Source of the DNA: Candidatus Woesearchaeota archaeon
GTDB lineage: Archaea; Nanobdellota; Nanobdellia; Woesearchaeales; JAGLGH01
Direction: 5' to 3'
Assembly: GCA_030670545.1 (NCBI GenBank)
Contig: DAOVBM010000002.1
Location: 4,258 to 68,257, forward strand
Length of the DNA stretch: 64,000 nt
In this document: positions 1 through 64,000 of the stretch, piece after piece
How the letters are laid out: the number at the start of each line of letters is the position of its first letter
Numbering within the stretch: the stretch's first letter is position 1
Made by a program: the position numbers and the translations under genes
The notes under the pieces: generated by a model
What the model was told of the DNA's origin: nothing
Databases searched by the model: none
The model's input: only the letters and a program-made list of their open reading frames with translations

Positions 1-19
1 GGGCAAGACAAAACAAGAG

Positions 20-1033
20 ATGTTCAAGACAGTCTGCAAAAAATGCGAGAGTGAGATAAAGAAAGAATACATAAATTTTGACATAAAAATGATCTGCCCT
101 TATTGCGAAACAGAGAACATAATCCCTCCAGAAATAAAAGAAGATTTCATATCCTGCAAAGGATGCAAAAGAATCCTAAGAAATAATGAAAAAGGTGGGG
201 CACAGCAATGCCAAAAATGCGGGAATAAGGAATTTATCCAAAAATTTGACAACTCATCAATACTTGAGATTGATTCTGTTCTTATATCGTCCAGGCACCT
301 TTACAGGATGGTCTACAGCCTGCACGAGAAATCAGGGCTTGCATCTGTGCCTGTTGACATAGATAAGATACTTGATTTCAAGAGGGAAGATGCAGATCCA
401 AAGATTGTGAAGATAGGGGATACTGTATTCCTTGACACATCAAAATGCAGGCCAAATGAAGCAGGCAAGCTGATACAGGAAGCATTTGATGATGATCCTC
501 TTATTGAAGTGGAAGAGATTGAGCTAAACAAGGAATATGAAACTCCGAGGTCTGCTATACCTCAGGAGTTTTTTCCTCCATGCATAAAAAAGATGCTTAA
601 TGGTATGAAAGATGGAAAAAAGCGCGCCTTGTTTGCGCTTATAAATTTCCTTGACTCTTTGGGATGGGGACATGATGGCATAGAAGATCTGGTAAGAGAA
701 TGGAATGAAAAAAATGAAGAGCCGCTTAGGGAAGTATATATCAAAGGCCAGCTTAAGCATCACAAGCAGAAAAAGAAGCATATGCTGCCGCAGAACTGCA
801 AAAGCTATTATGAGGACCTCCAGGCCTGTTTTCCAGATATGATCTGCAGTAAGATAAAGAATCCTGTGAATTATGCGCATGTCAAAGTGTGGATAAAGAA
901 TAATGATAAGAACAGGAATAAGAAGCTGCCAAGAGAGAAGCCAGACCTGACAAAAGAACAAAAAGAGTTCATGCAAAAGAGAAAGGAAGAAGAGAAAGAG
1001 TTTAAGAAAAAGATGAAGGAAAAGAAGAGTTAA
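20..1033 (+). CDS. Zn-ribbon protein with DNA primase large subunit C-terminal (PriL-CTD, Fe-S) like domain
   Basis: N-terminal CxxC...CxxC ribbons. Central segment FPPCIKKML...KRALFALINFLDSLGW...EDLVREWNEKN...YIKGQL matches the conserved FPxCM...LFL...G...E..L..W block of eukaryotic/archaeal PriL/PRIM2 CTD. Additional Cys residues (NCKSY, QACFPDMIC) are candidates for 4Fe-4S ligands. Lys-rich tail. Confidence 0.5.
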   Translation: MFKTVCKKCESEIKKEYINFDIKMICPYCETENIIPPEIKEDFISCKGCKRILRNNEKGGAQQCQKCGNKEFIQKFDNSSILEIDSVLISSRHLYRMVYSLHEKSGLASVPVDIDKILDFKREDADPKIVKIGDTVFLDTSKCRPNEAGKLIQEAFDDDPLIEVEEIELNKEYETPRSAIPQEFFPPCIKKMLNGMKDGKKRALFALINFLDSLGWGHDGIEDLVREWNEKNEEPLREVYIKGQLKHHKQKKKHMLPQNCKSYYEDLQACFPDMICSKIKNPVNYAHVKVWIKNNDKNRNKKLPREKPDLTKEQKEFMQKRKEEEKEFKKKMKEKKS

Positions 1034-1104
1034 GGATATTCTACAATATATATGTTTGATTATAAATATCTTTTTATATTGGGAAAGTCTAGGATGGTAA
1101 AAAG

Positions 1105-1629
1105 ATGAAAGTTAAATTAATTATTCTATTCATTGTTCTTATGCTTGTTTGTAGTGGTATTGCTGTTGCTGACCAGAAGGTTGTCAGTAGTGAGAATGAT
1201 TTTACTGCTGGGAGTTTTAGTGGTTTGCAATTGAATCTTGAGCCGACAAGCACTTCATGCAATTATAAGTATACCTCAATTGGTTATGATTATTATACAA
1301 GTGGTCAGCATGGCTGTGATACATGTAATGCTTGTAATAGTATAGGTGCTTGTGATGCAGTACCTATTGATACACCTTGTGGCAGCTGTCAGTATTGCGA
1401 CAACAACGGGCAGTGTAGGATAATGAAGTGGTCTTACGCTGGGTTTGCAACTGGTAAGTGTCGTGTTATAGCGTACGGATCAGTGGCTTGTCTTCCAAGT
1501 ACTGTCGGCACGAAAAGCTATCCTAATCTGGTAACGAATGGTGCGTGTGACGGTGTCTACGCTTCAACAATCGACACTTCACAACCTACTTTTGTCTGTA
1601 GAGCACAATTGTGCGGATATGCTAGTTAA
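1105..1629 (+). CDS. Cys-rich small secreted protein (signal peptide), partner of the downstream PEF-CTERM protein
   Basis: N-terminal hydrophobic signal MKVKLIILFIVLMLVCSGIAVA. About 20 Cys in 150 aa. Ends 4 nt before the next gene. A second such pair occurs at 38718-42478. Confidence 0.6.
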   Translation: MKVKLIILFIVLMLVCSGIAVADQKVVSSENDFTAGSFSGLQLNLEPTSTSCNYKYTSIGYDYYTSGQHGCDTCNACNSIGACDAVPIDTPCGSCQYCDNNGQCRIMKWSYAGFATGKCRVIAYGSVACLPSTVGTKSYPNLVTNGACDGVYASTIDTSQPTFVCRAQLCGYAS

Positions 1630-1632
1630 TAC

Positions 1633-2841
1633 TTGATAAAAATGAACAAAAAAACAATCATCGTAACTTTACTAACCATTTTCTTAGCTAGCTCTGTCTC
1701 TGCATTGAATCTTACGCTTGAGGAAACAGGAGGGATCTATGCAACATCTGGCACTTGGAATTACAACCTGGATTCTGGATATTCTGCTGCTGAATGGCAT
1801 AATATTACATGGGTTGGAGATGAGCCTGTAAATACAAATATCCAGTTCAGGGCAAGGACTGCTGAAGATGAATCTTCATTAAGTTCTGCAACTTGGTCAG
1901 GCTATATTGAAACCTCAGTAATAGCATTAGATATTGGAAACGGCAGGTGGGTAGAAGTTGAGGTTGCTCTTAGCACAACTGATACATCTGTAACGCCAGC
2001 CTTATACAGTTTTACAATAAATTATGTTGAAATGACTGAGCCAACATTTTCCAGTTTTGATGATTCAGATACAACTAACTTATCAGCAGTTGAAAATATA
2101 ACAAATGTAACAAGCATGACACTTGCAGTAATAGGCAAAGGAAAGATCAAATTTCCAGAAAGCATTGAAATAAATGCCTTTGCCCAGGATTATGACATGC
2201 ATATAAAGATAGAAGATGAATTTATCTCTGTTGATACTGCTGCTCTGGATGAAAGCTTTAACACTTCTGCAACTCTTACATTAGAAGGTGTAACCTGTCC
2301 TGTTGCGACAATCACATATCAGGAAGGAACATTTACCTCAAAAGATGATATCATCGCAGGAGGTAGCAATTGTGAATTAGATGGAGTCTGTTCAAACATA
2401 CAATGTACTGGAACAACTCTGACATTTGATGTAGCTCACTTTACAGGATTCGCAGCAGGAGCAGATGCTAATCTTACAACAGAAGCAGAAGCAGGTGTCA
2501 AATTCCCTCTTGATAATATTGAATTCTATGCATGGTATGTTAATTCAACAGATGGAACTCCAATATCAGGAGAATGTGATATTACCTTTGATGACGACTG
2601 GAATTCTGCATTCACTATGGATTACAATGGTTCAGAATATAATTATACAAAGTCATTTGCTACATCTGGGATGCATGAATACAATGTGACATGCTCATCT
2701 GCAAACTTTGTGACATTAGAAGCGAATGATACAAAGCTGGTAAGCAGCGTTGATATACCTGAGTTTAGTTTATTAACATTAGGATTAGGATTGATTGCTG
2801 TGTTGATAGGATTGTTTGTAATTAGAAAGAAAAAATCATAA
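1633..2841 (+). CDS. PEF-CTERM sorting-signal cell-surface protein (putative archaeosortase substrate), N-glycosylation sequon rich
   Basis: Signal peptide. C-terminus is IPEFSLLTLGLGLIAVLIGLFVIRKKKS, i.e. a PEF motif, then a TM helix, then a basic tail. Shares a ~60-aa pre-anchor module and a CSNIQCTGTTLTFDV motif with the 21128-24529 and 39515-42478 proteins. Confidence 0.75.
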   Translation: MIKMNKKTIIVTLLTIFLASSVSALNLTLEETGGIYATSGTWNYNLDSGYSAAEWHNITWVGDEPVNTNIQFRARTAEDESSLSSATWSGYIETSVIALDIGNGRWVEVEVALSTTDTSVTPALYSFTINYVEMTEPTFSSFDDSDTTNLSAVENITNVTSMTLAVIGKGKIKFPESIEINAFAQDYDMHIKIEDEFISVDTAALDESFNTSATLTLEGVTCPVATITYQEGTFTSKDDIIAGGSNCELDGVCSNIQCTGTTLTFDVAHFTGFAAGADANLTTEAEAGVKFPLDNIEFYAWYVNSTDGTPISGECDITFDDDWNSAFTMDYNGSEYNYTKSFATSGMHEYNVTCSSANFVTLEANDTKLVSSVDIPEFSLLTLGLGLIAVLIGLFVIRKKKS

Positions 2842-2899
2842 TTCAATCAGATTTTCTGACAAATACAATAACAAGTAGCTTTGTTTTTTAGCATATCCT

Positions 2900-2952
2900 G
2901 TTACATAAAAACGTAACATTTATATATTATATGTTACTTTCTACTGTAACAT
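2900..2952 (+). promoter_or_regulatory. Promoter with TATA box (~2919-2927) flanked by two GTTAC-N8-GTAAC inverted repeats, the second overlapping the ATG
   Basis: GTTACataaaaacGTAAC (2900-2917), tttatata TATA, ATGTTACtttctactGTAACAT (2931-2952, a perfect 7-bp inverted repeat spanning the start codon at 2951). Confidence 0.45.
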
Positions 2953-4234
2953 GATTATTGAGATACTCACAGAATGGAATCCATGGTGGGAAAAGAAGGA
3001 ATTAATTCATGAGATAAAAGGCAGGCAAAGGCCTCACTATGATGATTTAATTGATTCTATTGGGATAAGGGAGATAACAATCATAACTGGCATCAGAAGG
3101 TCAGGAAAAAGCACTTTGATGTACCAGATGGTTGACAGCTTATTAACCAGGGGAATTTCTCCTGAGCAAATCTTATTTGTAAATCTGGAAGATAAGAAAC
3201 TGATAAAATCCAATCTGGATGAGATTTATAACTCATACAGGGGACGCCTGAATCCTGATAAGAAGGCATTCATATTCCTTGATGAAGTTCACAGGAAAAA
3301 AGGCTGGGAAGCATGGATTCGGAAAAAATACGACTTAAAAACCAATGATAAGTTTGTGATATCAGGATCCAGCTCTTATTTATTAAAAAAGGAGTATGCC
3401 ACTCTTTTAACAGGCAGAAATTTGACATTTGATGTTTTTCCACTTTCCTTTAAGGAATATCTGCTTTTTGCAAACCTATCCCCAGAACAAGCCAAACTAA
3501 AAAAGGGCATAATCCTTGATAGGACAAAACATCTAATCCTGAAACATCTAAGAAAATACCTTACTCAAGGGGGTTTTCCTGAAATTTTCTTTAAGGAGGA
3601 AAGATACAAGACACAAATTCTTGAACAGTATTTTGATGATATCCTATATAAGGATATTATTGACAGGTACAACTTAAACAGCCAGAAGGCAAAAGATTTA
3701 GCATTGTTCCTTATGACAAATTTTACAGGCATAATCTCGCTAAGAAATTTAAGGAAATCTTTAGGGATGTCTTATGATACTATTAAAGATTACCTGTCTT
3801 ACTACAAAGAAGCATTTCTTTTCTTTACATTGGACCATTTCTCTTATTCTTTTAAGGAGCAAAAAACACTTGCTTCAAAGATATACTGCATAGATGATGG
3901 GCTAAGGAATGCTGTGTCTTTCAAATTCTCAAAAGATGAAGGGAAACTGGCAGAGAACCTTGTATTTATAGAACTGAAAAGAAGAGGAAAAGAGGCATAT
4001 TACTGGCAAAGCAAAGGGGAAGTGGATTTTATTGTTAAAAACAAGGATAATTCACTGACTGCAATAAATGTCACATATGCAGATGAGATAAACGACAGGG
4101 AGACAAAGGCGCTGATTGAGTTCAAAAAGGAATTCAAAAAAACAAAAGAGCTTATACTGCTGACAAGGGATACAGAAAAAAGGCAGCAGGGTATTAGGTT
4201 TATTCCTTTGTGGAAGTATTTACTCAGAGAGTAA
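2951..4234 (+). CDS. AAA+ ATPase of the COG1373 family (ATPase domain + DUF4143-like C-terminal domain)
   Basis: Walker A GIRRSGKSTLMYQM, Walker B FIFLDEVH. Length and architecture are typical of archaeal COG1373 proteins. Confidence 0.7.
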   Translation: MIIEILTEWNPWWEKKELIHEIKGRQRPHYDDLIDSIGIREITIITGIRRSGKSTLMYQMVDSLLTRGISPEQILFVNLEDKKLIKSNLDEIYNSYRGRLNPDKKAFIFLDEVHRKKGWEAWIRKKYDLKTNDKFVISGSSSYLLKKEYATLLTGRNLTFDVFPLSFKEYLLFANLSPEQAKLKKGIILDRTKHLILKHLRKYLTQGGFPEIFFKEERYKTQILEQYFDDILYKDIIDRYNLNSQKAKDLALFLMTNFTGIISLRNLRKSLGMSYDTIKDYLSYYKEAFLFFTLDHFSYSFKEQKTLASKIYCIDDGLRNAVSFKFSKDEGKLAENLVFIELKRRGKEAYYWQSKGEVDFIVKNKDNSLTAINVTYADEINDRETKALIEFKKEFKKTKELILLTRDTEKRQQGIRFIPLWKYLLRE

Positions 4235-4853
4235 ATGCTTAAAAATAGTGATTATCTCTTAAAAATCTTTTCTATGTCTGCCAGGTCAAATAGTATAACT
4301 CCATCTCCTTTTATCTTTTCTTTAAAGGATCTTGCGAATATTGCATAATATTCTTTTCTGTTCTTATTATTCCATCTCTTCCAGTTCCTCTTTCCTGTTG
4401 TAAAATTTCATTTCCTTTCTTCTGGCTGTACTTTGATTATATTTATAATGATTATTTTTATAATCATTCTATAATCATTCTATATTGGTTAGTGGATGCA
4501 GCAGCTACGCCTCATTGGTGAAAGAACTGGCTGGACTGTTTGTAATCCTAAGAACTAAATAAAATCATATATTCAAATGTTTCTTTTTAATTTTGTTCTG
4601 ATTTACCCGCATTATTACTCATTCTTTCCTTGTACAACTTCCAAATACTGAAAATATAATCCAAATCAGAAAGCTTTATAAATGCTGCATAACCCCCACA
4701 CATATTGCAATGTACATCTAACTGAGCTTAAATGTGCAATAAACAAGCCTGAAAAGAAACTTTTTCAGTACAGTTTAATTAATAAGACTGTTTCTAGGGT
4801 AAAGTTTCTCAATAGGCGTTTGTTAAATAAAATAAAGCATATAAGATAAGAGA

Positions 4854-5837
4854 ATGGGAAAAACAGGATCACCAAGGCATGGAAGCCTACAATACTGGCC
4901 GCATAAAAGGTCAAAGAGGCAATATCCTAGAGTCAGATCCCAGACTACAGTTAAAGACACAAAGATTTTAGGGTTTGCAGGATATAAAGCCGGCATGACT
5001 CATATTCTGTTTACTGACAACTCACCAAATTCCCTGACAAAAGGAACAGATATCAGTTGTCCTGTGACTGTGATTGAGTGCCCGCCACTCAAGGTTGCTT
5101 CTGTCAGATTCTATAAACAAAAAACAACAAATCTCGTTCTTCTCACTGAAATCCTATCTGAAAAGATGGATAAGGAACTTTCACGTAAAATCGTGCTGCC
5201 AAAGAAGGTCAGCAAGAAATTTGAAGATATAACTGATTTCGATGAGATAAGGCTTCTTGTATATACACAGCCAAAGCTTACAGGAATAGGAAAAAAGAAG
5301 CCGGAGATCTTTGAAGTTGGAATAGGAGGATCAAAAGAAGATGCTCTTGTTTATGCAAAAGAAAAGCTGGGAAAGGAGATATCAATTGAAGATGTCTTTA
5401 CAGAAGGCCAGCAATTTGATGCTCATTCAGTAACAAAAGGAAAAGGATACCAGGGAGCTGTAAAGCGATTTGGAGTAAACCTAAGAAGCCACAAATCAGA
5501 AAAGACCAAAAGGGGCGTAGGATCCTTGGGCCCATGGTGCGGACAGGCGCATATTATGTGGAAGATTCCTGCAGCAGGAAAGCATGGATATTTCGTAAGG
5601 ACAGAACATAATAAACGGCTGCTAAAGATTGGAAACGAGCCAAAAGAGATAAACCTTAAAGGTGGTTTTCTCAGGTATGGCATTATAAAGAGTAATTATA
5701 TACTGATGAAAGGCAGTGTTCCAGGTTCAGTTAAGAGGCTTATAAGGATGAACTTTCCTTCAAGGCCTAACAGGAAGATACCTTCAAAGGCTCCAGAAAT
5801 AACATACACAAGCCTTGAATCACCGCAGGGCAAATGA
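4854..5837 (+). CDS. rpl3: 50S ribosomal protein uL3
   Basis: MGKTGSPRHGSLQYWPHKRSKR N-terminus and length are typical of archaeal L3. First gene of the conserved cluster. Confidence 0.9.
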   Translation: MGKTGSPRHGSLQYWPHKRSKRQYPRVRSQTTVKDTKILGFAGYKAGMTHILFTDNSPNSLTKGTDISCPVTVIECPPLKVASVRFYKQKTTNLVLLTEILSEKMDKELSRKIVLPKKVSKKFEDITDFDEIRLLVYTQPKLTGIGKKKPEIFEVGIGGSKEDALVYAKEKLGKEISIEDVFTEGQQFDAHSVTKGKGYQGAVKRFGVNLRSHKSEKTKRGVGSLGPWCGQAHIMWKIPAAGKHGYFVRTEHNKRLLKIGNEPKEINLKGGFLRYGIIKSNYILMKGSVPGSVKRLIRMNFPSRPNRKIPSKAPEITYTSLESPQGK

Positions 5838-6841
5838 AAATGAAACTTAATGTATTATCAGCAAAAAATGTAGAAGTCAGAAAGATTGACATGCCTGGCC
5901 AGTTCAATGAGCCTGTAAGGCCTGACCTTATCAAAAGGGCTGTAAAGGCGATTGAATCGCATAACAGGCAGGCTTATGGAAGCGACCCGAGAGCAGGGAT
6001 GAGGCATTCTTCATTTGTATCAAAAAGAAGAAACAAGTATAAAACCACATATGGTATAGGCCAGTCCAGGACTCCCAGGAAAGTAATGTCAAGCAGAGGA
6101 ACAAGGTTCAACTGGGTAGGAGCTACTGCTCCACAGACAGTTGGCGGAAGAAGAGCGCATCCTCCAAAAGCAGAAAAGATCTGGAGCCAGAAGATAAACA
6201 AGAAAGAGAACAGGAAAGCGATAAGAAGCGCAATCAGCGCAGCAATGATAAAAGATCTTGCAGATGTAAGAGGCCATAAGGTGCCTGATAATTACCCATT
6301 CATAGTCGAATCGTGCATAGAGGATATATCCTTGACAAAAGAAGCTATTGAGATGCTTGAGAAGATTGGTATAGCAGAAGATCTTGAAAGGTCTGCAGTC
6401 AAGAAAATCAGAGCTGGAAAAGGAAAAGCAAGAGGAAGGAAATACAGGCACAGGATAGGACCTCTATTAGTAGTATCAGAAGAAGAGTGCGCTGCCATGA
6501 AATCATTCAGCAATATACCTGGTGTTGATGTTGAGGTTGCGCATAAGCTTAACGCCCGAATCCTGGCTCCTGGATGCGTGCCTGGAAGACTGACTATATT
6601 CACAGAAAAAGCAGTTGCAAGGATTGGCGATGAAAAGCTGTTCACAGAAGACGTTAAGCTCAAGGCAGCAGAAGAGAAGAAAAAGATAAAGCCAAAGAAA
6701 GAAGCGAAAAAAGAAGAAGCAAAACCCAAAACTGCTGTCAAACCAGAAGTGAAAACGTTAAAAAAAGAAACACAGGTAAAAGAAAAAAAGAATACTGCTA
6801 AGGAAGACATTAAAGAAAACAAAACTGCAAAAAAGGATTGA
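5834..6841 (+). CDS. rpl4: 50S ribosomal protein uL4 (L4/L1e) with Lys-rich C-terminal extension
   Basis: Follows L3 with a 4-nt overlap. The motif VRPDLIKRAV...QAYGSDPRAGM is L4-like. The ~60-aa tail is KKKIKPKKEAKKEEAKPK. Confidence 0.85.
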   Translation: MKMKLNVLSAKNVEVRKIDMPGQFNEPVRPDLIKRAVKAIESHNRQAYGSDPRAGMRHSSFVSKRRNKYKTTYGIGQSRTPRKVMSSRGTRFNWVGATAPQTVGGRRAHPPKAEKIWSQKINKKENRKAIRSAISAAMIKDLADVRGHKVPDNYPFIVESCIEDISLTKEAIEMLEKIGIAEDLERSAVKKIRAGKGKARGRKYRHRIGPLLVVSEEECAAMKSFSNIPGVDVEVAHKLNARILAPGCVPGRLTIFTEKAVARIGDEKLFTEDVKLKAAEEKKKIKPKKEAKKEEAKPKTAVKPEVKTLKKETQVKEKKNTAKEDIKENKTAKKD

Positions 6842-6850
6842 TGATCAAAA

Positions 6851-7114
6851 ATGGACACACAGGACATAATAAAATTTCCCTTATCAACTGAAAAAGCGAT
6901 AAGGCTTATGGAATCAGAGAACAAGCTTGTCTTTGTAGTGGACATAAAAGCAAAAAGGCCTGAGATAAAGCAGGCTATTGAAGATGCTTTCAAAGTAAAG
7001 GTCACAAAGGTAAACACACTTATCGCGCCAGATGGAAAGAAAAGGGCGTATATTAAGATTAGCTACGATACTCCAGCTATAGATGTCGCAACAAAGCTGG
7101 GCATAATGGGATAG
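6851..7114 (+). CDS. rpl23: 50S ribosomal protein uL23
   Basis: Position between L4 and L2, 87 aa, IKFPLSTEKA...VFVVD motif. Confidence 0.85.
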   Translation: MDTQDIIKFPLSTEKAIRLMESENKLVFVVDIKAKRPEIKQAIEDAFKVKVTKVNTLIAPDGKKRAYIKISYDTPAIDVATKLGIMG

Positions 7115-7123
7115 TGAAACAAG

Positions 7124-7843
7124 ATGGGAAAGAATCTAGTTCAACAGGCAAGGGGAAAAGGCGGTCCAAGATACAGGGCGCCAAGCTTCAGGTACAAGGG
7201 AAGCGCAAGACACAAATCATACACAGACCCTGAAAAGAATGTAAAAGGAGTTATAATCGATTTTATCAAATGCCCTGGCCATACAACACCTCTTGCATGC
7301 ATAGAATATGAAGACAAAGAAATGAACCTTATGCTTGCTGGAGAAGGCATGAAAGTAGGAGATATCGTGACATATGGCAATAATGCTGAGCCTGATGCAG
7401 GAAACACTCTTGCCCTTGGCTCAATCCCTGGAGGCACACTCATATTTAATATAGAATCACAGCCTGGAGACGGCGGAAAGTTTGTAAGAAGCTCTGGAGC
7501 ATTCGCAAAAGTGCTGACACATACACAGAATACTGTTGTGATCATGCTTCCTTCAAAAAAACAGAAGAATTTCAGCGCAGGATGCAGGGCATGCATCGGT
7601 GTGCTTGCAGGAGGAGGAAGAACAGACAAGCCAATACTCAAAGCAGGTAAGCGGCATCATATGATGAAAGCAAAGAATAAGCTTTACCCTATTGTATCAG
7701 GCTCTGCGCAAAACGCTGTTGATCATCCATTCGGAAACAAGAGGACAGCCAGGAAGTCCAAGGCAAAGCCGACTTCAAAGCATGCGCCTCCTGGAAGGAA
7801 AGTGGGAATGGTTGGAGCAAGAAGGACTGGCAGGAAGAAATAG
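7124..7843 (+). CDS. rpl2: 50S ribosomal protein uL2
   Basis: GKNLVQQARGKGGP...GNTLALGSIPGGTLIFNIE...GGGRTDKP are classic L2 motifs. Confidence 0.9.
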   Translation: MGKNLVQQARGKGGPRYRAPSFRYKGSARHKSYTDPEKNVKGVIIDFIKCPGHTTPLACIEYEDKEMNLMLAGEGMKVGDIVTYGNNAEPDAGNTLALGSIPGGTLIFNIESQPGDGGKFVRSSGAFAKVLTHTQNTVVIMLPSKKQKNFSAGCRACIGVLAGGGRTDKPILKAGKRHHMMKAKNKLYPIVSGSAQNAVDHPFGNKRTARKSKAKPTSKHAPPGRKVGMVGARRTGRKK

Positions 7844-7854
7844 GAAGAAATAAA

Positions 7855-8235
7855 ATGGCAAAAAAAGAATTCACATATCGAGGAAAAAAGATAGAAGAGC
7901 TGAAAGAGATGGGTCTCAGCAAATTCATGGAGCTTTTGCCTTCAAAAGAGAGAAGGAAGATCAAAAGAGGATTCACAGAACAGGAAAAGATACTGCTTAA
8001 TAATCTTAAATCAAAGGATTCAGTCAAGACACACTGCAGGGACCTGGTAATAATCCCAGAGATGGTGGGAAAGGTCATCAGTATATTTAATGGCAAGACA
8101 TTTGAGGTTCTCAGGGTAGAGCCAGACATGCTTGGCCACAGGCTTGGCGAATTTTCAATAACAAGGAAAAAGCTTGCGCATTCAGCTCCAGGAATAGGGG
8201 CTACAAAATCAAGTGCAAGCGTATCTGTCAAATAA
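7855..8235 (+). CDS. rps19: 30S ribosomal protein uS19
   Basis: FTYRGKKIEEL...NGKTFEVLRVEPDMLGHRLGEFSITRK is the S19 signature. Confidence 0.9.
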   Translation: MAKKEFTYRGKKIEELKEMGLSKFMELLPSKERRKIKRGFTEQEKILLNNLKSKDSVKTHCRDLVIIPEMVGKVISIFNGKTFEVLRVEPDMLGHRLGEFSITRKKLAHSAPGIGATKSSASVSVK

Positions 8236-8254
8236 ATGAACGTGGAAACATACA

Positions 8255-9061
8255 ATGGATCATAAATACTCATTCCAGAAATTTAACAATGAAACCATGG
8301 CAAGAGCTGTTGGAAGAAGCATGCCTATATCAGTAAAGCATAGTGTAGAAGTCGCTAATGCAATAAGGGGTATGTCTGTATCAAAAGCAAAGAAATACCT
8401 TGAAGAGGTTATGGAATTGAAGCAGCCTGTAACATACAGGAGATTTAATGACAATCTGGGCCACAAGAAAAAAATAGGGCCAGGAAGGTTCCCAATAAAG
8501 ACAGCCAAGTATTTCCTTGGAATACTTAAGCTTGCTGAGTCTAATGCATTATTTAAGGGGCTAAGCGCGCAGGATCTTGTCATTGTGCATGTAAACGCGA
8601 ATAAATCTGCTGGCCAGTGGCACTTCGGAAGAAAGAGGCGAAGACAATTCAAAAGCAGCCACCTGGAAATTGTAGTCGAAGAATTTGTTGAAAAGAAGAA
8701 AAAGGCAGAGCCTAAAAAAGAAGTGAAGAAAGAGAAAGAAGGACCAGCTACAGCCAAGACAGAAGCAAAACCTGCTGCTGCAAAAACAGAGATAAAAGCA
8801 GAATCCGGAAAAAAAGAAAAAGAAGAGCCAAAAGCCAAGCCAGCGCAGCAAAATCCAGAAAAAGCTGAGAAGAGCCAAGCCAAAAAAGAAGAGAACGAAA
8901 AACAAGAAAAGCCTAAGGCCAAGCAAGACGATCTAAAAGAGACCTCACAATCACCAAAGCAGAATAATAATACTCTTAAGGAAGAAAAAGATATGAAGGA
9001 AGAAAAGGAAGTAAAAAAAGAAGAGAGTGCAAAAAAACAAGAGGATATAAAAAATGATTGA
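8255..9061 (+). CDS. rpl22: 50S ribosomal protein uL22 with ~120-aa Lys/Glu-rich C-terminal extension
   Basis: N-terminal ~150 aa match L22 (ARAVGRSMPISVKHSVEVANAIRGM...). The tail is KKKAEPKKEVKKEKE... Confidence 0.8.
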   Translation: MDHKYSFQKFNNETMARAVGRSMPISVKHSVEVANAIRGMSVSKAKKYLEEVMELKQPVTYRRFNDNLGHKKKIGPGRFPIKTAKYFLGILKLAESNALFKGLSAQDLVIVHVNANKSAGQWHFGRKRRRQFKSSHLEIVVEEFVEKKKKAEPKKEVKKEKEGPATAKTEAKPAAAKTEIKAESGKKEKEEPKAKPAQQNPEKAEKSQAKKEENEKQEKPKAKQDDLKETSQSPKQNNNTLKEEKDMKEEKEVKKEESAKKQEDIKND

Positions 9062-9848
9062 AAGGAAATTTATCGCTGACAAACTCAAGGAATTCAGGAT
9101 TCATGAATTCATTTCACAAACTGTAAAAAGGGTTGGCCACAGTCATACAAAATTCACAAAAACCCCTATGGGGGAGAAGGTAATAATCTATACTTCAAGG
9201 CCTGGACTGATTGTTGGAAGAAAAGGCAAGAATATAAAGAAAATAACATCTGCGCTTAAGAAGAAATTTAATCTGGAAAACCCCCAACTGGAAATCTCTG
9301 AAGTGGAAAACCCTTCCCTGGATGCCAATATTGTTGCAGAGAACATAGCGAGTTCACTTGAAAAGTTCGGTCCGAGCAGGTTCAAAGGAGTAGGTCATAA
9401 AACCATGAGTGAAGTCATGAACGCCGGCGCAAAAGGCATAGAGATACTGATATCTGGAAAGATTCCAGGCAGTAGGGCAAGAAGATGGAGATTTTACCAG
9501 GGATACCTTAAAAAATGCGGTGAAGCTTCAGTATCAGGAGTAAAGAAAGCATATACATCAGCTGAGTTGAAGACAGGAGTAATAGGCATACAAGTTAGAA
9601 TAATGCCTCCTGACCTTAGGCTTCCTGACGATATAAGGCTCAGGACTAAGATTGTTGAGGAAGAAGCTGAAAAACCAGAAGAAGAAAAAAAGGAAAAGAA
9701 AGAAAAAGTGAAAGAAAAACCTAAAGAAAAACCTAAAGAAAAACCTAAGGAAGAAACTAAGGAAGAAACTAAAGAAGAAACTAAAGAAAAACCTAAAGAG
9801 AAAAGAAAGAAAAAAGAAGATACCAAAACCAAGGATAAGAAAAAATAA
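9054..9848 (+). CDS. rps3: 30S ribosomal protein uS3 (KH domain) with KEKPKEK/KEETKEE repeat tail
   Basis: KH-domain motif LIVGRKGKNIKKI. The C-terminal tail is encoded by 15- and 12-bp tandem DNA repeats at ~9711-9800. Confidence 0.85.
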   Translation: MIERKFIADKLKEFRIHEFISQTVKRVGHSHTKFTKTPMGEKVIIYTSRPGLIVGRKGKNIKKITSALKKKFNLENPQLEISEVENPSLDANIVAENIASSLEKFGPSRFKGVGHKTMSEVMNAGAKGIEILISGKIPGSRARRWRFYQGYLKKCGEASVSGVKKAYTSAELKTGVIGIQVRIMPPDLRLPDDIRLRTKIVEEEAEKPEEEKKEKKEKVKEKPKEKPKEKPKEETKEETKEETKEKPKEKRKKKEDTKTKDKKK

Positions 9849-9866
9849 TAATTTATACAATTAACC

Positions 9867-10076
9867 ATGGCAATAATAAACAAACAGGAATTGAAGAATC
9901 TGGAAGCAGATGACATCAAGGCAAAAGTGGAAGAGCTTAAAAAGGAGTTGATAAAGCATAATTCCCAGATAGCTACAGGAACTACACCAAAAAGCCCAGG
10001 AAGAGTAAGAGAGATTAAGAAAACTATTGCCAGATTATTAACTATAAGAAAAAACAAGGAGATTAAAGGTCAATGA
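9867..10076 (+). CDS. rpl29: 50S ribosomal protein uL29
   Basis: 69 aa, LKNLEADDIKAKVEELKKEL...IKKTIARLLT, position after S3. Confidence 0.8.
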   Translation: MAIINKQELKNLEADDIKAKVEELKKELIKHNSQIATGTTPKSPGRVREIKKTIARLLTIRKNKEIKGQ

Positions 10077-10381
10077 GCGAAATATGTTCAACTTGTGGGT
10101 TGCCTAAGGAATTATGCGTCTGTGAGACAATAGCAAAAGAGAGCCAAAGAATAGTCATCTCAATCATAAAAAAGAAATTCGGCAAGAAATATACAGTTAT
10201 CAAAGGCATTGACTCAAAACAGATAAACCTCAAGGAAATAACAAAACAACTAAAGAACAAACTTGCATGCGGAGGAACAGTCAAGGGCAATGAAATTGAA
10301 CTCCAGGGCGACCATAAGCAAAAAGTCAGGTTGTTCCTGATTGAGATTGGTTTTATGCCTGAAACAATAGATATAAGATAA
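10073..10381 (+). CDS. Translation initiation factor 1 (aIF1/SUI1)
   Basis: N-terminal CxxC..CxC followed by a SUI1 fold pattern IKKKFGKKYTVIKGID...LKNKLACGGTVKGNEIELQGDH. Confidence 0.8.
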   Translation: MSEICSTCGLPKELCVCETIAKESQRIVISIIKKKFGKKYTVIKGIDSKQINLKEITKQLKNKLACGGTVKGNEIELQGDHKQKVRLFLIEIGFMPETIDIR

Positions 10382-10384
10382 AGA

Positions 10385-10648
10385 ATGGAGAGCAAAAAGC
10401 AACAAAAGATTGAGTTCATTGGCTTGGAGATGGTGGTGCTGGATTCCCGGAACACTTCACTAATAGGCATTAAGGGCAGGGTCATTGACGAAACAAAAAA
10501 CATAATCATTATCGAGACAAAGGACAAAAAAATAAAAAAGCTGATAAAAAAAGACATCATATTTACAATAAAAAACAAAAGTGAAACACACACGATAAAC
10601 GGAAGCAAAATCACATACAGGCCTGAAGACAGAATTAAGAGGATATAA
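10385..10648 (+). CDS. rnp1: RNase P protein component 1 (Rpp29/Pop4)
   Basis: IGLEMVVLDSRNTSLIGIKGRVIDETKNIIIIE is an Rpp29 Sm-like barrel motif. Its position between L29 and S17 is the canonical archaeal placement. Confidence 0.75.
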   Translation: MESKKQQKIEFIGLEMVVLDSRNTSLIGIKGRVIDETKNIIIIETKDKKIKKLIKKDIIFTIKNKSETHTINGSKITYRPEDRIKRI

Positions 10649-10650
10649 AA

Positions 10651-11082
10651 ATGGTTGAAGCAAAAAAATTAGGGATTGATGTAAAGCCCCCAAAAGACAA
10701 GTGCGATGATGTAAAATGCCCTTTTCATGGAGAGCTTAAAGTCAGAGGCAGGACAATCAAAGGATTCATAGTATCAAGAGATATCCATACAAGCGCAACC
10801 CTTGAAACAGAAAAGATGAATTATGTAAAAAAATATGAAAGACACCTGAAAAAAAGGATGAAACTGAGGGTTCACAATCCACACTGTATAAATGCACAGG
10901 TAGGGGATGAGGTCAAAGCAATGGAATGCCGTCCATTAAGCAAGACAAAACATTTTGTTATTGTGGAGAAATGCAGACATGACATATTTGTTGAACAGAA
11001 GATAAAAGAGATAGAAGAAGAGAAAAAAGCTAAGAAAGGCAATAACGATAATAAAAATAATCAAGAGGATAAGAAAGAATGA
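10651..11082 (+). CDS. rps17: 30S ribosomal protein uS17
   Basis: CPFHGELKVRGRTIKGFIVSRDIHTSATL; Lys-rich tail. Confidence 0.85.
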   Translation: MVEAKKLGIDVKPPKDKCDDVKCPFHGELKVRGRTIKGFIVSRDIHTSATLETEKMNYVKKYERHLKKRMKLRVHNPHCINAQVGDEVKAMECRPLSKTKHFVIVEKCRHDIFVEQKIKEIEEEKKAKKGNNDNKNNQEDKKE

Positions 11083-11480
11083 AAGCAATTTCATCCAGGA
11101 TAGTAAAAGGCCTGCCTGTTGGATCGACTGTATCTACATGCGACAATAGCGGCGCAAAGACTCTCAGGATATGCGGAGTAAAGGGCCAGAAGACTGTAAA
11201 AGGCAGGGTTCCTGCAGCAGGAATCGGCGACATGGTGCTTGCTTCTGTCAAGAAAGGTAAGCCAGACATAAGGAAAACAGTTGTCTTCGCAGTGATAGTC
11301 AGACAGAAAAAGGAATACAGGCGGACTGATGGGACAAGAATCAAATTTGCAGACAATGTAGCTGTCGTGCTAAAGGATGATAAAGGGAATCCAAAAGGTA
11401 CAATATTCAAAGGAGCCATAGCAAAAGAAGCATGCGAAAGATACCCTGGAATATCAAAGATCGCTAAGATAATAGTATAA
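11079..11480 (+). CDS. rpl14: 50S ribosomal protein uL14
   Basis: VGSTVSTCDNSGAK...GDMVLASVKKG are L14 motifs. Confidence 0.9.
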   Translation: MKAISSRIVKGLPVGSTVSTCDNSGAKTLRICGVKGQKTVKGRVPAAGIGDMVLASVKKGKPDIRKTVVFAVIVRQKKEYRRTDGTRIKFADNVAVVLKDDKGNPKGTIFKGAIAKEACERYPGISKIAKIIV

Positions 11481-11498
11481 TCATAAAAAGGAATCAAA

Positions 11499-11927
11499 AT
11501 GAAAGCAGCATTTTCAAACTCGTGGAAAAGAAGCACCCAGCCAAGAAAGCAGAGGAAATACAGGCACAATGCCCCTCTTCATATAAGGCAAAAATTCATT
11601 AGGGCCCACTTATCCAAGGAATTGAGAGAGAAGCACAATAAGAGGTCTTCCAGCGTAAGGGTAGGAGATAAGACAAAGATAGTAAGAGGACAATTCAAGG
11701 GCAAGACTGGAAAAGTAGAAAGGGTTGACCTCAAAAAATCCAAGATCTATATTTCAGGTATAGAATCTGTAAAGAAAGAGGGCGCAAAAGTGCAGATTCC
11801 GATTAATCCTACTAATGTTATTATAACAGAACTCAACCTTGACGATAAAAAGCGAAAAGAAAGCATGACCAAATCTGCTGCTGAAAGCAAAAGCAGGACA
11901 GGCCCAAAAAAAGAAAGGGAGAAATAG
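11499..11927 (+). CDS. rpl24: 50S ribosomal protein uL24 (KOW)
   Basis: VRVGDKTKIVRGQFKGKTGKVERVD KOW motif, position after L14. Confidence 0.85.
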   Translation: MKAAFSNSWKRSTQPRKQRKYRHNAPLHIRQKFIRAHLSKELREKHNKRSSSVRVGDKTKIVRGQFKGKTGKVERVDLKKSKIYISGIESVKKEGAKVQIPINPTNVIITELNLDDKKRKESMTKSAAESKSRTGPKKEREK

Positions 11928-11930
11928 AAA

Positions 11931-12623
11931 ATGGTAAAACAACATCTGAAAAGGATAGCTATGCCAAACACATGGCAGATAAAGAGAAAGGGTATAACAT
12001 TCATTACAAGGCCAAAACCTGGCGCTCACAAGCTATCTGCAGGAATGTCATTTGAATCGCTATTGAAATACATACTATGCATCACAACAACAAAAAAAGA
12101 GTGCAAGGCAATTATGCATGACAAGAATGTCCTTATTGACGGGGTTGTAAGAACATGCCACAGGTACATGACAGGAATCTTAGATGTCATAAGCTTTCCA
12201 AAGATAAAGAAGCACTATCGTGTTATCCTGAATAATAATGCAAAAATAGGTGTTATTGAAATTAATGAAAAAGATGCAGGAATCAAGCCCTGCAGGATAA
12301 AGAAGAAGACAATACTTAAGAATAATAAAGTACAGCTTAACTTATCAGGAGGAAGAACAATAATCATAAAGAAAGACAGCTACAAGACTGGCGATACAAT
12401 CATGATAAGCCTGCCAAAACAGGAGATAAAGGATCATATCCCACTTGAGACTGGCGCTTTTATCCTGCTTTCAGGAGGAAAGCATGCAGGAGCCATGGGA
12501 AAAGTAACAGGAATTGAAGGAAAAAATATCAAGCTTAAAACTGCAGACAAAAAAGATATTGAGACACTAAAGAAATACGCATTTGCTATTGGAAAAGACA
12601 AGCCATTAATCAAAATACAATAA
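11931..12623 (+). CDS. rps4e: 30S ribosomal protein eS4
   Basis: Length 230 aa, HLKRIAMPNTWQIKRKGITFITRPKPG N-terminus typical of S4e. Confidence 0.85.
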   Translation: MVKQHLKRIAMPNTWQIKRKGITFITRPKPGAHKLSAGMSFESLLKYILCITTTKKECKAIMHDKNVLIDGVVRTCHRYMTGILDVISFPKIKKHYRVILNNNAKIGVIEINEKDAGIKPCRIKKKTILKNNKVQLNLSGGRTIIIKKDSYKTGDTIMISLPKQEIKDHIPLETGAFILLSGGKHAGAMGKVTGIEGKNIKLKTADKKDIETLKKYAFAIGKDKPLIKIQ

Positions 12624-12640
12624 TGAATCAATGAGACAAA

Positions 12641-13150
12641 ATGAACCAGATGAGAAATATAAAAATTGAGAAAGTCACCCTTAATGTAGGGGCAGGAAAA
12701 GACCTTAACAAGCTTGAGAAAGGCGCTAAGCTGCTCAAGACAATCACAGGGATAGATCCTGTCAAGACAATTACATCAAAGAGGATTCCCAGCTGGGGAC
12801 TCAGGCCCGGGCTCCCAATAGGATGCAAGATAACATTAAGAAAAGAAAAAGCTGTAGAAATATTAAAGCGCCTAATTGAAGCAAAAGATAATTTGCTCAA
12901 GGAATCGCAATTCGATACTAACGGTAATCTGGCATTCGGGATCCATGAGTACATTGATATCCCTGGAATGGAATATGATCCAGATATAGGGATCATGGGC
13001 TTTGAAGTATGCGTGACTTTAGAAAGGCCTGGATTCAGGATAAAAAGAAGAAAGCTAAATAAGCGAAAGATACGAAAAAACCATTCCATAACAAAGCAGG
13101 AAGCAATAGAATTGATGAAAAAAGAGTTCAATATGAAAATTGGTGAATAA
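12641..13150 (+). CDS. rpl5: 50S ribosomal protein uL5
   Basis: [13 protein letters not shown]...[32 protein letters not shown]. Confidence 0.9.
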
Positions 13151-13152
13151 AA

Positions 13153-13383
13153 ATGACAGTAAGCTCCCATACAAAAGTATTCAAACAGCTGAAGGTTAAA
13201 CCCCTGAAACTGAAGAAGTTCATAAAACACAATGCTCCTAAAGAGAGATCATGCGGAAAAGCGCTCAATAAATGCAAAAGATGCGGAAGGTTAGGCGGCC
13301 ATATAAATAAGTACAAGCTTCACCTCTGCAGGCAATGCTTTAGGGAGATTGCAACAAGAATAGGATTTAAAAAATACTCTTAA
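13153..13383 (+). CDS. rps14: 30S ribosomal protein uS14 (type Z, zinc-binding)
   Basis: CxxC...CxxC with [20 protein letters not shown]. Confidence 0.85.
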
Positions 13384-13415
13384 AAGAAAAAAATAAAACA
13401 TTCATGAGGTAAAAA

Positions 13416-13808
13416 ATGTCTCTTAACGACCCAATTGCAAACACATTTTCAAAGATAATGAACAGCGAAAAACTTGGCAAAGGCGAATGCCTGATCAAGC
13501 CAGTTTCAAACATAATAAAGACTCTGCTCACGCTGATGAACGACAGGAATTATATAGGAAAATTCAAAGAGGTTGTTTATTCGCAGGGGAACTATATAAC
13601 AGTTAACCTGCTTGGCAGGATAAATAAATGCGGAGTAATAAAGCCAAGATATGCTATAAAAAAAGATGATTTCGAAAAATTTGAGAAAAGGTACCTGCCT
13701 GCAAGGGGATTCGGTATCCTTATAGTATCCACATCAAAAGGAATAATGACAAATGAAGACGCAAAAGAAAAAGGCATTGGAGGAAGGCTGATAGCATATT
13801 GTTATTAG
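13416..13808 (+). CDS. rps8: 30S ribosomal protein uS8
   Basis: MSLNDPIANTFSKIMNSE...GGRLIAYCY is a classic S8 start and end. Confidence 0.9.
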   Translation: MSLNDPIANTFSKIMNSEKLGKGECLIKPVSNIIKTLLTLMNDRNYIGKFKEVVYSQGNYITVNLLGRINKCGVIKPRYAIKKDDFEKFEKRYLPARGFGILIVSTSKGIMTNEDAKEKGIGGRLIAYCY

Positions 13809-13829
13809 TGTTATTATAATGTTATTAAA

Positions 13830-14378
13830 ATGAAAATCAAACAAATTGAGAGAATCATTGAAATCCCTGAAGGAATCAGCATAGAATTAGATAAAACCCT
13901 AGTAACTGTAAAAGGAGAAAAAGGGTCAGTCTTAAGAACATGGGACAATCCTAAAATAAATGCTGTAATGGAAGGTAATATGCTCAAGATTAGCGTAAAT
14001 AACGCAACAAACAGGGAGAAGAAAGACCTCCTTACGCTCAATGCGCATTTGAAGAACATGCTGAGAGGCGTAAAGGATGGCCATATCTATAAACTTAAGA
14101 TATGCTCTGGCCACTTCCCAATGAATGTCAGCATATCCAATAATGTAATCTCTGTCAAGAATTTCATTGGCGAAAAGATTCCAAGGACATATGCGATAAA
14201 AGAAGGGGCTGATGTCAAGATAGATGGCGACATAATAATAATCAAATCCTGCAGTAAGGAGATAGCAGGAGATACTGCTGCAAGCATAGAAAGGTTAACA
14301 AGAATAACAAATAAGGACAGAAGAATATTCCAGGATGGACTATATATCATAATGAAAGACGGCAAGGAGCTAAAATGA
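13830..14378 (+). CDS. rpl6: 50S ribosomal protein uL6
   Basis: IEIPEGISIELDKTLVTVKGEKG...SGHFPMNVSI. Confidence 0.85.
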   Translation: MKIKQIERIIEIPEGISIELDKTLVTVKGEKGSVLRTWDNPKINAVMEGNMLKISVNNATNREKKDLLTLNAHLKNMLRGVKDGHIYKLKICSGHFPMNVSISNNVISVKNFIGEKIPRTYAIKEGADVKIDGDIIIIKSCSKEIAGDTAASIERLTRITNKDRRIFQDGLYIIMKDGKELK

Positions 14379-14965
14379 AAGATTTAATTATCAAAAGGAA
14401 GGCAATGAAAGCTAAAAAGCCCACATTCCGCAGGCAGGATTCCCATAAGAAAGATAGGCTTGGCAGCGGATGGAGAAAACCAAAGGGGCTGCATTCCAAA
14501 GTAAGGCTTTGCAAGAAAGGCTATTGCAGAAGCGTAAGTACAGGATATGGCTCTCCAAAAAATGTTGCAGGCTTGAGTAGGGAAGGTCTTGTAAAAGTAA
14601 ATATCGCATCAGTTAATGATCTTAACATAATAGATAATAAGATACAGGGAGTGATCATAAACTCATCTGTGGGAAATAAAAAAAGGCTTGAGATAATAAA
14701 AACTGCAAAAGAAAAGAATATCATGATACTCAATCTAAAGGATCCTGAAAAATATGCAGCAAAGATAGAGGATGCTATGAAAAAGAAGAGACAAGATAAA
14801 GATAGCAAAAAGAAAGAAAAAGAAATGAAAGCCAAGGAAAAAGAAGAGAAGAAGAAAGAGAAGCTGGAGACAAAAATAGAGAAAGAAGAGACTGGCGAAG
14901 AGAAGAAGGATAGAGAAAAGAAAGAAAAAGATAAGATATTGACATCAAAGAGTGAATCACTATGA
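14375..14965 (+). CDS. rpl32e: 50S ribosomal protein eL32 with Lys/Glu-rich tail
   Basis: RRQDSHKKDRLGSGWRKPKGLHSKVR eL32 motif. ~70-aa tail KKRQDKDSKKKEKEMKAKEKEEKKKEK. Confidence 0.8.
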   Translation: MKDLIIKRKAMKAKKPTFRRQDSHKKDRLGSGWRKPKGLHSKVRLCKKGYCRSVSTGYGSPKNVAGLSREGLVKVNIASVNDLNIIDNKIQGVIINSSVGNKKRLEIIKTAKEKNIMILNLKDPEKYAAKIEDAMKKKRQDKDSKKKEKEMKAKEKEEKKKEKLETKIEKEETGEEKKDREKKEKDKILTSKSESL

Positions 14966-15432
14966 AACTTGACGTACAAAAAAGGATAATTTCAGATCTC
15001 TTGGAAGTATCTAAAAAGAGAATAGTTTTTGACGAGACAAGATTGGATGAGATAAAAGAGGCCATAACAAAATCAGACCTTAAGTCACTTGTTAAAGACA
15101 AGGCTATTTCAGTACTGCCAAAAAGAGGAATCTCCCGTGTAAGAGCAAGAAAAATCATGAAGCAGAAAAAAAAGGGCAGGATGAAAGGCCACGGCAGCAG
15201 GAAAGGAAAGAATACTGCGCGCCTTCCAGGAAAAAGGGTATGGATAAATAAAATCCGGGCACTGAAAACCATGCTCAAGGTGCTGAGAGATAAAAAGATT
15301 GTGGAGACTTCAACTTATCAAAATCTTTACAATAAGGCAAGAGGCGGCTTTTTCAGATCAAGGAGACACCTCAGGCTGTATATAAATGAGCAAGGGCTTA
15401 TAAAAAAGAAGATTATAAAAAAGAAAGAATGA
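14962..15432 (+). CDS. rpl19e: 50S ribosomal protein eL19
   Basis: MKLDVQKRIISDLL..., RARKIMKQKKKGRMKGHGSRKGK, position after L32e. Confidence 0.85.
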   Translation: MKLDVQKRIISDLLEVSKKRIVFDETRLDEIKEAITKSDLKSLVKDKAISVLPKRGISRVRARKIMKQKKKGRMKGHGSRKGKNTARLPGKRVWINKIRALKTMLKVLRDKKIVETSTYQNLYNKARGGFFRSRRHLRLYINEQGLIKKKIIKKKE

Positions 15433-15441
15433 TGATTAAAA

Positions 15442-16029
15442 ATGAAAAAAAATTTTAAAACCCGCGTAGTGCAATTCAGAAGGAAAAGAGAAGGGAAAAC
15501 AAACTATAAGAAGAGGCTAAAGCTGCTTAAATCAGGCATGCCCCGGTTGGTCATAAAAAAGTCGCTTAAGCATATCTCTGTGCAGATAATAGAATATTCG
15601 CAGCATGGAGACAAGGTTGTCGCAACAATCAATTCAAAAGTGCTTGAGAAGATGGGTTGGCCTGCAAAAGGAAATATCCCTAGCGCTTATCTTACAGGAT
15701 TGCTGGTGGGAAAAAAGGCTGTTGAGATGAAGATAAAGAAGATTATCCTTGACACAGGCATGCAGTCTGTTGTAAAGGGATCAAGGATATACGCTCTTGC
15801 CAAGGGAGCTATTGACGCAGGAATGGATATTCCTCATGCAAAAGATGTATTGCCTAATGATGATATAGTGAAATGCAAAGCAATAGAAAACTATGCAAAA
15901 ATCCTAAAAGAAAAAGATGCTGATGCTTACAAAAAGCAATTTTCACAATATTTAAAAAATAACATAGATCCTTTAATGCTGGGAAAGATGTTTGAAACAA
16001 TTAAAAATAAAATAACCGGTGCCAAATAA
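15442..16029 (+). CDS. rpl18: 50S ribosomal protein uL18
   Basis: RRKREGKTNYKKRLKLLKSG...RLVIKKSLKHISVQII. Confidence 0.85.
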   Translation: MKKNFKTRVVQFRRKREGKTNYKKRLKLLKSGMPRLVIKKSLKHISVQIIEYSQHGDKVVATINSKVLEKMGWPAKGNIPSAYLTGLLVGKKAVEMKIKKIILDTGMQSVVKGSRIYALAKGAIDAGMDIPHAKDVLPNDDIVKCKAIENYAKILKEKDADAYKKQFSQYLKNNIDPLMLGKMFETIKNKITGAK

Positions 16030-16897
16030 AATGCCTAAAAAAGAAGACAATAAAAAAGAAGATATTGAAGAAAAGAAGGAAGAAACAACTGTTGAAGGAG
16101 AGGAAAAAGTTGAAACTACAGCAAAAGATGCTGAGATCCCAGTTGAAAAGCCGTCTGAAGAAATAAAAGAAGCTGCTAAACCAGCACAAAATGCTACTCT
16201 TAGCGGGTGGAATCCTGCAACAGACATTGGAAAAAAAGTAAAATCAGGAGAGATAACTAGCTTTGCTGAAATAAAGGAAAAGGGCCTTAAGGTGATGGAA
16301 CCAGAGATTACAGAAGTCCTTCTTCCAGAACTTGAATCTGATCTGCTCCTTATAGGTCAGGCAAAAGGAAAATTCGGCGGTGGCCAGAGAAGAGTTTTCA
16401 AGCAGACACAGAAGAAGACAAAAGAAGGAAACAAACCAAGCTTCGCAACCTTTGCAGTTGTAGGCAACAGTAATGGCTATGTGGGAGTAGGTTATGGAAA
16501 AAGCAAAGAAACAGTTCCTGCAAGAGAAAAAGCCCTAAGGAATGCTAAGCTCAGTGTTATGAAGATCAGAAGAGGATGCGGCAGCTGGCAATGCGAATGC
16601 AAACAGCCACACTCTATACCTTTCGAGGTCTCTGGAAAATGCGGGTCAGTAATATTAAAGCTAATGCCAGCTCCAAAAGGAACTGGAATGTGCGTAGAGC
16701 CTGAATGCCAGAAAGTATTGAGATTAGCAGGAATCACAGACATCTGGTCAAAATCCCTTGGACAGACCAAGACAAAAACTAATCTTATCAAAGCGTGTGT
16801 TGATGCACTGCATAACCTCAACAGGATGAAGATATCCCCTAAAGATAAAGAAATGCTAGGGATTGTTGAAGGAAGCATAAAAAAGGAAGAAAACTAA
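16019..16897 (+). CDS. rps5: 30S ribosomal protein uS5 with ~70-aa acidic/Lys-rich N-terminal extension
   Basis: WNPATDIGKKVKSGEI...FAVVGNSNGYVGVGYGKSKETVPAREKA is the S5 core. Confidence 0.85.
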   Translation: MPNKMPKKEDNKKEDIEEKKEETTVEGEEKVETTAKDAEIPVEKPSEEIKEAAKPAQNATLSGWNPATDIGKKVKSGEITSFAEIKEKGLKVMEPEITEVLLPELESDLLLIGQAKGKFGGGQRRVFKQTQKKTKEGNKPSFATFAVVGNSNGYVGVGYGKSKETVPAREKALRNAKLSVMKIRRGCGSWQCECKQPHSIPFEVSGKCGSVILKLMPAPKGTGMCVEPECQKVLRLAGITDIWSKSLGQTKTKTNLIKACVDALHNLNRMKISPKDKEMLGIVEGSIKKEEN

Positions 16898-16898
16898 A

Positions 16899-17285
16899 AT
16901 GGAAGAAGCAACAAAAAGCAATGGTGGCAAGGAAAATTTGGCTGTAATACGTATAAGGGGAGTAACTGGCATAAAACATGACATAAAACAGACCCTTGAT
17001 ATGCTTAATCTTCATAGAAAGAACAACTGCGTTGTTATTCCTAAAACCGATGTTTATCTTGGTATGCTTGCCAAGGTTAAGGATTTCACTACATTCGGAA
17101 CAATAGATGATGATACTTACAAGATACTTGTCGAAAAAAGGGGAAAAGAAGAACAAAAGTTCTTTAGGCTGCACCCACCAAGGAAAGGGTATGCAAGAAA
17201 AGGCATAAAGACGCCTTTTTCAATGGGCGGCGCGCTTGGAGACAGGAAAGAAAAGATAAATGAACTAATAATAAGGATGATTTAA
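16899..17285 (+). CDS. rpl30: 50S ribosomal protein uL30
   Basis: LAVIRIRGVTGIKHDIKQTLDMLNLHRKNNCVVIP. Confidence 0.85.
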   Translation: MEEATKSNGGKENLAVIRIRGVTGIKHDIKQTLDMLNLHRKNNCVVIPKTDVYLGMLAKVKDFTTFGTIDDDTYKILVEKRGKEEQKFFRLHPPRKGYARKGIKTPFSMGGALGDRKEKINELIIRMI

Positions 17286-17744
17286 GTGGTAATCAATAAA
17301 AGATCAAAACTTAGTAGGCAGAGAGGCACCCATACACATGGCTGGGGTTCAAAGAAAAAGCACAGGGGAGCAGGCAACAGAGGCGGAAGAGGCAATGCAG
17401 GATCTGGAAAAAGGGGAGATGCAAAAAAGCCTGGGAACTGGTCAGGAAGATATTTCGGCAAGTATGGATTCAATAAAGTGAACAAAGTTATATTTAATCC
17501 TATAAATATAAGGATTCTTGAAGATAATATAGATAGATTTATAGCAGAAAGCAAGGCAAAAAAAGAAGGTGAGTTCTATCTTATGGATATATCAGATCTT
17601 AACTGCAATAAGCTCCTTGCAACAGGAAAAGCGACAAAGAAGATGAAAATAACTGCAAAATATGCTTCAAAATCAGCGATTGAAAAGATAAAGTCTGCAG
17701 GTGGTGAAGTGATTCTCACTGGTGCGCAGGATAAAAAGAATTAA
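17286..17744 (+). CDS. rpl15: 50S ribosomal protein uL15 (GTG start)
   Basis: KRSKLSRQRGTHTHGWGSKKKHRGAGNRGGRGNAGS. Confidence 0.85.
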   Translation: MVINKRSKLSRQRGTHTHGWGSKKKHRGAGNRGGRGNAGSGKRGDAKKPGNWSGRYFGKYGFNKVNKVIFNPINIRILEDNIDRFIAESKAKKEGEFYLMDISDLNCNKLLATGKATKKMKITAKYASKSAIEKIKSAGGEVILTGAQDKKN

Positions 17745-17770
17745 ATAGTATAAGTTCAATAAAAAGAAAG

Positions 17771-19135
17771 ATGAGTGTTATCCAAAACATGCTGATGAAC
17801 CTGCCAGAGATTGCAGGCCCCACTCAAAAAAGGCTGTCATTCAAAGAAAAGCTTAAGTGGACATTAATAGTTCTTGTATTATTCTTTATCATGGGGGTAA
17901 TCCCTCTTTTTGGGCTTGGAGAGAACCAGCTCGCGCAGTTTGAATATCTTTCGATAATGTTGGGGGCCAGTTTCGGTTCTATAATCTCCCTTGGAATCGG
18001 GCCGCTTGTTACATCTTCAATCGTCCTGCAGTTATTAAACGGCTCAGGGCTTGTAAAATTTGACCTGACAACACCTGAAGGGAAAAGGAATTTCCAGGGC
18101 ATACAGAAATTGCTGGGTTTTTTCTTCATAGTGTTTGAGGCTGCAATATTTGTACTGATGGGAGGACTTGCACCACTGCCAGGAGTGCCTGCATGGATGC
18201 TTATATTCCAGCTTACACTTGGTGGAATCATTATAATGTTTATGGATGAAGTTGTATCAAAATGGGGCTTTGGCTCAGGCATCAGCCTTTTTATAGCGGC
18301 AGGAGTCTCACAAAGCATATTCATAAGGGCATTGAGCCCACTTCCGTCTCCTACAAACCCTGCTATCGCTGCAGGAGCTATCCCTGCATTGTTCCAGTCT
18401 CTTGCTGCAGGAGACCCGCAGACTGCTGCGCTTAACATAGCAGCAATATTATCAACAGTTTTTGTGTTTTCGATATCTGTCTATGCCCAGGCTATGAAGA
18501 TTGAGATTCCGTTGTCTTTTGGAAGGATAAGAGGCCATGGCATAAGATGGCCTTTAAGTTTTATCTATACTTCAGTCATCCCAGTGATTCTTGTTTCTGC
18601 ATTGATGGCAAATGTTCAGCTCTGGGCACGGTTGCTTGAAAGGTGGGGGCATCCTATACTGGGGACATTTATAGGCAATATGCCAGCAACAGGTCTTGTT
18701 GCATGGATATATCCTCCAGATCTTATAGGCAAGCTTATTAAAGGTTCTATAGCTGGCGCAGATATAGGACATTCTCTTGTATACATGCTTTTTATGATAG
18801 TAGGAGCAGTAGTATTCAGTATATTTTGGATGCAGACAGCAGGGATGGATGCAAGAAGCCAGGCAAAGCAGATCATGGCATCAGGCTTGCAGGTACCTGG
18901 GTTTAGAAAAGATGAAAGGATTCTCGAGAGATTGTTGAATAGGTACATCTGGCCCCTAACTGTTATGGGTGGGATAGCAATAGGATTCCTTGCATCAAGC
19001 GCAGACCTTACTGGAGCATTGTCACAGGGAACAGGAATCCTTCTCAGTGTCATGATCATATATAAACTGTATGAAGAAATTGCAAAACAGCATATGATGG
19101 ACATGCATCCTATGATGCGTAAGTTTATGGAATAA
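17771..19135 (+). CDS. secY: Preprotein translocase subunit SecY
   Basis: 10 TM helices, position after L15, 454 aa, conserved plug and TM2 region. Confidence 0.9.
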   Translation: MSVIQNMLMNLPEIAGPTQKRLSFKEKLKWTLIVLVLFFIMGVIPLFGLGENQLAQFEYLSIMLGASFGSIISLGIGPLVTSSIVLQLLNGSGLVKFDLTTPEGKRNFQGIQKLLGFFFIVFEAAIFVLMGGLAPLPGVPAWMLIFQLTLGGIIIMFMDEVVSKWGFGSGISLFIAAGVSQSIFIRALSPLPSPTNPAIAAGAIPALFQSLAAGDPQTAALNIAAILSTVFVFSISVYAQAMKIEIPLSFGRIRGHGIRWPLSFIYTSVIPVILVSALMANVQLWARLLERWGHPILGTFIGNMPATGLVAWIYPPDLIGKLIKGSIAGADIGHSLVYMLFMIVGAVVFSIFWMQTAGMDARSQAKQIMASGLQVPGFRKDERILERLLNRYIWPLTVMGGIAIGFLASSADLTGALSQGTGILLSVMIIYKLYEEIAKQHMMDMHPMMRKFME

Positions 19136-19137
19136 AA

Positions 19138-19896
19138 ATGGTATTTGAAACACTACTTGACCCAATATTTTCACCATTATTGAAGCTTAACCCATTAGTA
19201 GGTATTGCTTTGATATCTTTCTTGATTTCTGTAGTAATTACTGTAATCTATAAGTATGTGACAGACCAGAATCTTATGAAGCGGCTCAAGGAAGAGATAA
19301 AAGCATTCCAGAAAGAGATGAAAGAACTTAAGGACCACCCTGAAAAAGTCATGAAAGTGCAGAAAAAGGTTATGGAAACAAATATGAAATACATGATGCA
19401 CTCCTTAAAGCCTACTCTTTTTACAATGATTCCAATAATTATGATATTCGGCTGGCTTAATGCGCACATGGCCTATCACCCCCTGGTTTCTGGACAGGAA
19501 TTTACAGCGACTGTATTTTTTGACTCGGGAACAACAGGGCAGATTGAACTGATAACTGGAGATGGATTGTGGATTGTTGGAGAATCTGTAAAGATTATTG
19601 AGGACGGTTCTGTTGTCTTCACACTTAAAGGTGAAGTAGGAGAATATCTCCTCGAGTTTAGGAAAGACAGCAAAAGCTATATAAAAGAAGTAATGATTAC
19701 AAACGAAAGGAAATACAGTAAAGTGGAAGAAATAATAAAGACAGACGGCATAAAGACAATCAAGCTCAGCAATCTTCCAGTAAAGCCTTTTGGCAGGTTT
19801 AACTTATTCGGATGGCACCCTGGCTGGCTTGGGACTTATATCATATTTTCTATTGTATTCAGCAGTCTGCTCAGGAAAGGAATGAAGATTTATTGA
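19138..19896 (+). CDS. DUF106 (EMC3/TMCO1/Oxa1-like) membrane insertase homolog with C-terminal beta-rich extension
   Basis: TM helix, then the coiled-coil KRLKEEIKAFQKEMKELKDHPEKVMKVQKKVMETNMKYM, then two further TM helices, as in the archaeal DUF106 fold. Starts 3 nt after the secY stop. An extra ~130-aa C-terminal domain is present. Confidence 0.55.
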   Translation: MVFETLLDPIFSPLLKLNPLVGIALISFLISVVITVIYKYVTDQNLMKRLKEEIKAFQKEMKELKDHPEKVMKVQKKVMETNMKYMMHSLKPTLFTMIPIIMIFGWLNAHMAYHPLVSGQEFTATVFFDSGTTGQIELITGDGLWIVGESVKIIEDGSVVFTLKGEVGEYLLEFRKDSKSYIKEVMITNERKYSKVEEIIKTDGIKTIKLSNLPVKPFGRFNLFGWHPGWLGTYIIFSIVFSSLLRKGMKIY

Positions 19897-19933
19897 CAAA
19901 ACATTTATTAACTCTTTATTCTTACAATAACAT

Positions 19934-21100
19934 ATGCTTGACTACAACTTCAGGAGATATACAGAGATTAATCTTATACTGGCTTTTGCTATATATCTTA
20001 TCTCTCCTATTCTTGGCCCTTATATAAAATCAATGGGCTATACTAACACACAGACAAGCCTGATTTTTGCTGTTCTTCCTCTCTCAATTATGCTGTCTGT
20101 CCCTATTCTTGGCAATCTGTCAGATAAGATAGGAAGAAAGAGCATAATATGCATAGCAATACTCGCTGAAATTATTGCATACACTCTTTATCTGTTTGAC
20201 AACTGCCTTGCGTGCATAATAATAGCAAGATTCCTTGGCGCTATTGCAGCAAGCATATTGCCGTTACTAACACTTGCAAAGATAGAGGACGGCATTAAAA
20301 AAGACAGGGGTTATCTTAGTGGCTTGTTCCTTAGCATAGGCCATATCGGAAGGCTTGTGTCTCCTGTAATTGGCGGTCTGCTTGCAGATCATTTCTTTAT
20401 GAAGTTCCCTTTCATAGTGTCAATAGCTATAATGGCTGCTCTTTTGCTATGCCTGCTGAAAGGAACCAAGTTCAAGCTAAAGAAGATCAAAAAAAGTGAT
20501 TTTAACATAGTATCTGATATCAAGACATTCCTTTCTTTCAGGGATTTAAGAGCAATGGCTGTTCTTGGCATATGCGCCCATGCTACAGTTCCAATAACAA
20601 CACTTTTTCTCCCCATTTTCATAATTGAAAATCTTAATTTATCAAACACTCATGTTGGGATTGCGCTTTTCCTTCTTGGGGTAACCCATCTTTTTCAGGG
20701 TCAGCTTGGGAGATGGGGGGAGAAGATAGGTAATGCTAAAGCTGTTGTGACCGGGCTTATAATGACAGGGGTCATCTTCTGCCTCATATACCTGACAAAT
20801 AGTTATCTGCCGCTAGTCATACTTCTTTTCATTCAGGGAATATGGGGGGCATTCTGGAATGTCTCTGCATGGACCCTTATGTCAGATATTGGGGAAAATG
20901 TGCATAAAGAAGGCCTGATAGTCACAAGTTATCTTTCAATAGCAAAAATGGGCGCATTGCTCAGCTATTTTGTGAGCGGAATCATCGTTGATATGTACTC
21001 TTTCCAGTTTCTCGCATTCCTGAATGGGATAATACTTATCGCTGCCTGCCTGATTTCACTTCTCATGTTTAGTGGGAAGTATCTTAGAAAGAATAATTAA
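19934..21100 (+). CDS. MFS transporter
   Basis: 12 predicted TM helices, motif A GNLSDKIGRK between TM2 and TM3. Confidence 0.75.
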   Translation: MLDYNFRRYTEINLILAFAIYLISPILGPYIKSMGYTNTQTSLIFAVLPLSIMLSVPILGNLSDKIGRKSIICIAILAEIIAYTLYLFDNCLACIIIARFLGAIAASILPLLTLAKIEDGIKKDRGYLSGLFLSIGHIGRLVSPVIGGLLADHFFMKFPFIVSIAIMAALLLCLLKGTKFKLKKIKKSDFNIVSDIKTFLSFRDLRAMAVLGICAHATVPITTLFLPIFIIENLNLSNTHVGIALFLLGVTHLFQGQLGRWGEKIGNAKAVVTGLIMTGVIFCLIYLTNSYLPLVILLFIQGIWGAFWNVSAWTLMSDIGENVHKEGLIVTSYLSIAKMGALLSYFVSGIIVDMYSFQFLAFLNGIILIAACLISLLMFSGKYLRKNN

Positions 21101-21127
21101 TCTAATCATGAATTCAAATAATGGGAT

Positions 21128-24100
21128 TTAGATCCTTTGCTTTTTTCTGACAATTACTAATCCAATCAGCACAGCAACAAGTCCTAATCCCAAAGTGATT
21201 ATTGAGAATTCTGGAATCTCAGCGCTTGTTATGGTAGCATTGTCAAAAGCAGTCAATGTTGAGAATCCTGTCTTGCTGCAGGTTACATTGTAATCCTTTA
21301 AGCCTTCTGTCACAAATGTCCTGTTGTAAGTGTATATTGCGCCTTCAGCCATTGGATAATTTCCGTCAGTGAAATAAATTGTGCATGTTGCTCCTGGTAT
21401 TGGTGAATCATCTGTCACATTCCTGTAATCTGCTGTGAAATGCACTTCCTGACCAACAAGCTTAGGATCATCTGCATCAATTGATAAATTAACATCTGCT
21501 TCTGCTGCATAACCAGAGAAAGATAATACATCAACAGTTAATGTTGTGCCTATACATTGAATGTTTGTGCATTGTGGAGCAAGGCACTGATTGTTTTCAG
21601 ATAAAAGAGTTGCTCGGTCATTTGCTGTTGCGCTATAAAACACATATGGGCTTGAACAATCAACATTATCAAATGTTAATGTTGCAGAGTTGTTTAACTC
21701 ACTGTATGCTACTGAATCCACTTTAACAAATTTGTCAGAAAAAATTGTTGCAGTATCAAAATCAATTGATTTTGCATTAAGATCAAGAGATGTTCCAGTC
21801 CAGTCAATCTTGCTTTGAGTGCCATTAACAACTAAGTCTTTGACTGTATAGTTGCTTATTGCATTTGTTGTTACTGTGTATGTTGATGAGGATATAGAAG
21901 GCGCTGTTCCATCTAATAAATCAAAATCACGATGGATATTGTAATCCAATAGTTCATTCATATCACCATATATCCAAACATCATACCTCACATCATCTGC
22001 AACACTGTTATCAAAGTTTGTTGAACCAAAATATCCATTGTAAACTCCTACAGAAACATAAGTCATACCTGATTTTGTATGTGAACCATAAGGATGTCCA
22101 TAATGGTTTGTAAGGTTAAGTTTAATCTCTGAGGGATTATAAAGAACTCCATCTCTTCTTATTGTAATCTGATACCAGATATCATCTCCAACATAATAAG
22201 TAGATGTTCCTGAAGGATACAAGAAATCTGTTTCAATGCTGAAATTATAACTTGCATCTGATCCTGAACAATCCTCGTCTATACCATTTCCAACAATATC
22301 ATAAGCCTCAGGATTAATATCTGCATTATTATCATTGCAGTCAGGAACAGTTGGATTGTCGCATTGAGTTAAGTTTGTGCCTTCTGTACCATAACCATCG
22401 CCATCATTGTCAACGCAGCCAGCTGCCCCTCCAGTATATTGTATTGTGATTCCGCTTAACTCAGGAGTGTTTGCTGAATTAGTTGTTCCTAAATCAATTG
22501 CAAAGTCTAATGTGCCTGCACTGAATCCATAAGACCATTGGCTTTCAGTTATTGCTTCTAAAGCTGTTTTAGACATTCCATTTGTTTGTAGATCATCAAG
22601 AGTTGATGTTGTCCATGCACTACCTGCCCAGTACTTCCAATTGATTCTGCCATCAAAGCTAACAAGATATTTAAGTGAAGTTCCTGAAGGTGTTGTTTCA
22701 GTTGTTGTAACTGATTTGATTGCAGGCCATGATGAAGTGTCTATCTGGGAGTTGTTTGAATAGATGTAGTATGGTTTGGATGTTGGGTAGGCAGAAGATA
22801 TTGATGTTAAAAATGTTTTTGTTTCTCCGCCAGTAAAACTAATTCCACTTCTTGAGTCCAATAAATTCCAAGTTGAATCATCATTTGATCCTTCAAGTGT
22901 CCAAACAGTAGGTTTATAACAACCACCTGCATCACAATAAGAAGAAGTACTCAATCTGTATTGAGAAATAATGTAATTGTTTCCGTTTCCAAAATCTATT
23001 GTAACATAGTAAGGAAATGGGGCATAATTTATAACTCCATCTACATAAGAAGATGTCGGACCAAATCCATCAAACATTTTCCATACAGGTGTTGTTCCGT
23101 AAAAACCATTTGGAGCATATCCTGTAACGACTTTAGGACTAGGCGTTGTTGATGAAGTCATATCATTCATTATCCATGATTCTGTTCCAGAATTATAAAA
23201 TTGTAACTCTGCTACTTGTCCCTGTTCATGCGATGGGGAACTAGAAGAATTAATTATTGTAATCTTAAAATATCTAAAAGAATATTCTTCAGTAAATAAT
23301 CTGATTATATTATCAACAAAAACAGTTCCATCTGTAGCATCTTCCTGTACCCAGGCACTTTCTGTATCAAAATCAATATCATATGTGCCAGTATCAGATA
23401 CATTAAAGTGAATATAATAATCATATGTTACATTACTTGTTGCTGTATCATTACACTTAATGTAATAATCATAATTACCGCCATTAGTTAATCCGATTAT
23501 TGTTGAACTATGTGAAGTTCCGCCTGTTGTTGAAAAGAATATCATTTGTGAAAAATCCAGTTCTAAACTTGTTGAATATTTGCAATTTGCATTAATGTTA
23601 GTTGAAACTCCTAATGTTGTATTTGTTGTTCCAAAAGCTAATTGTGAATTATTTGTTGGTTGCGGATTTGAGATTTCCAAAACAGGCTCTTCAATATACC
23701 TTATTATTACTATCCCTGAACCACCTGTACCTCCAAAGAAATTTGCAGATCCAGATGAACCTGCACCACCGCCACCCCCCCCTGTGTTTACAGTTCCTGC
23801 TATTCCATTACCATATGACACACCACCTGCACCTCCACCACCACTACCTCCAGAACCAGAAGTACAACTTACATGACAGCCACCACCACCACCACCAGCG
23901 TAATAAGTTCCAAAAACAGACAATCCTACACCACCATTTCCTGAAGCTACTCCACTTGCGCCAACTGCTCCTGCACCTCCACCGCCACCCCCACGATAAG
24001 TAGGACTACTTGTAGCAGCTCCGCCATTGTTCCCTTGCTCAGCTGTTTCTGATCCACCTGCACCAGTGTGGTAAACTCCTCCACCTCCAGAACCACCACT

Positions 24101-24529
24101 ACCGCCTGCAGCACTACTCCCTCCTGGACCTCCTCCTCTTCCACCACCTATAGCAATTTCATTATCAAACACAGAATTCAAACCATTACTTCCTGCACTT
24201 GCACTTCCGCCTGCCCCACCAGCACCTACAGTAACAATATTATTTCCAGGTGTTAGGGATTTTGTTTTATATATTAAGCCACCTGCGCCGCCTCCACCAC
24301 CAGAACCGCCTCCACCTCCACCACCAGCAACAACAAGAATTTCTACTTCTCCACCTGTGGATACAGCAAATGTGCCGGAATTTGTAAAAGTATGGACTGT
24401 ATAATCACCATCATATGTAATTGTTCCACCTGTTGCTGAGATTGCGCTCACTCCAACACTTCCAGCTATAACAAACACCGAACTAATTATTATAATCAAT
24501 AATATTCCATTAAAGTTATTCTTCATCAT
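21128..24529 (-). CDS. Large PEF-CTERM cell-surface protein with Gly-rich region and MopE-like acidic metal-binding motif (start taken at MMKNNFNG)
   Basis: Signal peptide. ~270-aa region of GGGGSGGGG-type runs. CVDNDGDGYG...DCNDNNADINPEAYDIVGNGIDEDCSG motif. C-terminus IPEFSIITLGLGLVAVLIGLVIVRKKQRI. Confidence 0.75.
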   Translation of the reverse strand: MMKNNFNGILLIIIISSVFVIAGSVGVSAISATGGTITYDGDYTVHTFTNSGTFAVSTGGEVEILVVAGGGGGGGSGGGGGAGGLIYKTKSLTPGNNIVTVGAGGAGGSASAGSNGLNSVFDNEIAIGGGRGGGPGGSSAAGGSGGSGGGGVYHTGAGGSETAEQGNNGGAATSSPTYRGGGGGGAGAVGASGVASGNGGVGLSVFGTYYAGGGGGGCHVSCTSGSGGSGGGGAGGVSYGNGIAGTVNTGGGGGGAGSSGSANFFGGTGGSGIVIIRYIEEPVLEISNPQPTNNSQLAFGTTNTTLGVSTNINANCKYSTSLELDFSQMIFFSTTGGTSHSSTIIGLTNGGNYDYYIKCNDTATSNVTYDYYIHFNVSDTGTYDIDFDTESAWVQEDATDGTVFVDNIIRLFTEEYSFRYFKITIINSSSSPSHEQGQVAELQFYNSGTESWIMNDMTSSTTPSPKVVTGYAPNGFYGTTPVWKMFDGFGPTSSYVDGVINYAPFPYYVTIDFGNGNNYIISQYRLSTSSYCDAGGCYKPTVWTLEGSNDDSTWNLLDSRSGISFTGGETKTFLTSISSAYPTSKPYYIYSNNSQIDTSSWPAIKSVTTTETTPSGTSLKYLVSFDGRINWKYWAGSAWTTSTLDDLQTNGMSKTALEAITESQWSYGFSAGTLDFAIDLGTTNSANTPELSGITIQYTGGAAGCVDNDGDGYGTEGTNLTQCDNPTVPDCNDNNADINPEAYDIVGNGIDEDCSGSDASYNFSIETDFLYPSGTSTYYVGDDIWYQITIRRDGVLYNPSEIKLNLTNHYGHPYGSHTKSGMTYVSVGVYNGYFGSTNFDNSVADDVRYDVWIYGDMNELLDYNIHRDFDLLDGTAPSISSSTYTVTTNAISNYTVKDLVVNGTQSKIDWTGTSLDLNAKSIDFDTATIFSDKFVKVDSVAYSELNNSATLTFDNVDCSSPYVFYSATANDRATLLSENNQCLAPQCTNIQCIGTTLTVDVLSFSGYAAEADVNLSIDADDPKLVGQEVHFTADYRNVTDDSPIPGATCTIYFTDGNYPMAEGAIYTYNRTFVTEGLKDYNVTCSKTGFSTLTAFDNATITSAEIPEFSIITLGLGLVAVLIGLVIVRKKQRI

Positions 24530-24888
24530 ATCCCTTGCCTCTTTATGATTATTGATAATCAATATATCATTAGTTATCAACAAGCCATTGCCCATTAGGT
24601 TAAACTTTACTCTATAATAAATAAACACCTATAAAAACGTTTCGAAAACTTCTCATCAAATAAACATTTGGGATCTATAATTATAGGATAAAACTAGCAA
24701 ATATATTATTTATAACCCAATAGCTCATCCACTGGACATCCCTCCTCCCATCTTGTCGATAGTACTAAGAAAAAGAGAATGAAATCCTAGTAAATTGAAG
24801 CTCATTAAAGGGATATAATCTTAAGTCCATTCAAAGGATTGATTAGATATAATTTGAATCAAAGAATATTTTGACGAATCATAAAAAT

Positions 24889-26136
24889 CTACTTAACCAA
24901 TTCATCAACTGTATATTTTTTTTCTTCACCAGAATCAAGATTTCTTACTTTTATCTTGCCTTCCTTGAGTTCATTCTCTCCTATAATGACTGCGTATTTC
25001 GCTCCGATTGAATCTGCATAGGACAGCTGCTTGCCAAGCTTCCTTCCCAACAGGTCCATATCAACACTATATTTTTGCCTCAGCTTTGCAGCGATCTTTG
25101 AAGCTTCTGCAACAACATCTGCGTTGACAGGAGCTATAAAATAGTCACACTTCTTACTTGGCTCTGGAAAGATACCTTTCTCTTTGAGAAGAAGGCTGAG
25201 TGTCGCAAATCCAATCCCGAATCCTGTAGCATGGGTTGCTTCGCCTCCAAATAACTGGACCATATTATCATATCTTCCTCCGCCTGCAATAGACCTTAAC
25301 TTGCTTTTCCTGCCAAATACTTCAAATACTGTTCCTGTATAATATGCCAGCCCCCTAACTGTAGAAAGGTCTATCTCAATAAATCTGGTATCAAGATTAT
25401 GAATTATCTGCGCAATCTCATTAAGCCCTTCTTTTGTGAGGTCATTCTTAGGCTCAATGCTTTCAAGATTCTCTATCAGAAGTATGTCAAATATAGTCTC
25501 TATCTGGTCATCGTCTATTCCAAGATCTCTTAGGTTAGCCTCTACTTCACCTCTTTGCAGTTTTGATACTTTATCAATCTCTGTGAATACTGCTTCAATC
25601 TTGTCCTTGTCTATAAAGTCCATTATAAGGCCCTGCAGCAGCTTTCGATTATTTATCCTGACCACAAAATCATTTTCTGTAAGCCCAAGATCTGTAAAAC
25701 ATTTTATAAGAAATGATATAATCTCAGAATCCGCCTGCGGCTTTGCTGAACCGAAAAGTTCTGCGCTGAATTGGTAGAATTCCCTGAGCCTTCCTTGCTG
25801 TGGCTGTTCATATCTCCACATCCTTGAGAGAGCAAACCATTTAACAGGCTTGGCAAGCATTTTCTGTTTTTCTATAAACATCCTCACAAGCGATGCAGTA
25901 AGCTCGAATCTTAGGCCAATCTCTTCCTTGCTCCTCTTCTCAAGCGTAAATATCTGCTTTTTTATCTCTTCTCCTGATTTGCATGTAAGCAGTTTCATTG
26001 ATTCAAGAGCAGGAGCTTCTACTTCTTTGAAATTGTATGATTCAGCAGTTTTCTTGAGCGAATCAAATATCTGGTTCCTTATACTCATATCTTCAGGGTA
26101 AAAATCAACTGTTCCTTTCACTTTTTTGAATGCCAT
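24889..26136 (-). CDS. hisS: Histidine--tRNA ligase
   Basis: Class II motifs, GGGRYDNMVQLFGG...ATGFGIGF signature of HisRS, C-terminal anticodon-binding domain. Confidence 0.9.
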   Translation of the reverse strand: MAFKKVKGTVDFYPEDMSIRNQIFDSLKKTAESYNFKEVEAPALESMKLLTCKSGEEIKKQIFTLEKRSKEEIGLRFELTASLVRMFIEKQKMLAKPVKWFALSRMWRYEQPQQGRLREFYQFSAELFGSAKPQADSEIISFLIKCFTDLGLTENDFVVRINNRKLLQGLIMDFIDKDKIEAVFTEIDKVSKLQRGEVEANLRDLGIDDDQIETIFDILLIENLESIEPKNDLTKEGLNEIAQIIHNLDTRFIEIDLSTVRGLAYYTGTVFEVFGRKSKLRSIAGGGRYDNMVQLFGGEATHATGFGIGFATLSLLLKEKGIFPEPSKKCDYFIAPVNADVVAEASKIAAKLRQKYSVDMDLLGRKLGKQLSYADSIGAKYAVIIGENELKEGKIKVRNLDSGEEKKYTVDELVK

Positions 26137-26224
26137 GCTCTTGGTTTATTGTTGTCCATTTAAATAATTTTCTAAAAACTTGGAATTAAAGAGTATAGGG
26201 GCAAAATTGGAAATGTTTGATAGT

Positions 26225-26526
26225 AAGTAAAAAGTCAGATGCAAAGGAGCACAAGCATCTTCAAATCTTGGGATAGGTTATTAGAAGGCTCTGCTCCCCC
26301 GCAACTGGTTACGCTCAGTTGACACGCAATGTGGAGCATGAAGCTCCACTACGCGGCAATTAGGTTTTATTGAAAGCCGCGATGTGTGACCTTGAGGTCA
26401 CACCACCTTTTATCAAATTTTGTTAAAATTTGAGGGACAACCCCCAGCGACGAGCAAGATAAGGAAAAGGATTAAGTTTTGACTGATGATGCTGGTGCTC
26501 CTTGAATAGCAGACTTTTTACTTACG
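26225..26526 (+). repeat. Family-1 long-hairpin MITE-like element, copy A (with ~130-bp nested insertion)
   Basis: Termini GTAAGTAAAAAGTC...GACTTTTTACTTAC are inverted. Inner arms GGAGCACAAGCATCTTCAAA...TGATGATGCTGGTGCTCC are inverted. The insertion sits between CCCCCG and GGGACAACCCC. Confidence 0.7.
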
Positions 26527-26567
26527 TTTGATAGAAAACCTTAAATATTGTTTCTCAATCCAGATTA

Positions 26568-28412
26568 ATGATGAAAAAAGTCTTTCTGATTTGGTGCCTT
26601 ATAGCAATATTATTAATAATCCCTGTATCGCTTGCAGAATATGGCAGCCTTAAGCTTCTTGCTGTCCAGGAGAAAGGAGGAAATCTCTCAGGCAGCCTTG
26701 CAGACTTGCATCTGGAGATAAATCCAGGAAACGGAAGGGTGTTTATGGATACTTTTCCCCTGACAAAACTTGACACCCAGGTATCGACAAGGTTTGCAAA
26801 AGAGATTGCATGCAATTATCTTGACATTAATTGCGATAAGTATGACTTTTTTTATACCATCAGATCAAATTCCCCTATAATTGCAGGTCCTAGCGCTGGC
26901 GCAGCCATAACAGTGCTTACTATAAGCCTTCTTGGAGATATTGATATCTCTGAAGATGTTGCAATAACCGGCACAATCAACTCTGGAGGGATAATAGGCC
27001 CTGTAGGAGCTCTGCAACAGAAGATAGAGGCAGCAAGCAGGGATGGAATAAGGAAAGTGCTTATTCCTGTAGGAGAAAGATACTCTGCAAAGGATATCAC
27101 AGGCCTTAACAATCTCTCAGCAATTATAGAAACAGGCGCAGATGAGAACATCACTGCAAAAGATATAATACAAGGCAGGAAAGGCATTGACCTTATTGAA
27201 TTAGGGGAAGAGCTTGGCATAGTAGTCAGGGAAGTGTCAGATATTGAAAATGTTCTTTTTGAGTTCACAGGAGTATCTTATGGAAAAGATATAGGGAATA
27301 TATCAATTGACCCTCATTACAGTCTGGTCATGAGCCAGCTTGCGATAGAGTTATGCAGGAGAAGCGGTGAGTTCATGGACAAGATAACATCAGATAGAAC
27401 AGTTTCCCACAGCTTTGAAGAGAGTTATGAGAATATATATCAGACTGCATTAAATTTTACAGGAAAAGGGGATAAAGCATTTGAGCAGGAAAGGTTCTAT
27501 TCATCTGCAAGCTATTGTTTTGGCGCAAATGTAAAATTAGGCCATATTACATTATGGATACAGAATGAATCTGATACGCAGCTTACAGAAAGGATAAATG
27601 CGATTGAGACAGAGATTGAGGCATTTAAGAAAAAAGAGTATAAGACAATAACAGACCTGCAGGCATATATGGTAGTAGAAGAAAGGATAACAGATGCAAA
27701 AGATTTTCTTGAAGCAAGCAAAAAGGAACTAGCTATGGGAAACAGAGATCAGGCATTGTATAGTATTGCTTATGCTATAGAAAGAAAATTCAGCGCTTAT
27801 GCATGGAGCACTTTCATAACCGGAAAAGGAAAAGCATTCAGGCTGAGTAATGAGGATATGCGCAAGTCATGCCAAAAAAAGCTAAGTGAAGCTGAAGAAA
27901 GATACCAGTATGTCGCATTATTCCTGCCAAGCTATCTCTCTAAGATTAGGAAAGGCATTGATGCAGCATATTTGGATTTCAGTAATAATAATTCTGAGGC
28001 ATGTCTCTTCAAGGCATCAAAAGCAAAAGCTGAGATCAATGTAATATTGAATGTATTTGGTGTTGAAAAAGAAAATTTTGATAACCTTATTGAAAGAAAA
28101 CTTGATATTGTGGAAAAGACTATCATTAAACAGACCAGGAAGGGAATCTTTCCAATAGTCGGGTTTAGTTATTATGAATACGCTAGTGATCTGAAAGATA
28201 TTGATCAGTTTTCTTCATTGCTTTATATCGAATATGCGCTTGAGATGAGCAATCTTGACATATATTTTCCTGAAAAGTATGAGATAACATTCACTGATCA
28301 GGATAAGAGTGAGATAGGAATCTTTCTTATAGGACTGGGAGCAGGACTTCTGATTGCTGTCATAATCATGATAAGAGCAAAGAGGAAGCCGATATCAAAA
28401 AAGAAAAAATAG
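26568..28412 (+). CDS. Exported Lon-like serine peptidase (S16 family proteolytic domain) with C-terminal TM anchor
   Basis: Signal peptide. The GPSAGAAITV...K (QQKIEAASRDGIRKVLIP) Ser-Lys dyad region resembles the Lon protease domain. C-terminal TM plus KKKK tail. Confidence 0.55.
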   Translation: MMKKVFLIWCLIAILLIIPVSLAEYGSLKLLAVQEKGGNLSGSLADLHLEINPGNGRVFMDTFPLTKLDTQVSTRFAKEIACNYLDINCDKYDFFYTIRSNSPIIAGPSAGAAITVLTISLLGDIDISEDVAITGTINSGGIIGPVGALQQKIEAASRDGIRKVLIPVGERYSAKDITGLNNLSAIIETGADENITAKDIIQGRKGIDLIELGEELGIVVREVSDIENVLFEFTGVSYGKDIGNISIDPHYSLVMSQLAIELCRRSGEFMDKITSDRTVSHSFEESYENIYQTALNFTGKGDKAFEQERFYSSASYCFGANVKLGHITLWIQNESDTQLTERINAIETEIEAFKKKEYKTITDLQAYMVVEERITDAKDFLEASKKELAMGNRDQALYSIAYAIERKFSAYAWSTFITGKGKAFRLSNEDMRKSCQKKLSEAEERYQYVALFLPSYLSKIRKGIDAAYLDFSNNNSEACLFKASKAKAEINVILNVFGVEKENFDNLIERKLDIVEKTIIKQTRKGIFPIVGFSYYEYASDLKDIDQFSSLLYIEYALEMSNLDIYFPEKYEITFTDQDKSEIGIFLIGLGAGLLIAVIIMIRAKRKPISKKKK

Positions 28413-28585
28413 TAAGTCAAAAGTCAAGTGTAACGGAGCACAAGCATCTTCAAAACTTAGGATGGGTTATTAGAAGGCTCTGCTCCCCCGTAAGGGACAA
28501 CCCCCAGCGACGAGCAGAATAATGAAAAGGATTAAGTTTTGACTGATGATGCTGGTGCTCTTTGAATAGCAGACTTTTTACTTAC
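28411..28585 (+). repeat. Family-1 hairpin element, copy B (overlaps the TAG stop of the protease gene)
   Basis: ~90% identical to the other copies. Begins at the stop codon TAGTAAGTC. Confidence 0.75.
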
Positions 28586-28942
28586 AAAAAATAGAATGAT
28601 TTTTGAATAGATAATAAACCCAAGGAAACAATTCAGCAAGCTGAACCGTCCCCTTGGGAAAAAGAGGTGATTATGTTTTCTTTTTGAGTTTATGAATTAA
28701 AAACTCCTGCAAACAGCAAAACTCCTGTGATTTGCATGAGGAAAAGAGAGTATAGATTATGAATTGCCTCTTTTTTTGAAAATTAGACAATTAACCTCTT
28801 TTTTGTTATTACTTGAGAATGGTATACTTATATTTAAATCTTTCTATTTTGATAGTATTTTTGAGTAGTTACAGTTGGGGCGGCGGAAATATTCCGGATT
28901 TGAGTACATAACAAATATAAATCTCCTGCTCTTCTACAGGTC

Positions 28943-29980
28943 ATGCACAAAGATAATATAACTAATTCAGTAAGCAAGAAAAGAGCTATGCTGATATTTG
29001 TGTTAATCCTGGTAATATCACTTTGTTTTATCGAATATGCAAATTCCCACCCTGCTAACATTGCAGATAATCCATTACCTGAACAATGCCCCAATCCAGC
29101 AATATACTTTTGTCCAAGAGACAACTGCAGCCAGAATCTCGCATTAACTATAACCTCAGCAAACAATTCAGTGCACTGCGCATTCTTTGACATTGATTCA
29201 TCAGATGTTATTAATGCTCTGGCAAGGAAATCAATATATGCTGATGTAAAACTGGTTATTGATAATAATAATCAAGACAACAGGATAAAAGGTAATGTTA
29301 AGTACGACACTTCCAGACAATTGACACATAACAAATTCTGTGTAATTGACAGCATGATTGTATGGACAGGCTCATTCAATCCAACAGAAAGAGGCAGCAA
29401 CAAGAACAATAATAATGCAGTCCTTATTTATTCAAAACAGCTTGCAGCAAACTATGAAAAAGAGTTTGAAGAGTTGTGGATGGGTAGATTTGGGTCAGGC
29501 GAAAAAACAGAAATAACAAAAGTAAGAATAAACAATATAACGATATACAGCTATTTCTGCCCTGAAGACAGCTGTGCAGAAAAAGTTATTGAAGAGATAA
29601 GAGGCGCAAGAAAAAGCGTATATTTTATGACTTTTTCTTTTACGCATGAAGCTATTGCTGATTCTCTTCTTTTTCTTAATAAAAATATTGACATAAAAGG
29701 AATTTTTGAAAAGTCACAGGGGGGCAGCAAGTACTCACAATTTAAAAGGCTGGATGAATTTGGAATAGATGTAAAAAAAGATTCAAACCCATACAATATG
29801 CATCACAAGGTGTTTATCATTGACAACAATACTGTGATAACTGGCAGCTTTAATCCCACAAAGAATGGAGATGAGAGGAATGACGAGAATCTTCTGATAA
29901 TTAAAGATAAAGATATTGCAGAACAATATGTTGATGAGTTCTTTTATATCTGGAGTTTGACAGAATCAAATAGAAGTTAA
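28943..29980 (+). CDS. Secreted phospholipase D-like / HKD-motif (Nuc-type) nuclease or phosphodiesterase
   Basis: Two HxK(x4)D motifs: HNKFCVIDSMIVWTGSFNPT and HHKVFIIDNNTVITGSFNPT. Signal anchor. Confidence 0.7.
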   Translation: MHKDNITNSVSKKRAMLIFVLILVISLCFIEYANSHPANIADNPLPEQCPNPAIYFCPRDNCSQNLALTITSANNSVHCAFFDIDSSDVINALARKSIYADVKLVIDNNNQDNRIKGNVKYDTSRQLTHNKFCVIDSMIVWTGSFNPTERGSNKNNNNAVLIYSKQLAANYEKEFEELWMGRFGSGEKTEITKVRINNITIYSYFCPEDSCAEKVIEEIRGARKSVYFMTFSFTHEAIADSLLFLNKNIDIKGIFEKSQGGSKYSQFKRLDEFGIDVKKDSNPYNMHHKVFIIDNNTVITGSFNPTKNGDERNDENLLIIKDKDIAEQYVDEFFYIWSLTESNRS

Positions 29981-30033
29981 TATTTCTTTGGTCTTATCTC
30001 TTGTGTCTTTTTGCAATCTTCTATAGTTTGTAT

Positions 30034-30200
30034 GTAATAAGTCTTATATCATAGAGCAGTAGCATCTTCAAAACTTAAGATGTGATTTTGGAAGGCTCTG
30101 CTCCCCCGTAAGGGACAACCCCCTGCGACGAGCAGGATGTAAAAATAGAAGGAGTTTTGACCTGATGATGCTACTGCTCTAAGAATCGGAGACTTATTAC
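30034..30200 (+). repeat. Family-1 hairpin element, copy C (variant termini GTAATAAGTCT...AGACTTATTAC)
   Basis: Same core CTCTGCTCCCCCGTAAGGGACAACCCCC; terminal inverted repeats. Confidence 0.7.
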
Positions 30201-30203
30201 AAA

Positions 30204-30590
30204 CTATCGCTTATCTTCTTTCTCTTCTTCACTGGCTTCACGCCTGAGATAATATTCAATAAGCACTGCTTTTACTACAAGGAAAAACGAGAGGAATATG
30301 GCTGCTATCCTGAACGCATTCCTGGGATCTGCGCTTTTTCCAAATATGGACCCTATAAGGAATATAAAAAGCAAAAGGAGCATGAGATGTGTCTGCGCAT
30401 CTTTTGCGAAAACAGAAAAATTTTTTCTTACAATTGACTCAAAAAGATGGCTGTAGAAATAAAACAATATGAACGCTATTGCTACAATAGCCATGACACC
30501 GACCATGTCGCTGAGATAATACCTAAAGAGAAATGAGATAAGTATTATAAGCCCTGCAATGCTAAGCATATTGCTTGATACCTTGAACAT
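30204..30590 (-). CDS. Small integral membrane protein, unknown function
   Basis: Four hydrophobic segments; acidic C-terminal tail. Confidence 0.4.
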   Translation of the reverse strand: MFKVSSNMLSIAGLIILISFLFRYYLSDMVGVMAIVAIAFILFYFYSHLFESIVRKNFSVFAKDAQTHLMLLLLFIFLIGSIFGKSADPRNAFRIAAIFLSFFLVVKAVLIEYYLRREASEEEKEDKR

Positions 30591-30652
30591 GTTCCACCTC
30601 TTTTTATACCTTCTGGATTAGGTTATTAATAAATTTTGCCTTTTATTGATAG

Positions 30653-31114
30653 CTAAATATCTTCTTTTATCGGGATTGTAACTATTGTTGTCAATGTCTT
30701 TAGTATATCTTTGTTCTTCCTAAGATTTATTATATAATCATTGAATTCATTTATGCCTGAAAATTTCAGCTTGAGCAGAAGGTCATATTCTCCTGTTACC
30801 CCAAATGCCTCTTTGACATGATTATTTTTGAAAAGAGATGACTGTAGATCAGTAGCAGTATTCACAAACATGAAAACTATGAAATCTTCTCCGACAGCAG
30901 CATTATCCAGCTTGATAGTGAATTTCTTTATGGTTCCCTTATTCCTCAGTTCCTTCATTCTCTTGTGCACTGTAGAAGGTCTGATGCCAGTTGATTTAGC
31001 TATATCTCTTATTGGCATGCGGGAGTTTTCTTTGAGAATTTCTATTATCTTTTTGTCTTTTGCGTCTATTTTTGCGCAGGTATTTCCAGCAACTGCAGAT
31101 AGCTTTTTTGTCAT
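30653..31114 (-). CDS. Lrp/AsnC family transcriptional regulator
   Basis: HTH DKKIIEILKENSRMPIRDIAKSTGIRPSTVHKRMKEL followed by a RAM domain. Confidence 0.8.
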   Translation of the reverse strand: MTKKLSAVAGNTCAKIDAKDKKIIEILKENSRMPIRDIAKSTGIRPSTVHKRMKELRNKGTIKKFTIKLDNAAVGEDFIVFMFVNTATDLQSSLFKNNHVKEAFGVTGEYDLLLKLKFSGINEFNDYIINLRKNKDILKTLTTIVTIPIKEDI

Positions 31115-31236
31115 CTGCAGTTATAATTTCTCATATATTTATAAATATTTCTAATTTTGTGCAATTAAATCATAAAAAATGGGACAAATGGTATTATAAC
31201 ATTCTTAATCTATATAAATCATCTAACAATCCGTAT

Positions 31237-31627
31237 GTAATAAGTCTTATATAAAAGAGCAATAGCATCTTCAAATCTTGATGAGCGTAGCTCATTAAGA
31301 ACTTAGAGAGCTTTGCTCTCCAAGTACTTAAGATATGATTTTGGAAGGCTCTGCTCCCCCGCAACTGGTTACGCTCAGTTAATGCTGAGTAATCAGAGAT
31401 TACTGGCAACTTCGGCGGAGCTGAAGTCACGCAAGGTGGAGCATGAAGCTCCACTACGCGGCAATTAAGTCTTATTGAAAGCCGCGAAGTGTGACCTTGT
31501 GGTCACACCACCTTTTATCAAATTTTGCTAAAATTTGAGGGACAATCCCCTGCGACGAGCAGGATGTAAAAATAGAAGGAGTTTTGACCTGATGATGCTA
31601 CTGCTCTAAGAATCGGAGACTTATTAC
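31237..31627 (+). repeat. Family-1 hairpin element, copy D (two nested insertions, ~390 bp)
   Basis: Same termini as copy C. Carries the same inserted module as copy A plus an extra ~55-bp segment. The hairpins GTGGAGCatgaaGCTCCAC and GTGTGACCttgtGGTCACAC lie inside it. Confidence 0.7.
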
Positions 31628-31669
31628 ATACAACAATCCATTTTAAAATCAAACTAAACAGGTGGTATC

Positions 31670-32932
31670 ATGGACAAAGGAGACAATTATGAAGTAAAGG
31701 ACATAAGCCTTGCAGAGCAGGGAAAGATGAATCTTGAGATAGCAGAAAGCCATATGGGAGCTTTGCTTAAGATCAAAGAGAGATTTGAAAAAGAAAAGCC
31801 TTTTGAAGGTGTAAAGATTGGCTTGGCTCTTCACATCACAAAAGAGACTGGAATTCTTGTAAGGACATTGATTGCAGGAGGCGCGGAAGTCGCAATTACA
31901 GGCTGCAATCCGCTGTCAACACAGGATGATATTGCAGCAGCTCTTGCTGAAGAAGGTGTCAATGTATGGGGATACAAGGGAGAAAACAATGAGGATTATT
32001 ACAGGTACATCAATAATGTGATTGCATGCAGGCCGCATATCACAATAGATGACGGCTGTGACCTGGCCAGTGAGATTCATAAGAATCATAAAGACCTTAT
32101 CCCTGGGCTGATTGGAGGATGCGAAGAGACAACAACAGGCATCATCAGATTAAAAGCAATGGAAAAGGACAATGCGCTGAAATATCCGATAATAGCAGTC
32201 AATGACAACAAGACCAAGCATCTTGTCGACAATTATTTTGGAACAGGACAGAGCACTGTAGACGGCATAATCAGAGCATCCAATGTTCTGTTTGCAGGCA
32301 AGAATATTGTCGTTGCAGGATATGGTGACTGCGGCAAAGGATTTGCAATGAGGTGTAAGGGATTAGGGGGAAATGTCATTGTGACAGAAGTAGATAATTT
32401 CTGTGCATTGCAGGCAGCATATGACGGCTTCAGGGTTATGAAAATGGACGATGCAGCTCTTATTGGAGACATATTCTGCACATTGACAGGCAACAAGCAT
32501 GTCCTTAGGGTTGAGCATGTCAAAAAGATGAAAGATGGAACAATACTTGCAAATTCAGGCCATTTTGATATAGAGATTGATGTGAAAGGCATGAAAGATG
32601 CAGCATCATCTGTAAGAAGGGTAAGGCCTTTTCTTGATGAATATGCAATTGATGGGAAAAAGATATTTCTCTGTGGAGAGGGCAGACTGGTGAACTTATC
32701 AGCAGCAGAAGGACACCCCAGTGAAGTAATGTCAACATCATTCTGCGGTCAGGCAATGGCATGCGAATTCCTTGTAAGAAATAAAGGAAAATTAGAAAAC
32801 AAAGTGATCCAGCTTCCTAATGAGATTGATGACGAAATCGCAGCTTTACAGCTGAAAGCGATGGGAATTGGCATTGATGAACTGACAGCAGAGCAGGTTG
32901 AATATCTTAACAATTGGGAAGAAGGGACTTAA
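31670..32932 (+). CDS. ahcY: S-adenosyl-L-homocysteine hydrolase
   Basis: Highly conserved AdoHcyase sequence, NAD-binding GYGDCGKG. Confidence 0.9.
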   Translation: MDKGDNYEVKDISLAEQGKMNLEIAESHMGALLKIKERFEKEKPFEGVKIGLALHITKETGILVRTLIAGGAEVAITGCNPLSTQDDIAAALAEEGVNVWGYKGENNEDYYRYINNVIACRPHITIDDGCDLASEIHKNHKDLIPGLIGGCEETTTGIIRLKAMEKDNALKYPIIAVNDNKTKHLVDNYFGTGQSTVDGIIRASNVLFAGKNIVVAGYGDCGKGFAMRCKGLGGNVIVTEVDNFCALQAAYDGFRVMKMDDAALIGDIFCTLTGNKHVLRVEHVKKMKDGTILANSGHFDIEIDVKGMKDAASSVRRVRPFLDEYAIDGKKIFLCGEGRLVNLSAAEGHPSEVMSTSFCGQAMACEFLVRNKGKLENKVIQLPNEIDDEIAALQLKAMGIGIDELTAEQVEYLNNWEEGT

Positions 32933-33007
32933 AGTTTTGATTTTAACTTTTTATTATTTTTTTTGTATTCAGTTTAGAAAATAATATAATATCTATTAGA
33001 TACTATC

Positions 33008-33172
33008 ATTATCGAAAATTTCGCAAGAAATTTTATTGGGGTTTAATACCCCTCACTTCAGTGCGAAATTTTGGATTCCAAAAATTTGATAATCTATAAT
33101 GCAAATCCGTAATACCCCCATTTATGGTGGGGATAGGATTTGCTATCAATAAATTGTCAAATTTTTGTTATA
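33008..33172 (+). repeat. Family-2 structured repeat, copy 1
   Basis: ~90% identical to 49521-49688. Contains the palindrome CGAAAATTTCG and the hairpins GGGGTTTAATACCCC and CCCCATTTATGGTGGGG. Confidence 0.65.
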
Positions 33173-33185
33173 ATTAAATTTAGAA

Positions 33186-33851
33186 TTATACTACAGATTC
33201 AAAAGTTAATTCAATTTCTTTAGATTCTTTCTTAAGTATTTCAATAGCATCTTTTAATTTATCTTTAATAACCTTGCAGTCTTTGTTAGTTCTCTTTTTT
33301 AAAGCTTCTATGTTTTCACGATTAAAGGATTTTATTCCAATTTCAAGAAAATCATTCAGTTTGTCATTAAAATTTTCTACAGTCTTGAGTACTCTCTTCA
33401 TATTTTCAATTAAACCATGAATTACATATACTTCCTCTGCCTCTTCCTCTTTAAACTTTTTCTTAATATTATCTGGAGTTGCAGTTTTAATATCTACTAT
33501 AATTTTAGCAAATTCCTTTTTATTAGCTTTGGAAATATTATCTATGAAAGCAATCAAGTAATTAATCTCTGAAGCCATCTTAACTTTTGATAGCTCTTTT
33601 GATTTATTAATTAAATCTTTATTATAACCTAGCGGCTCAAGATCCAATAAATGATAAAAAGTTTCAAATCTTCCATACATTTCTTTTAATACTTCTTCTG
33701 ACTCAAAAAGCAAATCTCCAACTTTATCTATTCTACGCTTTGATATATTTTTTAATCTCTTAACAAATTTCTTTTTCTTTGATTCACTCAACCAGGCATC
33801 CAATGCCTCATGATCTCCGCTTAGACCTTTAATTAATTTTATTAGATTCAT
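33186..33851 (-). CDS. Hypothetical alpha-helical protein
   Basis: 221-aa ORF, no recognisable motifs. Confidence 0.4.
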   Translation of the reverse strand: MNLIKLIKGLSGDHEALDAWLSESKKKKFVKRLKNISKRRIDKVGDLLFESEEVLKEMYGRFETFYHLLDLEPLGYNKDLINKSKELSKVKMASEINYLIAFIDNISKANKKEFAKIIVDIKTATPDNIKKKFKEEEAEEVYVIHGLIENMKRVLKTVENFNDKLNDFLEIGIKSFNRENIEALKKRTNKDCKVIKDKLKDAIEILKKESKEIELTFESVV

Positions 33852-33899
33852 CTTTAAAATATAAATAATAGGAGATATATATAAAATGTTCTATAAGGG

Positions 33900-34072
33900 G
33901 TAAGTAAAAAGTAAGATGTCCTGAAGCACAAGCATCTTCAAAATTTAGGATAGGTTATTAGAAGGCTCTGCGTCCCCATAAGGGACAACCCCCCGCGACG
34001 AGCAGGATAAGGAAAAGGATTAAGTTTTGACTGATGATGCTGGTGCTCCTTTAATAGCAGACTTTTTACTTT
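33900..34072 (+). repeat. Family-1 hairpin element, copy E
   Basis: GTAAGTAAAAAGTAAGATG...CAGACTTTTTACTTTC termini; same core. Confidence 0.7.
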
Positions 34073-34105
34073 CTATAATGGCCAATAGTCCTGTGCTATC
34101 ATGTT

Positions 34106-37100
34106 TCATATCTTCAGGCTAACAACATTGCTGATGCCATGCTCATCCATACTTACTCCATATAGATTGTCTGCTTCAGATATTATGCCGTCATTGTGAG
34201 AGATAATCACATACTGCGACCTGTCTGAATATTTCCTTATGAGTTTTGCAAGCTTTTCAGAATTCTTTTTGTCAAGAGCAGCATCAACTTCATCAAGGAC
34301 ATAGAATGTAGCAGGGTCATGCTCTTGTATCGCGAAGATGAATGCAAGCGCAGTCATTGTCTTCTCACCCCCGCTTAATCCTCTTATATCCATGAACTTG
34401 TTTCCAGACAGCCTTACTTTGATATTAAGCCCGCCCTCGAAAGGACTCTCTGGCGTTTCGAGATCAAGGGATGCCTCGCCTTTTGTGGATAGATTCATGA
34501 ATATCTCTTTGAAATTGGCATTTACTACATCATAAGTATTCATGAAGAGCTCGCGTTTCTTGCCTTCTATCTCTTTCATCATCTCAAGGACATCATCTTT
34601 CTCCACCTTAAGAGTGTCTTTCTTCTGCAGCAGCTTGCTGTACTCTTCTTCAACGCTTTCATATATCTCAAGTGATTTGAGGTTTACTGAACCTATGTTC
34701 TCAACCATCCTTTCGAACTTGCTGATCTCTGACTTGAGCTGCTCTTCAGGCTTATCTGTAAACAGTTTTATGCTGTGATACTGCTCAAAATCTTTCTCAA
34801 GACCTGAAAGCTCTGCCTTGATGCCTGCAAGCTGAAGCGATATTACATTTGATTTCTGCTCTGTCTCCCTGCTTTTTGACAACAGGTCGTCAACTTCAAT
34901 CTCATTATGGGATATCTCTTCCTGAATTTTTGAACGTTTGCTGAACAGTGATTTGAACTGTGAATAAAACTCTGATACTTTCTCTTCTTTTACTTTGAGT
35001 TCCCTGCTGTCTTTTGATATTTTCTCATCAAGCTCTTTTGTCTCAATCCTGAAATCCTCCTCTTCTTTAACCAGCTGCCTGATTATCTTTGAGCTGCTTT
35101 CCAGCTCAGGCGTGAATATATTATCTGCCTGCATTTTCATGTTCTCTGATTCAGATCTGAGTTTGATAAGCTGCTCATTAAGCTCTGCTTTTTTCTGCTC
35201 AAATGTGTTAAGTTCCGCAAGCTTCAGTGGATTTCTCAATTCGTTTGATTTTGAACGGAGTTCCTGTTTCTTTATCTTGCAGTTTGCCAGTCCCCTGTTA
35301 TGCGCAGAGAGAGTATTCTGGATATGGTTTATCTTTGCTTCGATTTGCTCAAGCTGTTTTGAAAGTTCATCCTTTTTCTGGCTGGACAGATCCATGTCGC
35401 CTGAATCAAGATGCAGGCTTTTCTCTGTCTTTATTATGTCTCCTTCGAGATTTGCTTTCTCCTCACGCAGCTTTGTTATTTTTGCTTCATTCTCTTCTCT
35501 CCTTTTTTCAAGCGCAGAAATTGTATTCTGGAGCTCTGCAATCATCTCCTCAGTCTTATCAATATCCTTTGTAAGCTCTTTCTCCTTGAAACCATACCCT
35601 GACCTTGAAGCTTTCCTGTAGCCTCCATGCATCACACCGCTGATTTCAGCCATGTCACCGTCAAGAGTTACCATCTTAGCTTTTCCTATACCCAGCCTTC
35701 TTGCAACATCAATATTGTCAACCACAAGCGTGTTTGCGAATATATACTTGAACACTTTATTTAGCCTTGGCTCAAACTCCACAAGGTCAATTGCAAGCCC
35801 TTCAACTCCATTTGATTTCAGCATATCTTTTATCTTTGGATCAGTATCCCTTGCTTTCAGCTTGTTTATAGGCAGGAATGTGGCTGTGCCTAACCTGTTT
35901 GATTTCAGGTATTTTATGCAGTCTGATGCTGCCTTATCATTGTCTACTACAATGCTTCTCATCCTTGGTCCTGCAGCAGTTTCAAGAGCCAGTGCATATT
36001 TTGAGCTAACATTTCCTAAATCAGAAACAGTGCCAAGAACTCCTTTGAATCTTTCCTTGTTCTCTACAATCTTTTTGACAGCAATATCCCTGGATATCTT
36101 CTCTTTTATTCCTGCTGTCCTCACTTTCAGTTTTGCAAGATTCTCGTTTGCTATAAGGAGTGTCTTCCTCGATTGCCCTAATCTTGCAGAATGTGTAGAA
36201 TCCTCATCAAGGCATTTATTGAGGTCAAGAGTTGCTGACTTGAACCTGCTTTTCATCTGCTTTAGATTATCTATTTGTACTTTATTCTCTTTTTCGACCT
36301 CAAGGACTTTGCTGATCTTCTCATCTATTGTCTGTATCTGATAAGATATCTTGTCCTGCTCCCTTATAAGGTCCTGCTGATTTTCCCTCAATACCTGTAT
36401 ATCTTTTTGCTTGTCTTCAGCAAACTTGTCAAGCTTATCAATCTCATCTTCTATATCTCCTGCATCATCCATGTTATGTTTCTTTTTGAACCTGCTAATC
36501 TTTTCTTCAATTATTGATTTCTCCTTATTTAATGATAATATGGATCTCTCATTTTCTGTAATTGTTAACTTTAGGTCTTTTATGCTGTTTTCTGTCTTCT
36601 CTATGTTTATTTTCAGGTCTTCTTTCCTGTTTTTTATCTTCTTCAACTCAGATTCAAGTGATTCTATCCTGCTCTTGTTCTTTGCAATATCTATTTTTAG
36701 GTTCTCTACCTCTTTGTTAATCCTGACCTGCTCAGTCTCTCCTTTTGTCTCTACTTCCTTTGATATCTTTTCAATCTCTTCCTTTAGTTCACTGTTTTTT
36801 TGCTTTATAGCAGTTATCTTCTTGTTTTTAGATTCAGTCTTTGAATTAAGATTATCAACCTGTGACTGGAGTTTGCTTTTCTGTCCACTCTTCTGGTCAA
36901 TCTGTATCTTAAGATATGATGCCTTGTTCTGCTTTATCTTGTCAGCCATCTCCTTGTATCTAAGCGCCTGGTCACGCTCTTTCTTAAGCTCCCTGAGATA
37001 TGCCTTTCTCTCAGTAAGTATGATGTCTGCTTCATTCAGCTTTCCATCGACTTTATCAAGCTCGCGCAGTGCGCTTTGCTTCTTTTCTTCATACAAAGAT

Positions 37101-37603
37101 ATGCCTGCTATCTCTTCTATGATCTCCCGTCTCTGTACAGGATGCATCTCAACAAACCTTACTATGTCTCCCTGGAGAATTATGTTATAGCCGTTAGGGT
37201 CTATCTTTGCAAGCGATAGAAGTTCAAGCATCTCATGCCTTGTCCTTCTCTTGTCATTTATCTTATAGACACTTTGGCCGTTGCTTTTTATTATCCTTGT
37301 TATCTTGACCTGGGACATGTCTGTTGGAAATATTTTTTTTGAATTGTCAAAGAAGATAGAAACTTCGCCTTGTTTTGCAGACTTTTTTGATTTGCCTCCA
37401 TTATATACCAAATTTGCGCTTTTTTCAGCTCTCAGCGCCCTGGAAGATGATTTTCCTAATACAAAGCATATGCTGTCAAGAATATTCGATTTCCCGCTGC
37501 CGTTCGGGCCCAGAACGCAGTTGAACTTTTCCCCAAAAAGAAGCTCTGTCCTGTTTGCGAATGATTTAAAGCCCTTGACTAATATTTTATTGATTTTTGT
37601 CAA
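34106..37603 (-). CDS. smc: Chromosome segregation protein SMC
   Basis: N-terminal Walker A GPNGSGKSN, long coiled coils, hinge, C-terminal LSGGEKTMTALAFIFAIQ signature and Walker B. Confidence 0.9.
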   Translation of the reverse strand: MTKINKILVKGFKSFANRTELLFGEKFNCVLGPNGSGKSNILDSICFVLGKSSSRALRAEKSANLVYNGGKSKKSAKQGEVSIFFDNSKKIFPTDMSQVKITRIIKSNGQSVYKINDKRRTRHEMLELLSLAKIDPNGYNIILQGDIVRFVEMHPVQRREIIEEIAGISLYEEKKQSALRELDKVDGKLNEADIILTERKAYLRELKKERDQALRYKEMADKIKQNKASYLKIQIDQKSGQKSKLQSQVDNLNSKTESKNKKITAIKQKNSELKEEIEKISKEVETKGETEQVRINKEVENLKIDIAKNKSRIESLESELKKIKNRKEDLKINIEKTENSIKDLKLTITENERSILSLNKEKSIIEEKISRFKKKHNMDDAGDIEDEIDKLDKFAEDKQKDIQVLRENQQDLIREQDKISYQIQTIDEKISKVLEVEKENKVQIDNLKQMKSRFKSATLDLNKCLDEDSTHSARLGQSRKTLLIANENLAKLKVRTAGIKEKISRDIAVKKIVENKERFKGVLGTVSDLGNVSSKYALALETAAGPRMRSIVVDNDKAASDCIKYLKSNRLGTATFLPINKLKARDTDPKIKDMLKSNGVEGLAIDLVEFEPRLNKVFKYIFANTLVVDNIDVARRLGIGKAKMVTLDGDMAEISGVMHGGYRKASRSGYGFKEKELTKDIDKTEEMIAELQNTISALEKRREENEAKITKLREEKANLEGDIIKTEKSLHLDSGDMDLSSQKKDELSKQLEQIEAKINHIQNTLSAHNRGLANCKIKKQELRSKSNELRNPLKLAELNTFEQKKAELNEQLIKLRSESENMKMQADNIFTPELESSSKIIRQLVKEEEDFRIETKELDEKISKDSRELKVKEEKVSEFYSQFKSLFSKRSKIQEEISHNEIEVDDLLSKSRETEQKSNVISLQLAGIKAELSGLEKDFEQYHSIKLFTDKPEEQLKSEISKFERMVENIGSVNLKSLEIYESVEEEYSKLLQKKDTLKVEKDDVLEMMKEIEGKKRELFMNTYDVVNANFKEIFMNLSTKGEASLDLETPESPFEGGLNIKVRLSGNKFMDIRGLSGGEKTMTALAFIFAIQEHDPATFYVLDEVDAALDKKNSEKLAKLIRKYSDRSQYVIISHNDGIISEADNLYGVSMDEHGISNVVSLKI

Positions 37604-37675
37604 TGTCTATCCCTTTATATGGTTATGAAATCAGATATATTTTTAGTTTATAAAACTTACTCTGCAAATCTTTGT

Positions 37676-38338
37676 TTAAAAACCTAATAAGTCTTTCTGT
37701 TTTTTCTTTCCTGCAACCCTCTTATATGATATCCATGTCTTCCTGAATATACTTTCCTTGTCATATTTATCATAATTCTCTGCAAGGAATTTTACTGTCC
37801 TTGGATCAGAGGGGTATCCTGAGCCAAAATCTTTCCTAATCTTGTCTTTTATTTTTTTAATTTCCCTGTCTCTTGTGACCTTGGCAATTATTGATGCTGC
37901 TGATACAACAGGATAATTTACATCAGCCTTATGTTCTGATATTATTTTTATGCTTTTATCTTTTAAATTCTTCCTCACATAATCTGAATAGGCTTGGAGA
38001 TTTGGGCTTGGACAGTCTAATATTGCTGTCTCAGGCTTAAGTTTGTTTATTATATTTGCAGATGTCACAGCCTCAAGCCAGTTAAGATTCATGGTTGGAT
38101 GCATTAGTGTATCATCAATATCTTTTGGAGAAAGAATTACTATGTCAATATCTTTCGCCATCTTCTTTATCCTGTCAAATAATGCCTCCCTTCTCTCAGG
38201 CGTAAGCAGCTTTGAGTCTTTTACTCCAATCTCTCTAAATCTTTCTTCGTCTTTATCTTCTATTGTTACTCCTGCCATCACCATAGGCCCAATTACAGGT
38301 CCTCTTCCAGCTTCCTCAATACCGCATACTATTACCAT
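37676..38338 (-). CDS. rnhB: Ribonuclease HII
   Basis: GIEEAGRGPVIGPMV...DSK motif of RNase HII. Confidence 0.85.
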   Translation of the reverse strand: MVIVCGIEEAGRGPVIGPMVMAGVTIEDKDEERFREIGVKDSKLLTPERREALFDRIKKMAKDIDIVILSPKDIDDTLMHPTMNLNWLEAVTSANIINKLKPETAILDCPSPNLQAYSDYVRKNLKDKSIKIISEHKADVNYPVVSAASIIAKVTRDREIKKIKDKIRKDFGSGYPSDPRTVKFLAENYDKYDKESIFRKTWISYKRVAGKKKQKDLLGF

Positions 38339-38717
38339 TTTGATATGATTAATGAAATAGAGGATATTAATAAATGTTTTTAAAATGCGCTTTAAATGTT
38401 ATTATTCTGCTGGAAGGGATTGTACTTATTTAGTTGGAGGATGGCGAAATATTTCGGAAGATTCGTTTGGAGTGATGTTATATCCTTTAAATGGACTCTG
38501 AGTATATCCTGTGGATGAGCCATGGTGTTATAAATCATGGATTTTATAAGTTTAGTGAGAGATTTGAAGGTTTGATTTCTTCTGGAAATATCATCGAGAT
38601 TTCTAAAAGGATTGTGTTTTCACGGAACTAAATGTCAAATCCATATTTGAGGAAGTTTTATATAGGAGTTGTGGTTTAAAACAAATCATCATTATTTATT
38701 ATTTAAAATAAGAGAGT

Positions 38718-39488
38718 GTGTGGATGAAAAAGATAATAATTATATTTGCTTTATGTATTGTTTTAGCAGTAGGCAATGTGATAGCTTTGTCTGTGTGGAA
38801 TACAGAGGAGAAATTAGTCACAGGAAGTGTTCTGAATAGAGTCCAGATAAATATAGATAATACAGGAACATGCGAAGCAAAAAGATATGTCTATTTTGGT
38901 TATGATTTTCCTATTTCAGGAATAGATTCTGGCCTATGCAGTGAATGCGATGGTTCTGGCAGCATGACTTCTGCTTCAGATGATTCTGGCTGCGGAATAA
39001 TAGACTGCGACGGTATGAATTATTATTTCACAGAAGGCAGTGCTTCTGCAATAGGAACAAATTATTGTAAACAAAAAGATTATGCTGACATAACTTCAAA
39101 CAGATGCGAAGGATTAAATGACTGCAAAGATGCAAACACAGCAGACTGCACATCTTATTCAGATTTAACTGCTGCTACATGCGGAACATGCAAATATGCA
39201 ACAGGCGCTTGTTCAAGCTGCACAAATTACGGTTCTGGAACCTCCTGTAGTTCAGGAATGGCATGCGATGGCAGTGGGAATTGCGTTGCAACAGGAGGAA
39301 CTTGGGTTTATACAGGGGCTTATCTTATTGGTGATTCAGGCCCACCTGGTTGTCCAGTTGGAACAACAGTAGGAGGGGTTTGTCCTACTCTTGGTGAAAA
39401 ATGTAATATAGGAGTAGTTGGTATGGGTCCTCCTACTATGGGTTTTCCTACTGGAACCCCAATCATTGGTATTGTAACATGTCAATAA
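38718..39488 (+). CDS. Cys-rich secreted protein (second copy of the small-partner family)
   Basis: Signal peptide, >25 Cys, immediately upstream of a PEF-CTERM protein. Confidence 0.55.
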   Translation: MWMKKIIIIFALCIVLAVGNVIALSVWNTEEKLVTGSVLNRVQINIDNTGTCEAKRYVYFGYDFPISGIDSGLCSECDGSGSMTSASDDSGCGIIDCDGMNYYFTEGSASAIGTNYCKQKDYADITSNRCEGLNDCKDANTADCTSYSDLTAATCGTCKYATGACSSCTNYGSGTSCSSGMACDGSGNCVATGGTWVYTGAYLIGDSGPPGCPVGTTVGGVCPTLGEKCNIGVVGMGPPTMGFPTGTPIIGIVTCQ

Positions 39489-39514
39489 AGTTTAAGCAAA
39501 TAACTACTTAAAAA

Positions 39515-42478
39515 ATGAAAAAAACAACAACAACAATCATAATAACTTTATTAACAGTTTTAATAACAAGCTCTGTCTCAGCATTAAACATAACGCTTTA
39601 CTACAATGAAACAACTGGGCTGTATGATGAGAGCGGGGATTATACATCATCTGCAGACAATTACGGTGGCTCGCCATTATACGCCTGCGTGATTGAATGG
39701 GAAGAAGATACTCCTTCAGGTACTGATATCACAATGCAGCTGAGGTCTGGCAATGCAGAGCCTTTGTCAGGAGACTTTATAGGGCCTGACGGAACCTCCG
39801 ACACTTATTATCAAACAAGCCCTTCTATCGCAAACTCAACGCATAATTCTAATACCTATATTCAATGGAAATCATTTTTAACTACAACAGATACATCAAT
39901 AACTCCAACATTATACAATGCAACTTATTGGTGTTATTCAACCTGTACTTCAGATTTAAATTGTAATGCAGGCTTATACTGCATCAGTAATGAATGCGTT
40001 CCGAACACTGCTCCTGAGATGGTAGGCATAACAGACAGCCCAGATCCAATCAAAGGCGGGACAAGCATCACAATCACTGCAAATGGAGTCACAGACCTCC
40101 AGGATGATACGCTTTATCTTTACTGTGGAACAACAACTACCCCTGATTCAGGAAATACTATCTGCGCAGGCGGAACAACATCAGATACAGGAGATCCTTA
40201 CAATCTTGACTGTACATTTCCTGTACCAACAGATGACACAACACATACAGTCTATTGCAGGCTTTATGATGGAACTGTCTACAGCGCTGTAAACTCAACA
40301 ACATATACAACAGACAGCACTCCTCCTGCAGCTGTTACAATCACAAGTTTAGATGGTGATATAGCATCACCTTACTGGGATACTTCAGACAATTCACAAA
40401 CAATAATCTACGCAGACAGGCCGGATTCAGGTATGTTATGCAGATGGTCAACAACTGATATACCATATTCCAGTATAAGCAGTTCTAATGATTGTACAAT
40501 GGGAGAGGATAGTACACAATGCAACCTAGGCAGCCTTTCCCAATCAGCCTCTTACACATACCACATATCTTGTTCTGATGCTGTTGGCAATGATCAATCA
40601 ACAGCCCAAAATACAGGTATCACATTCGGAGTTGACTGGACAGAACCCAGCACTTATGTAAGCGGCACAGGAAGCTATTATGTTCCAGGACATGAAGTCA
40701 TATTCCATGAAGAAGATAATATAGGCACACCTGCTACAATCCTTACATGGCATTGTACTTCTGACCTCGGCTGCACTCCTGTAATTGAAATTGACAATCT
40801 TGAGGATGTTACATTCACAGAAAGAGGAACTAATTATTTAAGATGGTACAGTAAAGATGCAGCAGGCAATGACCAGCCAGCACAGGGTGTAACTGTAGAA
40901 ATTAACAGCCTGCCTGTGATAACTGATGATGATATGTTCTCAGGTGTCGAGGGATCAGGTGATTTCACTGGACAAAAAGGCCAGAAAGCGCATTTCTACT
41001 GCAAAGGCACAGATTCAAACGGAGCAGTTGACGGCAATGCAGGATATTCTGCAAAGATATGGTTAAGAGTCTCCGGTTCTGGAACATGGGACAGGGTAAA
41101 TGGCGTTTCAATGACATGGGATTCAGCAAATAACAGATTTTTCTATAATTTAGTTTCACCTATCACTGACAGCTATAATACAAAATGGGATATGATGTGC
41201 GAGATTACTGATGATTTAAATGAAGGGGCAAATCATACAAAGAATAATGTATTTACAGTTGTAAATACCCCTCCAAATGTTGATGAGATATTTGTAGGCT
41301 ATCCAAATGCGCAAAAATTCGATAATCAGCGCTGGAAATGCGCAGTAGTTGATTATGATGACCAGCATTCAGGCAATGCTATGGAAGTAATATTCTCGCT
41401 GGCAGAAAGAGGTTATCTTATTTCGGGTCCCCTGCTTCTTGATAATGTTACAATGACATGGGAAAGCGGGGCTAATTATTATTATGATAGGATTGTGCTG
41501 GAAGATGGAGATACACATTATGATGCACAATGCCTGGCTTACGATGGAGTAGAGTATTCATCAATGCGCACAGAACTTGATGTTCCAGAACATATTGTAA
41601 GCAATGACTGGGACGGCGACGGAGTATCAGATTCAGCAGATAGCCTTGAAGGTACAGGAGCAGACCTTGACACAGCACTGAGTGTTACAATAAAAGTTGA
41701 CGGCATAGTCAACAATAGTCCGAGAGGCTCGCATACAGTTACATTCGAAGATAATGGTGTAGAATTTGTTAGGTTTACAAATGACTTTGATACAAACGAA
41801 CTTTTAACACCATGGATTATAGTTGATAGGATAGCAACAGGCGAAAAAGGAAGTGTGCTTGTTAGTGGACTTGAAGGGATATCAAAGACATTGCGTATTC
41901 CTAAGCTTCTTGGCTCTGGTTTAATATGTCTAAAGAATTCATCAGTAACAAGCATTAGTGAGATAAGCTCTGGGTGTGATGAACCAGACGAGATATTATT
42001 TGCCAACTGCGGTATTGGAGGGGAAACGATTGGAGGAATTACATGTATTGATAAGACCACATATTATGAAGTAAGTGGAGTGACCCATTCTGCAGTAATT
42101 GAATTTGGCAATGCAAGATTAGAGGTATGGTCAGAGGGTACATATTGGCAGCTTGATGATATATTCTTCTATGTCAACTACACAAATTCAAGTTCAGGTG
42201 CAGCAATAACAGGAGCTGATTGCAATATCTGGTTTGATGACACTGGATGGAATGATATGGCCTTTGATGGAACATTGCATAACTATAACCGGACTTTCAA
42301 CAGCGCAGGAGACAGGACATACAATGTAAGCTGTACACATGCAACTTATACAAATCTAACAGTTCAGGACAGCTTTACAATATCTCAAAGCGCTATCCCT
42401 GAGTTTTCAGTATTAACTCTTGGATTAGGGTTGATAGCTGTGTTGATTGGATTGGTAATAATCAGGAAAAGAAGATAG
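39515..42478 (+). CDS. Large PEF-CTERM cell-surface protein
   Basis: Signal peptide, many N-x-S/T sequons. C-terminal module YNRTFNSAGDRTYNVSCTHATYTNLTV...IPEFSVLTLGLGLIAVLIGLVIIRKRR. Confidence 0.75.
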   Translation: MKKTTTTIIITLLTVLITSSVSALNITLYYNETTGLYDESGDYTSSADNYGGSPLYACVIEWEEDTPSGTDITMQLRSGNAEPLSGDFIGPDGTSDTYYQTSPSIANSTHNSNTYIQWKSFLTTTDTSITPTLYNATYWCYSTCTSDLNCNAGLYCISNECVPNTAPEMVGITDSPDPIKGGTSITITANGVTDLQDDTLYLYCGTTTTPDSGNTICAGGTTSDTGDPYNLDCTFPVPTDDTTHTVYCRLYDGTVYSAVNSTTYTTDSTPPAAVTITSLDGDIASPYWDTSDNSQTIIYADRPDSGMLCRWSTTDIPYSSISSSNDCTMGEDSTQCNLGSLSQSASYTYHISCSDAVGNDQSTAQNTGITFGVDWTEPSTYVSGTGSYYVPGHEVIFHEEDNIGTPATILTWHCTSDLGCTPVIEIDNLEDVTFTERGTNYLRWYSKDAAGNDQPAQGVTVEINSLPVITDDDMFSGVEGSGDFTGQKGQKAHFYCKGTDSNGAVDGNAGYSAKIWLRVSGSGTWDRVNGVSMTWDSANNRFFYNLVSPITDSYNTKWDMMCEITDDLNEGANHTKNNVFTVVNTPPNVDEIFVGYPNAQKFDNQRWKCAVVDYDDQHSGNAMEVIFSLAERGYLISGPLLLDNVTMTWESGANYYYDRIVLEDGDTHYDAQCLAYDGVEYSSMRTELDVPEHIVSNDWDGDGVSDSADSLEGTGADLDTALSVTIKVDGIVNNSPRGSHTVTFEDNGVEFVRFTNDFDTNELLTPWIIVDRIATGEKGSVLVSGLEGISKTLRIPKLLGSGLICLKNSSVTSISEISSGCDEPDEILFANCGIGGETIGGITCIDKTTYYEVSGVTHSAVIEFGNARLEVWSEGTYWQLDDIFFYVNYTNSSSGAAITGADCNIWFDDTGWNDMAFDGTLHNYNRTFNSAGDRTYNVSCTHATYTNLTVQDSFTISQSAIPEFSVLTLGLGLIAVLIGLVIIRKRR

Positions 42479-42536
42479 ATTCCTGGTTTAAATATTAAAG
42501 AATAGTTATATAATGCAATAAATTGGTGATGGTTTT

Positions 42537-42875
42537 ATGGAACCAATACAGATAACAGGAATAGATGAGCTAAAGCCCAATGAACTTCCTCTTGCAAACA
42601 AACTTGTGAATGAATATTATGAAAAGATAAAGAGAGAGCTGAACAACATTACAACCCTTGCAGTGCATTTTAAGTGCTATGAGAAGGAGGGCAACAGAAG
42701 AAAATTCGCAATCCACGCAAAAGCCATAGCTCCAACACAGATATTTGCATCCACAAAGGCGCAGGATTGGGACCTTGCAAGGACAATGCATAAATGTTTC
42801 AAAGACCTCGAGAGACAGATAAGGCATAGATTGAAGACTGATGAGCAAAGGCCGAAACCATATATCCATAGATAG
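42537..42875 (+). CDS. Ribosome hibernation factor-like protein (HPF/RaiA, S30AE family fold)
   Basis: IQITGIDELKPNELPLANKLVNEYYEKIKR... and AKAIAPTQIFASTKAQDWDLARTMHKCFKDLERQIRHRLK align with HPF/YfiA ([40 protein letters not shown]). Confidence 0.5.
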   Translation: MEPIQITGIDELKPNELPLANKLVNEYYEKIKRELNNITTLAVHFKCYEKEGNRRKFAIHAKAIAPTQIFASTKAQDWDLARTMHKCFKDLERQIRHRLKTDEQRPKPYIHR

Positions 42876-42895
42876 AATTTTTTCTTAAACAAATC

Positions 42896-43060
42896 GTATG
42901 TAAACAGTCTGCTATTCAAGGAGCACCAGCATCATCCGGTCAAAACTCATTCTATTTTTACCTCCTGCTCGTCGCGAGGGGTCGCTCCATCCGGGAACGC
43001 AGAGCCTTCTAATAACCCATCCCAAGTTTTGAAGATGCTTGTGCTCTATGACCTCTGACT
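42896..43060 (-). repeat. Family-1 hairpin element, copy F (reverse orientation, variant core)
   Basis: Reverse complement carries GGAGCACAAGCATCTTCAAAACTTGGGATGGGTTATTAGAAGGCTCTGCGTTCCCGGATGG... Confidence 0.65.
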
Positions 43061-43115
43061 TTTTACATACAACAAATCAAAACTATTATAAATAATTCTA
43101 TAAATATATCAATGA

Positions 43116-43871
43116 ATGGAAGAGAAGGTATTTATCATTAATAAATCAGGAGAGAAATTAATTGGATTAAAAACCATCCCTTCAAAGAAGAAGATAAAAA
43201 ACAAAACCGCAGTTCTTGTGCATGGATTTGGCTTTTATAAAGAAGAAGATGGTATGTTTGATGATTTAGCAAAAATATTATCTGAACAAGAATATCTTGT
43301 TTATAGATTTGATTTTAGCGGCTGCGGAGAAAGTGAGGGTGATTTTATCAATGCAACTTTAACAAAATTAGTTTCTGATCTCAATGAAATAATCAATTAT
43401 GTAAAATCCGAATCAGATGTAGACGCTTCAAAGATTGTAATAATCAGCCAATCATTTGGAACATGCACAACAATCGCCCTTAATCCAGAGGCAAATTGCA
43501 TGGTTATGCTTGGCTCATTTGCGAATGCAAGAACAGTTTTGGCAGATAATTTTGGTGATGGATTCAATCCTCATGGAATTTCTGAAAAAAGAAGGCGTAA
43601 TGGAGCTTATCTTAGAATTAAAGAAACATTTTGGAATGATTTAAGCGATTATAAGATAGATAAATTGGTTAAAGAAATACATTGTCCTATCTTATTTATC
43701 CATGGGGACAAAGATCCAATTGTTTCTTTATCTGAGATGGAGATCCTTTATTCTAATGCAAATGAGCCAAAAACAAAAGTGATTATCAAGAATGCTGATC
43801 ATGGTATGAGACCAAAGAGAGAAGAGATGTATGATAACGTGATGGAGTGGCTTTCTGCGAATTTAGTATAA
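43116..43871 (+). CDS. Alpha/beta hydrolase fold protein
   Basis: VLVHGFG...nucleophile elbow ISQSFG...D..., HGM triad arrangement. Confidence 0.65.
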   Translation: MEEKVFIINKSGEKLIGLKTIPSKKKIKNKTAVLVHGFGFYKEEDGMFDDLAKILSEQEYLVYRFDFSGCGESEGDFINATLTKLVSDLNEIINYVKSESDVDASKIVIISQSFGTCTTIALNPEANCMVMLGSFANARTVLADNFGDGFNPHGISEKRRRNGAYLRIKETFWNDLSDYKIDKLVKEIHCPILFIHGDKDPIVSLSEMEILYSNANEPKTKVIIKNADHGMRPKREEMYDNVMEWLSANLV

Positions 43872-43972
43872 GCGGCATTCGACTGTTATCACAAGCAGAT
43901 TAATAGGTTTATAGACATTTTTGAGTGTTCATTATCGATATCTTTTTATAATTCAAAACACATACTTTTATT

Positions 43973-45151
43973 ATGGCCAAAAAGACCAAGAAGAATCCTT
44001 TTGCAAAGTCTGCTAAAAAAGAGCGTTTAAAGGATTTTGAGACTAGGAGAGAGAAGTCATCTACTAAAGATAAGATTGCTGAGCTTGAGAAAGAGCTTTC
44101 TACTACAAAATATAACAAAAGGACTCAGGGTTCAATCGGACTTCTCAAAGCAAAGATCGCCATGCTTCGGGAAAAAGAGACTAAGAGAAAAGGAGGCGGA
44201 AAAAAGGCTGAAGGGTATTCTGTAAGGAAGACTGGAGATGGAACTGTAATAATTGTCGGATTTCCCTCAGTCGGAAAGAGTACACTTCTCAATAATCTTA
44301 CAAACGCAGAATCTGAAGTAGCCCATTATGCATTTACTACCCTTTCTGTGATACCAGGTCTGCTTGAGCATAAGTATGCAAAGATACAGATTCTTGATGT
44401 TCCTGGAATTGTCGAGGGAGCAGCAGCCGGCACTGGCAGAGGCAGGGAAGTGCTTTCATGCGCTATGAGCGCAGAAATGGTCATGATGGTCGTTGATGTA
44501 TTCTATCCTGAGCATCTCAAGATACTTAAAAAAGAGGTATATGATACTAATATCAGGCTGAATCAGGAGAAGCCTGATGTCAGGATAATAAGAACTGCAA
44601 AGGGCGGTATAAATATAGGCGCAACAGTAAAGCTTACAAAAATTAGCAATGTAACTATCGCTAGGGTGCTCAGGGAATTCAAGATAGTGAATGCAGATAT
44701 CGTCATAAGAAGCGATATTGATGTTGACCAGCTCATAGACTGCATTGAAAAGAATAAGAAGTACATCCCAGGCATAATAGTGCTGAACAAGGTTGACCTG
44801 TGCTCTAAATATGAGCTTGATAAAGTCAAGAAACTAATCAAGCCTGACCTATGCATTTCAGCTGAGACAGGCTATAACCTTGATAAGCTCAAGGACATCA
44901 TATTTGACAGGATGAATTTTATGAGGGTGTATTGCAAGGAAGTAGGCAAGAAAGCAGACCTTGAAGAGCCACTTATCATTTTCAGAAATGCAACGCTCAA
45001 TGACATGTGCCTGAAATTGCATAAGGATTTTGCTGAAAAGTTCAGGTTTGCAAGAGTCTGGGGCAAGAGCGCAAAATTCGATGGTCAGATGCTGAGGAAA
45101 CTAGGTCATGTGCTTAAAGACGGAGATATTGTTGAATTGCATATCAGCTGA
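43973..45151 (+). CDS. DRG-family (Obg-like) GTPase with C-terminal TGS domain
   Basis: G1 GFPSVGKST, G2 FTT, G3 DVPG, NKVD. N-terminal basic region and TGS-like tail. Confidence 0.8.
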   Translation: MAKKTKKNPFAKSAKKERLKDFETRREKSSTKDKIAELEKELSTTKYNKRTQGSIGLLKAKIAMLREKETKRKGGGKKAEGYSVRKTGDGTVIIVGFPSVGKSTLLNNLTNAESEVAHYAFTTLSVIPGLLEHKYAKIQILDVPGIVEGAAAGTGRGREVLSCAMSAEMVMMVVDVFYPEHLKILKKEVYDTNIRLNQEKPDVRIIRTAKGGINIGATVKLTKISNVTIARVLREFKIVNADIVIRSDIDVDQLIDCIEKNKKYIPGIIVLNKVDLCSKYELDKVKKLIKPDLCISAETGYNLDKLKDIIFDRMNFMRVYCKEVGKKADLEEPLIIFRNATLNDMCLKLHKDFAEKFRFARVWGKSAKFDGQMLRKLGHVLKDGDIVELHIS

Positions 45152-46054
45152 TTACCCAATACTCTCCAAATAATCTTTCTTATATCTATAACCATGCAGC
45201 TTTGCAAGCTTTTTAATTGCCTTATCTATATTTGAGCCGTACTGCGCAGCACTCTTTTTCCTGTAAGCGAATACTTCTGGGATTCCCATATCCAGTGCTG
45301 CCTTTCTTATGGGCAGCTTGTTGTTTGTCTGTGATATCTTCCTGCTTCCAGGTATCTGCATTGCATGGATTATGACATCCCTGTCAAGCAGCGGAACGAG
45401 AAGATTGATTCCAAAATGCTTTGCAACAGCATAATCTCTTACAAAATCCCTTGCATACATTGACTTAAGCCCTTTCCAGCATTCCTTGTTGATGTCTTTT
45501 GCTTCTACATGGCGAAGGTATCCTGCAAATATTTCTTCAGAGCCCAATCCTGAGAACAGATACTTTACATTGTCTTTTTTCGCTCTCTCAAGCGCAGCAT
45601 ACACAACTGCAGCGACACCTACTTTTACAATATCTGTGCCAACAATCTTCACTACTTCCTTTATTATCTTCTCAATCTCTTTCAGGCCAAGCATAATCTC
45701 CTTGCACTCAAGCCCAAACTCTTCAGCAGCTTTTCTGGACCATGCAAGATCAGGGGATTCCCTTATATCTCCACTTTGAAATCCTACTGAATAGCAGACA
45801 GGCTTAACACCAAGCTTTTTGCAGATGACTGCAATAAGAGTAGAATCAACTCCTCCTGAGAACAATACCCCTATTTTCTGTTTCTTCTTCTTTACTTCTT
45901 TTGGTATTCTTTTCTTTACAGCCTCGATTATCTTTTCAAGGAGAATAACTGTACCTGTATCTGTCTTTATATCCTTAAGCCTTGATATATAGCTAATCCA
46001 CTCTTCTTCCTGCACAATCTTACCATTTATTGTTATCTTGGAAAATTCTGTCAT
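45152..46054 (-). CDS. PP-loop ATP pyrophosphatase, asparagine-synthase C-terminal-domain-like
   Basis: SGGVDS PP-loop motif. YLFSGLGSEEIFAGY resembles the AsnB LSGEGSDELFGGY motif. No glutaminase domain. Confidence 0.5.
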   Translation of the reverse strand: MTEFSKITINGKIVQEEEWISYISRLKDIKTDTGTVILLEKIIEAVKKRIPKEVKKKKQKIGVLFSGGVDSTLIAVICKKLGVKPVCYSVGFQSGDIRESPDLAWSRKAAEEFGLECKEIMLGLKEIEKIIKEVVKIVGTDIVKVGVAAVVYAALERAKKDNVKYLFSGLGSEEIFAGYLRHVEAKDINKECWKGLKSMYARDFVRDYAVAKHFGINLLVPLLDRDVIIHAMQIPGSRKISQTNNKLPIRKAALDMGIPEVFAYRKKSAAQYGSNIDKAIKKLAKLHGYRYKKDYLESIG

Positions 46055-46272
46055 ATTTGGATATAGTTCACTGATTATTTTTATATGTTTGTATGCATTA
46101 AGCAGCCAAGCCCACGTAATTCAAATAATTCCTAATTTTTTCTTTTCATTTGCGTATGCCAATGATGCCGTCGCGAGTACAATGGTACTCGCAGGCAAAG
46201 AACTGATAAGAATTGATTTGAAACGCAGAGAAATATTGAACAATTATTTTCATCATAAAAACTTTAAACAAT

Positions 46273-48096
46273 CTAACACTTGATCTTATGATGCACTATA
46301 AAGCATTCTTTTGAATCTACCACCTTTACTTCTGACTCAATCTCTTTTTTTATCTTTTCGCAACTTGTCTTTGGATTGAGCTTCTTGTCATATCCCACAG
46401 AAAGATATTCTATTTTCTCGAATGATTCATGCTCCCTCAGGTTTATCTTTGCCTTGCTGAGAGGTATCATCCTGCTCTGCGTTATGTCGGTTATTATATC
46501 TCCTTTGATCAAATCAAAAAGCAGCTTGAACTCACAGCCTTTATCTTTGCAGGTCAGCATGCATGCAGGGATAAGATATGTAGTTATGCTCTTTACAGGC
46601 TTTTCTGACATAAGCACAAGGTCTTTTATCGACGTCTTTGGCTTTATCACTGGCAGTATATCTTTTGATGCAAACTTCTTTGTCTCCTTCAGCACATCAA
46701 TAGTCTCTTCCTCTTCTCCAAGGATATCAATCGCTTCTCCACCATGCTTTGATCTCTTGGGCCTTATATTCACAAGAAGGGGCATGTCAACAATCCCTGT
46801 GATCATTGCTGTCCCTATAGGCAGGCTCTTGATATTGCTTTCAGACTCTGAAGATATCCCCTCAACTGATGATATGATTGCCTTAAGGTCATTTGGATTT
46901 GTGACTTTCAGGATTATCTGTGTATTGCACTGCGAGAGCACAGATTTCTCGACTCTTGCAGGCCTCTGCGTAATTATGCACATCCCAAGCCCAAACTTGC
47001 GGCCCTCGCTTGCTATTGTCCTGATGATGCTTGCGGATTTTGCATCCCCAAATCCCCTTTCAGGGCAGAAGTTGTGCGCTTCTTCAATGACTGCAAAAAA
47101 AGGCGGTATCCTGCCCCTTTTCCTTTCTTCAAAAAGGTCTTTCATCAGCTTGTAGACAATTATCTGCTGCATCTCAGGCTCTATCCCTCTCATGTTGATT
47201 ATAGAGCAGTTGCCTGGCTGTATCAGTTCATTATATTGCGTATAATCTGAAGAGAACAGCTCAAGCTTGTCAAGATAGTCTATGACATTGATAAGGTTCC
47301 ACTTTGCATTATTCTCCTCGGTTTCAAGCTCAAGCAGCAGCCCTGTGATTGTCACAGGATTAAGGTTCTTGAGCGCAGAATACAGCACAGCCATCTGGTT
47401 TGATGTCAGCTTGCCAGGCATGAGGTGGATAAGCTCCTGGCTTGTCATCTGATCATTTAGCTTCAGCGGAATTGATTCATTGTTTATGTTTATATCTCCA
47501 TATTCCCTAATCTGTCCTGCATAGCTCTTGGCTGTTATGCCAAACTTTTCCATCCTCTCTATGTCTTTCTTATTGTCATTCTTCTGTTTTAATGCAGAGT
47601 ACTCTCCATGGGGGTCTATTATAAGCAGAGGAACTTTCTTCTCGAGAATCTCTTCTATCAGCACTGAGGCCATGTATGATTTTCCTGCTCCAGTTTTTGC
47701 GATTATTGATACATGCTTTGTGAGAAGCTTTTTCAGGTCAAGCCTTATCATTATGTCCTTAGAGTCAAGTTTTCCTATATAAGCTCCATTCCTGTTTGTT
47801 TCAAGAGCAAGCACACCTTTTATTAGTTTGTCTTCAGCTTTCAGTACTTCTGAACCAGAAGCAAAAGGAATTCTCATCTGCCTTACTTTCTTATCTTTGT
47901 CAACATAGCCTATCACATTGCAGAGAGCTATAGTTTGGTTCTTATCAGAAATAAGCTCTATTATCTGACCAAGCACAAACTCATAATTCTTATGATACAC
48001 CTGCACATAATCAAACTTTCTTGCATCATGGTCTACTGCAAACCTGAAACTGGTTGTTGTAATCCTTCCTGTAATCTTGCCAAAAATCATAGACAT
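46273..48096 (-). CDS. HerA/FtsK-superfamily ATPase (DUF87-type) with extra Cys-containing C-terminal domain
   Basis: N-terminal barrel, Walker A IIAKTGAGKSY, DPHGEY, Walker B LLIIDEAH-like block (FFAVIEEAHNF). No NurA/Mre11/Rad50 neighbours. Confidence 0.65.
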   Translation of the reverse strand: MSMIFGKITGRITTTSFRFAVDHDARKFDYVQVYHKNYEFVLGQIIELISDKNQTIALCNVIGYVDKDKKVRQMRIPFASGSEVLKAEDKLIKGVLALETNRNGAYIGKLDSKDIMIRLDLKKLLTKHVSIIAKTGAGKSYMASVLIEEILEKKVPLLIIDPHGEYSALKQKNDNKKDIERMEKFGITAKSYAGQIREYGDININNESIPLKLNDQMTSQELIHLMPGKLTSNQMAVLYSALKNLNPVTITGLLLELETEENNAKWNLINVIDYLDKLELFSSDYTQYNELIQPGNCSIINMRGIEPEMQQIIVYKLMKDLFEERKRGRIPPFFAVIEEAHNFCPERGFGDAKSASIIRTIASEGRKFGLGMCIITQRPARVEKSVLSQCNTQIILKVTNPNDLKAIISSVEGISSESESNIKSLPIGTAMITGIVDMPLLVNIRPKRSKHGGEAIDILGEEEETIDVLKETKKFASKDILPVIKPKTSIKDLVLMSEKPVKSITTYLIPACMLTCKDKGCEFKLLFDLIKGDIITDITQSRMIPLSKAKINLREHESFEKIEYLSVGYDKKLNPKTSCEKIKKEIESEVKVVDSKECFIVHHKIKC

Positions 48097-48139
48097 AAGA
48101 AAGTGTTGAATGTTTATATAAGTTGCTGTTTATGGTATG

Positions 48140-48235
48140 TAATAATCATATGTAAAAGAGCAGTAGCATCTTCAAAACTTAAGATAGGTTATTCGAGGGC
48201 TCTGCGTTCCCGGATGGGACAACCCATGTCATTAA
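48140..48235 (+). repeat. Family-1 hairpin element, truncated copy G (5' half only)
   Basis: Matches the family from GTAATAATCA...GGGACAACCC, then diverges. Confidence 0.55.
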
Positions 48236-48375
48236 GTTAAGGTATTTTATTCAAGATTTTCTTAGGATTCAAATCCATCCTAATCTAATTCTTTGCCTGC
48301 TTCCACCATTGTTCCAGCGACGGCCATTAGCATTCGCAAAGGAAAAGAAAAGAATTAGGAAAGATTTGGAGAGGC

Positions 48376-48528
48376 TACACGAAAAAAAGCAGAAAGTATT
48401 GTCCTTTAGGACGAGGATGGATGCTATTGCATTTTTGCTTTATGCTTTTTTTGTGTCCTAGAAATCCGTCTCGAAAATTCGGCGCAAGCCAAGTCCTTTA
48501 GGGCTTGGTAAGTCGGATTTTAGGATTT
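48376..48528 (+). repeat. Family-3 repeat, copy 1 (direct repeat flanking the 48551-49420 gene)
   Basis: ~80% identical to 49694-49851. Internal hairpins GTCCtttaGGAC and CCAAGTCCtttaGGGCTTGG. Confidence 0.6.
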
Positions 48529-48550
48529 CCATGACATCTTAAAGACTCAT

Positions 48551-49420
48551 CTATTGCTGATTTACATATTCAAAATAGCCGTACTTAAGCTTATTCTGCA
48601 TCTTTTCAAAATCTTTATCAGACATCAGGCCGCCTTCTCCTGAAAATCCTCCCTGATGTTCTTTAAAATCTTTTGCCAGGATTACCATATCACCTGCCAT
48701 TTGTGTCAGGCCTGTTATATACTTAACCTGCCTTGGATCTTTTGCGCCAGGATAGGCAAGAATTTCCTTAAATGTATCCACAATTATTTTATATCTGGAT
48801 AAGTGTGTATTTGCCATGCTGTTTATGATTTTTGTGTCGCTGGGCCCAAATTTCCCGCCTTTACCTGTTAATTTGTATCCTGTTTCTGCAAGAACCTCAA
48901 TCCCTTCTTTGAGATGGCCTGCTGTTTTTGTGAGCTTTAAGAGAGAGTGAATTTGATAATCATCTTTTGCTATTACATCTATCCCTGGATAAGAAGGAAA
49001 ATTCTTTGTTATTTCTTCAACTATACATTTGTACCTTGTTTCGTTAATATTCTCCATATTTTTTATCAAATCGCATAAATTATGGAATTCATTCCCAGTA
49101 ATATCTCTAAATTTCCCTTTTTTTCTATATCCTGTCCCTAATATATTTATTGCCCCTGTTATATAATCCTTCTCAGTGTTGAGATAATCCAGCCATAATT
49201 TGTGTTCTGGTTTGTTTAAAGATACAGATAATTCCAGATTGTCTTCAAGATTTTTTATAATCTTGTTTATTCTGGATTCTTTGTAATTATGTTCCAGCTG
49301 GGTTATTGTGGGTTTAGGCTGCCTCTCCATCAATATGTTATTTCCTGCAGCAGAGTCCTCACTATATAGAAGAATGGTTCCAACTACGCAAATCATTGCG
49401 ATTCCTTGTTTTATTTTCAT
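48551..49420 (-). CDS. Secreted hypothetical protein (signal peptide) bracketed by family-3 direct repeats
   Basis: N-terminal hydrophobic segment. No recognisable domain. Confidence 0.45.
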   Translation of the reverse strand: MKIKQGIAMICVVGTILLYSEDSAAGNNILMERQPKPTITQLEHNYKESRINKIIKNLEDNLELSVSLNKPEHKLWLDYLNTEKDYITGAINILGTGYRKKGKFRDITGNEFHNLCDLIKNMENINETRYKCIVEEITKNFPSYPGIDVIAKDDYQIHSLLKLTKTAGHLKEGIEVLAETGYKLTGKGGKFGPSDTKIINSMANTHLSRYKIIVDTFKEILAYPGAKDPRQVKYITGLTQMAGDMVILAKDFKEHQGGFSGEGGLMSDKDFEKMQNKLKYGYFEYVNQQ

Positions 49421-49520
49421 TTTTATACTAAAAAGTAGGCATCCTTTATAAACTTTACTATATATTTATCACTATTTAGTGACCACTTGATTGTAACCTG
49501 GTTTTGGGATTTGAGGGATC

Positions 49521-49688
49521 ATGTTATCGAAAATTTCGCAAGAAATTTTATTGGGGTTTAATACCCCCACTTCAGTGCGAAATTTTGGATTCCAAAAATT
49601 TGATAATCTATAATGCAAATCCGTAATACCCCACATTTATGGTGGGGATAGGATTTGTTATCAATAAATTGTCAAATTTTTGTTATTG
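49521..49688 (+). repeat. Family-2 structured repeat, copy 2
   Basis: See copy 1. Confidence 0.65.
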
Positions 49689-49693
49689 TGATT

Positions 49694-49851
49694 ACACGAA
49701 AAAAAGCAGAAAGCCTTGTCCTTTAGTACGAAGATGTATGCTATTGCCTTTTTGCTTTCTTCTTTTTTTGTCCTAGAAATCCTTCTCGAAAATCCAGCGC
49801 AAGCCAGGTTATTTAGGGCCTGGTAAGTAGGATTTTAGGATATATATTACT
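49694..49851 (+). repeat. Family-3 repeat, copy 2
   Basis: See copy 1. Confidence 0.6.
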
Positions 49852-49973
49852 TTGAAAATCATAGTTTATATTTTTTTTGGTTTTTAATTTTCATTTATGG
49901 AAACTTACTTCCATTAATGTAATCTTCTTTCTTAAAATAGAAATATTTAAATACTTTCTATCCTGATGACTGT

Positions 49974-50234
49974 ATGATGAATCCTGTTGGAGAGCTGATA
50001 GACCCTAAGATTGCCAGAGTCATAGCTCTGCTTATAAAGAACAGGAAAGACTATTTCCATCTGCAAAAGATATCACAGGAGGCAGGTGTCCCGATTTCTA
50101 CTACTTTCAGGATAATAAATAAGTTGGTAAATCTTGGCTTTATCGAGAAGACAAATGTCGGTAATTTCAAGATATACAAGATAGCAGGAAACAGGAAAAC
50201 TGCGCAACTTTGCAGGGTATTATCAATCAAATGA
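49974..50234 (+). CDS. Small winged-helix transcriptional regulator
   Basis: HLQKISQEAGVPISTTFRIINKLVNLGFIEK is a HTH plus wing. Its stop overlaps the start of the giant gene in an ATGA arrangement. Confidence 0.5.
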   Translation: MMNPVGELIDPKIARVIALLIKNRKDYFHLQKISQEAGVPISTTFRIINKLVNLGFIEKTNVGNFKIYKIAGNRKTAQLCRVLSIK

Positions 50235-53200
50235 GAATAGGCAAAGAGACAAATGACAATCTTGCTCTCAGGAGAGCAGGAAGAGAAAAGAGAAAGCTGA
50301 TCAAGCTGCTAAGGGGGACTCAGATGAACAAATCTGCTCTTATCAATGCAGTAAAAGGCCTTAATGAACAGTATGAAAAAGGAATGTTCAGCTATGATCT
50401 GTATAAGATAAGGTATGATGCTCTTCTTGGAACAAGGACAGTAAAGCAGTGGTCCAGGCATTATGATTATTATGCAAAATGCTGCATGGATGGCATTGAC
50501 AAGCTGGACACGCAGATTGAGCTATTAAACTCTGAAAGACAAGAGCTTCCTGTCCCTCCTGCTATAGCATACCTTGTGTTTGCAGCATTGATAGGATTAA
50601 TGGGATTTTTCCTCATTAAGCCTGCATTCATAGGGTTTGTGACATTTGAAAAAACAGTTAGCGCAAGTGATGATCTGAATCTCACATTTAACGAGTCTGG
50701 AACTTATATCTGGTCTCTATCAAGAGCAGGACAGCTGAACAGCATAATGGTGTCTGGAAGAGTCACATCCGGCGGCTCTGCAATAGTATCAATAATAAAC
50801 GACAATAAAAGCTATGTTATATTCAATTCCTCTTTGCTTGAATTAGGAGGTTTTGGAGCTATAACCGGCTATGCCACATTCGGAGAATATGCAGCAGAAG
50901 TGGATAATATAGCAGTCACAGAGCCGGTTGTCATTACTGAAGGTGATGTTCCTGGAGATGTAACTCTTGACATCTCAATGCAGTACAAACCAGGAACAGT
51001 ATTTGATCCTGAAGATGATGGCAGGGAATCAACAGGAGGATTTATTGATTTCACAGTTGAGAACACAATAACAGATCAGGATGAGTCATTTCTTTGCGCT
51101 ATCTGGGATATAAACAATATCTACAGGGAATGCTATGGGAGTGGATTGTGCTGTGACTTTGTAGAAGTTGAGAGGTATGATTCAGACTGGAAAAAACCTT
51201 TCCTTGTATTTTATGGGCTTGAAGGAGTAAATCTTGATAATAATATAACTTCCCAGGTGTGGTATGTTGATTACAATCTTTCCCTTGAGAATCCATATTC
51301 ATACATATACTCAAGCGATACACTGCAGCTGCCTGCAATGTTCTATTACAGGGGGTATCTGTTTGAGGATTCATGCATAGACACCTGTCTTATTGCAGGA
51401 TTGGGATTCAACAAGACAAATTATACACTGAACATAACAATAGATAATGCTGAGATTGATATATCGACACTGGATTACATCCTTAGTGTTGAGGAATATG
51501 CTGCGAAAGAGACATTGGTTCAGCATAAGGCAGAGATAAACAAGCCTGTCAGATGGACAAAAACAAAGAAATATGATGTTAAACAAGATAGTATTCCATT
51601 TAATATATCTGAGAATGCAGAAAATATTACGATATATAAAAAGGAGAAACAAGACCTGAAAAAAGTTAAAGAAGAAAACATCAAAATAAAAAAAGAAGAA
51701 GATAAAAAAATAGAGATACTGATTAGTGAAGAAGCAAACGAAATAGAGATTGAATACTATACTCCTGCTCCTGAAACAATTGAGATGGACATATCTCCAT
51801 CCTCCAAAAAAATTATTGTAACATCTGAAGAGCATTATACAGATATCTTTACTTATACATCTCTGCCTTCAGAAGCAAAACCAGAGTTTGTGCATCTCTA
51901 CTGGCTTGTCAATGATACAAGGATAGAAGTACCAGATGTTGTGAAGAATGACACAAATGGTAATGGATTAATAGACTGGATTGAATGGATAACTCCTCAC
52001 CTGAGCAACCAGACTTATGTGATTGAGATAGATATAAACAGATCAAGCCCTACATTCTATGAAAGAAGCCCTGATACATGCGACGCTACAGAGTATGCAC
52101 TTGTTGATGATAATCAATATACAACCTGTAAAAAAGGCCAATATGACTGGTGGAGCGGCTATGATTTTTCAGGCATACCTGATAATGCTAATATTACAGG
52201 GATAAAGATTGAACTTAAAGATGCATATACCAAGAAAGGCAAAGAGTCTTACGCAGGCATTAGGTTATCCTGGGATGACCATTCAAACTGGACTCTTGCT
52301 AAAATCTCATCTGTAATAAATGAAAGCAGCTTGCCTGGAGGCACATATGTTTTCGGCAGCTCCACTGACACCTGGGGCCGTAACTGGACAGCTGATGAGC
52401 TAAAAAACCATTTCTGGGTAGAATGGAATATAACTGGACTTAATCCTGTATCTGCAGACTGGCTGCCTGTATCTGTATATTACACTCTTGAGATAGACCT
52501 GCTCTCCCCAGTTACTGATCTTGGACGCCAATCTTCTGACAATACCTGGATATACTGGAATTGGACAAACCCCTCTGAAGAAAATTTTACAGAGAATATC
52601 ATATATATTGATGGAGTCTGGAAACAGAACACTTCTAATAATTACTATAATGCAACTAATCTTGTCCCTAAGCAAAACTATACAATCACTGTCCATACCA
52701 AAGACATATACAGCTATGTCAATACTAACGATGTGAACAACACTGCTGCTGCTACAAATGCAACACCTCCTATAGTCACAAACATAACAAGAGTCAGCCC
52801 TTCAGCTTTCATTGAAAGCCCTTCAAGGTGCAGTGATAGTTTATACGTTTATAGTGATGATGAACAATATGCATACTGCGACAAAAATGAATATGAATGG
52901 TGGAATGGGTATGATTTTTCAAGCATACCTGGTGGCGCCATTATTACTGGAATACAGGTTGAACTTAAAGATACATATTGCCCCTCAGAGAAAATATCTT
53001 ATGCAAACATAAGCCTGTCGTGGGACAACAGAAGTTCCTGGACAAGCGAAAAAATCTCATTCCAGATAATTGATACAATCCCTCCTGGAAGAACATATAT
53101 TTTCGGTGGTTCAAATGACACCTGGAATCATAATTGGACATTAGATGAAATAAAAAACAATTTTTGGGTTGAATGGGAAACAACTGGAGAAAATGCAGGC

Positions 53201-54805
53201 GGAGTATATATGGACTGGCTGCCGGTAACAATATTTTATACCTATGTCCCTCAACTAGGTTCTGTGGCAAACCTCAATAATCCAGATGCTGGAAAGACAT
53301 GGCTATACTGGAACTGGACAAATCCCCGTCTTGGGGACTTCAGTGAGGCTGTCATCTATCTGGATGGTGTCAATGTGATTAATACCTCTAATAATTATTA
53401 TAATGCGACTAATCTTATGCCCAATACTGCTTACACTATTATTGTGCATACCAAAGATGTCGATGGGAATTTGAATACATGGGATGTAAGCAGATCTGCA
53501 ATTACCAGAAAGATTGTTTATTTAGAAGCAAACGCCAGCAAAATAAGTCCTACCACCTTTGTGCAAAGCCTAAGTAAATGTGATGCATCCAGTTATGTAT
53601 ATATCTATGATGACCTTTATACTTATTGCAATGAGGGTAGATATGACTGGTGGGGGGGATACAATTTTTCAATCATCCCTGATAATGCAATAATCCATGG
53701 CATAGAAGTCTCACTATTTGATACATATACTGTCAAAAATCGCGTATCTTATGCAAACATAAGCCTATCCTGGGATAATATGAGCTCCTGGACCAGCGCA
53801 AAGACCTCCCTCCAGATTAATGAGATTGAATTGCCTGGGGGAGATTACATATTAGGAGGAGAAAATGATACCTGGGGACGCAGCTGGACTGCTGACGAGA
53901 TAAAGAATTATTTTTGGGTTGAGTGGACGACTGTTGGAACAGATGCAGGGAGGGTATATGCCGACTGGCTGCCTGTTACTATATACTATTCTGTACCTAC
54001 ACAGCTGCCTTTAGTTAATGAATTCATTCATCCTGACACCACAAACTTTTCTGCTGCTGCAGATTTAGAAAAGATTGAAAGAATGACATTAGCAGTAGAT
54101 AATACAAAAGTGGCCTGGATAAACGCAGTGAATGCTACTGGTGAAGATTATGATGTTGAGATAAATATGGCTGAAGGGTTTGTATCAGTCAATGTGCATG
54201 CATTGCATCATACAATCAATTCAACTGCAAATGTCACTTTAGAGAATATCAATTGCAGTGAGTTTAGATTATATTATGCAGAAGGATTTTACCCGTCAAG
54301 GTTTGAGCTTGTGTCTGTGGGGAATATCATAGCTGATGAATCAAATCTGGAAGGGAATTGTACAGATGCTTCAATATGCACTGATTTATATTGTTCTGGA
54401 AATACTCTTAACTTCATTGCTCAGCACTTTGATGGGTTTGGTATTGGAGCGATATTGTGGGTAAATGCAACATCTCCTGTTGGATTTGGAGATAATGTTA
54501 CTATAGATACAGAAATCCTTGAAGGCAATTATACAATTGATACTGTTCTGGCTGGCATAAAACCTCCTGGAGCTGATGAAGTGAATTATACAATGCATAA
54601 TATTTCCTCAAGCACATTTGTTCTGGATAATTATACTAATTATCTCCCTGGCACTTATAATTATACTGTGTATGTGAATAATACTGATGGTAATATAACG
54701 ACCGATAGCGGATTCTTTGACATGTGGATTAATATGACTCTCGGAATTATGACTATTAAAGATATATATAGGGTTGATGAGATTGTGAACCTGACAAGTG
54801 TATGA
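50231..54805 (+). CDS. Giant (~1520 aa) membrane-anchored, heavily N-glycosylation-sequon-rich surface protein with 3 tandem ~250-aa repeats (novel domain + FN3-like)
   Basis: N-terminal cytoplasmic ~100 aa, one TM helix (AIAYLVFAALIGLMGFFLIKPAF). Repeat units begin CDATEYALVDD, CSDSLYVYSDD and CDASSYVYIYDD at 52079, 52829 and 53579 (750-bp period). FN3-like WIYWNWTNP...NYYNATNL...YTITVHTKD. C-terminal CTDLYCSGNTLNFIAQHF motif shared with the PEF-CTERM proteins, but no PEF anchor. Confidence 0.7.
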   Translation: MRIGKETNDNLALRRAGREKRKLIKLLRGTQMNKSALINAVKGLNEQYEKGMFSYDLYKIRYDALLGTRTVKQWSRHYDYYAKCCMDGIDKLDTQIELLNSERQELPVPPAIAYLVFAALIGLMGFFLIKPAFIGFVTFEKTVSASDDLNLTFNESGTYIWSLSRAGQLNSIMVSGRVTSGGSAIVSIINDNKSYVIFNSSLLELGGFGAITGYATFGEYAAEVDNIAVTEPVVITEGDVPGDVTLDISMQYKPGTVFDPEDDGRESTGGFIDFTVENTITDQDESFLCAIWDINNIYRECYGSGLCCDFVEVERYDSDWKKPFLVFYGLEGVNLDNNITSQVWYVDYNLSLENPYSYIYSSDTLQLPAMFYYRGYLFEDSCIDTCLIAGLGFNKTNYTLNITIDNAEIDISTLDYILSVEEYAAKETLVQHKAEINKPVRWTKTKKYDVKQDSIPFNISENAENITIYKKEKQDLKKVKEENIKIKKEEDKKIEILISEEANEIEIEYYTPAPETIEMDISPSSKKIIVTSEEHYTDIFTYTSLPSEAKPEFVHLYWLVNDTRIEVPDVVKNDTNGNGLIDWIEWITPHLSNQTYVIEIDINRSSPTFYERSPDTCDATEYALVDDNQYTTCKKGQYDWWSGYDFSGIPDNANITGIKIELKDAYTKKGKESYAGIRLSWDDHSNWTLAKISSVINESSLPGGTYVFGSSTDTWGRNWTADELKNHFWVEWNITGLNPVSADWLPVSVYYTLEIDLLSPVTDLGRQSSDNTWIYWNWTNPSEENFTENIIYIDGVWKQNTSNNYYNATNLVPKQNYTITVHTKDIYSYVNTNDVNNTAAATNATPPIVTNITRVSPSAFIESPSRCSDSLYVYSDDEQYAYCDKNEYEWWNGYDFSSIPGGAIITGIQVELKDTYCPSEKISYANISLSWDNRSSWTSEKISFQIIDTIPPGRTYIFGGSNDTWNHNWTLDEIKNNFWVEWETTGENAGGVYMDWLPVTIFYTYVPQLGSVANLNNPDAGKTWLYWNWTNPRLGDFSEAVIYLDGVNVINTSNNYYNATNLMPNTAYTIIVHTKDVDGNLNTWDVSRSAITRKIVYLEANASKISPTTFVQSLSKCDASSYVYIYDDLYTYCNEGRYDWWGGYNFSIIPDNAIIHGIEVSLFDTYTVKNRVSYANISLSWDNMSSWTSAKTSLQINEIELPGGDYILGGENDTWGRSWTADEIKNYFWVEWTTVGTDAGRVYADWLPVTIYYSVPTQLPLVNEFIHPDTTNFSAAADLEKIERMTLAVDNTKVAWINAVNATGEDYDVEINMAEGFVSVNVHALHHTINSTANVTLENINCSEFRLYYAEGFYPSRFELVSVGNIIADESNLEGNCTDASICTDLYCSGNTLNFIAQHFDGFGIGAILWVNATSPVGFGDNVTIDTEILEGNYTIDTVLAGIKPPGADEVNYTMHNISSSTFVLDNYTNYLPGTYNYTVYVNNTDGNITTDSGFFDMWINMTLGIMTIKDIYRVDEIVNLTSV

Positions 54806-54908
54806 AACTAAAACTTTGTTGTAAAGCCTTTGAGAAATTGCGCAGTGAAATGATTCATGTGAGAAAAACTAAAGAGCAAAAAAGGTGAAGCATGTTGCTA
54901 GCTATTGC

Positions 54909-55268
54909 TTATTTCTTCCGATAACCAAACTTTTTATTATATCTTTCATGATCAATAATATCCAGAACAAAACATATTATTTCTACTTCATCTCCCTTAA
55001 TAGTATACAGCATTCTCCAATATTGAGAAAGTTCAACTCTCCATAAATTTTGAACATTATACTTTTGAGGTATACATTTTTTAGGGATATTGTCTCCATA
55101 AAATGGATTGGCCTTTACAAATTCAAATTTCTGTTTTATAGAACGCAATAATTGTATCTCTTTTGTGCTTTCCATTCCTTGTTTTCGCTGGTTGCCAACT
55201 ATTTCATTTAATCTCTTGTATTCACTATCTGCTTCATCTAAGAGAATTACTCTTACTGACTGATTCAT
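54909..55268 (-). CDS. RelE/ParE-superfamily toxin-like protein
   Basis: C-terminal NLWRVELSQYWRMLYTIKGDEVEIICFVLDIIDHERY resembles the RelE/ParE core. 4-nt overlap with the upstream small ORF. Confidence 0.45.
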   Translation of the reverse strand: MNQSVRVILLDEADSEYKRLNEIVGNQRKQGMESTKEIQLLRSIKQKFEFVKANPFYGDNIPKKCIPQKYNVQNLWRVELSQYWRMLYTIKGDEVEIICFVLDIIDHERYNKKFGYRKK

Positions 55269-55561
55269 ACTTCTGTTCCCCTTTTGATTAATTCATTTAA
55301 TTCTTTCCTTTCAGTAAAAATCCATAGGACTCCTTTTGTTCCAATCATTATTTTCCCGCTAATCTGCAGATAGTCTAATATTTGTATTAAAGTCTGATGC
55401 ATCACTTTTCGGGGCAATTTTCTTTTTAAATCTGCCAATGTTACTAATTCCCTTGCTTCTTTTAGTGTTTCTTCTACCATTAATACAGTATTCAGATTAG
55501 GAGAATGTTGTAATTTTTGTTTTTCCAATATTTGTGTTGTGTGCGCCATTTTGTATATCAA
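55265..55561 (-). CDS. Putative cognate antitoxin / small DNA-binding protein
   Basis: 98-aa ORF translationally coupled (ATGA overlap) to the RelE/ParE-like gene. Confidence 0.35.
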   Translation of the reverse strand: MIYKMAHTTQILEKQKLQHSPNLNTVLMVEETLKEARELVTLADLKRKLPRKVMHQTLIQILDYLQISGKIMIGTKGVLWIFTERKELNELIKRGTEV

Positions 55562-55694
55562 TTAGATATAAGTATATATCTAAAGAATATATATTTATAT
55601 ATAAAGGTTTCGGTTTAGGGTCTTATGGTTTATTCAATTTGCCTGCATATTTATACACTCAAATTAAGAAAAAACCAATAAACTTATATACTTC

Positions 55695-55796
55695 TTGTCA
55701 TACAAATTAAGATTAATTAATCCCTCATACACTCATATATTAAAAACAAATTAGGTCAAGCAGATTATTTTATTTTTTACTTTGTCATACAAATTA
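55695..55796 (+). promoter_or_regulatory. Two 15-bp direct repeats TTGTCATACAAATTA (55695-55709, 55782-55796) upstream of the dual-HTH gene
   Basis: Exact 15/15 repeat spaced 87 bp apart in an AT-rich promoter region. The second copy ends 9 bp before the ATG. Confidence 0.45.
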
Positions 55797-55804
55797 GGGA
55801 ACAT

Positions 55805-56359
55805 ATGAAAAAAACTGTCAAAAAGGATGCCGAATCTTATAGTTTTGTTAATGATAAGGCTGTCACATCATTTGAGGCAAAAGAGAGCAGTTTTCTGAAT
55901 AAGATAAGGGAGTTTAAGAAAAGGCATAAGATTTCAGTCGAAGAGTTCATGCTTCTTGTCGAACTTCCTTCCATGAGTATTCCTGTTTCTATTTTTGATT
56001 CAGAAATGCCTCCTCTTGAGGCAGTCACTCTTTATCTAAATTCATGTTATAGTGTCAATGATATCTCACAGTTATTGAAAAGAAGCCAGAAAACAATCTG
56101 GACCACACTAAAAAATGCAAAGTCAAGAGGATTTGAGCTGAATATTTCAGGTACTGAAAGAGTTCCTCTACAGATTCTTGCTGACAGGCAATTCAGCATC
56201 CTTGAGAGCACAGCAAAATATCTCAGGGAAGAGAAAGGCCTCAGGCTGATAGACATTGCAAACCTTCTCTCAAAAGACAGGCGCTTAGTCTGGACTGTCT
56301 ATGACAGGGCGAAAAAGAAGATGCAATCAAAAGAAAAGAAACAAGATGCGCAAGAATAA
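55805..56359 (+). CDS. Regulatory protein with two sigma-70 region-4/LuxR-like HTH modules
   Basis: EAVTLYLNSCYSVNDISQLLKRSQKTIWTTLKNAKSRG and QFSILESTAKYLREEKGLRLIDIANLLSKDRRLVWTVYDRAKKK are both helix-turn-helix patterns of the r4 type. Confidence 0.45.
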   Translation: MKKTVKKDAESYSFVNDKAVTSFEAKESSFLNKIREFKKRHKISVEEFMLLVELPSMSIPVSIFDSEMPPLEAVTLYLNSCYSVNDISQLLKRSQKTIWTTLKNAKSRGFELNISGTERVPLQILADRQFSILESTAKYLREEKGLRLIDIANLLSKDRRLVWTVYDRAKKKMQSKEKKQDAQE

Positions 56360-57527
56360 GACATTAAGAGGAATATGGAAATATAACAGGAATTTGATAG
56401 CTTTAGCTGTAATCCTGTTTGCCATGCTGTCATTTGCAGCTGCATCTGTCTCTGCTGTAAATGAAAGCTGGGTCAGGAACTTAGGCCCAACCAATGCATC
56501 AATATTCCTATTGATTAAAGTTGATTACTGGAACAGCACAAGCTTAGTATGGGAGGCTGAGTTTACAGCCCTTGATGACATAACTGGCAGATACACGCAG
56601 GGAAATGACAGCTATATTGCGCTTGACCAGTTCTTCAATGGAAAGTACAATTCATCAGAGAACTTTACGCATGGAGATGGAACTTACAGGATTTATGCTG
56701 CAGTGACTGATCCTGAAAACAATGTGCTGCAGGATGTGGAAGGCAGCAGTATTGAAGCAAGCTATAATTTCACAATCAAGATAACTAATGTTCCACCGCC
56801 AAAAGTCACGCTTATAGCTCCTGCAAATGATTCATTTGGCTATGATAAGAGGTCGACTTTCAACTGGTCTTCTGTCATTGATGATAATGGAGACAATGTT
56901 ACATACAGGCTGTATCTGATCAGGACAGGATGCTATGGATTGTCAGACTGCATCAATCCAGAAGTTGATGTAGACAATATAACTGGAACAAGCTACACTA
57001 TTGAGGAAGATTTGGACCTTGACAGCCCATACAACTGGACTGTAACAGCGCATGACGGAACAGAATATGGTGAAGAATCAGATATCTGGAATTATACAGT
57101 AGCATCTCTTATTGATATCAGTCTTGTTGTCAGTGATATAAGTGTAGCAGGAATGGAACCCGGAGACAATGAAAGTACAGAGGATGATTCTCCTCAGCCA
57201 TTCATAGTGCAAAATAAAGGCAATGTGCATGTCAACCTTACAGTCCATGCATCTGTACAGCTATGGGATCTTGCCCCTCTTGGAACTAAGTACTTCATGT
57301 TCAAAGCAGGAGAATCGACTATAAAACCAGCATCATTCAATATGACTCTTTCCGCATCTGACTGGCTGAACATGACAGGTTTAGCACAGTTTGCTGTGGC
57401 AAATCTCCATTATAATGATACTAAAGATTATGCTGAGATAGAGCTGGCTGTAGAAGTGCCGCATAACGAGCCGCCTGGCGCAAAATCGACAGATATAATA
57501 ATAGAAGCTGTTGGTACAAAAACATAA
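56346..57527 (+). CDS. Signal-anchored surface protein with Ig/FN3-like segments (start at MRKNKTLRG overlapping upstream stop)
   Basis: TM at LIALAVILFAMLSFAAASVSA. Many NxS/T sequons. TLIAPANDSFGYDKRSTFNWSS...VTYRLYL is an FN3-like strand pattern. Confidence 0.5.
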   Translation: MRKNKTLRGIWKYNRNLIALAVILFAMLSFAAASVSAVNESWVRNLGPTNASIFLLIKVDYWNSTSLVWEAEFTALDDITGRYTQGNDSYIALDQFFNGKYNSSENFTHGDGTYRIYAAVTDPENNVLQDVEGSSIEASYNFTIKITNVPPPKVTLIAPANDSFGYDKRSTFNWSSVIDDNGDNVTYRLYLIRTGCYGLSDCINPEVDVDNITGTSYTIEEDLDLDSPYNWTVTAHDGTEYGEESDIWNYTVASLIDISLVVSDISVAGMEPGDNESTEDDSPQPFIVQNKGNVHVNLTVHASVQLWDLAPLGTKYFMFKAGESTIKPASFNMTLSASDWLNMTGLAQFAVANLHYNDTKDYAEIELAVEVPHNEPPGAKSTDIIIEAVGTKT

Positions 57528-57541
57528 ATATGTAGATAAAA

Positions 57542-59155
57542 ATGGTATCCCTAATTAAAACCGGAGTTGGAATCTTGGTCATAGCAGCTGCGTTATTGTT
57601 GATAACTATTGAGCCCGTCTCAGCATTTGGAATATCCCCTGCTGGATATAATGAGTTTTTTAAGTCTGATACTGCTTATATATATTCTTTCTGGATTGTG
57701 AATTCAGATAAGCAAAATTTTACTGTTAGTATTTCTGCAGATGGGGAATTAAGCAAGTATATCACATTGCTGAATCATTCAATATCCTTAACTGATGCTG
57801 ATGATTTCAAGAAAGCGTTTTTTAAGATTAGCTATCCTGAGTCATTAGGCGAGCCTGGACAGCACAGCGCATATCTAATCTTCACGCAAGATGATAAAAC
57901 CCCTGAAGCAGAAAGGGATTCAAGACAGGATAATGTCAGAGTTATTCCTGTTGTAAAAGCAATGTTCAACGCTTTTGTGCCTTATCCTGGCCTGTACCTT
58001 GATTCCAATATGAGCATAGAATCATTAAATCCTAGGCAGCCAGTCTCTTTAATATTCCCTTTGTCAAACAGGGGTTTGATTGATATTGATTCCATATATG
58101 CAGATATAAGAGTATATGATAATGGCGGTGCGCAAATTATTGATGCGAGGACTGATGAGATTTCTCTGCAATCAAAGAAACAGGTTGACTTACGAAAAAA
58201 ATTTGGTGATGAACTTAAGCATGGTTCATACAAGTGCAGCGCAATCCTGTATTATGATGGAAATTCTGTAAATTTCAACAGGGATTTTGATTATGGCTCA
58301 TGGATGGTAAGTATACAGGATATCAGGGTTGATGATTTTAAGATTGGTGGGTTTGCAGATTTCAATATAACACTTTCCAATAACTGGAATCAGGATGCAG
58401 TGGGCACTGTTGCAGATATGATTATTACAAGCAAGACAGGATATCATTATGAGAGCGTTACAAGCGTTGAGACTATTCCTGCGCATGGTTCTGCGCAGTT
58501 TAGCGCTTATTGGGACACATCTGATGCAATAGCAGAAGATTATTTTATTACACTAAGGATATATTATGGCCAAAATGTACAGCAATATTCAGAAACATTT
58601 ACTGTAGAGGAAAACCGGATAATCACAAGATATTATACTCCTCCAGAGAAAGTATATGAAACGTGGTATAAGAAACATAAGGAGGATATCAGCTACTGGG
58701 CATTCCCTGCAATACTGCTTATCCTTGCAATGCTTGTATTCTTTATATTAATACAGTTCCTGCCGCTGTTAGATGCTATTATAGCAAGGATGAAAAAGAT
58801 AATATTAATTCCTGTAAGATGTGTGTCCAGAGTTATTTCTTATATTGCAGGATTGTCTTTCTTTGACAACTATAAGAGGAAGAGAAGGATAAGGGAATTG
58901 CAAAAAAGAAAAAATCTGTGCATAAAGTCAATAAGGTCAATAAAAGACGATCTGGTTATTATGAAAAAAGCAGTAGAAGGCCTTTATCATGAACTTGAGA
59001 AAGGCATAATCAACAAAAGCGAGTTCAATAACAGGCTAAACACAATACTTGAAGGAAAAACATTAGAATACTTGGAAGATTATTATGTATCGGTTATTGT
59101 TCAGTTAGAAGAAAAGATAAAGCAGATTAATAAGAAAATATGGGAAGAGGGGTAA
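57542..59155 (+). CDS. Membrane protein: signal peptide, beta-rich ectodomain with VPYPG motif, C-terminal TM and coiled-coil cytoplasmic tail
   Basis: Paralogous to the partial ORF at 62997 (AFVPYPGLYL vs IFVPYPGKYL; ILYYDGNSVNF vs ILINYDGIDLEV). TM YWAFPAILLILAMLVFFILI. Confidence 0.5.
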   Translation: MVSLIKTGVGILVIAAALLLITIEPVSAFGISPAGYNEFFKSDTAYIYSFWIVNSDKQNFTVSISADGELSKYITLLNHSISLTDADDFKKAFFKISYPESLGEPGQHSAYLIFTQDDKTPEAERDSRQDNVRVIPVVKAMFNAFVPYPGLYLDSNMSIESLNPRQPVSLIFPLSNRGLIDIDSIYADIRVYDNGGAQIIDARTDEISLQSKKQVDLRKKFGDELKHGSYKCSAILYYDGNSVNFNRDFDYGSWMVSIQDIRVDDFKIGGFADFNITLSNNWNQDAVGTVADMIITSKTGYHYESVTSVETIPAHGSAQFSAYWDTSDAIAEDYFITLRIYYGQNVQQYSETFTVEENRIITRYYTPPEKVYETWYKKHKEDISYWAFPAILLILAMLVFFILIQFLPLLDAIIARMKKIILIPVRCVSRVISYIAGLSFFDNYKRKRRIRELQKRKNLCIKSIRSIKDDLVIMKKAVEGLYHELEKGIINKSEFNNRLNTILEGKTLEYLEDYYVSVIVQLEEKIKQINKKIWEEG

Positions 59156-59219
59156 TTAGCATGATTTATCCGTAAATCTAGGAATTATCGTGCCAAATAG
59201 AAAGTTTTATTAAGTAATA

Positions 59220-60479
59220 GTGTTTAGGATGGTTATAATGGTGACTAAATATGATGTATTCATGGAATTGTACGAAAAAGGAGGTCCACGAAAGATTGTG
59301 GATATTGTGCAGGGACTTAAGCAAAAGAAGTCAGAATATGATAAGATCAGGAAGATTTTGGAGACTCTTGTAGGAATTAAATTAATTGTCAAGAATGAGT
59401 ATGGCTATGAAAGGAGCATGAACCAGAAGAATCAGCATTTATTTGAGATGCTAAAGTACTGTATAAAAAATGATGTGAATTACAATGAATTGTTTGATGA
59501 GACCGTTGCCAAATATCTAAGCAAAGCATTCCTGAAAAAATCTTTTGGAGTTAAAGATATTGGGCTTCATGCAAGAACATTCTCAAAAATATCATCTGTT
59601 CTGGAAAATAATGGATTTCTGGTTGTGCTTTCAAGAAAACCATTCAAGGCTATTGTTCCCTATAATTCTTTTTTAGGTGATATTATTGTTTATTTTGGCC
59701 ATAGGCCAATGGTTTCCAGACTAAAAACAGATGAATATTTTGATGATATTAAGAAAGAGCTTGCAAAATTCAAAAGGCTAATAGAAGACAATAATAGAAA
59801 GTATCAGGAGATTCTTGAGACATTCCAGATAAAGTTTATTCATCATAGTCTGAGTATTGAAGGCAATCCAATTACTCTCAGGCAGACAATCAAGCTGCTT
59901 AAGGATAAAATTGTTCCAGAGAACCTGAGTGTTGAGTCTGTTCAGGAAGTCCAGAATTATCAGAAAGCTTTTCTGCAGATGATCCAGAATGTGAGGGACG
60001 AGCTTCCTCTCTCAAAAGACAGCATGTTGAACTATCATTTTATTGCGCTGCAGCACAAACCAGAATGGGCTGGCAAGATTAGAGATGACCATGTTACTAT
60101 ACGCGGGAATGTAGATTACAAAGTTGCTCATTATAAAGATGTAGATTCGCTGTTAGATAAACTTGTCAAGAGATACAATGACTTTCTTAATGTGAAAAAG
60201 CACGCATTAAAAGAACTTCTTGAATTTGCTTCATATATTCATAATGAGTTTCAGCACATTCATCCTTTCTTTGACGGGAACAGCAGGACAACCAGGCTTA
60301 TTGTCTTCCATTTCCTGCAAATAAATGAAATCCCTATTTTTGATATACCTCTGGGATTGCTTGAAGAATATGTGTTTTCCACAAAAGGAGCAAAGAAGCG
60401 TGACGACCAGAAGTTAGGTCAGATACTTCAGCAAATAATTCTCTATAATCTAAAGACAATTAATGAGAAACTCTCTTGA
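59220..60479 (+). CDS. Fic/DOC family protein (probable AMPylase) with N-terminal wHTH
   Basis: Fic motif HIHPFFDGNSRTTR matches HPFx[DE]GN[GS]R. Confidence 0.8.
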   Translation: MFRMVIMVTKYDVFMELYEKGGPRKIVDIVQGLKQKKSEYDKIRKILETLVGIKLIVKNEYGYERSMNQKNQHLFEMLKYCIKNDVNYNELFDETVAKYLSKAFLKKSFGVKDIGLHARTFSKISSVLENNGFLVVLSRKPFKAIVPYNSFLGDIIVYFGHRPMVSRLKTDEYFDDIKKELAKFKRLIEDNNRKYQEILETFQIKFIHHSLSIEGNPITLRQTIKLLKDKIVPENLSVESVQEVQNYQKAFLQMIQNVRDELPLSKDSMLNYHFIALQHKPEWAGKIRDDHVTIRGNVDYKVAHYKDVDSLLDKLVKRYNDFLNVKKHALKELLEFASYIHNEFQHIHPFFDGNSRTTRLIVFHFLQINEIPIFDIPLGLLEEYVFSTKGAKKRDDQKLGQILQQIILYNLKTINEKLS

Positions 60480-60521
60480 TTATATTCTCCTTGAGTCATA
60501 CCAAAAGTGGCTTTTGATACA

Positions 60522-61100
60522 CTAAGAAATTTGCAAACCAATTTCTGGTGCACAAAAAATCTTTTGATTTTTTAGTGTTTCTGCAGTTAAAATAGCGTAT
60601 TCTTTTTTTGTTTTTATGCCTCTTTTATCCCATTCGCCAGTTAATTCATCTCTTACTGCTATTCCTCTAACTCGTTTCTCAATCCAATCTTCTGAATAGC
60701 CCTTTGCTTTGTATAATTCTTTCATACGTTTTTGAGCCAATTCAGGGTTTTCTATTTCCTGTACTCTCTGATAACCTACTTCTGCGAGCCATTGTTTAAA
60801 AGGTTCTGCCTTTTTAGATGGAATAGATTGGATTACCCTAAATGCGTTTTTTGTATTTACGCAGTCAGTTAGGTAGGATTTACTATCAGAAGACACTAAT
60901 TTCAGTTGTCCGATTTTTGCGGACAACTCAAAACCTTCTTCAGTAAGCCTTTTTTTTAGGTCAGACCAGTATTTTCTTGCCCTTCCGCTTTCTGTTAATA
61001 CACTTATGATATCAACTACTGAAAACCACCATTCATCATTGAACCAAGTTCTTCTAATACTTTTTCCTTGAAATACTACTAATGCTTTTTCTGTGTCCAT
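60522..61100 (-). CDS. DinD/Bro-N-like (DNA-damage-inducible protein D family) protein
   Basis: VVFQGKSIRRTWFNDEWWFSVVDIISVLTESGRARKYWSDLKKRL resembles a Bro-N/DinD N-terminal domain. Downstream helical region resembles DinD. Confidence 0.45.
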   Translation of the reverse strand: MDTEKALVVFQGKSIRRTWFNDEWWFSVVDIISVLTESGRARKYWSDLKKRLTEEGFELSAKIGQLKLVSSDSKSYLTDCVNTKNAFRVIQSIPSKKAEPFKQWLAEVGYQRVQEIENPELAQKRMKELYKAKGYSEDWIEKRVRGIAVRDELTGEWDKRGIKTKKEYAILTAETLKNQKIFCAPEIGLQIS

Positions 61101-61378
61101 TTTTAATTTGCTTCTTTAGAAATTCTTTTTTCCATAGTCCTGCCATACTAAAATAAGAATATAGCTTTTATTTATATATTGAGAGTTTTGAATAACCCAT
61201 CAATTTGTTCAAAACTCTGATAGATTACTTTGATTAATTCATCAAAAATGGGGTTAATCAAAGTCCTCTATTCTTCTACTATTAAATCGGAAAATATTCG
61301 GTCGGTAACGCAGCGTGGACAGCAGTTTGAATTAGGGCATGCAACATTTATATTATATGGACATTAATCCATGATATT

Positions 61379-61546
61379 ATGAGGACATTTACAGCATTAA
61401 TACAAAAGGAAGAAGATATGTACGTAGCTACATGTCCTGAGATTGGTACAGTAAGTCAAGGTACTACTATCGAAGAAACTTTGGATAATCTTAAAGAAGC
61501 TACTGAACTTTATCTACAAGAGTTTCCAGTTGAGCAAAGGAATTAG
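61379..61546 (+). CDS. HicB-like (UPF0150) antitoxin, 55 aa
   Basis: YVATCPEIGTVSQGTTIEETLDNLKEATELYLQE matches the HicB N-domain pattern (Y.A.CPEL.G..AQG.T.EEA..N..EA..L.LE). Below the 60-aa track cutoff. Confidence 0.6.
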   Translation: MRTFTALIQKEEDMYVATCPEIGTVSQGTTIEETLDNLKEATELYLQEFPVEQRN

Positions 61547-61565
61547 CTACTTTTGAGGTGGCTGA

Positions 61566-61673
61566 AATTGCCAAGACTTAAGAAAAAATCATAAAGAGCT
61601 TAAGATTGGAACTCTCAAAGGAATTCTTAAATTAGCTAAAATCGATGAAGAAGCTTTTGTTAAACATTTATAA
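61566..61673 (+). pseudogene. Remnant of HicA-like toxin (C-terminal ~30 codons, no start codon)
   Basis: Frame encodes ...RKNHKELKIGTLKGILKLAKIDEEAFVKHL*, which resembles the HicA C-terminus (HPKKDLPKGTLKSILKQAGL). Preceded by an in-frame stop. Confidence 0.35.
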
Positions 61674-62009
61674 GATTAAAATCCTGTATTATTATGGCTC
61701 ATAATATTGCCTATTGCTGAATCCCTCGAAACTGCGATTTTTAAACCTATATTCCTAGTTCTATATTATCTGTATATTTGTGTTGTTTTTTGTATACTGG
61801 GGTTTACTACTTCAAAATCACTAACTAAACCCCCCTTTCTGTGGTTTTTAGTTTTTATCGTCTAAAAATTCCCCAAATCAGCAGCCAAAGGGGTATTATT
61901 ATAGAGACTATATCTTGCAATATCTATTCTATAACACAATAATCTTTATATTTGAAATATGTTCAGAGAAGATTATTAGATTAGTAATTAAACATTAGGA
62001 GGTGTTTAG

Positions 62010-62261
62010 ATGGCCGATATTTCAAACAGAACATTGGCAATTTTGATAGTAGCGATATTGGTGACTTCGTTACTAAGCACTTGGCTGGTTTTGTCTCAGC
62101 ACTCTTATGATATGAGCTGGTACCCTACAGAAGACAGGGGAGTTGGTATTGTAAAGCTCTACATTGAAGGAGTAGAAGTAGGAGAACAGGCACAGGATGG
62201 TCAGGTGAGATTGGTAGTGTTGCCTCAGGCAACAGCACCAGTGGCGGCTACGCCAGGATAG
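62010..62261 (+). CDS. Small N-terminally anchored protein (paralog pair member 1)
   Basis: MADISNRTLAILIVAILVTSLLSTW hydrophobic N-terminus. RBS-like AGGAGGTG 8 nt upstream. Confidence 0.5.
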   Translation: MADISNRTLAILIVAILVTSLLSTWLVLSQHSYDMSWYPTEDRGVGIVKLYIEGVEVGEQAQDGQVRLVVLPQATAPVAATPG

Positions 62262-62317
62262 ATTTTTTTTAAGGATTGAAAATAAAAAACTAAATAAACG
62301 CGAGGTGTTAAATAAAA

Positions 62318-62941
62318 ATGGCAGACGAGATTTCAAATAAAACATTGGCAGTCATTGTTGTTGCTGCGATTGTAGTGACACTTGGAAGCACTGCTCTGAT
62401 ACTTAGAATGGGAGCGCCTATGATCACAGGTATGGTTATCGAACAGGCAGGAACTGCAACATTCAACATTACATCAGTTACATCCATTGCAATCCCAGAG
62501 AATACGATTGATTTTGGAGCTGGAGCAGTAGATGCAGGAGTAGCATCAGCAACAATTGATTCAGATGGAAATACACTAAACTGGACTGGAACAGTTCCTG
62601 ATGGCGCTTTTGTGATTGAGAATGACGGAAACGTTGACATTGATATTAATGTCAATTCAACAGTAGATGCAGACGGATTTATCGGAGGTACTGCAGATGT
62701 CAACTCTTTTATGTGGAAGGTAGATAAGACAGAAGGAGGAGAAGTTTCAGCTTGTGTTAGTAGCGACATAGATGCTTATACAGAGGTTGTCACAACAGGT
62801 GGCGCACTATTCTGCGGAAACCTATCATCTATTGACGCTGCAGACCTTGTAGCTATGGACCTTCAGTTGGTAATTCCATCAGATGCTGTGCCAGGCTCAA
62901 AGTCAGCAACCATTAACTTTATAGCTTCAGCAACTTCTTAA
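62318..62941 (+). CDS. N-terminally anchored beta-rich surface protein (paralog pair member 2)
   Basis: MADEISNKTLAVIVVAAIVVTLGST is nearly identical in pattern to the N-terminus of member 1. Thr/Asp/Gly-rich beta-strand body. Confidence 0.55.
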   Translation: MADEISNKTLAVIVVAAIVVTLGSTALILRMGAPMITGMVIEQAGTATFNITSVTSIAIPENTIDFGAGAVDAGVASATIDSDGNTLNWTGTVPDGAFVIENDGNVDIDINVNSTVDADGFIGGTADVNSFMWKVDKTEGGEVSACVSSDIDAYTEVVTTGGALFCGNLSSIDAADLVAMDLQLVIPSDAVPGSKSATINFIASATS

Positions 62942-62996
62942 GCTGAATCTATTATTTTTTTATTTTTATTATTTTTTATAGAATCAGAGGTATACA

Positions 62997-64000
62997 ATGA
63001 ATTCTAAAAAAATCTTAATGTTCATCTCATCATTATTTATCCTGATTTTGCTATGCCAGCCGATTCTGGGCATAGGCATTAGGGGAATAGTAAACTATTT
63101 CCAGATATATGAGCCAAATGCTCATATTGAACTTGATTATGGAGTAGTAAGCAATATGCCTCCAATGGATGTTGTGATTGGATTTGAAGAGCCTCTGGAG
63201 ATGAAAGGATCTATTAAGGTTGATACGGAAAAAATGTTTCTTCGAACTGGTGAAGAGAAACAGATTCATGTAACCCTTGATCTTCCGTCTGAAGTAAAAA
63301 CTCCAGGACCTCATGACTTCTGGGTTTTGGCTGTTGAATCTCCTCCAAAATTAAGGGGGGGTCAGGTAGGAGCAGTAGGAACTGTAAAATCAAAGATAAC
63401 AATATTTGTGCCTTATCCTGGAAAGTACCTTAGGGGTAAGATTGAGGCAAAACCAGTCAAAGAAGGCGAAGAGATGGCTATAGACCTTATACTGACGCAT
63501 TTAGGAAATGAGACTATAAAGTCTGTAAAAGCCATAGTTGAGATTTATGATCCTGAAGATAACAGGATTGCGACAATGCAGGCATACCAGCCAGGCAATA
63601 AAAATGACTTTGAGATATCGATTAAGCCAAAAGAGACAAAAAAGATGTATATTGACTGGCTGCCTGCTGAGGGATTAAAAGGCAAATTCAGGGTAAGAAT
63701 CCTTATCAATTATGACGGCATAGACCTTGAAGTTGGGGGCATAGCTTATGTTGGATATAAGAATATAGAAATTATTAATACGTCAAAACAGGTTGAGGCA
63801 GGCACTGTTACACAGTATCTTGTAAATATAGGAAGCCTGTGGAATGATGTGCTGTATGATGTGTTTACAGATGTCACATTCTTTAACAGCACTGGTGATG
63901 AGCTTGACATTGTGCGCTCTTCGCGATATGACATCCTGCCATTCAAGAGTCTCTGGTTCAGGAGCTACTGGAATACAAGAAACCTAAGGCCTGGAAATTA
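62997..64000 (+). CDS. Secreted beta-rich protein of the VPYPG family (partial, runs off window end)
   Basis: Open frame from the ATG at 62997 with no stop before 64000. Signal peptide MNSKKILMFISSLFILILLCQPILG. Paralog of 57542-59155. Confidence 0.55.
   Translation, partial: MNSKKILMFISSLFILILLCQPILGIGIRGIVNYFQIYEPNAHIELDYGVVSNMPPMDVVIGFEEPLEMKGSIKVDTEKMFLRTGEEKQIHVTLDLPSEVKTPGPHDFWVLAVESPPKLRGGQVGAVGTVKSKITIFVPYPGKYLRGKIEAKPVKEGEEMAIDLILTHLGNETIKSVKAIVEIYDPEDNRIATMQAYQPGNKNDFEISIKPKETKKMYIDWLPAEGLKGKFRVRILINYDGIDLEVGGIAYVGYKNIEIINTSKQVEAGTVTQYLVNIGSLWNDVLYDVFTDVTFFNSTGDELDIVRSSRYDILPFKSLWFRSYWNTRNLRPGN

Follow-up and report, generated by a model that had tools for sequence, protein, structure and literature searches.

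A conserved two-gene cassette in a DPANN archaeon encodes a candidate two-piece cell-surface adhesin

DPANN archaea are believed to live on host cells, to which they attach by largely obscure means. Large Cys-rich or hypervariable secreted surface proteins are typical of these archaea and of CPR. Among the described surface assemblies, the SlaA/SlaB system is encoded by adjacent genes for an anchorless outer protein and for a β-sandwich stalk with a C-terminal TM helix, to which the outer protein is bound non-covalently. In the cohesin–dockerin system, a short conserved tag on diverse cargo plugs, in a type-specific manner, into a β-sandwich receptor of a cell-anchored scaffold.

The diversification of Nanoarchaeota proteins involved in symbiosis is the declared subject of an earlier study (PMC6142677). 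Archaeosortases have been reported from a subset of Euryarchaeota (PMC6098224), and the PEF-CTERM/ArtC system of Methanosarcinales and ANME-2 is credited to Haft et al. 2012 in passages of PMC5244752 and PMC6098224. For bacteria, autopeptidase domains of the ZU5 superfamily have been predicted both in surface proteins and in polymorphic toxins (PMC3482391).

Here we describe gene pairs in the window, as we call the whole 64-kb stretch of DNA that was analysed, which belongs to a DPANN (‘Nanoarchaeota’) genome. In the window, a conserved two-gene cassette that would encode a cell-surface protein in two pieces appears to be present twice. Gene C would encode a Sec-exported protein without an anchor, made up of a ~45-residue N-motif, a disulfide-rich spacer and a variable head. 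Gene P would encode a Sec-exported stalk with an N-terminal β-sandwich, a Nup98/ZU5-like domain, an Ig-like domain and a tail of [IV]PEF, a TM helix and basic residues. Judging from sequence, we give an even chance to the reading that C and P are co-transcribed and form a two-component adhesin, with the anchorless head docked on a stalk that is anchored by its PEF tail and may cleave itself.

Like SlaA/SlaB, C and P are adjacent genes for an anchorless outer protein and a TM-anchored β-sandwich stalk, and the Sulfolobales S-layer structure (PDB 8qox) is among the Foldseek matches of the P1 model. No sequence homology of C/P to SlaA/SlaB was found, and the C proteins differ in being small, variable-headed and rare, with nothing that points to a lattice. 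To the cohesin–dockerin system the proposed arrangement bears a functional analogy only, in that a tag and a β-sandwich receptor would pair type-specifically; unlike there, the C tag is N-terminal and contains Cys, and each stalk has one receptor domain. No Pfam match to cohesin (PF00963) or dockerin (PF00404) occurs in C1, C2, P1, P2, P3 or the two family alignments. With the surface proteins of DPANN and CPR, the C and P proteins share secretion, a Cys/Thr/Ser-rich composition, β-sandwich repeats and a setting in a reduced genome, probably that of an episymbiont. What sets them apart is the specific, conserved two-gene unit and a defined N-terminal motif family.

Gene pairs of the window

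The original prediction described two pairs, each of a small and a large gene, and a third large gene. All are present as open reading frames where it had placed them (Table 1), and both small proteins, C1 and C2, do begin with Sec-type signal peptides. The gap within each pair is as short as had been claimed, at 3–12 nt (C1–P1) and 26 nt (C2–P2), and from this 3–26 nt spacing we infer that C and P would be co-transcribed. ATG 1642 is the likelier start for P1 and ATG 38724 for C2, each matching the public gene call (P0015 and P0001, respectively). The public call for C1 (P0074, 162 aa) cuts the signal peptide short, and homologues favour the start at 1105. A recent duplication of the two cassettes was considered and rejected: their DNA similarity amounts to just ~80 nt in the tail and ~83 nt in the P signal peptide, at 78% identity.

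Table 1 Coordinates of the paired genes, the lone relative and their main elements in the window
Feature	Position	Strand	Description
C1	1105..1629	+	174-aa ORF; secreted, without anchor
C1 N-motif (DQKVVSSENDFTAGSFSGLQLNLEPTSTSCNYKYTSIGYDYY)	1171..1299	+	Defines the C family; putative docking element
P1	1642..2841	+	399 aa; alternative TTG start 1633; stalk/anchor protein
P1 N-terminal β-sandwich	1705..2034	+	From alignment; opens with the mature N-terminus ‘LNLTLEETG’
P1 middle domain, Nup98-like	2092..2451	+	From sub-threshold PF04096 match and hhalign; candidate scissile bond F267|T268 at 2440-2445
P1 PEF-type tripartite tail (IPEFS, LLTLGLGLIAVLIGLFVI, RKKKS)	2755..2838	+	From TIGR03024 alignment and family conservation
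C2	38724..39488	+	254 aa; alternative GTG start 38718; secreted, without anchor
P2	39515..42478	+	987-aa long stalk/anchor protein; PEF tail 42395-42475
P3	21128..24529	-	1133 aa; single-chain family member; PEF tail 21131-21217

Stalk proteins and their PEF tails

P1 consists of a signal peptide (aa 1–21), the β-sandwich (aa 22–131), a Nup98/ZU5-like middle region (~151–270), an Ig-like domain (aa ~275–368) and the PEF tail (aa 372–399). Its AF2 model (pLDDT 83.5) shows three all-β domains and a C-terminal helix at 377–398, and Foldseek searches with this model returned strings of Ig/FN3-like adhesin and S-layer domains as well as receptor ectodomains. In P2, the signal peptide and β-sandwich (aa 24–144) are followed by other domains that span ~600 aa; a divergent middle domain comes next, then an Ig-like domain and the PEF tail. 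P3 has a head of its own (Gly_rich_2, with a MopE-like motif), then an internal copy of the β-sandwich, the middle domain, an Ig-like domain and the PEF tail. P1 and P2 correspond in their N-terminal domain and in their last 145 aa (42% identity); P1 and P3 share 273 aa (41% identity). The large proteins had been described as rich in glycosylation sequons; measured against shuffled sequence, this is true of P1 (12 against 5.5 expected, P=0.002) but not of P2 (14 against 13.2) or P3 (18 against 16.5).

P1-type stalks lack a head of their own. The stalk-and-anchor module recurs in ~60 single-chain paralogues and relatives equipped with heads of their own, and on the same stalk these relatives bear Fib_succ_major, FG-GAP, LamG, FGE-sulfatase, Lcl_C or Gly_rich_2 domains. 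An HMM of the N-terminal domain places it at the mature N-terminus only in proteins with an adjoining C gene; elsewhere the β-sandwich lies inside very large surface proteins as a repeat, in many cases in tandem.

All three large proteins close, as had been read from the sequence, with IPEFS, a hydrophobic helix and an R/K tail. The arrangement of [IV]PEF[SN], ~18 hydrophobic residues and R[KR][KR] recurs in 55/55 complete relatives, with the consensus [IV]PEF[SN]xxTLGLGLIAVLxGLxxIR[KR][KR], and P373, E374 and F375 are nearly invariant in the tail alignment. The further assignment to PEF-CTERM/ArtC stood in part: the tripartite layout and an end-to-end TIGR03024 alignment agree with it, but the scores of 12–18 bits fall short of the cut-off of 23. 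Seven tails were tested against this profile, and six of them scored 12.0–18.2 bits, each over positions 1–25 of 25 (P1 tail 16.5 bits, P2 tail 12.8 bits); the seventh (NVPEFILL) gave no match. A search with the full-length proteins reported P1 at 13.3 bits but neither P2 nor P3.

Like the PEF-CTERM/ArtC system, the P tails join a PEF signature to a hydrophobic helix and a basic cluster, and several paralogous surface proteins carry them in one genome. Three PEF-tailed proteins are encoded in the window; in GCA_034723595.1 there are two on L007 and L008, together with further matches that share a locus-tag prefix (P0049, P0050 and P0068). Unlike that system, the tails occur in a DPANN host and not in a methanogen, TIGR03024 remains sub-threshold, and the window holds no archaeosortase. 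The last point had been noted in the original prediction and was upheld by NCBIfam searches, which gave no archaeosortase match among the 10 membrane ORFs of the 64 kb.

This tail would keep the stalk at the cell surface, be it by serving as a plain TM anchor or through archaeosortase-like processing. The first of these, a conserved TM segment that is neither cleaved nor lipid-anchored by an archaeosortase, so that the sorting-signal reading would be wrong, is a strong competitor to which we give somewhat less than an even chance. Besides the low TIGR03024 scores and the lack of an archaeosortase among the polytopic ORFs, it draws on the fit of the tail TM to generic anchor models (for example LPXTG_anchor, positions 12–33) and on the conservation of the entire TM beyond PEF, for which close paralogy accounts as well as enzyme recognition does. 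The description of archaeosortases from a subset of Euryarchaeota (PMC6098224) points the same way. Less easily reconciled with a plain anchor are the invariance of [IV]PEF[SN] in 55/55 tails precisely where the membrane begins, with a Gly-rich helix and then a basic cluster behind it, the identity of this layout to the tripartite PEP-, PGF- and PEF-CTERM signals, and the full-length coverage of the TIGR03024 profile. With this tail, exosortase/archaeosortase-like signals, or something that resembles them, would reach into DPANN.

The C family and its pairing with stalk genes

The defining trait of the C family, for which Pfam and NCBIfam hold no model, is a motif of ~45 residues at the mature N-terminus. 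C1 comprises a signal peptide (aa 1–22, cleavage AVA|DQK), the N-motif (aa 23–65) and a short Cys-rich head, and measures 152 aa when mature. C2 comprises a signal peptide, a C2-type N-motif and a Cys-rich repeat module that is common to proteins of other architectures. Homology between the two proteins covers their N-terminal ~90 aa (27% identity, E 5e-8). Immediately following the signal peptide, the C1-type consensus reads [AS][DN]QKV.S.E.DF..G.FS..QLN…C..RY.S.GYDY and the C2-type consensus ..W[ND]TE..L..GS…VQ[IL]N[IL]DN.G.CDA.R[YF]…GYD[YF]P; in an alignment of C1 with 22 relatives, residues E30, G36, Q42, N44, G60 and Y61 are conserved. Both C1 and C2 show the order of signal peptide and motif, lack a membrane anchor and adjoin a gene for a stalk with an N-terminal β-sandwich.

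A profile search with the motif against 1.84 billion representatives gave 24 matches, 22 of them real. A signal peptide and the N-motif are present in 22/22 of the real representatives, and a TM segment or PEF tail in none of the 22. The motif stands immediately behind the signal peptide in all but one, P0082, where it is internal, behind LamG and an Ig-like domain, again without an anchor. No Rosetta-stone fusion of the motif with a PEF stalk was found among the 24 representatives, and a profile search of genome contigs found the motif in MAG014 only, at three loci. A lipobox in the C signal peptide was rejected: the family does not conserve its Cys, and Val or Ile occupies position −1.

The small proteins had been credited with more than 20 cysteines each, which holds for C2 (21, or 20 when mature) but not for C1 (15, or 14 when mature). 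Across the family the Cys content ranges from 3 to 10%, and Cys richness is not a defining trait. Behind the conserved motif the relatives carry varied heads, namely Lcl_C, Fib_succ_major, DUF1554, LamG and TSP3. The suggestion that the small partner is a lectin-like adhesin co-component is supported by the Lcl_C, Fib_succ_major, DUF1554 and LamG heads of relatives, but neither C1 nor C2 has a recognisable domain, and for C1 both Pfam and NCBIfam were searched. The AF2 monomer of C1 is poor (pLDDT 56), and its motif region is folded without confidence.

The pairing of the two genes, proposed from the window as a recurrent module, is kept in relatives, and the module idea thereby withstands the refuting condition that had been set for it. 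A C-family gene lies beside every stalk with the mature N-terminus ‘ALN[LI]TL’, in 8/8 independent loci (the window twice, L003, L007, L008, L012, L054 and L055), a sample of n=8 pairs that is too small for covariation analysis. These loci come from the window’s MAG, from GCA_034723595.1 and from contigs of four further metagenome samples. C1-type genes accompany P1-type stalks only (6 loci) and C2-type genes P2-type stalks only (2 loci), the second of which, L003, carries the orthologous pair of C2–P2.

Because of this strict, subfamily-specific linkage and the complementary architectures of the partners, we propose that the C N-motif docks non-covalently on the N-terminal domain of its cognate stalk, which would yield a modular adhesin with exchangeable heads. 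Both partners would be secreted, as their signal peptides indicate. If true, the head/stalk cassette offers a concrete model of modular host recognition, and the N-terminal motif family a handle with which to find heads in metagenomes. If every inferred step fails, a lineage-specific pair of surface-protein genes remains, of modest interest. Conserved adjacency as such could also mean co-regulation without binding.

Co-regulation alone is the most substantial of the alternatives to docking, though we consider it fairly unlikely. The C proteins would then be soluble secreted lectins, toxins or matrix proteins, physically independent of the stalk, as their complete signal peptides and lack of an anchor would allow, and their expression along with a surface protein would reflect a shared role in host or surface interaction. 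The disordered or uncertain C1 model fits this explanation, as does the occurrence of the C2 Cys-rich module in unrelated architectures and contexts with no P gene nearby (L002, L004 and L006). It accounts less well for 8/8 strict, subfamily-specific pairing, for conservation at the extreme mature N-termini of both partners, and for the existence of headless P1-type stalks beside single-chain relatives that bear C-like heads.

A quite improbable alternative is that C is a dedicated maturation or assembly factor of the stalk, such as a disulfide-rich chaperone or a cap controlling folding or self-cleavage, and not a displayed head. Tight linkage would be expected of such a factor, and C1, with its small mature size and no recognisable binding domain, could be one. 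The C-terminal parts of the family are nonetheless highly variable and often lectin-like, with the N-motif alone conserved, a pattern more in keeping with a docking tag on diverse cargo than with an enzyme or chaperone. That the pair is a single head–stalk gene broken by fission, pseudogenisation or a sequencing stop-codon artefact is scarcely credible: C1 (frame of 1105) and P1 (frame of 1633) do share one reading frame, with TAA plus 1–3 codons between them, and single-chain proteins with head and stalk exist, but a signal peptide of its own follows the gap directly in both P1 and P2, and spacing and frame vary among the 8 loci, in all of which both ORFs are intact. Moreover, L008 shows the reverse gene order and L054 the order C-P-C, which argues that C and P are distinct genes that have stayed linked.

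Split-domain complementation was considered too, with C as the source of a first strand missing from the P N-terminal domain. The β-sandwich is self-contained as a tandem repeat in many large proteins, which weakens this model and makes it unnecessary. Aligned by hhalign, the C motif showed no significant similarity (Prob 2%) to the segment at the N-terminus of single-chain relatives.

The Nup98/ZU5-like middle domain

The Nup98 autopeptidase family PF04096 matches P1 with 18.3 bits for the whole protein and 20.9 bits for the domain alone, below the Pfam gathering cut-off of 28.4, in an alignment that spans profile positions 19–146 of 148. PF04096 is the sole family matched recurrently by the middle domain (10/19 domain sequences at E<=1), and 6/60 proteins reach E<=1e-3; the best E-values in the P family are 5.2e-5 and 1.9e-4 in two search sets. 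A PDB profile search retrieved Nup98 just at E=1.5. Compared directly with the human Nup98 APD, hhalign gave Prob 62% and E 7.4e-5, and it placed ‘FDVAHFTGFA’ of the P family on ‘FKVSHFSKYG’ of Nup98, with HFT over the HF|S cleavage site. The H-F-S/T motif that closes the domain is well kept in the family (H 54/60, F 59/60, S/T 60/60).

Taken together, the middle domain resembles, at the level of sequence profiles, the Nup98 autoproteolytic domain (peptidase S59, ZU5 superfamily). As in the Nup98–96 APD and its ZU5-superfamily relatives (ZU5, FIIND, GPS), it is a β-rich unit of ~120–150 aa that ends in V-x-H-F-[ST]-x-[YF], and as in the bacterial ZU5 surface proteins (PMC3482391) it lies between outer modules and the anchor. 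On the grounds of the motif and the profile similarity to Nup98, P1-type stalks may undergo self-cleavage at HF|T, after which non-covalent contacts would retain the outer fragment and allow it to be shed.

The fullest version of the proposal, namely exchangeable and sheddable DPANN adhesins whose N-terminal ‘plug’ docks in cohesin–dockerin fashion on a stalk that self-cleaves through a Nup98/ZU5-type HF|T domain, is a bold one, and we regard it as unlikely. If true, it would constitute an undescribed archaeal surface-display system. Should the HF[ST] domain be active, archaea would have surface proteins that mature by autoproteolysis, and a nucleoporin domain would have a prokaryotic relative; a Nup98-APD-like autopeptidase in an archaeal extracellular protein would bear on the origin of that eukaryotic domain.

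At the position of HFT, P2 reads GVT and P3 reads SFS, and the absence of an HF[ST] motif from P2 speaks against the proposal. The P3 gene stands alone, as originally noted, with no C-family gene adjoining it; its neighbours are a putative MFS-type transporter, read from the sequence, and a histidyl-tRNA-synthetase-like ORF.

Pairing of proposed head and stalk genes

All five open reading frames of the original prediction are present (table): those of two small proteins, C1 and C2, here proposed as heads, and of three large ones, P1, P2 and P3, proposed as stalks. C1 and C2 begin with a Sec-type signal peptide, and the three P proteins end in IPEFS, ~18 hydrophobic residues and then R/K, as had been described. 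The C1 start at 1105 (174-aa ORF) is backed by homologues, e.g. database protein P0075; the public gene call (P0074, 162 aa), placed like the others on the 73,938-bp NCBI contig, takes an internal Met as its start and so loses half of the signal peptide. More than 20 cysteines had been claimed for both small proteins, which is correct for C2 (21) and not for C1 (15, of which 14 lie in the mature protein). Similarly, the large proteins had been called sequon-rich; P1 is (12 N-x-S/T versus 5.5 predicted from composition, P = 0.002), and P2 and P3 show no excess. Homology between C1 and C2 is confined to the N-terminal ~90 residues (27% identity, E 5e-8), P1 and P2 have their N-terminal domain and last 145 residues in common, and P1 and P3 are 41% identical over 273 C-terminal residues.

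HMMs of the P N-terminal domain (alignment A3) and the C N-terminus (alignment A1) were run on all ORFs of 54 database loci and the window. The P domain lies at the mature N-terminus only in the window (twice) and in loci L003, L007, L008 and L012, and a C-family gene adjoins every one of these proteins. Two further P1 orthologues, at L054 and L055, were added after the scan, and both have a C neighbour. Conservation in relatives, on which the original prediction had staked its module, was thus found in 8 of 8 loci, spread over the window's MAG, MAG GCA_034723595.1 and contigs of four further metagenome samples. The pairing is also subfamily-specific, with C1-type heads beside short P1-type stalks in six loci and C2-type heads beside long P2-type stalks in two.

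Gene order varies. At L055 the C gene lies 43 nt upstream of P, and at L008 the order is inverted, P first and C second, with 16 nt between them. L054 has the arrangement C-P-C, in which the first C gene runs up to the P start codon and the second begins 2 nt past the P stop, so one stalk gene can have two different head genes flanking it. P3, which has a head of its own, stands alone as described, no C-family gene adjoining it. A recent duplication of the window's two cassettes (C1 with P1, C2 with P2) is ruled out, as their DNA is alike only in stretches of ~80 nt, one at the tail and one at the P signal peptide.

Positions of the features discussed
Feature	Sequence	Coordinates	Strand
C1	window	1105-1629	
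P1	window	1633/1642-2841	
P1 middle domain (aa ~151-270)	window	2092-2451	
C2	window	38718/38724-39488	
C2 Cys-rich repeat (aa ~75-195)	window	38940-39300	
P2	window	39515-42478	
P3	window	21128-24529	minus
C-P-C arrangement	L054	1-2128	
Genes 3' of the P-C pair	L008	2616-9365	
Putative primase ORF, 3' part	window	20-1033	plus
Putative primase ORF, complete	L056	160-1794	
AAA_14 + DUF4143 ATPase	window	2951-4234	plus
Lon-domain protein	window	26568-28412	plus
HerA-like ATPase	window	46273-48096	minus
1,531-aa ORF	window	50210-54805	plus

Composition of the proposed heads and stalks

A search of 1.84 billion representative proteins with a profile of the mature C N-terminus (A6) gave only 24 matches, two of them repeat-protein artefacts and 22 real. 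In all but one of the latter, the conserved N-terminal motif follows immediately after the signal peptide, with cleavage predicted just ahead of [DN]QKV… or its equivalent in C2-type proteins. A Cys-rich spacer comes next, and then widely differing C-terminal parts: Lcl_C, Fib_succ_major, DUF1554, LamG, TSP3 or Cys-rich repeat modules. Cysteine makes up 3 to 10% of these proteins, the motif is constant and the heads differ, so it is the N-terminal motif, not the cysteines, that defines the family. In none of the 22 is the signal peptide followed by a further hydrophobic segment, and a PEF tail is likewise absent from all. Judged from sequence, the C family comprises anchorless, predicted secreted proteins whose heads are interchangeable and in many cases lectin-like. 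Pfam and NCBIfam searches of C1 and C2 gave no match; no database holds a model of the family, which is rare (22 representative clusters in 1.84 billion). AF2 models C1 poorly (pLDDT 56).

The Cys-rich repeat of C2 (‘CGTIDCDG.NYY…C..R.YADITSNRCEG…CKDAN…C’) recurs at 50-78% identity in proteins of quite different architecture (P0002-P0013; L002, L004, L006), also where there is no P neighbour. Some of these carry a TM helix and a ‘FIPTKTAAEW’ N-domain, some have the module in tandem repeats, and one adjoins a Peptidase_S74 gene. By this distribution, the repeat is a promiscuous and mobile, presumptively extracellular module, and not cassette-specific. The representative library also yielded P0082 (411 aa, anchorless), the sole protein with an internal C-type motif (aa 217-263). 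The motif is preceded by LamG and by an Ig-like domain of which P3 has a copy directly in front of its own head. P0082 may be N-terminally truncated.

The C-terminal ~270 residues of P1 are common to about 60 proteins, and those with a named source all come from Nanoarchaeota MAGs. Their N-terminal parts vary (Fib_succ_major, FG-GAP, LamG, FGE-sulfatase, Lcl_C, Gly_rich_2, DUF2341 and others), which makes the C-terminal region a shared stalk-and-anchor module. The P1-type members, 390-413 aa long, are headless, with only a β-sandwich N-domain. Elsewhere, this domain is a widespread ~100-aa repeat ending ‘LSTTDTSVTP.L..[IV]…Y’, internal and single or often tandem in surface proteins of about 600 to >2,900 aa (L013-L053, many metagenomes). 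No Pfam family matched it in P1 or P2. For P1, AF2 gives a good model (pLDDT 83.5) with three β-domains and a C-terminal helix, and Foldseek relates it to strings of Ig/FN3-like domains of adhesins, S-layer proteins and receptor ectodomains.

The P1 middle domain looks like a ZU5/Nup98 autopeptidase, yet stays below the Pfam threshold: its matches to PF04096 (Nup98-96 autopeptidase S59) are near full length and score 18-21 bits, where the cut-off is 28.4. No other family recurs among the matches: PF04096 is hit by 10 of the 19 domain sequences at E<=1 and by 6 of 60 proteins at E<=1e-3 (best E 5.2e-5). The human Nup98 APD sequence used for comparison was confirmed as 100% identical to PDB 7f60_C residues 730-893. 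Aligned with the family profile by hhalign (Prob 62%, E 7.4e-5, 115 collinear columns), it places ‘FDVAHFTGFA’ opposite ‘FKVSHF|SKYG’, the Nup98 autocleavage site. Across 60 sequences the conserved stretch reads V-x-H-F-[TS]-G-[FY]-A, with V264 invariant, H266 in 54, F267 in 59 and Thr or Ser at position 268 in all. At the HF[ST] position, P2 has GVT and P3, in which the same domain is present, has SFS, which resembles the FIIND site.

Zhang et al. grouped the ZU5, GPS and Nup96/98 domains into one ZU5 superfamily and predicted that some bacterial toxins and surface proteins contain ZU5 autopeptidases (PMC3482391). P1-type stalks may self-cleave at HF|T, the outer fragment staying non-covalently attached, a proposal that we make tentatively. 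If true, this would add a new member, in an archaeal surface protein, to the autopeptidases of the ZU5 superfamily.

The tail and proposed surface display

All 55 complete C-termini among 60 sequences carry [IV]PEF[SN]xxTLGLGLIAVLxGLxxIR[KR][KR], with P, E and F almost invariant. The tail had been assigned to PEF-CTERM; its layout is of that kind, as it is of the PEP- and PGF-CTERM kind, but scores against TIGR03024 reach only 12-18 bits versus a cut-off of 23, the alignment being whole-length in six of seven tails tested. The likeness to PEF-CTERM is real, but membership is not established. PEF-CTERM with ArtC has been described for Methanosarcinales and ANME-2 (PMC5244752), and archaeosortases occur in a subset of Euryarchaeota, according to a review (PMC6098224). 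In agreement with the original prediction, ten membrane ORFs of the window were checked and none is archaeosortase-like. An archaeosortase-like enzyme may process the tail, which we consider possible rather than probable; alternatively, the tail would be a plain TM anchor rather than a sorting signal, and its helix is also matched by generic anchor models.

Both C and P products carry signal peptides, and both are most conserved at their mature N-termini. P1-type stalks are headless with a membrane-spanning PEF tail, and C proteins are anchorless with variable heads. We infer that the two genes are co-transcribed, and a functional link between them is very probable. The C motif would dock non-covalently on the P N-terminal β-sandwich and so display an anchorless head on a stalk, a step that we put forward with some reserve. 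The competing reading is that C and P are co-regulated and do not bind each other. A role of C as a maturation factor for the stalk is unlikely, given that the heads are variable. That the pair is a broken single gene is rejected: every P protein carries a separate signal peptide, L008 has the reverse order, and neither ORF is disrupted in any of the eight loci.

With display by docking, the cassette would belong with anchored modular surface adhesins. Its closest functional analogues are the two-component SlaA/SlaB S-layer and cohesin-dockerin assembly, with no detectable sequence homology to either.

Genomic setting

The window (G+C 37.7%) contains an archaeal ribosomal-protein operon followed by a putative SecY-like polytopic ORF, as well as genes for SMC and RNase HII. 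The nearest named relatives of the proteins studied come from ‘Nanoarchaeota archaeon’ MAGs. Upstream of C1, the window opens with the 3' part of a 544-aa ORF that is complete in L056, with a faint primase small-subunit match and a weak large-subunit match (PF04104, E 3e-8); it appears to encode a fused PriS-PriL primase. Immediately 3' of P1, a gene for an AAA_14 + DUF4143 ATPase (E 2.9e-36, 6e-22) is probably unrelated to the cassette.

Directly 3' of the P-C pair of L008 (MAG GCA_034723595.1) come genes for a membrane protein of 394 aa, a polytopic protein of 859 aa that includes a large soluble domain, and three paralogues of ~310-330 aa with lipobox-like signal peptides (…SGC, …CGC, …SGC); a Pfam search of these proteins gave no match for any.

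The window also encodes a 614-aa protein with an N-terminal signal peptide, a C-terminal proteolytic domain of Lon protease (S16; PF05362, E 4.9e-13) and, at its C-terminus, a hydrophobic helix and basic tail (…RAKRKPISKKKK). It has the appearance of a Lon-type protease that is tethered to the membrane outside the cytoplasm. Finally, the 1,531-aa ORF, which has no Pfam match, lies near the HerA-like ATPase gene and several small ORFs, and the region is possibly an element of the mobile or defence type.

Follow-up and report, generated by a model that had tools for sequence, protein, structure and literature searches.

A probable MITE family of DPANN archaea with a covarying folded core

Copies of the repeat family and their insertion sites

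One repeat family has seven copies between 26.2 and 48.2 kb of the window (the whole 64-kb stretch of DNA that was analyzed), and the covariance model detected no eighth copy anywhere else in the 64 kb. The copies are intergenic and are found in either orientation, and every intact copy has terminal inverted repeats beginning with GTAA or GTAT. Copy A (26223 to 26525, plus strand) is a long-form MITE with the termini GTAAGTAAAAAGTC and GACTTTTTACTTAC, and copy B (28412 to 28585, plus strand) is the canonical long form of 174 nt. Copy C (30030 to 30204, plus strand) is a long form with the second arm subfamily (GTATGTAATAAGTC), and the arms of the 399-nt copy D (31233 to 31631, plus strand) belong to the same subfamily. 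Copy E (33900 to 34073, plus strand) and copy F (42896 to 43070, minus strand) are long forms, while copy G (48135 to 48225, plus strand) consists only of the left terminus and the 5' half of the core. A preliminary description had listed all seven copies, and its terminal inverted repeats, inner arms, and GC-rich core match those seen here; its copy limits hold approximately, to within a few bases, except that the end of copy F was placed 10 nt short of position 43070.

Duplications of 8 bp, checked by eye, flank six of the copies. They are perfect around copies A (GTTTGATA, 26215 to 26222 and 26526 to 26533), B (AAAAAATA, 28404 to 28411 and 28586 to 28593), D (AACAATCC, 31225 to 31232 and 31632 to 31639), and F (AACAAATC, 42888 to 42895 and 43071 to 43078). 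The pair around copy E (TATAAGGG and TATAATGG, 33892 to 33899 and 34074 to 34081) matches at seven of the eight positions, and that around copy C (TATAGTTT and TATCGCTT) has decayed to six of eight. Copy B had been placed at the TAG stop codon of a protease gene, and this is indeed its position: the open reading frame (ORF) of the Lon-like protease spans 26568 to 28412, its TAG is formed by the TA of the duplicated target and the first G of copy B, and the opposite end of the element restores the original TAG. Target-site duplications, which the preliminary description had proposed to look for and had itself overlooked, are thus present around the intact copies, with a length of 8 bp.

Copy G, previously called truncated, is actually interrupted inside its core. 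It is broken within the conserved C-run (after ...GGGACAACCC), where it adjoins the left terminal repeat of an IS4-family insertion sequence (ATGTCATTAAGTTAAGG, 48226 to 48242, plus strand). This insertion sequence is complete, with a DDE_Tnp_1 transposase, in another locus (L004), and the window keeps only the terminal remnant. As a match to the MITE the IS4-family element was rejected; its ends are (C)AATGTCATTAAGTTAAGG, and the duplications of its relatives are 11 bp, not 8 bp.

Fold and covariation of the core

The core of approximately 110 nt folds on one strand into a rod composed of helix P2 (GCAUC/GAUGC), a conserved asymmetric loop, P3, a 10x10-nt bubble, P4, an AC bulge, P5, the short hairpin P6, and a conserved C-run; the loop of P6 tolerates expansions. 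Compared with shuffled sequence, folding gave z values of -5.7 and -6.3 for the plus and minus strands of copy B, -8.3 for copy A, and -10.6 for copy D. Across the relatives, pairing holds in 94.4% of the cells, against 33 to 47% in slid controls, both sides change in 28 of the 33 pairs, and the observed values were reached in 0 of 500 shuffles. The large alignments were fitted to the covariance model, and the same helices were given by RNAalifold on a MAFFT alignment. The metagenome sample was drawn by a pattern made from the window copies, which makes the core look more conserved in sequence than it is; the most variable helices, P4 and P1, were both left unfixed by this pattern. Folding and comparison of the copies, as proposed in the preliminary description, reveal conserved pairing with compensatory changes across relatives. 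A search of the window against Rfam 15 gave no match at gathering thresholds, and single elements gave only chance-level matches (E of 2 to 5).

Among the core pairs, G-U and U-G together number 195 and A-C and C-A together 42, an excess that marks the fold as strand specific. The bubble is fixed in length and free in sequence. The junction strands have a conserved length of 17 to 18 nt and no mutual pairing (p = 0.41), and both carry the motif 5'-UNGA..GAWR-3', which would form tandem G-A pairs at each end of the bubble. Of the 72 unique cores, 29 have C:G:C and 24 have U:A:U at alignment columns 61:128:140, and complementarity between columns 128 and 140 is 89.6%, compared with 71.8% in shuffles (reached in 0 of 500). 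The C-run and the pair that closes P6 covary, a sign of either a base triple or an alternative way of pairing.

In copy A, the P6 loop is expanded by a multi-hairpin module of 132 nt (26302 to 26433, plus strand), which stands in place of the UAA of copy B. The apical module of copy D (31362 to 31538, plus strand) is the module of copy A plus about 46 nt (inserted at approximately 31381 to 31427), and the 5' arm of copy D has an extra 50 nt with two hairpins (31280 to 31329, plus strand). The shared part of the two modules is 94.6% identical. A common module of about 130 nt at the same core site had been correctly noticed; the further insertion of about 55 bp ascribed to copy D exists as two separate inserts rather than one. 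These modules had been taken for nested secondary insertions at a preferred site, as if a second small mobile element had inserted itself site-specifically into the core. The same 132-nt module does occupy the identical core position in two copies of different arm subfamilies, and the same junction begins one locus of another genome (L020), which is the only occurrence outside copies A and D. However, the module has neither terminal repeats nor a target duplication of its own, neither the window nor 840 kb of loci contained it free-standing, and recombination that exchanged the apical part between copies would account just as well for its presence in both. Unrelated expansions, moreover, fill the same loop in other lineages (L003, L010/L018, and L076), which is the behavior of a tolerant loop in a folded molecule. 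The extra modules of copies A and D are apical-loop expansions, not demonstrable mobile inserts, and nested insertion is an improbable account of them.

Spread and mobility of the family

DPANN (Nanoarchaeota/Woesearchaeota) genomes and metagenomes from groundwater contain the family in abundance: the covariance model gave 150 matches, and 20 loci in about nine DPANN metagenome-assembled genomes (MAGs) and more than 120 metagenome contigs carry it; no record of it was found in the literature. At least three architectures with different termini share the one core, i.e., a short form (approximately 135 nt), the long form present in the window (approximately 175 nt), and a head-to-head dimer (approximately 290 nt) with the outer repeats GTAATACTTCAG and the duplications TTTACGAT, TTTATTTC, and AAACCACC. 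The long and dimer forms start with GTAA and the short forms with GTAT, and the terminal inverted repeats of the family are GTAAGTAAAAAGTC/GACTTTTTACTTAC, GTATGTAATAAGTC, GTATGTGCATAGCATC, and GTAATACTTCAG. The elements are 131 to 399 nt in size, have no internal ORF, and occupy many dispersed, nonhomologous intergenic sites (7 in the window and 3 to 5 loci per MAG with the strict pattern). The duplication is perfect in 19 of 43 nonredundant relatives and matches at 7 or more of the 8 positions in 25 of 43, whereas mismatched flank pairs, used as the control, reach these values in 0.06% and 0.11% of cases, respectively. Such an 8-bp duplication is the footprint of a transposase that cuts with an 8-bp stagger. 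Very probably, the repeats are DNA transposons of DPANN archaea that form one non-autonomous family (MITEs), and the earlier reading as a MITE-like mobile structured element is borne out by the inverted repeats, the 8-bp duplications, and a hairpin that covaries in approximately 150 relatives. A search of 840 kb of fetched loci and of viral contigs turned up no autonomous partner sharing these termini, and no pair of empty and filled sites was recovered; both results count against the explanation favored here.

No recurrent neighboring gene was found across the copies, which are flanked by housekeeping genes in both orientations. Relative to both neighboring genes (24/20/18/12) and strand skew (34:34), insertion orientation is random, and the neighbors of 20 of 74 copies could read them in antisense only. 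Upstream TATA-like boxes are not in excess on the sense strand (26/118, against 22/118 on the antisense strand), which also counts against the favored explanation. All copies are intergenic, often tens of bases from ORF ends, both strands fold stably, and the long-form ends constitute a hairpin+U5 on either strand, as would suit host-domesticated intergenic palindromes (REP/BIME- or ERIC-like) that act as bidirectional terminators or mRNA-end stabilizers and in which the fold matters only as a stable hairpin. We give this proposal little credence, as the T-runs are missing from the short forms and REP/REPIN sequences moved by RAYT enzymes leave no 8-bp duplications, whereas the present elements do. 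A generic hairpin also leaves the invariant unpaired nucleotides, the asymmetric loop, the covariation of the C-run, and the G-U/A-C asymmetry unexplained.

The preliminary description offered a multicopy structured sRNA family as its other reading. This reading cannot stand alone because the copies have clearly transposed, and what survives of it concerns the core, which may be a functional gene for a noncoding RNA, transported as cargo within several unrelated MITE shells. Candidate products would be a ribonucleoprotein scaffold, a ribozyme, or a guide-like RNA with its specificity in the 10+10-nt bubble, possibly expressed by read-through and then trimmed to the protected fold, by analogy with archaeal C/D box sRNAs. 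One core inside at least three terminal-repeat architectures, strand-specific pairing that tolerates G-U but not A-C, and an internal loop with an RNA-style two-fold pseudo-symmetry (GA motifs on both strands) in place of a DNA palindrome all point in this direction, as do the bubble of constant length and free sequence, the three-way covariation typical of a tertiary contact, and the restriction of expansions to the apical loop. On the other hand, the copies display no orientation bias toward sense transcription and no promoter signal, the bubble sequences are unmatched in the flanks, the canonical K-turn and C/D box spacing are absent on sequence inspection, and Rfam gave no match; single-stranded DNA, too, can form G-T wobbles, G-A pairs, and C+.G-C triples. 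An RNA cargo is thus conceivable, although we would not expect it.

We prefer to regard the fold as a cis-requirement for mobilization rather than as a host-serving gene, since selection acts on a non-autonomous element only by way of the element's own spread, and insertion orientation is random. A DDE-type transposase with its gene elsewhere would mobilize the elements in trans, and the transposition machinery would use the folded single strand or an element-derived RNA. Tentatively, the core could then be the working part of a new DPANN mobile system that is needed by the putative transposase to move the element. It would act as an RNA encoded by the element (a cofactor, a guide, or a ribozyme) or as a strand-specific folded-DNA signal, and it would contain a triple helix of the pyrimidine motif together with a 10+10-nt bubble that looks programmable and lies between two G-A motifs. 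The distance between terminus and core varies between the architectures, so the core is unlikely to be the terminal binding site of the transposase, which weighs against this explanation.

DPANN archaea have tiny genomes, and their mobile DNA and noncoding RNAs are little known. The present transposon family is abundant over many DPANN lineages, and its interior resembles a selected folded molecule rather than junk. It is a ready marker for genome dynamics in uncultured DPANN archaea, and, because short-read contigs end at the copies, it explains assembly breaks in their genomes. Its core is a well-defined candidate for a new structured RNA or DNA motif with a covariation-supported model, and with the family one can test concretely whether small non-autonomous transposons are able to rely on structured nucleic acid or to carry it along.

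Comparison with known systems

Integron attC sites were rejected because UCAAAAC/GUUUUGA do not fit the R''/L''...L'/R' boxes (RYYYAAC/GTTRRRY) and the flanking genes are housekeeping genes in both orientations, in contrast to promoterless cassettes in one orientation. The REP/BIME/REPIN and ERIC sequences of bacteria are likewise abundant intergenic imperfect palindromes that fold as hairpins. However, REPINs owe their movement to HUH (RAYT) enzymes, which leave no target duplication, and the fold here is far more elaborate and asymmetric; membership in REP/REPIN is ruled out by the 8-bp duplications and the lack of a recurrent neighboring gene.

Archaeal box C/D sRNAs share two G-A-based motifs around two unpaired variable strands of fixed length, as well as promiscuous gene positions. 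The spacing here is 10 nt and not 12 nt, the 3-nt bulge of the K-turn is missing, and the element is much larger, with extra helices. Assignment to the box C/D sRNAs was rejected, as RUGAUGA/CUGA do not occur in register and the junction motif, UNGA...GAWR, is spaced at 10 nt and has the geometry 2+2 instead of 3+0. The bridge RNA of IS110, the omega-RNA of IscB/TnpB (HEARO), and the IS200 5' UTR are also conserved folded nucleic acids in mobile elements, and the fixed-length, free-sequence internal loops resemble those of bridge RNAs. These RNAs, however, are encoded beside their protein in elements without inverted ends and 8-bp duplications, whereas no linked protein is present here and the loops are unmatched in the flanks or termini.

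The ends of IS66 and ISBst12 begin with GTAA (IS66 repeats, e.g., GTAAGCGTCC...), as does the long form (GTAAGTAA), and IS66 duplications, at 8 to 9 bp in ISfinder, include the 8 bp of the present family. The GTAA ends and 8- to 9-bp duplications make an IS66/ISBst12-like transposase a lead, and only a lead, to the mobilizer. The short forms, however, begin with GTAT, the likeness ends after the first four to five bases, and no IS66-type transposase was seen near any copy.

The closest resemblance is to prokaryotic MITEs, such as Correia/NEMIS of Neisseria and SM1-SM4 of Sulfolobus, which are likewise small, noncoding, multicopy, and intergenic, with inverted repeats at the termini, target-site duplications of fixed length, and no transposase of their own. 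A census of MITEs already recorded a Woesearchaeal genome as very densely populated with them (PMC11602168). In contrast to these MITEs, the interior of the present elements is not the decaying remnant of an insertion sequence: the core of approximately 110 nt is common to shells with different termini, has strand-specific pairing and conserved unpaired nucleotides, and is kept by compensatory change across many DPANN lineages.

Copies in the window and their target-site duplications

Between 26.2 and 48.2 kb, the window contains seven copies (A to G) of a single repeat family; copy F lies on the minus strand, and copy G is a 5' part only. A search of the 64 kb with the covariance model built from the family gave no eighth copy. 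The termini, inner arms, and GC-rich core named in the preliminary description were all found, with slight corrections to the coordinates. The folded single copies take the shape of long rods, the stability of which far exceeds that of shuffled sequences, with z values of -5.7 and -6.3 on the two strands of copy B, -8.3 for copy A, and -10.6 for copy D.

Every intact copy in the window is flanked by a direct repeat of 8 bases adjoining the termini. The two flanks are identical at all eight positions for copies A (GTTTGATA), B (AAAAAATA), D (AACAATCC), and F (AACAAATC), at seven for copy E (TATAAGGG on the left and TATAATGG on the right), and at six for copy C (TATAGTTT and TATCGCTT, respectively). 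Among 43 non-redundant relatives from other genomes and metagenomes, perfect 8-bp flanks occur in 19 and at least seven matching bases in 25, compared with 0.06% and 0.11%, respectively, in a control in which the left and right flanks were taken from different elements. The mobile, MITE-like character proposed in the preliminary description is thus borne out by a duplication of fixed length. Because they combine inverted termini, a fixed 8-bp duplication, small size, the absence of an ORF, and many dispersed copies, the assignment of these repeats to a MITE family is well supported. No empty sites were found, as the contigs recovered by exact-protein look-ups were all short and ended at the repeats.

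The genes around the copies encode HisRS, a Lon-like protease, a PLD-like protein, an AsnC regulator, AdoHcy hydrolase, SMC, RNase HII, a DRG GTPase, and HerA; since these are ordinary archaeal housekeeping genes, the copies sit between genes of a chromosome. Copy B (28412-28585) rebuilds the TAG stop codon of the protease gene. Lon-like protease homologues adjoin a family element in three genomes (window 26568-28412, L010 2778-5060, and L013 1174-3072, where L numbers denote loci with relatives of the family), with differing orientations of the element, and this adjacency, the sole recurring one that involves the window, is probably due to chance. In L004, a 436-aa amidohydrolase-like ORF (1801-3111) runs into the MITE and terminates within it (...VTEHKHLQNLG*), which indicates that an insertion replaced the original C-terminus and stop codon of this gene.

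Two further repeats were observed in the window. The first, of ~160 nt (33013-33171 and 49528-49686, 98% identical), has GC-rich hairpins (GGGGTTTAATACCCC and CCCCCATTTATGGTGGGG) and no obvious inverted ends, and gave no Rfam match at gathering thresholds; one Logan contig from this organism breaks within it, and L014 contains a weak 47-nt match. The second, of ~150-160 nt, is present as direct copies (48376-48535 and 49693-49841, 88% identical) that flank a 289-aa ORF on the minus strand with no Pfam match (48551-49420), and its latter copy abuts the GC-rich repeat at 49528-49686. The window also contains lysine/glutamate-rich low-complexity coding repeats (6600-17000, with a 12-nt periodicity at ~9650-9830), and a 1166-aa glycine-rich protein (21128-24628; Gly_rich_2, MopE-like motif). 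Farther downstream (54.9-61.1 kb), toxin-like (ParE/YoeB-like), Fic, and Bro-N genes suggest an integrated or defence-type region.

Fold of the conserved core

RNAalifold, applied to a MAFFT alignment of 18 copies, gave six helices, P1 to P6. For 80 distinct metagenome copies, which were aligned by fitting to the model and collected with a search pattern that preset parts of P2, P5, and P6, standard pairs occupy 94.4% of the cells, compared with 33-47% when the partners are slid by one to three columns. Changes on both sides were observed in 28 of the 33 pairs, and none of 500 shuffles reached the observed values, in support of a conserved pairing. The strongest covariation lies in the helices left free by the pattern, i.e., P1, P4, and most of P3, as exemplified by a P4 position that is GC in 34 copies, UA in 29, and CG in 16. 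The pairing is strand specific, with G-U or U-G in 195 cells versus A-C or C-A in 42.

Both strands of the large internal loop between P3 and P4 are of nearly constant length (17-18 nt) and free in sequence; their mutual pairing does not exceed that of strands combined across elements (p = 0.41). In a test of the guide hypothesis, matches of these strands to the flanking DNA were not in excess. The same motif, U-N-G-A, 10 nt, and G-A-W-R, is present on both loop strands in the same 5'-3' sense, a pattern expected from a 10x10 bubble bounded on either side by tandem sheared G-A pairs and not from a DNA palindrome. For the loop between P2 and P3, a hammerhead (CUGAUGA) and a K-turn were considered and rejected, as the motif varies (CCUUAU, CCUGAG) and the partner strand has no GA.

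Column 140, in the conserved downstream C-run, covaries with the pair that closes P6 (columns 61 and 128). In 72 unique cores, the 61:128:140 triplet is C:G:C in 29 and U:A:U in 24, and complementarity between columns 128 and 140 is 89.6%, versus 71.8% in shuffles, none of which (0/500) reached it. The third base is identical to the Watson-Crick pyrimidine, and the C-run is parallel to the purine strand and leads directly into P5, an arrangement that fits Y.R-Y base triples in the apical domain; an alternative hairpin in place of the triples is a possible source of the same three-way covariation. G-T wobbles, G-A pairs, and C+.G-C and T.A-T triples form in DNA too, and the fold data are therefore compatible with RNA and single-stranded DNA alike.

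Shells, expansions, and the insertion in copy G

One ~110-nt core is common to several different shells. In the short form (~131-135 nt), the outer helix doubles as the terminal repeat (GTATGTGCATAGCATC or GTATTTGTTTAGCATC), and the long form found in the window (~167-178 nt) has an extra outer stem ending in GTAAGTAAAAAGTC, GTATGTAATAAGTC, or GTATGTAGAAAGTC. The dimer form (~290 nt; L097 3459-3752, L124 1908-2204, L130 768-1060, and also L096 and L140) holds two head-to-head cores within outer repeats GTAATACTTCAG and has 8-bp duplications (TTTACGAT, TTTATTTC, and AAACCACC). The terminus types of the family are GTATGTGCATAGC..., GTAAGTAAAAAGTC..., and GTAATACTTCAG..., and all termini start with GTAA or GTAT. 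Each dimer joins a canonical core and a diverged "B-type" core (CUGACAU...UUGUCAG instead of CUGCG...CGCRACG) in one outer-repeat pair and one 8-bp duplication; because the cores are head to head, each DNA strand has one sense core. An element in L003 (3076-3395), without the usual GTAT termini, lies between two genes that are spaced by 2 nt in the window, and a 15-bp direct repeat (TGGATGAAGCCCATG) on both of its sides spans the start codon of the downstream gene. This contig is syntenic with the window at 14-20 kb, and its MAG is labelled Methanosarcinales, although its content resembles that of the window.

In copies A and D, the UAA of the P6 loop is replaced by a common 132-nt multi-hairpin module, and copy D has additions of ~46 nt inside the module and of 50 nt in the bubble, on its 5' strand. 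Of the nested insertions in the preliminary description, the extra module at the same site in both copies was confirmed; its reading as a separate mobile insert is not supported, as neither repeats nor duplications belong to the modules themselves. Outside copies A and D, the window and 840 kb of loci gave a single further occurrence, at the cut start of L020, and unrelated expansions occupy the same loop in other lineages (L003, L010/L018, and L076). We read the modules as apparent expansions of a tolerant loop, and recombination may have exchanged them between copies, since A and D differ in the subfamily of their arms.

Copy G ends within the C-run and is followed by ATGTCATTAAGTTAAGG, a 17-nt terminal remnant of an insertion sequence (48226-48242). 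The identical junction is present in L004, where an insertion sequence of 1.76 kb (1-1761) is complete and has the 17-mer as its terminal repeat. This element, with ends (C)AATGTCATTAAGTTAAGG and a 432-aa IS4-family transposase (DDE_Tnp_1), interrupts the MITE core at the C-run; a third such junction was found in L148. The transposase has 809 homologues, from DPANN/CPR-type metagenomes and some annotated as Nanoarchaeota, Aenigmarchaeota, and Patescibacteria, and relatives of the insertion sequence have 11-bp duplications at C- or G-rich targets. These duplications and the different ends show that the IS4-family element, considered as a candidate next to the L004 copy, is not the partner of the MITE. 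Because L004 has the same junction, copy G is interpreted as a MITE struck by this element, most of which was lost later.

Distribution, candidate partners, and role of the fold

An exact-pattern scan of species-representative genomes gave 20 loci in ~9 MAGs, with several loci per MAG; the labels of these MAGs are Nanoarchaeota, Woesearchaeota, or Nanoarchaeia, plus Methanosarcinales for two. The family pattern is present in at least 120 metagenome contigs, many from groundwater, and the covariance model then gave at least 84 + 66 matches in the collected loci. A blastn search of plasmid and phage records gave nothing relevant, and viral contigs gave zero or chance matches only.

The loci and viral contigs gave no autonomous element that shares the MITE termini; matches to the terminal repeat only were attributed to chance, and no credible candidate came from a search for GTAW ends at a spacing of 0.45-6 kb with an 8-bp duplication. 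The two elements on either side of a 3.3-kb stretch in L129 were rejected as a candidate, as they enclose ordinary kinase genes. No neighbouring gene family recurs (the best cluster is found in 6 of ~140 loci), and orientation is random relative both to neighbouring genes (24 sense-tandem, 20 antisense-tandem, 18 divergent, and 12 convergent) and to local strand skew (34:34). TATA-like boxes upstream show no excess in the sense orientation (26/118) versus the antisense orientation (22/118).

The core might be an RNA gene carried as cargo, for which both the RNA-like motifs and the presence of a single core in shells that differ in their termini speak. Selection on a non-autonomous element acts only via its own spread; on this ground, and given the random orientation and lack of promoter signal, we favour the view that the fold acts in mobilisation, in which the core would serve the transposition machinery either as single-stranded, folded nucleic acid or as an RNA derived from the element.

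The defining features of attC, REP/REPIN, and C/D box elements are absent from the family. No known RNA family was recovered from Rfam at gathering or permissive thresholds, a tRNA/tmRNA search was also empty, and full-text literature searches with sequence strings gave nothing relevant. A published census mentions a Woesearchaeal genome in which the density of MITEs is very high and does not describe the present family (PMC11602168). MITEs themselves are known; neither Rfam nor the searchable literature describes a MITE family that spans many DPANN lineages and has a covariation-supported asymmetric core. As a lead only, we point to the IS66 family, whose repeats start with GTAA, as do some of the MITE termini, and whose duplications, as known from ISfinder, are 8-9 bp.

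Follow-up and report, generated by a model that had tools for sequence, protein, structure and literature searches.

A hairpin-built module in the P4 loop of a MITE-like archaeal repeat element and its probable transfer between diverged copies

Results

Genes and repeats at the locus

The window (the whole stretch of 64,000 nucleotides that was analysed) is a piece of archaeal core chromosome, on which a ribosomal-protein cluster, SecY, HisRS, a Lon-like protease, PLD, AhcY, SMC, RNase HII and HerA are encoded. In these 64 kb seven copies of a non-coding element of about 175-180 bp were found, here called family 1, five of which (A to E, all on the plus strand) lie within 8 kb at 26.2-34.1 kb. 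Copies A (26223..26525, from inverted end to inverted end) and D (31233..31631) represent a long form, copies B (28412..28585), C (30030..30204) and E (33900..34073) a short one. A further short copy, G, is situated on the minus strand at 42896..43070 and was missing from the copies listed in the original prediction, from which this study started. Finally, F (48135..48225, plus strand) consists of the 5' half only; it is cut inside the C-run of the core and continues directly into the terminal repeat of an IS4-family IS (48226-48242).

All six complete copies display 14-bp inverted ends on both sides (GTAAGTAAAAAGTC / GTATGTAATAAGTC), which start with GTAAGT or GTATGT, and this 14-mer has essentially no occurrence away from element ends. 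Outside the ends 8-bp target duplications follow, at a distance from the core that is constant across copies. They are perfect in A (GTTTGATA at 26215-26222 and 26526-26533), D (AACAATCC at 31225-31232 and 31632-31639), B (AAAAAATA on both sides), G (GATTTGTT) and, in another genome, L015 (GAGCATTA), so that both long copies are flanked by perfect duplications; seven of the eight positions agree in E (TATAAGGG / TATAATGG), L029 and L023, and six of eight in C, where the duplication has decayed. No family-1 element was present in 39 kb of syntenic HisRS-Lon-PLD-AhcY-SMC sequence of the relatives L039, L041 and L042, which at 60-74% protein identity show presence and absence of the host element and contain no orthologous pair of a long and a short form. 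Genes for a transposase, an HUH protein or a TnpB-like protein were absent from the window, and in the loci compared no second pair of family-1 ends was seen 1-3 kb apart, as would mark an autonomous partner. On the basis of inverted ends, fixed 8-bp duplication, small size, copy number and presence/absence, family 1 can be addressed as a MITE-like non-autonomous transposon, the ends and duplications of which imply a DDE-type transposase acting in trans. In the literature searched no description of such an element was met.

Some other repeats occur in the same stretch. An unrelated one of ~165 nt, equipped with short hairpins (GGGGTTTAATACCCC, AAATTTTGGATTCCAAAAATTT), is found at 33010-33175 and 49524-49689 in ~98% identical copies. 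Direct repeats of ~160 nt (48376-48535 and 49693-49850, 85-90% identical) flank a minus-strand ORF of 289 aa (48551-49420, no Pfam match) together with one copy of the 165-nt repeat, an arrangement beside the broken copy F that may constitute a further mobile or rearranged unit. In and around the ribosomal-protein cluster (6665-16108) there are long coding repeats of low complexity, rich in Lys and Glu, with a periodicity of 12 (GAAGAAAAAGAA…). Furthermore, the public contigs L035, L031 and L038 end inside family-1 elements, the last of which derives from the same sample as the window and starts within the 3' arm of D; hence these repeats break assemblies.

Conserved fold of the element interior

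Genomes, one for each species, were searched with a pattern of 20 bases taken from the 5' half of the element. Matches lay in Nanoarchaeota, Woesearchaeota and further MAGs and SAGs of DPANN-like type, a single genome frequently holding several; others were chance matches inside bacterial genes. Window-type outer arms are missing from many copies in other lineages. From 17 short copies a consensus hairpin with a rod-like fold was derived, in the order P1, asymmetric loop, P2, variable arm, P3 and P4. P1 is composed of AGCAUC/GAUGCU and a variable extension, P2 of UCAAAAC/GUUUUGA, P3 of GCUC/GAGC followed by UGCN/NGCG with an AC bulge, and P4 of CCCC-loop-GGGG, after which stands the invariant unpaired CAACCCCC.

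This fold was examined for covariation in 22 copies from nine genomes (that of the window and eight MAGs/SAGs). In the alignment 95.3% of the cells pair, compared with 38-45% when partners were slid, and compensatory changes are seen in 16 of 33 pairs; none of 500 shuffles reached the observed values. The 21 G·U cells against five A·C cells, one invariant U·G being left out, point to selection on RNA of a given strand, not on a DNA palindrome.

A TATA-like box (TTTAAATA / TTTATATA) precedes the first core base by 21-26 nt in all five copies of SAG AM-311-K23 and L036, a position that was read with archaeal promoter geometry in mind. By this suggestive trait the core resembles an independent RNA gene more than a MITE in the genomes concerned. 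At the loci concerned (L009, L011, L021, L032 and L036) T-runs often occur after the 3' end.

Known RNA classes gave no fit. The window contained no Rfam match at the gathering threshold, no element within 26100-34200 had one at E ≤ 10, and a tRNA/tmRNA scan yielded none. A self-cleaving ribozyme (hammerhead with CUGAUGA, twister or HDV-like) was rejected: CUGAUGA is present in the copies of the window, but the homologues read CUUAUGA, CUUAGGA or UGAGGA and do not keep the essential bases, and for the HDV-like reading the variable site is moreover misplaced with regard to an HDV-like P4. Similarly, a K-turn or C/D-box at the asymmetric loop beside P1 was discarded, as the non-bulged strand is without the required G·A pairs, and a small-peptide ORF in the core showed no conservation.

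In the subfamily of window copy G, L033 and L029, a C-G pair of P4 is changed to U-A together with a C to U change in the otherwise invariant 3' C-run (alignment columns 53/63/73). The purine strand could pair with either pyrimidine run, forming P4 or the GGG-ACAA-CCC hairpin preferred by MFE, which may be a structural switch. A pyrimidine-motif triple helix of the 3' C-run with P4 (C/G/C to U/A/U) was put aside on account of the unfitting strand polarity and of the fact that the change is a single independent event.

The module in copies A and D

The segment proposed to be shared by A and D is real, as reading and alignment confirmed. Its limits were set against the short copies, the tip of which reads …GCTCTGCTCCCCCG-TAA-GGGACAACCCCC… (…CCCCCG-TAA-GGGAC…). 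In A it takes up 26302..26433 on the plus strand, 132 nt with five hairpins (H0 26302-26321, H1 26331-26349, H2 26352-26381, H3 26384-26403, H4 26413-26433), and according to alignment, fold and hairpin positions it stands where host hairpin P4 would otherwise have its terminal loop. In D it extends over 31362..31538 on the same strand, 177 nt with seven hairpins, and corresponds to the module of A at 94.7% identity (125/132 aligned positions) plus a two-hairpin extension at 31381-31425. Both starts agree with those given previously, whereas the previous ends (26445 in A, 31540 or 31545 in D) had included up to 12 nt of host core (GGGACAACCCCC), and instead of three stem-loops folding gave the five and seven stated above. 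The extension private to D had likewise been recognized, at a size of 56 nt; it measures 45 nt, the final ~10 bases (CACGCAAGG) being common to A.

The hairpins are clear in both copies. The module of A reaches an MFE of -48.6 kcal/mol (z = -5.8) with none of 200 shuffles folding equally well, that of D a z of -6.0, and the reverse strand folds as well as the forward one (z = -6.6), owing to stems that are almost purely Watson-Crick. The hairpin sequences had no further match within the window, where none is expected by chance, and the copies known are two full ones and a truncated one in L035. The original proposal of a discrete block made of hairpins and nested in the core of family 1 is supported.

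Copy D carries a second insertion of its own (31276..31325, plus strand), which by alignment and fold is located in the 5' strand of host helix P2 and comprises 50 nt with two hairpins. It is lacking in A and did not recur in the window or in ~229 kb of related DPANN DNA. The insertion opens with TCTTG, as does copy A at that position, and C-type ACTTAA resumes afterwards, a junction pattern that template switching from one copy to another could have left behind. With its two further private hairpin blocks D resembles L021, which has extra hairpins in the P1 strand, and these blocks suggest a general tendency of family-1 elements to accrete hairpins.

The P4 loop as a variable site

The loop of P4 has 5 nt (CGTAA, CGTAG, CGGAT…) in 19 of the 22 aligned copies. 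Besides the 132 nt (A) and 177 nt (D) of the window, different hairpin inserts of 57-65 nt are placed exactly in this loop in L021, L032 and L007. From this variation the loop is regarded as the permissive site of family 1, and as the 5-nt tip is the general state, the short form is regarded as ancestral. When consensus P3/P4 were forced, the cost amounted to 8.3 kcal/mol in A and 11.9 in D, compared with 3.8 in B and 9.3 in C, and in the constrained folds every module hairpin survived, branching off the P4 loop. The module occupies the terminal loop of a covariation-supported helix, and this loop varies in length among homologues, as is characteristic of expansion segments. An archaeal bulge-helix-bulge intron was dismissed by inspection: the motif of two 3-nt bulges on either side of a 4-bp helix does not exist at the junctions, and UUGA before GGG cannot pair with the bases 3 nt past the C-run.

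The apex was also found interrupted by an IS. In copy F, ATGTCATTAAGTTAAGG stands directly 3' of the cut in the C-run, and of the IS nothing but this end is left in the window (48135-48242). In L008 (1-1850, minus strand, a JAYEPB01 MAG) a complete IS4-family IS, with a DDE_Tnp_1 transposase of 432 aa and the ends CAATGTCATTAAGTTAAGG, interrupts a family-1 copy of another subfamily at this very base. The same base of the C-run having been hit in two backbones and two genomes, the apex is considered an insertion target.

Module and carriers compared

Outside the module the arms of A and D are identical in only 77.8% of positions (137/176), compared with 94.7% (125/132) within it (Fisher p = 3.6e-5). 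Each long copy has a close short sibling, since the arms of D are 95.4% identical to those of C and the arms of A 93% to those of B, with A in general resembling B and E; accordingly, the same module is carried by two subfamilies. A third module-bearing backbone is given by the truncated copy L035 from another genome (JAGLGH01), which shows the same left junction CCCCG|CAACTGGT in the backbone of that genome's own short copies. B and C, members of different subfamilies, have an identical tip (CCCCCGTAAGGGAC), which independent deletions would not be expected to recreate.

A comparable, independent case was met in SAG AM-311-K23, where L021 and L032 possess a common two-hairpin insert of 54 nt (53/54 identical) but diverge in their variable arms and even in the bases that adjoin it. 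The two copies are located at 5100-5340 of L021 and 6200-6420 of L032, both on the minus strand. The motif order CGCAACTGG…CACGCAA…TGTGG of this insert is met again within the 5' part of the module in the window, though in circular permutation; to judge from these motifs the likeness could reflect distant common ancestry of the cassettes or chance.

A gain of the module with subsequent transfer between backbones is much better supported than ancestral long forms shortened by deletion, the scenario that had been named as refuting the original prediction and that the 5-nt loop in 19 of 22 copies makes unlikely. The low divergence of the module could partly stem from stronger constraint rather than recent transfer. 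Bases diagnostic of the subfamilies are reached within ~18 nt on the left side of the module and within ~11 nt on the right, and in L035 possibly within ~5 nt of it. With a tract so tightly bounded, ordinary recombination would have few homologous bases at its disposal; a site-specific process, or template switching driven by microhomology, would be in keeping with such limits.

Possible movement of the module by itself

The original prediction had suggested that the module is a second, smaller mobile or structured RNA element. Movement relative to its carriers is borne out by the difference in identity and by the junction in L035, the same module being present in A-type, D-type and L035 backbones. 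The indications of autonomy are missing. The module lacks terminal inverted repeats of its own, its 5' end CAACTGGTTACG… and 3' end …TTAAAATTTGA not being complementary, and comparison of the flanks …CCCCCG and GGGACAAC… detected no target duplication and no short repeat of any kind across the junctions. The P4 loop is wholly replaced, GTAA having become GCAA…TTGA identically in A and D, and since the loop is not split, this fits loop exchange between copies better than fresh insertion. Neither a free-standing module nor a free-standing single hairpin was detected in the window itself, in the related DPANN DNA of ~229 kb, in viral contigs or in phage and plasmid records, and a stem-fixed pattern of the module gave 12 matches in metagenome contigs, all of which were chance matches in GC-rich bacterial coding sequence. 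The absence of inverted ends and duplication and the constant left flank CCCCG would be compatible with an IS200/IS605-type palindromic element (PATE), but the hairpins of the module abut the very ends and are not subterminal. Taken together, the sequence evidence argues against a mobile element of its own, though not conclusively.

Selection on the module

Of the seven substitutions between the modules of A and D six affect unpaired positions, although these make up 38% of the module (P = 0.012), and the seventh changes G·U to A-U. From this distribution we infer that the stems are being kept by selection. Since every stem is Watson-Crick and the two strands fold to the same degree, the selected structure may be RNA or single-stranded or cruciform DNA alike.

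Discussion

Origin of the module

We consider it somewhat probable that the module is a transferable loop-expansion cassette, which was spread between copies by recombination or template switching across the invariant core. Family 1 is regarded as a non-autonomous transposon with the P4 loop as the sole place in its rod-like fold that tolerates extra sequence; as the five (A) or seven (D) stem-loops radiate from the tip and leave P1-P4 untouched, the long copies stay intact. The short form would be ancestral and the direction of change one of gain and not of loss. Presumably the cassette arose once in the lineage of the window and was then passed to further subfamilies of family 1 when nearby copies recombined or switched templates, for which the invariant core on both sides of the loop (GAAGGCTCTGC.CCCCG and GGGACAA.CCCC) would have supplied the homology. 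In our view the cassette was not spread by a transposition of its own, and the stems of the module are retained by selection.

Alternatively, the module could be a tiny non-autonomous palindromic element that inserts site-specifically in the P4 loop, a parasite of a parasite after the model of the Rickettsia palindromic elements or the IS200/IS605-derived PATEs, which we regard as possible but rather unlikely. IS200/IS605 elements move by HUH-type single-strand transposition without inverted ends or duplication, and the absence of both from the module is compatible with this. A site-specifically inserting element would also be expected to have boundaries as precise as those observed, with the left junction CCCCG|CAACTGG identical in three backbones and two genomes; the module is far less diverged than its carriers, an analogous common cassette is present in another genome (L021/L032), and the IS4-family IS at the same C-run base in two backbones and genomes demonstrates that the apex serves as an insertion target. 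However, none of the sequences searched contained the module free-standing or in a different setting; the window offers no transposase, HUH or TnpB-like gene; the loop was replaced in the same manner in A and D, not split; and the two further unique hairpin blocks of D speak for gradual accretion of hairpins, not for one defined element.

That the long elements are ancestral and B, C, E and G arose by repeated precise deletion of the module appears improbable. MITEs commonly shrink by internal deletion, and A looks like D minus 45 nt, so that deletions within the module do seem to occur; yet the 5-nt loop of 19 of 22 copies is distributed over nine genomes, distant lineages included, the tips of B and C are identical, the module has diverged by 5% compared with 22% in the arms of A and D, and the present data already point to long forms nested within short-form clades. 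Compatible with any of these origins is a function of the module, which might be an add-on kept by selection, either as a transcription stop (H3 followed by CACCUUUUAUCAAAUUUUG) or as a protein-binding platform altering the expression of the host RNA or of a neighbouring gene. Its stems are conserved while loops change, H3 with the T-tract CACCTTTTATCAAATTTTG was flagged as terminator-like in both copies by a bacterial-type consensus, and a gene of the same strand follows 34-42 nt downstream of both long copies, the Lon-like gene in the case of A and AhcY in that of D. But the six terminator-like sites recorded with this bacterial consensus are no excess over the 4.5 ± 2.4 of shuffled sequence, only two copies are available, and short copies occupy equivalent positions, for which reasons a function of this kind seems very doubtful to us on the sequences at hand.

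Comparison with known systems

Prokaryotic MITEs share with family 1 the small size, the lack of coding capacity, multiple copies, inverted ends, a duplication of fixed length and syntenic presence/absence, and about 105 conserved MITEs per Mb were reported for a woesearchaeal genome (PMC11602168). In an ordinary MITE the ends are conserved, whereas in family 1 it is the interior fold that is maintained over distant lineages, even in copies without these ends. With its GTAA/GTAT-type ends and 8-bp duplication family 1 recalls IS66/ISBst12 elements; an IS66-family element of the ISBst12 group shows the ends GTGACT…/GTAACT… and an 8-bp direct repeat (PMC12898284). The GTAA ends and the duplication would fit an assignment to this group, which stays a lead only, because no transposase with these ends was found in the window or in the loci compared.

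ERIC sequences are imperfect palindromes of ~127 bp, classed as MITEs, which are co-transcribed and act at the RNA level (PMC3184786). ERIC or IRU elements, which belong to enterobacteria, differ from family 1 in being bacterial, of unrelated sequence and flanked by TA-type sites. Longer ERIC variants with insertions of ~70 bp at specific internal sites are said to have been described by Hulton in 1991 and by Wilson and Sharp in 2006; the family-1 insert, unlike these, consists of perfect hairpins stacked at the tip loop and is common to diverged subfamilies. The Rickettsia palindromic elements, reportedly treated by Ogata et al. in 2000, are small non-coding blocks in tolerated positions of genes and elements, RNA genes included, and occur in many unrelated contexts, in contrast to the module, which was seen in one loop of one element family only.

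IS elements that target palindromes are represented by IS1397 and ISKpn1, the targets of which are REP/BIME palindromes, going by a reference listed in PMC3184786. The IS4-family IS of copy F and L008 resembles them in aiming at the loop or centre of a repeated palindromic element. While IS1397 and ISKpn1 are full IS with a transposase, the module has no gene, inverted ends or duplication. Expansion segments of structured RNAs come close to the module in aspects of architecture, with extra helices on a terminal loop that vary from homologue to homologue and do not disturb the pairing of the core. Diverged paralogues with nearly identical inserts in one position are also reported for the introns that spread among tRNA genes of Thermoproteales (Fujishima et al. 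in 2010); these differ in that inspection of the module junctions revealed no bulge-helix-bulge and that family 1 is known here as DNA sequence.

Significance

DPANN genomes are tiny, and yet seven copies of family 1 are kept in 64 kb of core chromosome. As a MITE the family is unusual, since it has a conserved interior with RNA-type covariation, is found in several genomes and is absent from Rfam. Its tip loop is a permissive and exchangeable site, with near-identical cassettes in diverged copies of two independent genomes.

On the sequences alone, one could join these aspects and assume that the heart of family 1 is a structured RNA of DPANN archaea new to science, which in the lineage of the window came to lie between transposon ends, and that the module and the L021/L032 cassette represent a new, minimal kind of hairpin-only mobile cassette homing specifically to the terminal loop of this RNA. 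We hold this combined reading to be unlikely; if true, some genomes would have the RNA as stand-alone genes, while in the lineage of the window it would have been spread by transposition, and a parasite nested in a parasite would move without inverted ends or target duplication.

The host is the more surprising object, being a transposon-borne fold supported by covariation across DPANN genomes. If its core is not an expressed RNA, family 1 offers a well-documented case of MITE variants that nest and recombine, in a group of archaea that has received little study; if it is, the family would be a natural case of a structured RNA which DNA transposition disperses and to which loop cassettes are added as modules.

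Follow-up and report, generated by a model that had tools for sequence, protein, structure and literature searches.

Gene content and repeats of the locus

The 64-kb stretch of DNA analysed here (the window; G+C of 37.7%) carries an archaeal operon for ribosomal proteins (L3 through L15, then SecY), as well as genes for HisRS, SMC, RNase HII, HerA, and an Obg/DRG-type GTPase. The encoded HerA shares 75% identity with its counterparts in two 'Nanoarchaeota archaeon' MAGs and 48% with the one in a Woesearchaeota MAG. Judged by this gene content and these identities, the window is chromosomal DNA of a DPANN (Nanoarchaeota/Woesearchaeota-type) archaeon. No transposase, integrase, Y1 transposase, or TnpB gene was found among the ORFs of the window, and ARAGORN detected no tRNA gene in it.

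Upstream of the HerA gene, two copies of a repeat that we call F3 lie on the same (+) strand, on either side of a minus-strand gene for a 289-aa protein and of a copy of a second repeat, F2 (Table 1). The original prediction, made from the letters of the DNA, had described direct repeats of ~155 bp, about 80% identical and containing hairpins, around a gene for a secreted protein without a known domain. The repeats and their hairpins are real, with the predicted ends lying within a few bases of the refined ones, as is the ORF, whose product has an N-terminal hydrophobic helix and no Pfam domain; only the identity needed correction, since the measured figure for F3a against F3b is 86%. A repeat search of the window aligned the copies as 48376-48454/49693-49771 at 90% and 48448-48535/49763-49850 at 85%. 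When one copy was used as the query for nhmmer, the other was its sole match in the window (E=1e-31). The ends of F3a and F3b were refined using the gene-interrupting copy in GCA_018816705.1 that is described below. The small hairpins of F3a are GTCCTTTAGGAC at 48401-48412 and the similar GTCCTTTAGGGC at 48493-48504. F3a begins 15 nt beyond the stop codon of the 289-aa gene, while F3b lies beyond the putative promoter of that gene and the F2 copy. The F3 pair, the F2 pair, and their arrangement are far beyond what chance would produce.

Table 1. Positions of the repeats and associated features in the window.
Feature	Position	Strand	Basis
F2a, between the convergent AdoHcy hydrolase gene and 221-aa gene	33004..33172	.	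Repeat search, nhmmer
HerA gene	46273..48096	-	
Decayed F1 copy, only the 5' half recognisable, between the HerA gene start and F3a	48135..48226	+	nhmmer, E=1e-12 to 2e-13, F1 positions 4-96
TAC left of F3a (full left flank CTAC), proposed target motif	48376..48378	+	YTAC at all five independent F3 sites
F3a, intact F3 copy, 157 nt, ends TGAC	48379..48535	+	Covariance model score, 194 bits
289-aa gene, resident	48551..49420	-	ORF; N-terminal hydrophobic helix, then all-helical with two ~90-aa repeats
TATA-like box TTTATAAAGG, about 25-32 nt upstream of the ATG	49443..49452	-	Read from sequence
F2b, two hairpins, weak terminal inverted repeat	49519..49686	.	96-98% identical to F2a
TAC left of F3b (full left flank TTAC)	49693..49695	+	Flank comparison
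F3b, decaying F3 copy, 155 nt, ends TTAC	49696..49850	+	Covariance model score, 169 bits

The enclosed gene is a resident gene

The 289-aa protein matches no PDB sequence. Its AlphaFold (AF2) model (pLDDT 82) is all-helical after the N-terminal hydrophobic helix, and comparison of this model with PDB folds gave no match at E<=0.001. As far as the evidence goes, the product is predicted to be a secreted or membrane-anchored helical repeat protein.

A word-index search with the protein returned only the protein itself. The exhaustive HMMER search returned a full-length homologue (P0002, 44% identity), together with larger relatives that carry four to six copies of the ~90-aa repeat. No F3 or F2 was detected on the contig of this homologue (L010), where the gene has a 107-nt upstream spacer with the same TTTATAAAGG box and a different hairpin downstream. 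In the window, the box lies within a unique 98-nt spacer (49421-49518) between the ATG and F2b, and it would act as the promoter of the 289-aa gene. The gene upstream of the homologue on L010 is 84% identical to a 288-aa gene that directly precedes HerA in a relative (L003), which places the gene family in a region upstream of HerA whose content varies in this lineage. At the nucleotide level, no empty site was found in GTDB genomes by way of the HerA neighbour; the relatives (75% amino acid identity) have other genes upstream of HerA and no repeats. The 289-aa gene is a resident, with the repeats just outside its transcription unit, and a role as cargo is unsupported. This removes a false lead, as the secreted-protein gene is not a mobile cassette.

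Repeat families F2 and F1

The F2 copy next to F3b had been predicted at 49521-49688, with a twin at 33008-33172, and both were confirmed at the positions given in Table 1. No further copy was found in the window by nhmmer. F2b folds well on both strands (z=-5.9 and z=-7.3), and its terminal repeat matches at 13/25 positions, a value attained by ~5% of shuffles. No target-site duplication is visible. Of the near-identical copies, one lies between convergent genes and the other between divergent genes, a placement that speaks against cis-regulation. A module apparently shared by F2 and F3 (TCGAAAATT..GCAAG) was rejected as not significant (224/2000 shuffles).

The third family, F1, is a rod-like hairpin of ~182 nt with 14-nt terminal inverted repeats, of which seven copies lie between 26 and 48 kb, the decayed one at 48135-48226 among them. 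A search of families 2 and 3 against Rfam, proposed with the original prediction, was run and gave zero matches. Rfam 15 gave 0 matches over the whole window at the gathering score, and at permissive thresholds the region 48050-49950 gave chance-level matches only (E>=0.6), so that F1, F2, and F3 are all without an Rfam family. Exact-pattern scans of IMG/VR for the three repeats gave 0 matches, and nothing was found by blastn of F3 against plasmid and phage collections. A protein query made by concatenating the six-frame translations of F3 and F2, meant to cover ORFs across copies and a TnpB C-terminus, likewise gave nothing at E<=0.1.

A copy of F3 splits a XerA-like gene

Copies of F3 exist outside the window. 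A search with a 21-mer from the 5' end of F3 matched three contigs of metagenome 3300014656 (L007, L008, and L009). F3 lies at the contig end in each of them, next to a gene for a type IV ATPase, a beta-helix protein, and a tyrosine recombinase, respectively. Among themselves, these three copies show 98-100% identity, and their identity to the window copies is 79-86%. On L009, the recombinase ORF enters F3 directly and halts at position 149 of 172 of the Pfam Phage_integrase model. The same recombinase is found on a longer NCBI contig, JAHIVG010000010.1 of GCA_018816705.1 (Nanoarchaeota; L011), where F3 occupies 1513-1672 (160 nt) and is placed by the covariance model at 1510-1672 (176 bits).

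This longer contig reads ...GGC ACA GAC ATC CGC TAC, followed by F3 (ACGAAAAAAAGC...TTTCTATGAC) and then by ATA CAG AAG CTC CTG GGC CAT.... The upstream piece of the ORF ends in GTDIRY, and the downstream piece is IQKLLGHSRLETTSIYTHV...SPLD. Joined at GTDIRY/IQKLLGH, the pieces match ten intact homologues (271-277 aa) from end to end, with no gap and no overlap; the nearest intact homologue is 63% identical, and the comparison across the F3 junction is made at the protein level. By this alignment, F3 is a 160-nt sequence inserted precisely, and in the sense orientation, into a XerA-like gene. As the two halves of the host gene are colinear around F3 and no residue is lost or gained, F3 is an insertion element. 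xerA is the one clean case of a gene split by F3. A split integrase of the SSV type, accompanied by an att site, was also considered and rejected: the integrase frame is not continued by F3, and the C-terminal piece follows directly after F3. A weak tblastn likeness between the recombinase C-terminus and other F3 flanks was found to be due to a tail encoded by F3.

The genome GCA_018816705.1 has a G+C content of ~50%, compared with 38% for the window, and the F3 family is therefore common to clearly different DPANN organisms. According to the original prediction, repeats found only at this locus would have spoken for paralogous ncRNAs; the existence of copies elsewhere favours mobility.

Additional copies are suggested by the assembly itself. 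The Logan contigs of run SRR26080965 stop at 48509, which is 26 nt inside the 3' end of F3a, and also at 49697 (the 5' end of F3b), 49551 (in F2b), 43017 (in F1), and 48255. No 31-mer is common to F3a and F3b at the break positions 48509 and 49697, and from these breaks we infer that the SRR26080965 sample contains further F3 copies, closer to each of F3a and F3b. F3 breaks short-read assemblies at every copy, and the family is a marker of assembly gaps and of recent DNA mobility in uncultured archaea.

Junctions of F3

The left flanks at the five independent F3 sites read CTAC, TTAC, CTAC, TTAC, and TTAC, that is, YTAC in 5/5 of a small sample. In the split recombinase gene, the TAC to the left of F3 is the host Tyr codon of DIRY, a position occupied by Tyr or Phe in the homologues. 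For comparison, IS608 inserts 3' of TTAC. The right end of F3 is TGAC in F3a and in the copy within the recombinase gene, and TTAC in F3b. Terminal inverted repeats are absent from F3: when its first 25 nt are compared with the reverse-complemented last 25 nt, at best 9-11/25 positions agree, no better than in shuffles. No target duplication is evident, with the AC present on both sides of every complete copy leaving a 2-nt ambiguity in the boundaries. A 2-bp target duplication or a recombinase core would likewise be compatible with this constant AC. Hairpins of the IS608 type are expected to have at their foot a 4-nt guide that pairs with the cleavage sites. In F3, the small hairpins are preceded by CCTT/TATT on the left and by CCAA/CCAG/CCCA on the right; inspection revealed no obvious complementarity of these 4 nt to YTAC/TKAC, and no guide was recognised.

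Conserved fold and strand bias of F3

The fold of F3a has two domains: on the left a long stem (~48377-48456), of which the small hairpin at 48401-48412 is part, and on the right a domain at ~48457-48524 that contains a hairpin at 48488-48509. As RNA, the + strand of F3a reaches -58.1 kcal/mol (z=-6.1), compared with -42.5 for the - strand. The fold of F3b is poor (-40.5 kcal/mol, z=-2.5), with a broken left small hairpin, a 2-nt deletion, and seven unpaired cells. F3b is an older, decaying copy.

Pairs were counted over the three full-length copies that differ from one another (F3a, F3b, and that in the recombinase gene), giving 154 pair cells. Standard pairs occupy 95.5% of these cells, against 39-54% in controls in which the 3' partners were shifted by 1-3 columns. 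Compensatory double changes are seen at 5 pairs, against 0-1 in the controls. The small hairpin G(T/C)CC-TT(T/C)A-GG(G/A)(C/T) is present in both halves of every F3 copy, with compensatory changes in both stems.

All one-sided changes that preserve pairing are G·U on the + strand and none is A·C, from which it follows that one F3 strand is the selected strand. The asymmetry between the strands is large with RNA energies (-65 vs -47 kcal/mol) and small with DNA energies (-36.5 vs -33.9 kcal/mol); with the DNA-energy folds nearly equal, it resides mainly in the wobble pairs. This dependence on RNA energies hints at a role for RNA.

F3 as a proposed PATE-like element

Taken together, it is very probable that F3 is a gene-less mobile element and that its two window copies are independent insertions. 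The original prediction had proposed a duplicated insertion site or a small composite mobile cassette. The mobile part of that reading holds for F3, which splits a recombinase gene and has copies in unrelated contexts, and the composite cassette is unsupported. A duplicated insertion site does not apply, as F3a and F3b are whole elements and not a duplicated target. The best overall explanation, which we consider likely, is that F3 is a non-autonomous element of 155-160 nt that spreads among DPANN archaea, inserted separately at the two sites and similar to the PATEs.

Members of the IS200/IS605 family are defined by the lack of inverted repeats and of target duplication, by insertion 3' of a tetra- or pentanucleotide, and by hairpins at both ends of the active strand (PMC7290912; PMC10055086). 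PATEs are ends-only derivatives of this family (PMC7290912; PMC10055086). F3 reads as PATE-like from its junction and hairpin features. Like F3, PATEs are short (100-300 nt) and gene-less, lack terminal inverted repeats, and insert right 3' of a fixed tetranucleotide, which for F3 is YTAC; PATEs cause no target duplication, and none is evident for F3. PATEs also share with F3 the similar hairpins near both ends of one strand, a multi-copy distribution, and the ability to sit in genes. Unlike PATEs, F3 has no TnpA/TnpB partner in the searched sequence, and its hairpins are embedded in much longer stems. F3 also differs from the described PATEs by its DPANN lineage and by the constant AC at both junctions. 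F3 would be a new family of an element type that is already known.

F3 has inserted precisely into a gene, follows a conserved left-flank motif, is devoid of terminal inverted repeats, and has a conserved, strand-specific structure. In the mechanism that we propose, F3 would be an ends-only derivative (PATE) of an IS200/IS605-type transposon, and a transposase supplied in trans would excise and insert it as single-stranded DNA. Insertion would take place just 3' of YTAC, with the target not being duplicated. Recognition by the enzyme would rely on the two similar small hairpins, G(Y)CC-TTYA-GGR(Y), that one strand carries close to the left and the right end. F3a and F3b would then be separate landings in the spacers on either side of the resident gene, and F2 would be a second, unrelated dispersed repeat that landed beside F3b. 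The IS200/IS605-type mechanism specifically, with its putative enzyme and single-strand mode, is proposed and remains tentative, at somewhat less than an even chance. An autonomous relative, i.e., a Y1 (HUH) TnpA/TnpB with matching ends, was not found among the window ORFs or the genes of the JAHIVG010000010.1 contig, which represent a small fraction of each genome, and no transposase gene was found adjoining the other F3 copies. The YTAC motif and the F3 model provide a handle for seeking a partner transposase or an RNA-guided nuclease.

Alternative explanations

F3 could be moved by another site-specific system, either an IS110/IS1111-type recombinase or a rolling-circle (IS91-type) enzyme. 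IS110/IS1111-type elements also have no inverted repeats, a conserved 2-nt core at both junctions, and a structured RNA. The AC dinucleotide is constant at both junctions of each complete F3 copy, the two-domain fold of ~155 nt is strand-specific and favoured as RNA, and IS110-derived MITEs have been reported (PMC11602168). This explanation is still unlikely, given that similar hairpins in direct orientation near both ends, along with a YTAC left flank, are more typical of IS200/IS605, and that no such recombinase was found on any contig examined.

A functional + strand transcript of F3, either an orphan omega-RNA-like guide scaffold for a TnpB/IscB-type nuclease or a very small self-removing intron-like element, is a rather unlikely reading. 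The guide of such a scaffold would be taken from the flank just after ...TGAC. An intron-like element would explain how a DPANN archaeon with a reduced genome tolerates F3, in sense, within the conserved catalytic motif of xerA.

That F3a and F3b are paralogous small ncRNA genes with a cellular function, and not mobile, had been the second reading of the original prediction. The strong strand-specific fold, with its compensatory changes and G·U on the + strand only, would be compatible with a function at the RNA level, but this reading is unnecessary and fails to explain the insertion inside an ORF, where one F3 copy disrupts a conserved recombinase. It is made improbable also by the near-identical copies at unrelated loci, which break assemblies, by the decay of F3b, by the lack of a promoter-like sequence common to the five upstream flanks (one of which is coding), by a T7 run in the middle of the + strand, and by the absence of any Rfam match.

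A composite transposon or cassette made of F3a, the gene, F2b, and F3b, moved via its outermost ends (left in F3a, right in F3b), appears very unlikely. Two same-strand F3 copies do bracket 1.3 kb, and the gene upstream of HerA is variable, the homologue being absent in L003, where the 288-aa gene abuts HerA, and present beside the 288-like gene in L010. The two copies are, however, just 86% identical, F3b is degenerate, and each has its own YTAC flank. Moreover, neither F3 nor F2 surrounds the homologue on L010, and the whole unit was not found a second time anywhere searched. The cassette-like layout is most likely the result of two separate insertions.

An intron-like F3 removed at the RNA level, by self-splicing or by the archaeal splicing endonuclease, would account for the tolerance of a sense-oriented copy in the most conserved xerA motif and for a fold asymmetry that appears with RNA energies and not with DNA energies. 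The size of 160 nt is far below that of group I/II introns, and no Rfam match was obtained. By inspection, the junctions in the split gene lack a bulge-helix-bulge (3-nt bulges, 4-bp central helix) and offer at best an imperfect 7-bp helix (GACAUCC/GGAUUUC), from which they lie 3 and 4-6 nt away. Both F3 copies of the window are intergenic, with F3a antisense to the sole adjacent transcript. Removal by splicing is very unlikely. IStrons, which consist of a group I intron fused to IS605 ends, are mobile and can occupy the sense strand of genes, as F3 does, but F3 has no recognisable ribozyme and measures ~160 nt compared with >1 kb.

The usual attC site is 57-141 nt long. That F3 copies are integron-type attC sites and the locus an integrase-less cassette cluster (CALIN) can hardly be correct, even though F3 shares with attC sites and the Vibrio cholerae repeats in CALINs a repeat-gene-repeat layout of folded, same-strand, structure-conserving repeats, one copy adjoins a tyrosine recombinase gene, and archaeal integrons and CALINs have been reported, Nanoarchaeota included (PMC9668308): neither strand of F3a, F3b, the copy in the recombinase gene, F2a, or F2b has an RYYYAAC or GTTRRRY core (R''/R'), F3 consists of two hairpin domains over 155-160 nt and not of a single imperfect hairpin, its copies are dispersed, solo, and in one case inside an ORF, and the recombinase is XerA-like and interrupted by F3, not divergent beside an array.

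Small elements in a compact genome

DPANN genomes are tiny, yet this 64-kb stretch holds structured repeats of at least three families. Most simply read, a compact genome has collected the small elements F1, F2, and F3 in the few spacers that tolerate them, in agreement with a report that ranks a Woesearchaea genome among the most MITE-dense archaeal genomes (PMC11602168). Classical MITEs resemble F3 in being small, non-coding, multi-copy, and mostly intergenic, in having stable folds, and in breaking assemblies. Unlike them, F3 has no terminal inverted repeats and no clear target-site duplication, and MITE finders based on terminal inverted repeats would miss it. F1, with its 14-nt terminal inverted repeats, and perhaps F2, fit the classical MITE class better than F3.

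A family of MITE-like repeats in the window

The third structured repeat family of the window, F1, has a rod-like form of ~182 nt with 14-nt terminal inverted repeats (GTAWGTAAWAAGTC). Seven copies were mapped, sited between housekeeping genes at intervals of 1.2-2.7 kb, and two of the seven carry an extra multi-hairpin insert of 130-220 nt, both inserts being homologous. The consensus fold comprises 53 pairs, with compensatory changes in 3/53, and no match to F1 was found in Rfam. Apart from the array-like spacing within the window and the insert that varies among copies, F1 looks like a classical MITE.

Copies of the F1 repeat in the window
Position	Strand	State
26220-26530		
28409-28590		
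30027-30208		
31233-31636		
33897-34078		
42893-43074	-	
48135-48226		decayed

Surroundings of the F3 copies and related loci

One Logan contig of this organism breaks off at 48255, a point to the right of the decayed F1 copy and to the left of the left-hand copy of the gene-less mobile element F3. This end suggests that an additional repeat, with copies elsewhere in that genome, begins near this point (segment ~48226-48375); its folding was no better than that of shuffled sequences (z=-1.2). The nearby HerA gene is bracketed by a 37-nt inverted repeat (46129-46164 and 48325-48361, 89% identical).

In a Nanoarchaeota MAG (GCA_018816705.1, JAHIVG010000010.1), F3 divides a XerA-like recombinase gene (802-1772) ahead of the LGH...Y catalytic segment; the truncated 248-aa product is labeled "site-specific integrase" in the database. 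On L010, the contig bearing a homologue of the 289-aa gene that lies between the window's F3 copies, a different strong hairpin (AAAAACCCAAT...CGCCGCAAGCGGCG...ATTGGGTTTTT) was observed 3' of the homologue, at 1620-1684. The contig stops at this hairpin, which may be another lineage-specific repeat at the corresponding place.

Other features of the window

The region 50210-54805 encodes a 1531-aa protein with three tandem 250-aa repeats (750-nt period from 52105) and no Pfam domain; it is preceded and overlapped by a small winged-helix regulator gene (49974-50234). Accessory-type genes lie at the right end (54909-61100), possibly a part of the chromosome that varies or moves. They encode a Fic-domain protein, a Bro-N domain protein and a weak match to a ParE-like toxin, whose adjoining small upstream ORF is possibly the antitoxin.

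The signal peptides of two surface-protein genes (1633-2841 and 39515-42478) are nearly identical (75% at the DNA level), and the two also have in common a PEF-CTERM-like C-terminal sorting/anchor segment (77%). Finally, several ribosomal proteins of the operon at 4854-17744 bear long Lys/Glu-rich extensions (L4, 335 aa; L22, 268 aa; S3, 264 aa; S5, 292 aa); these extensions are the source of D1 and D6, two A/G-rich low-complexity repeats.
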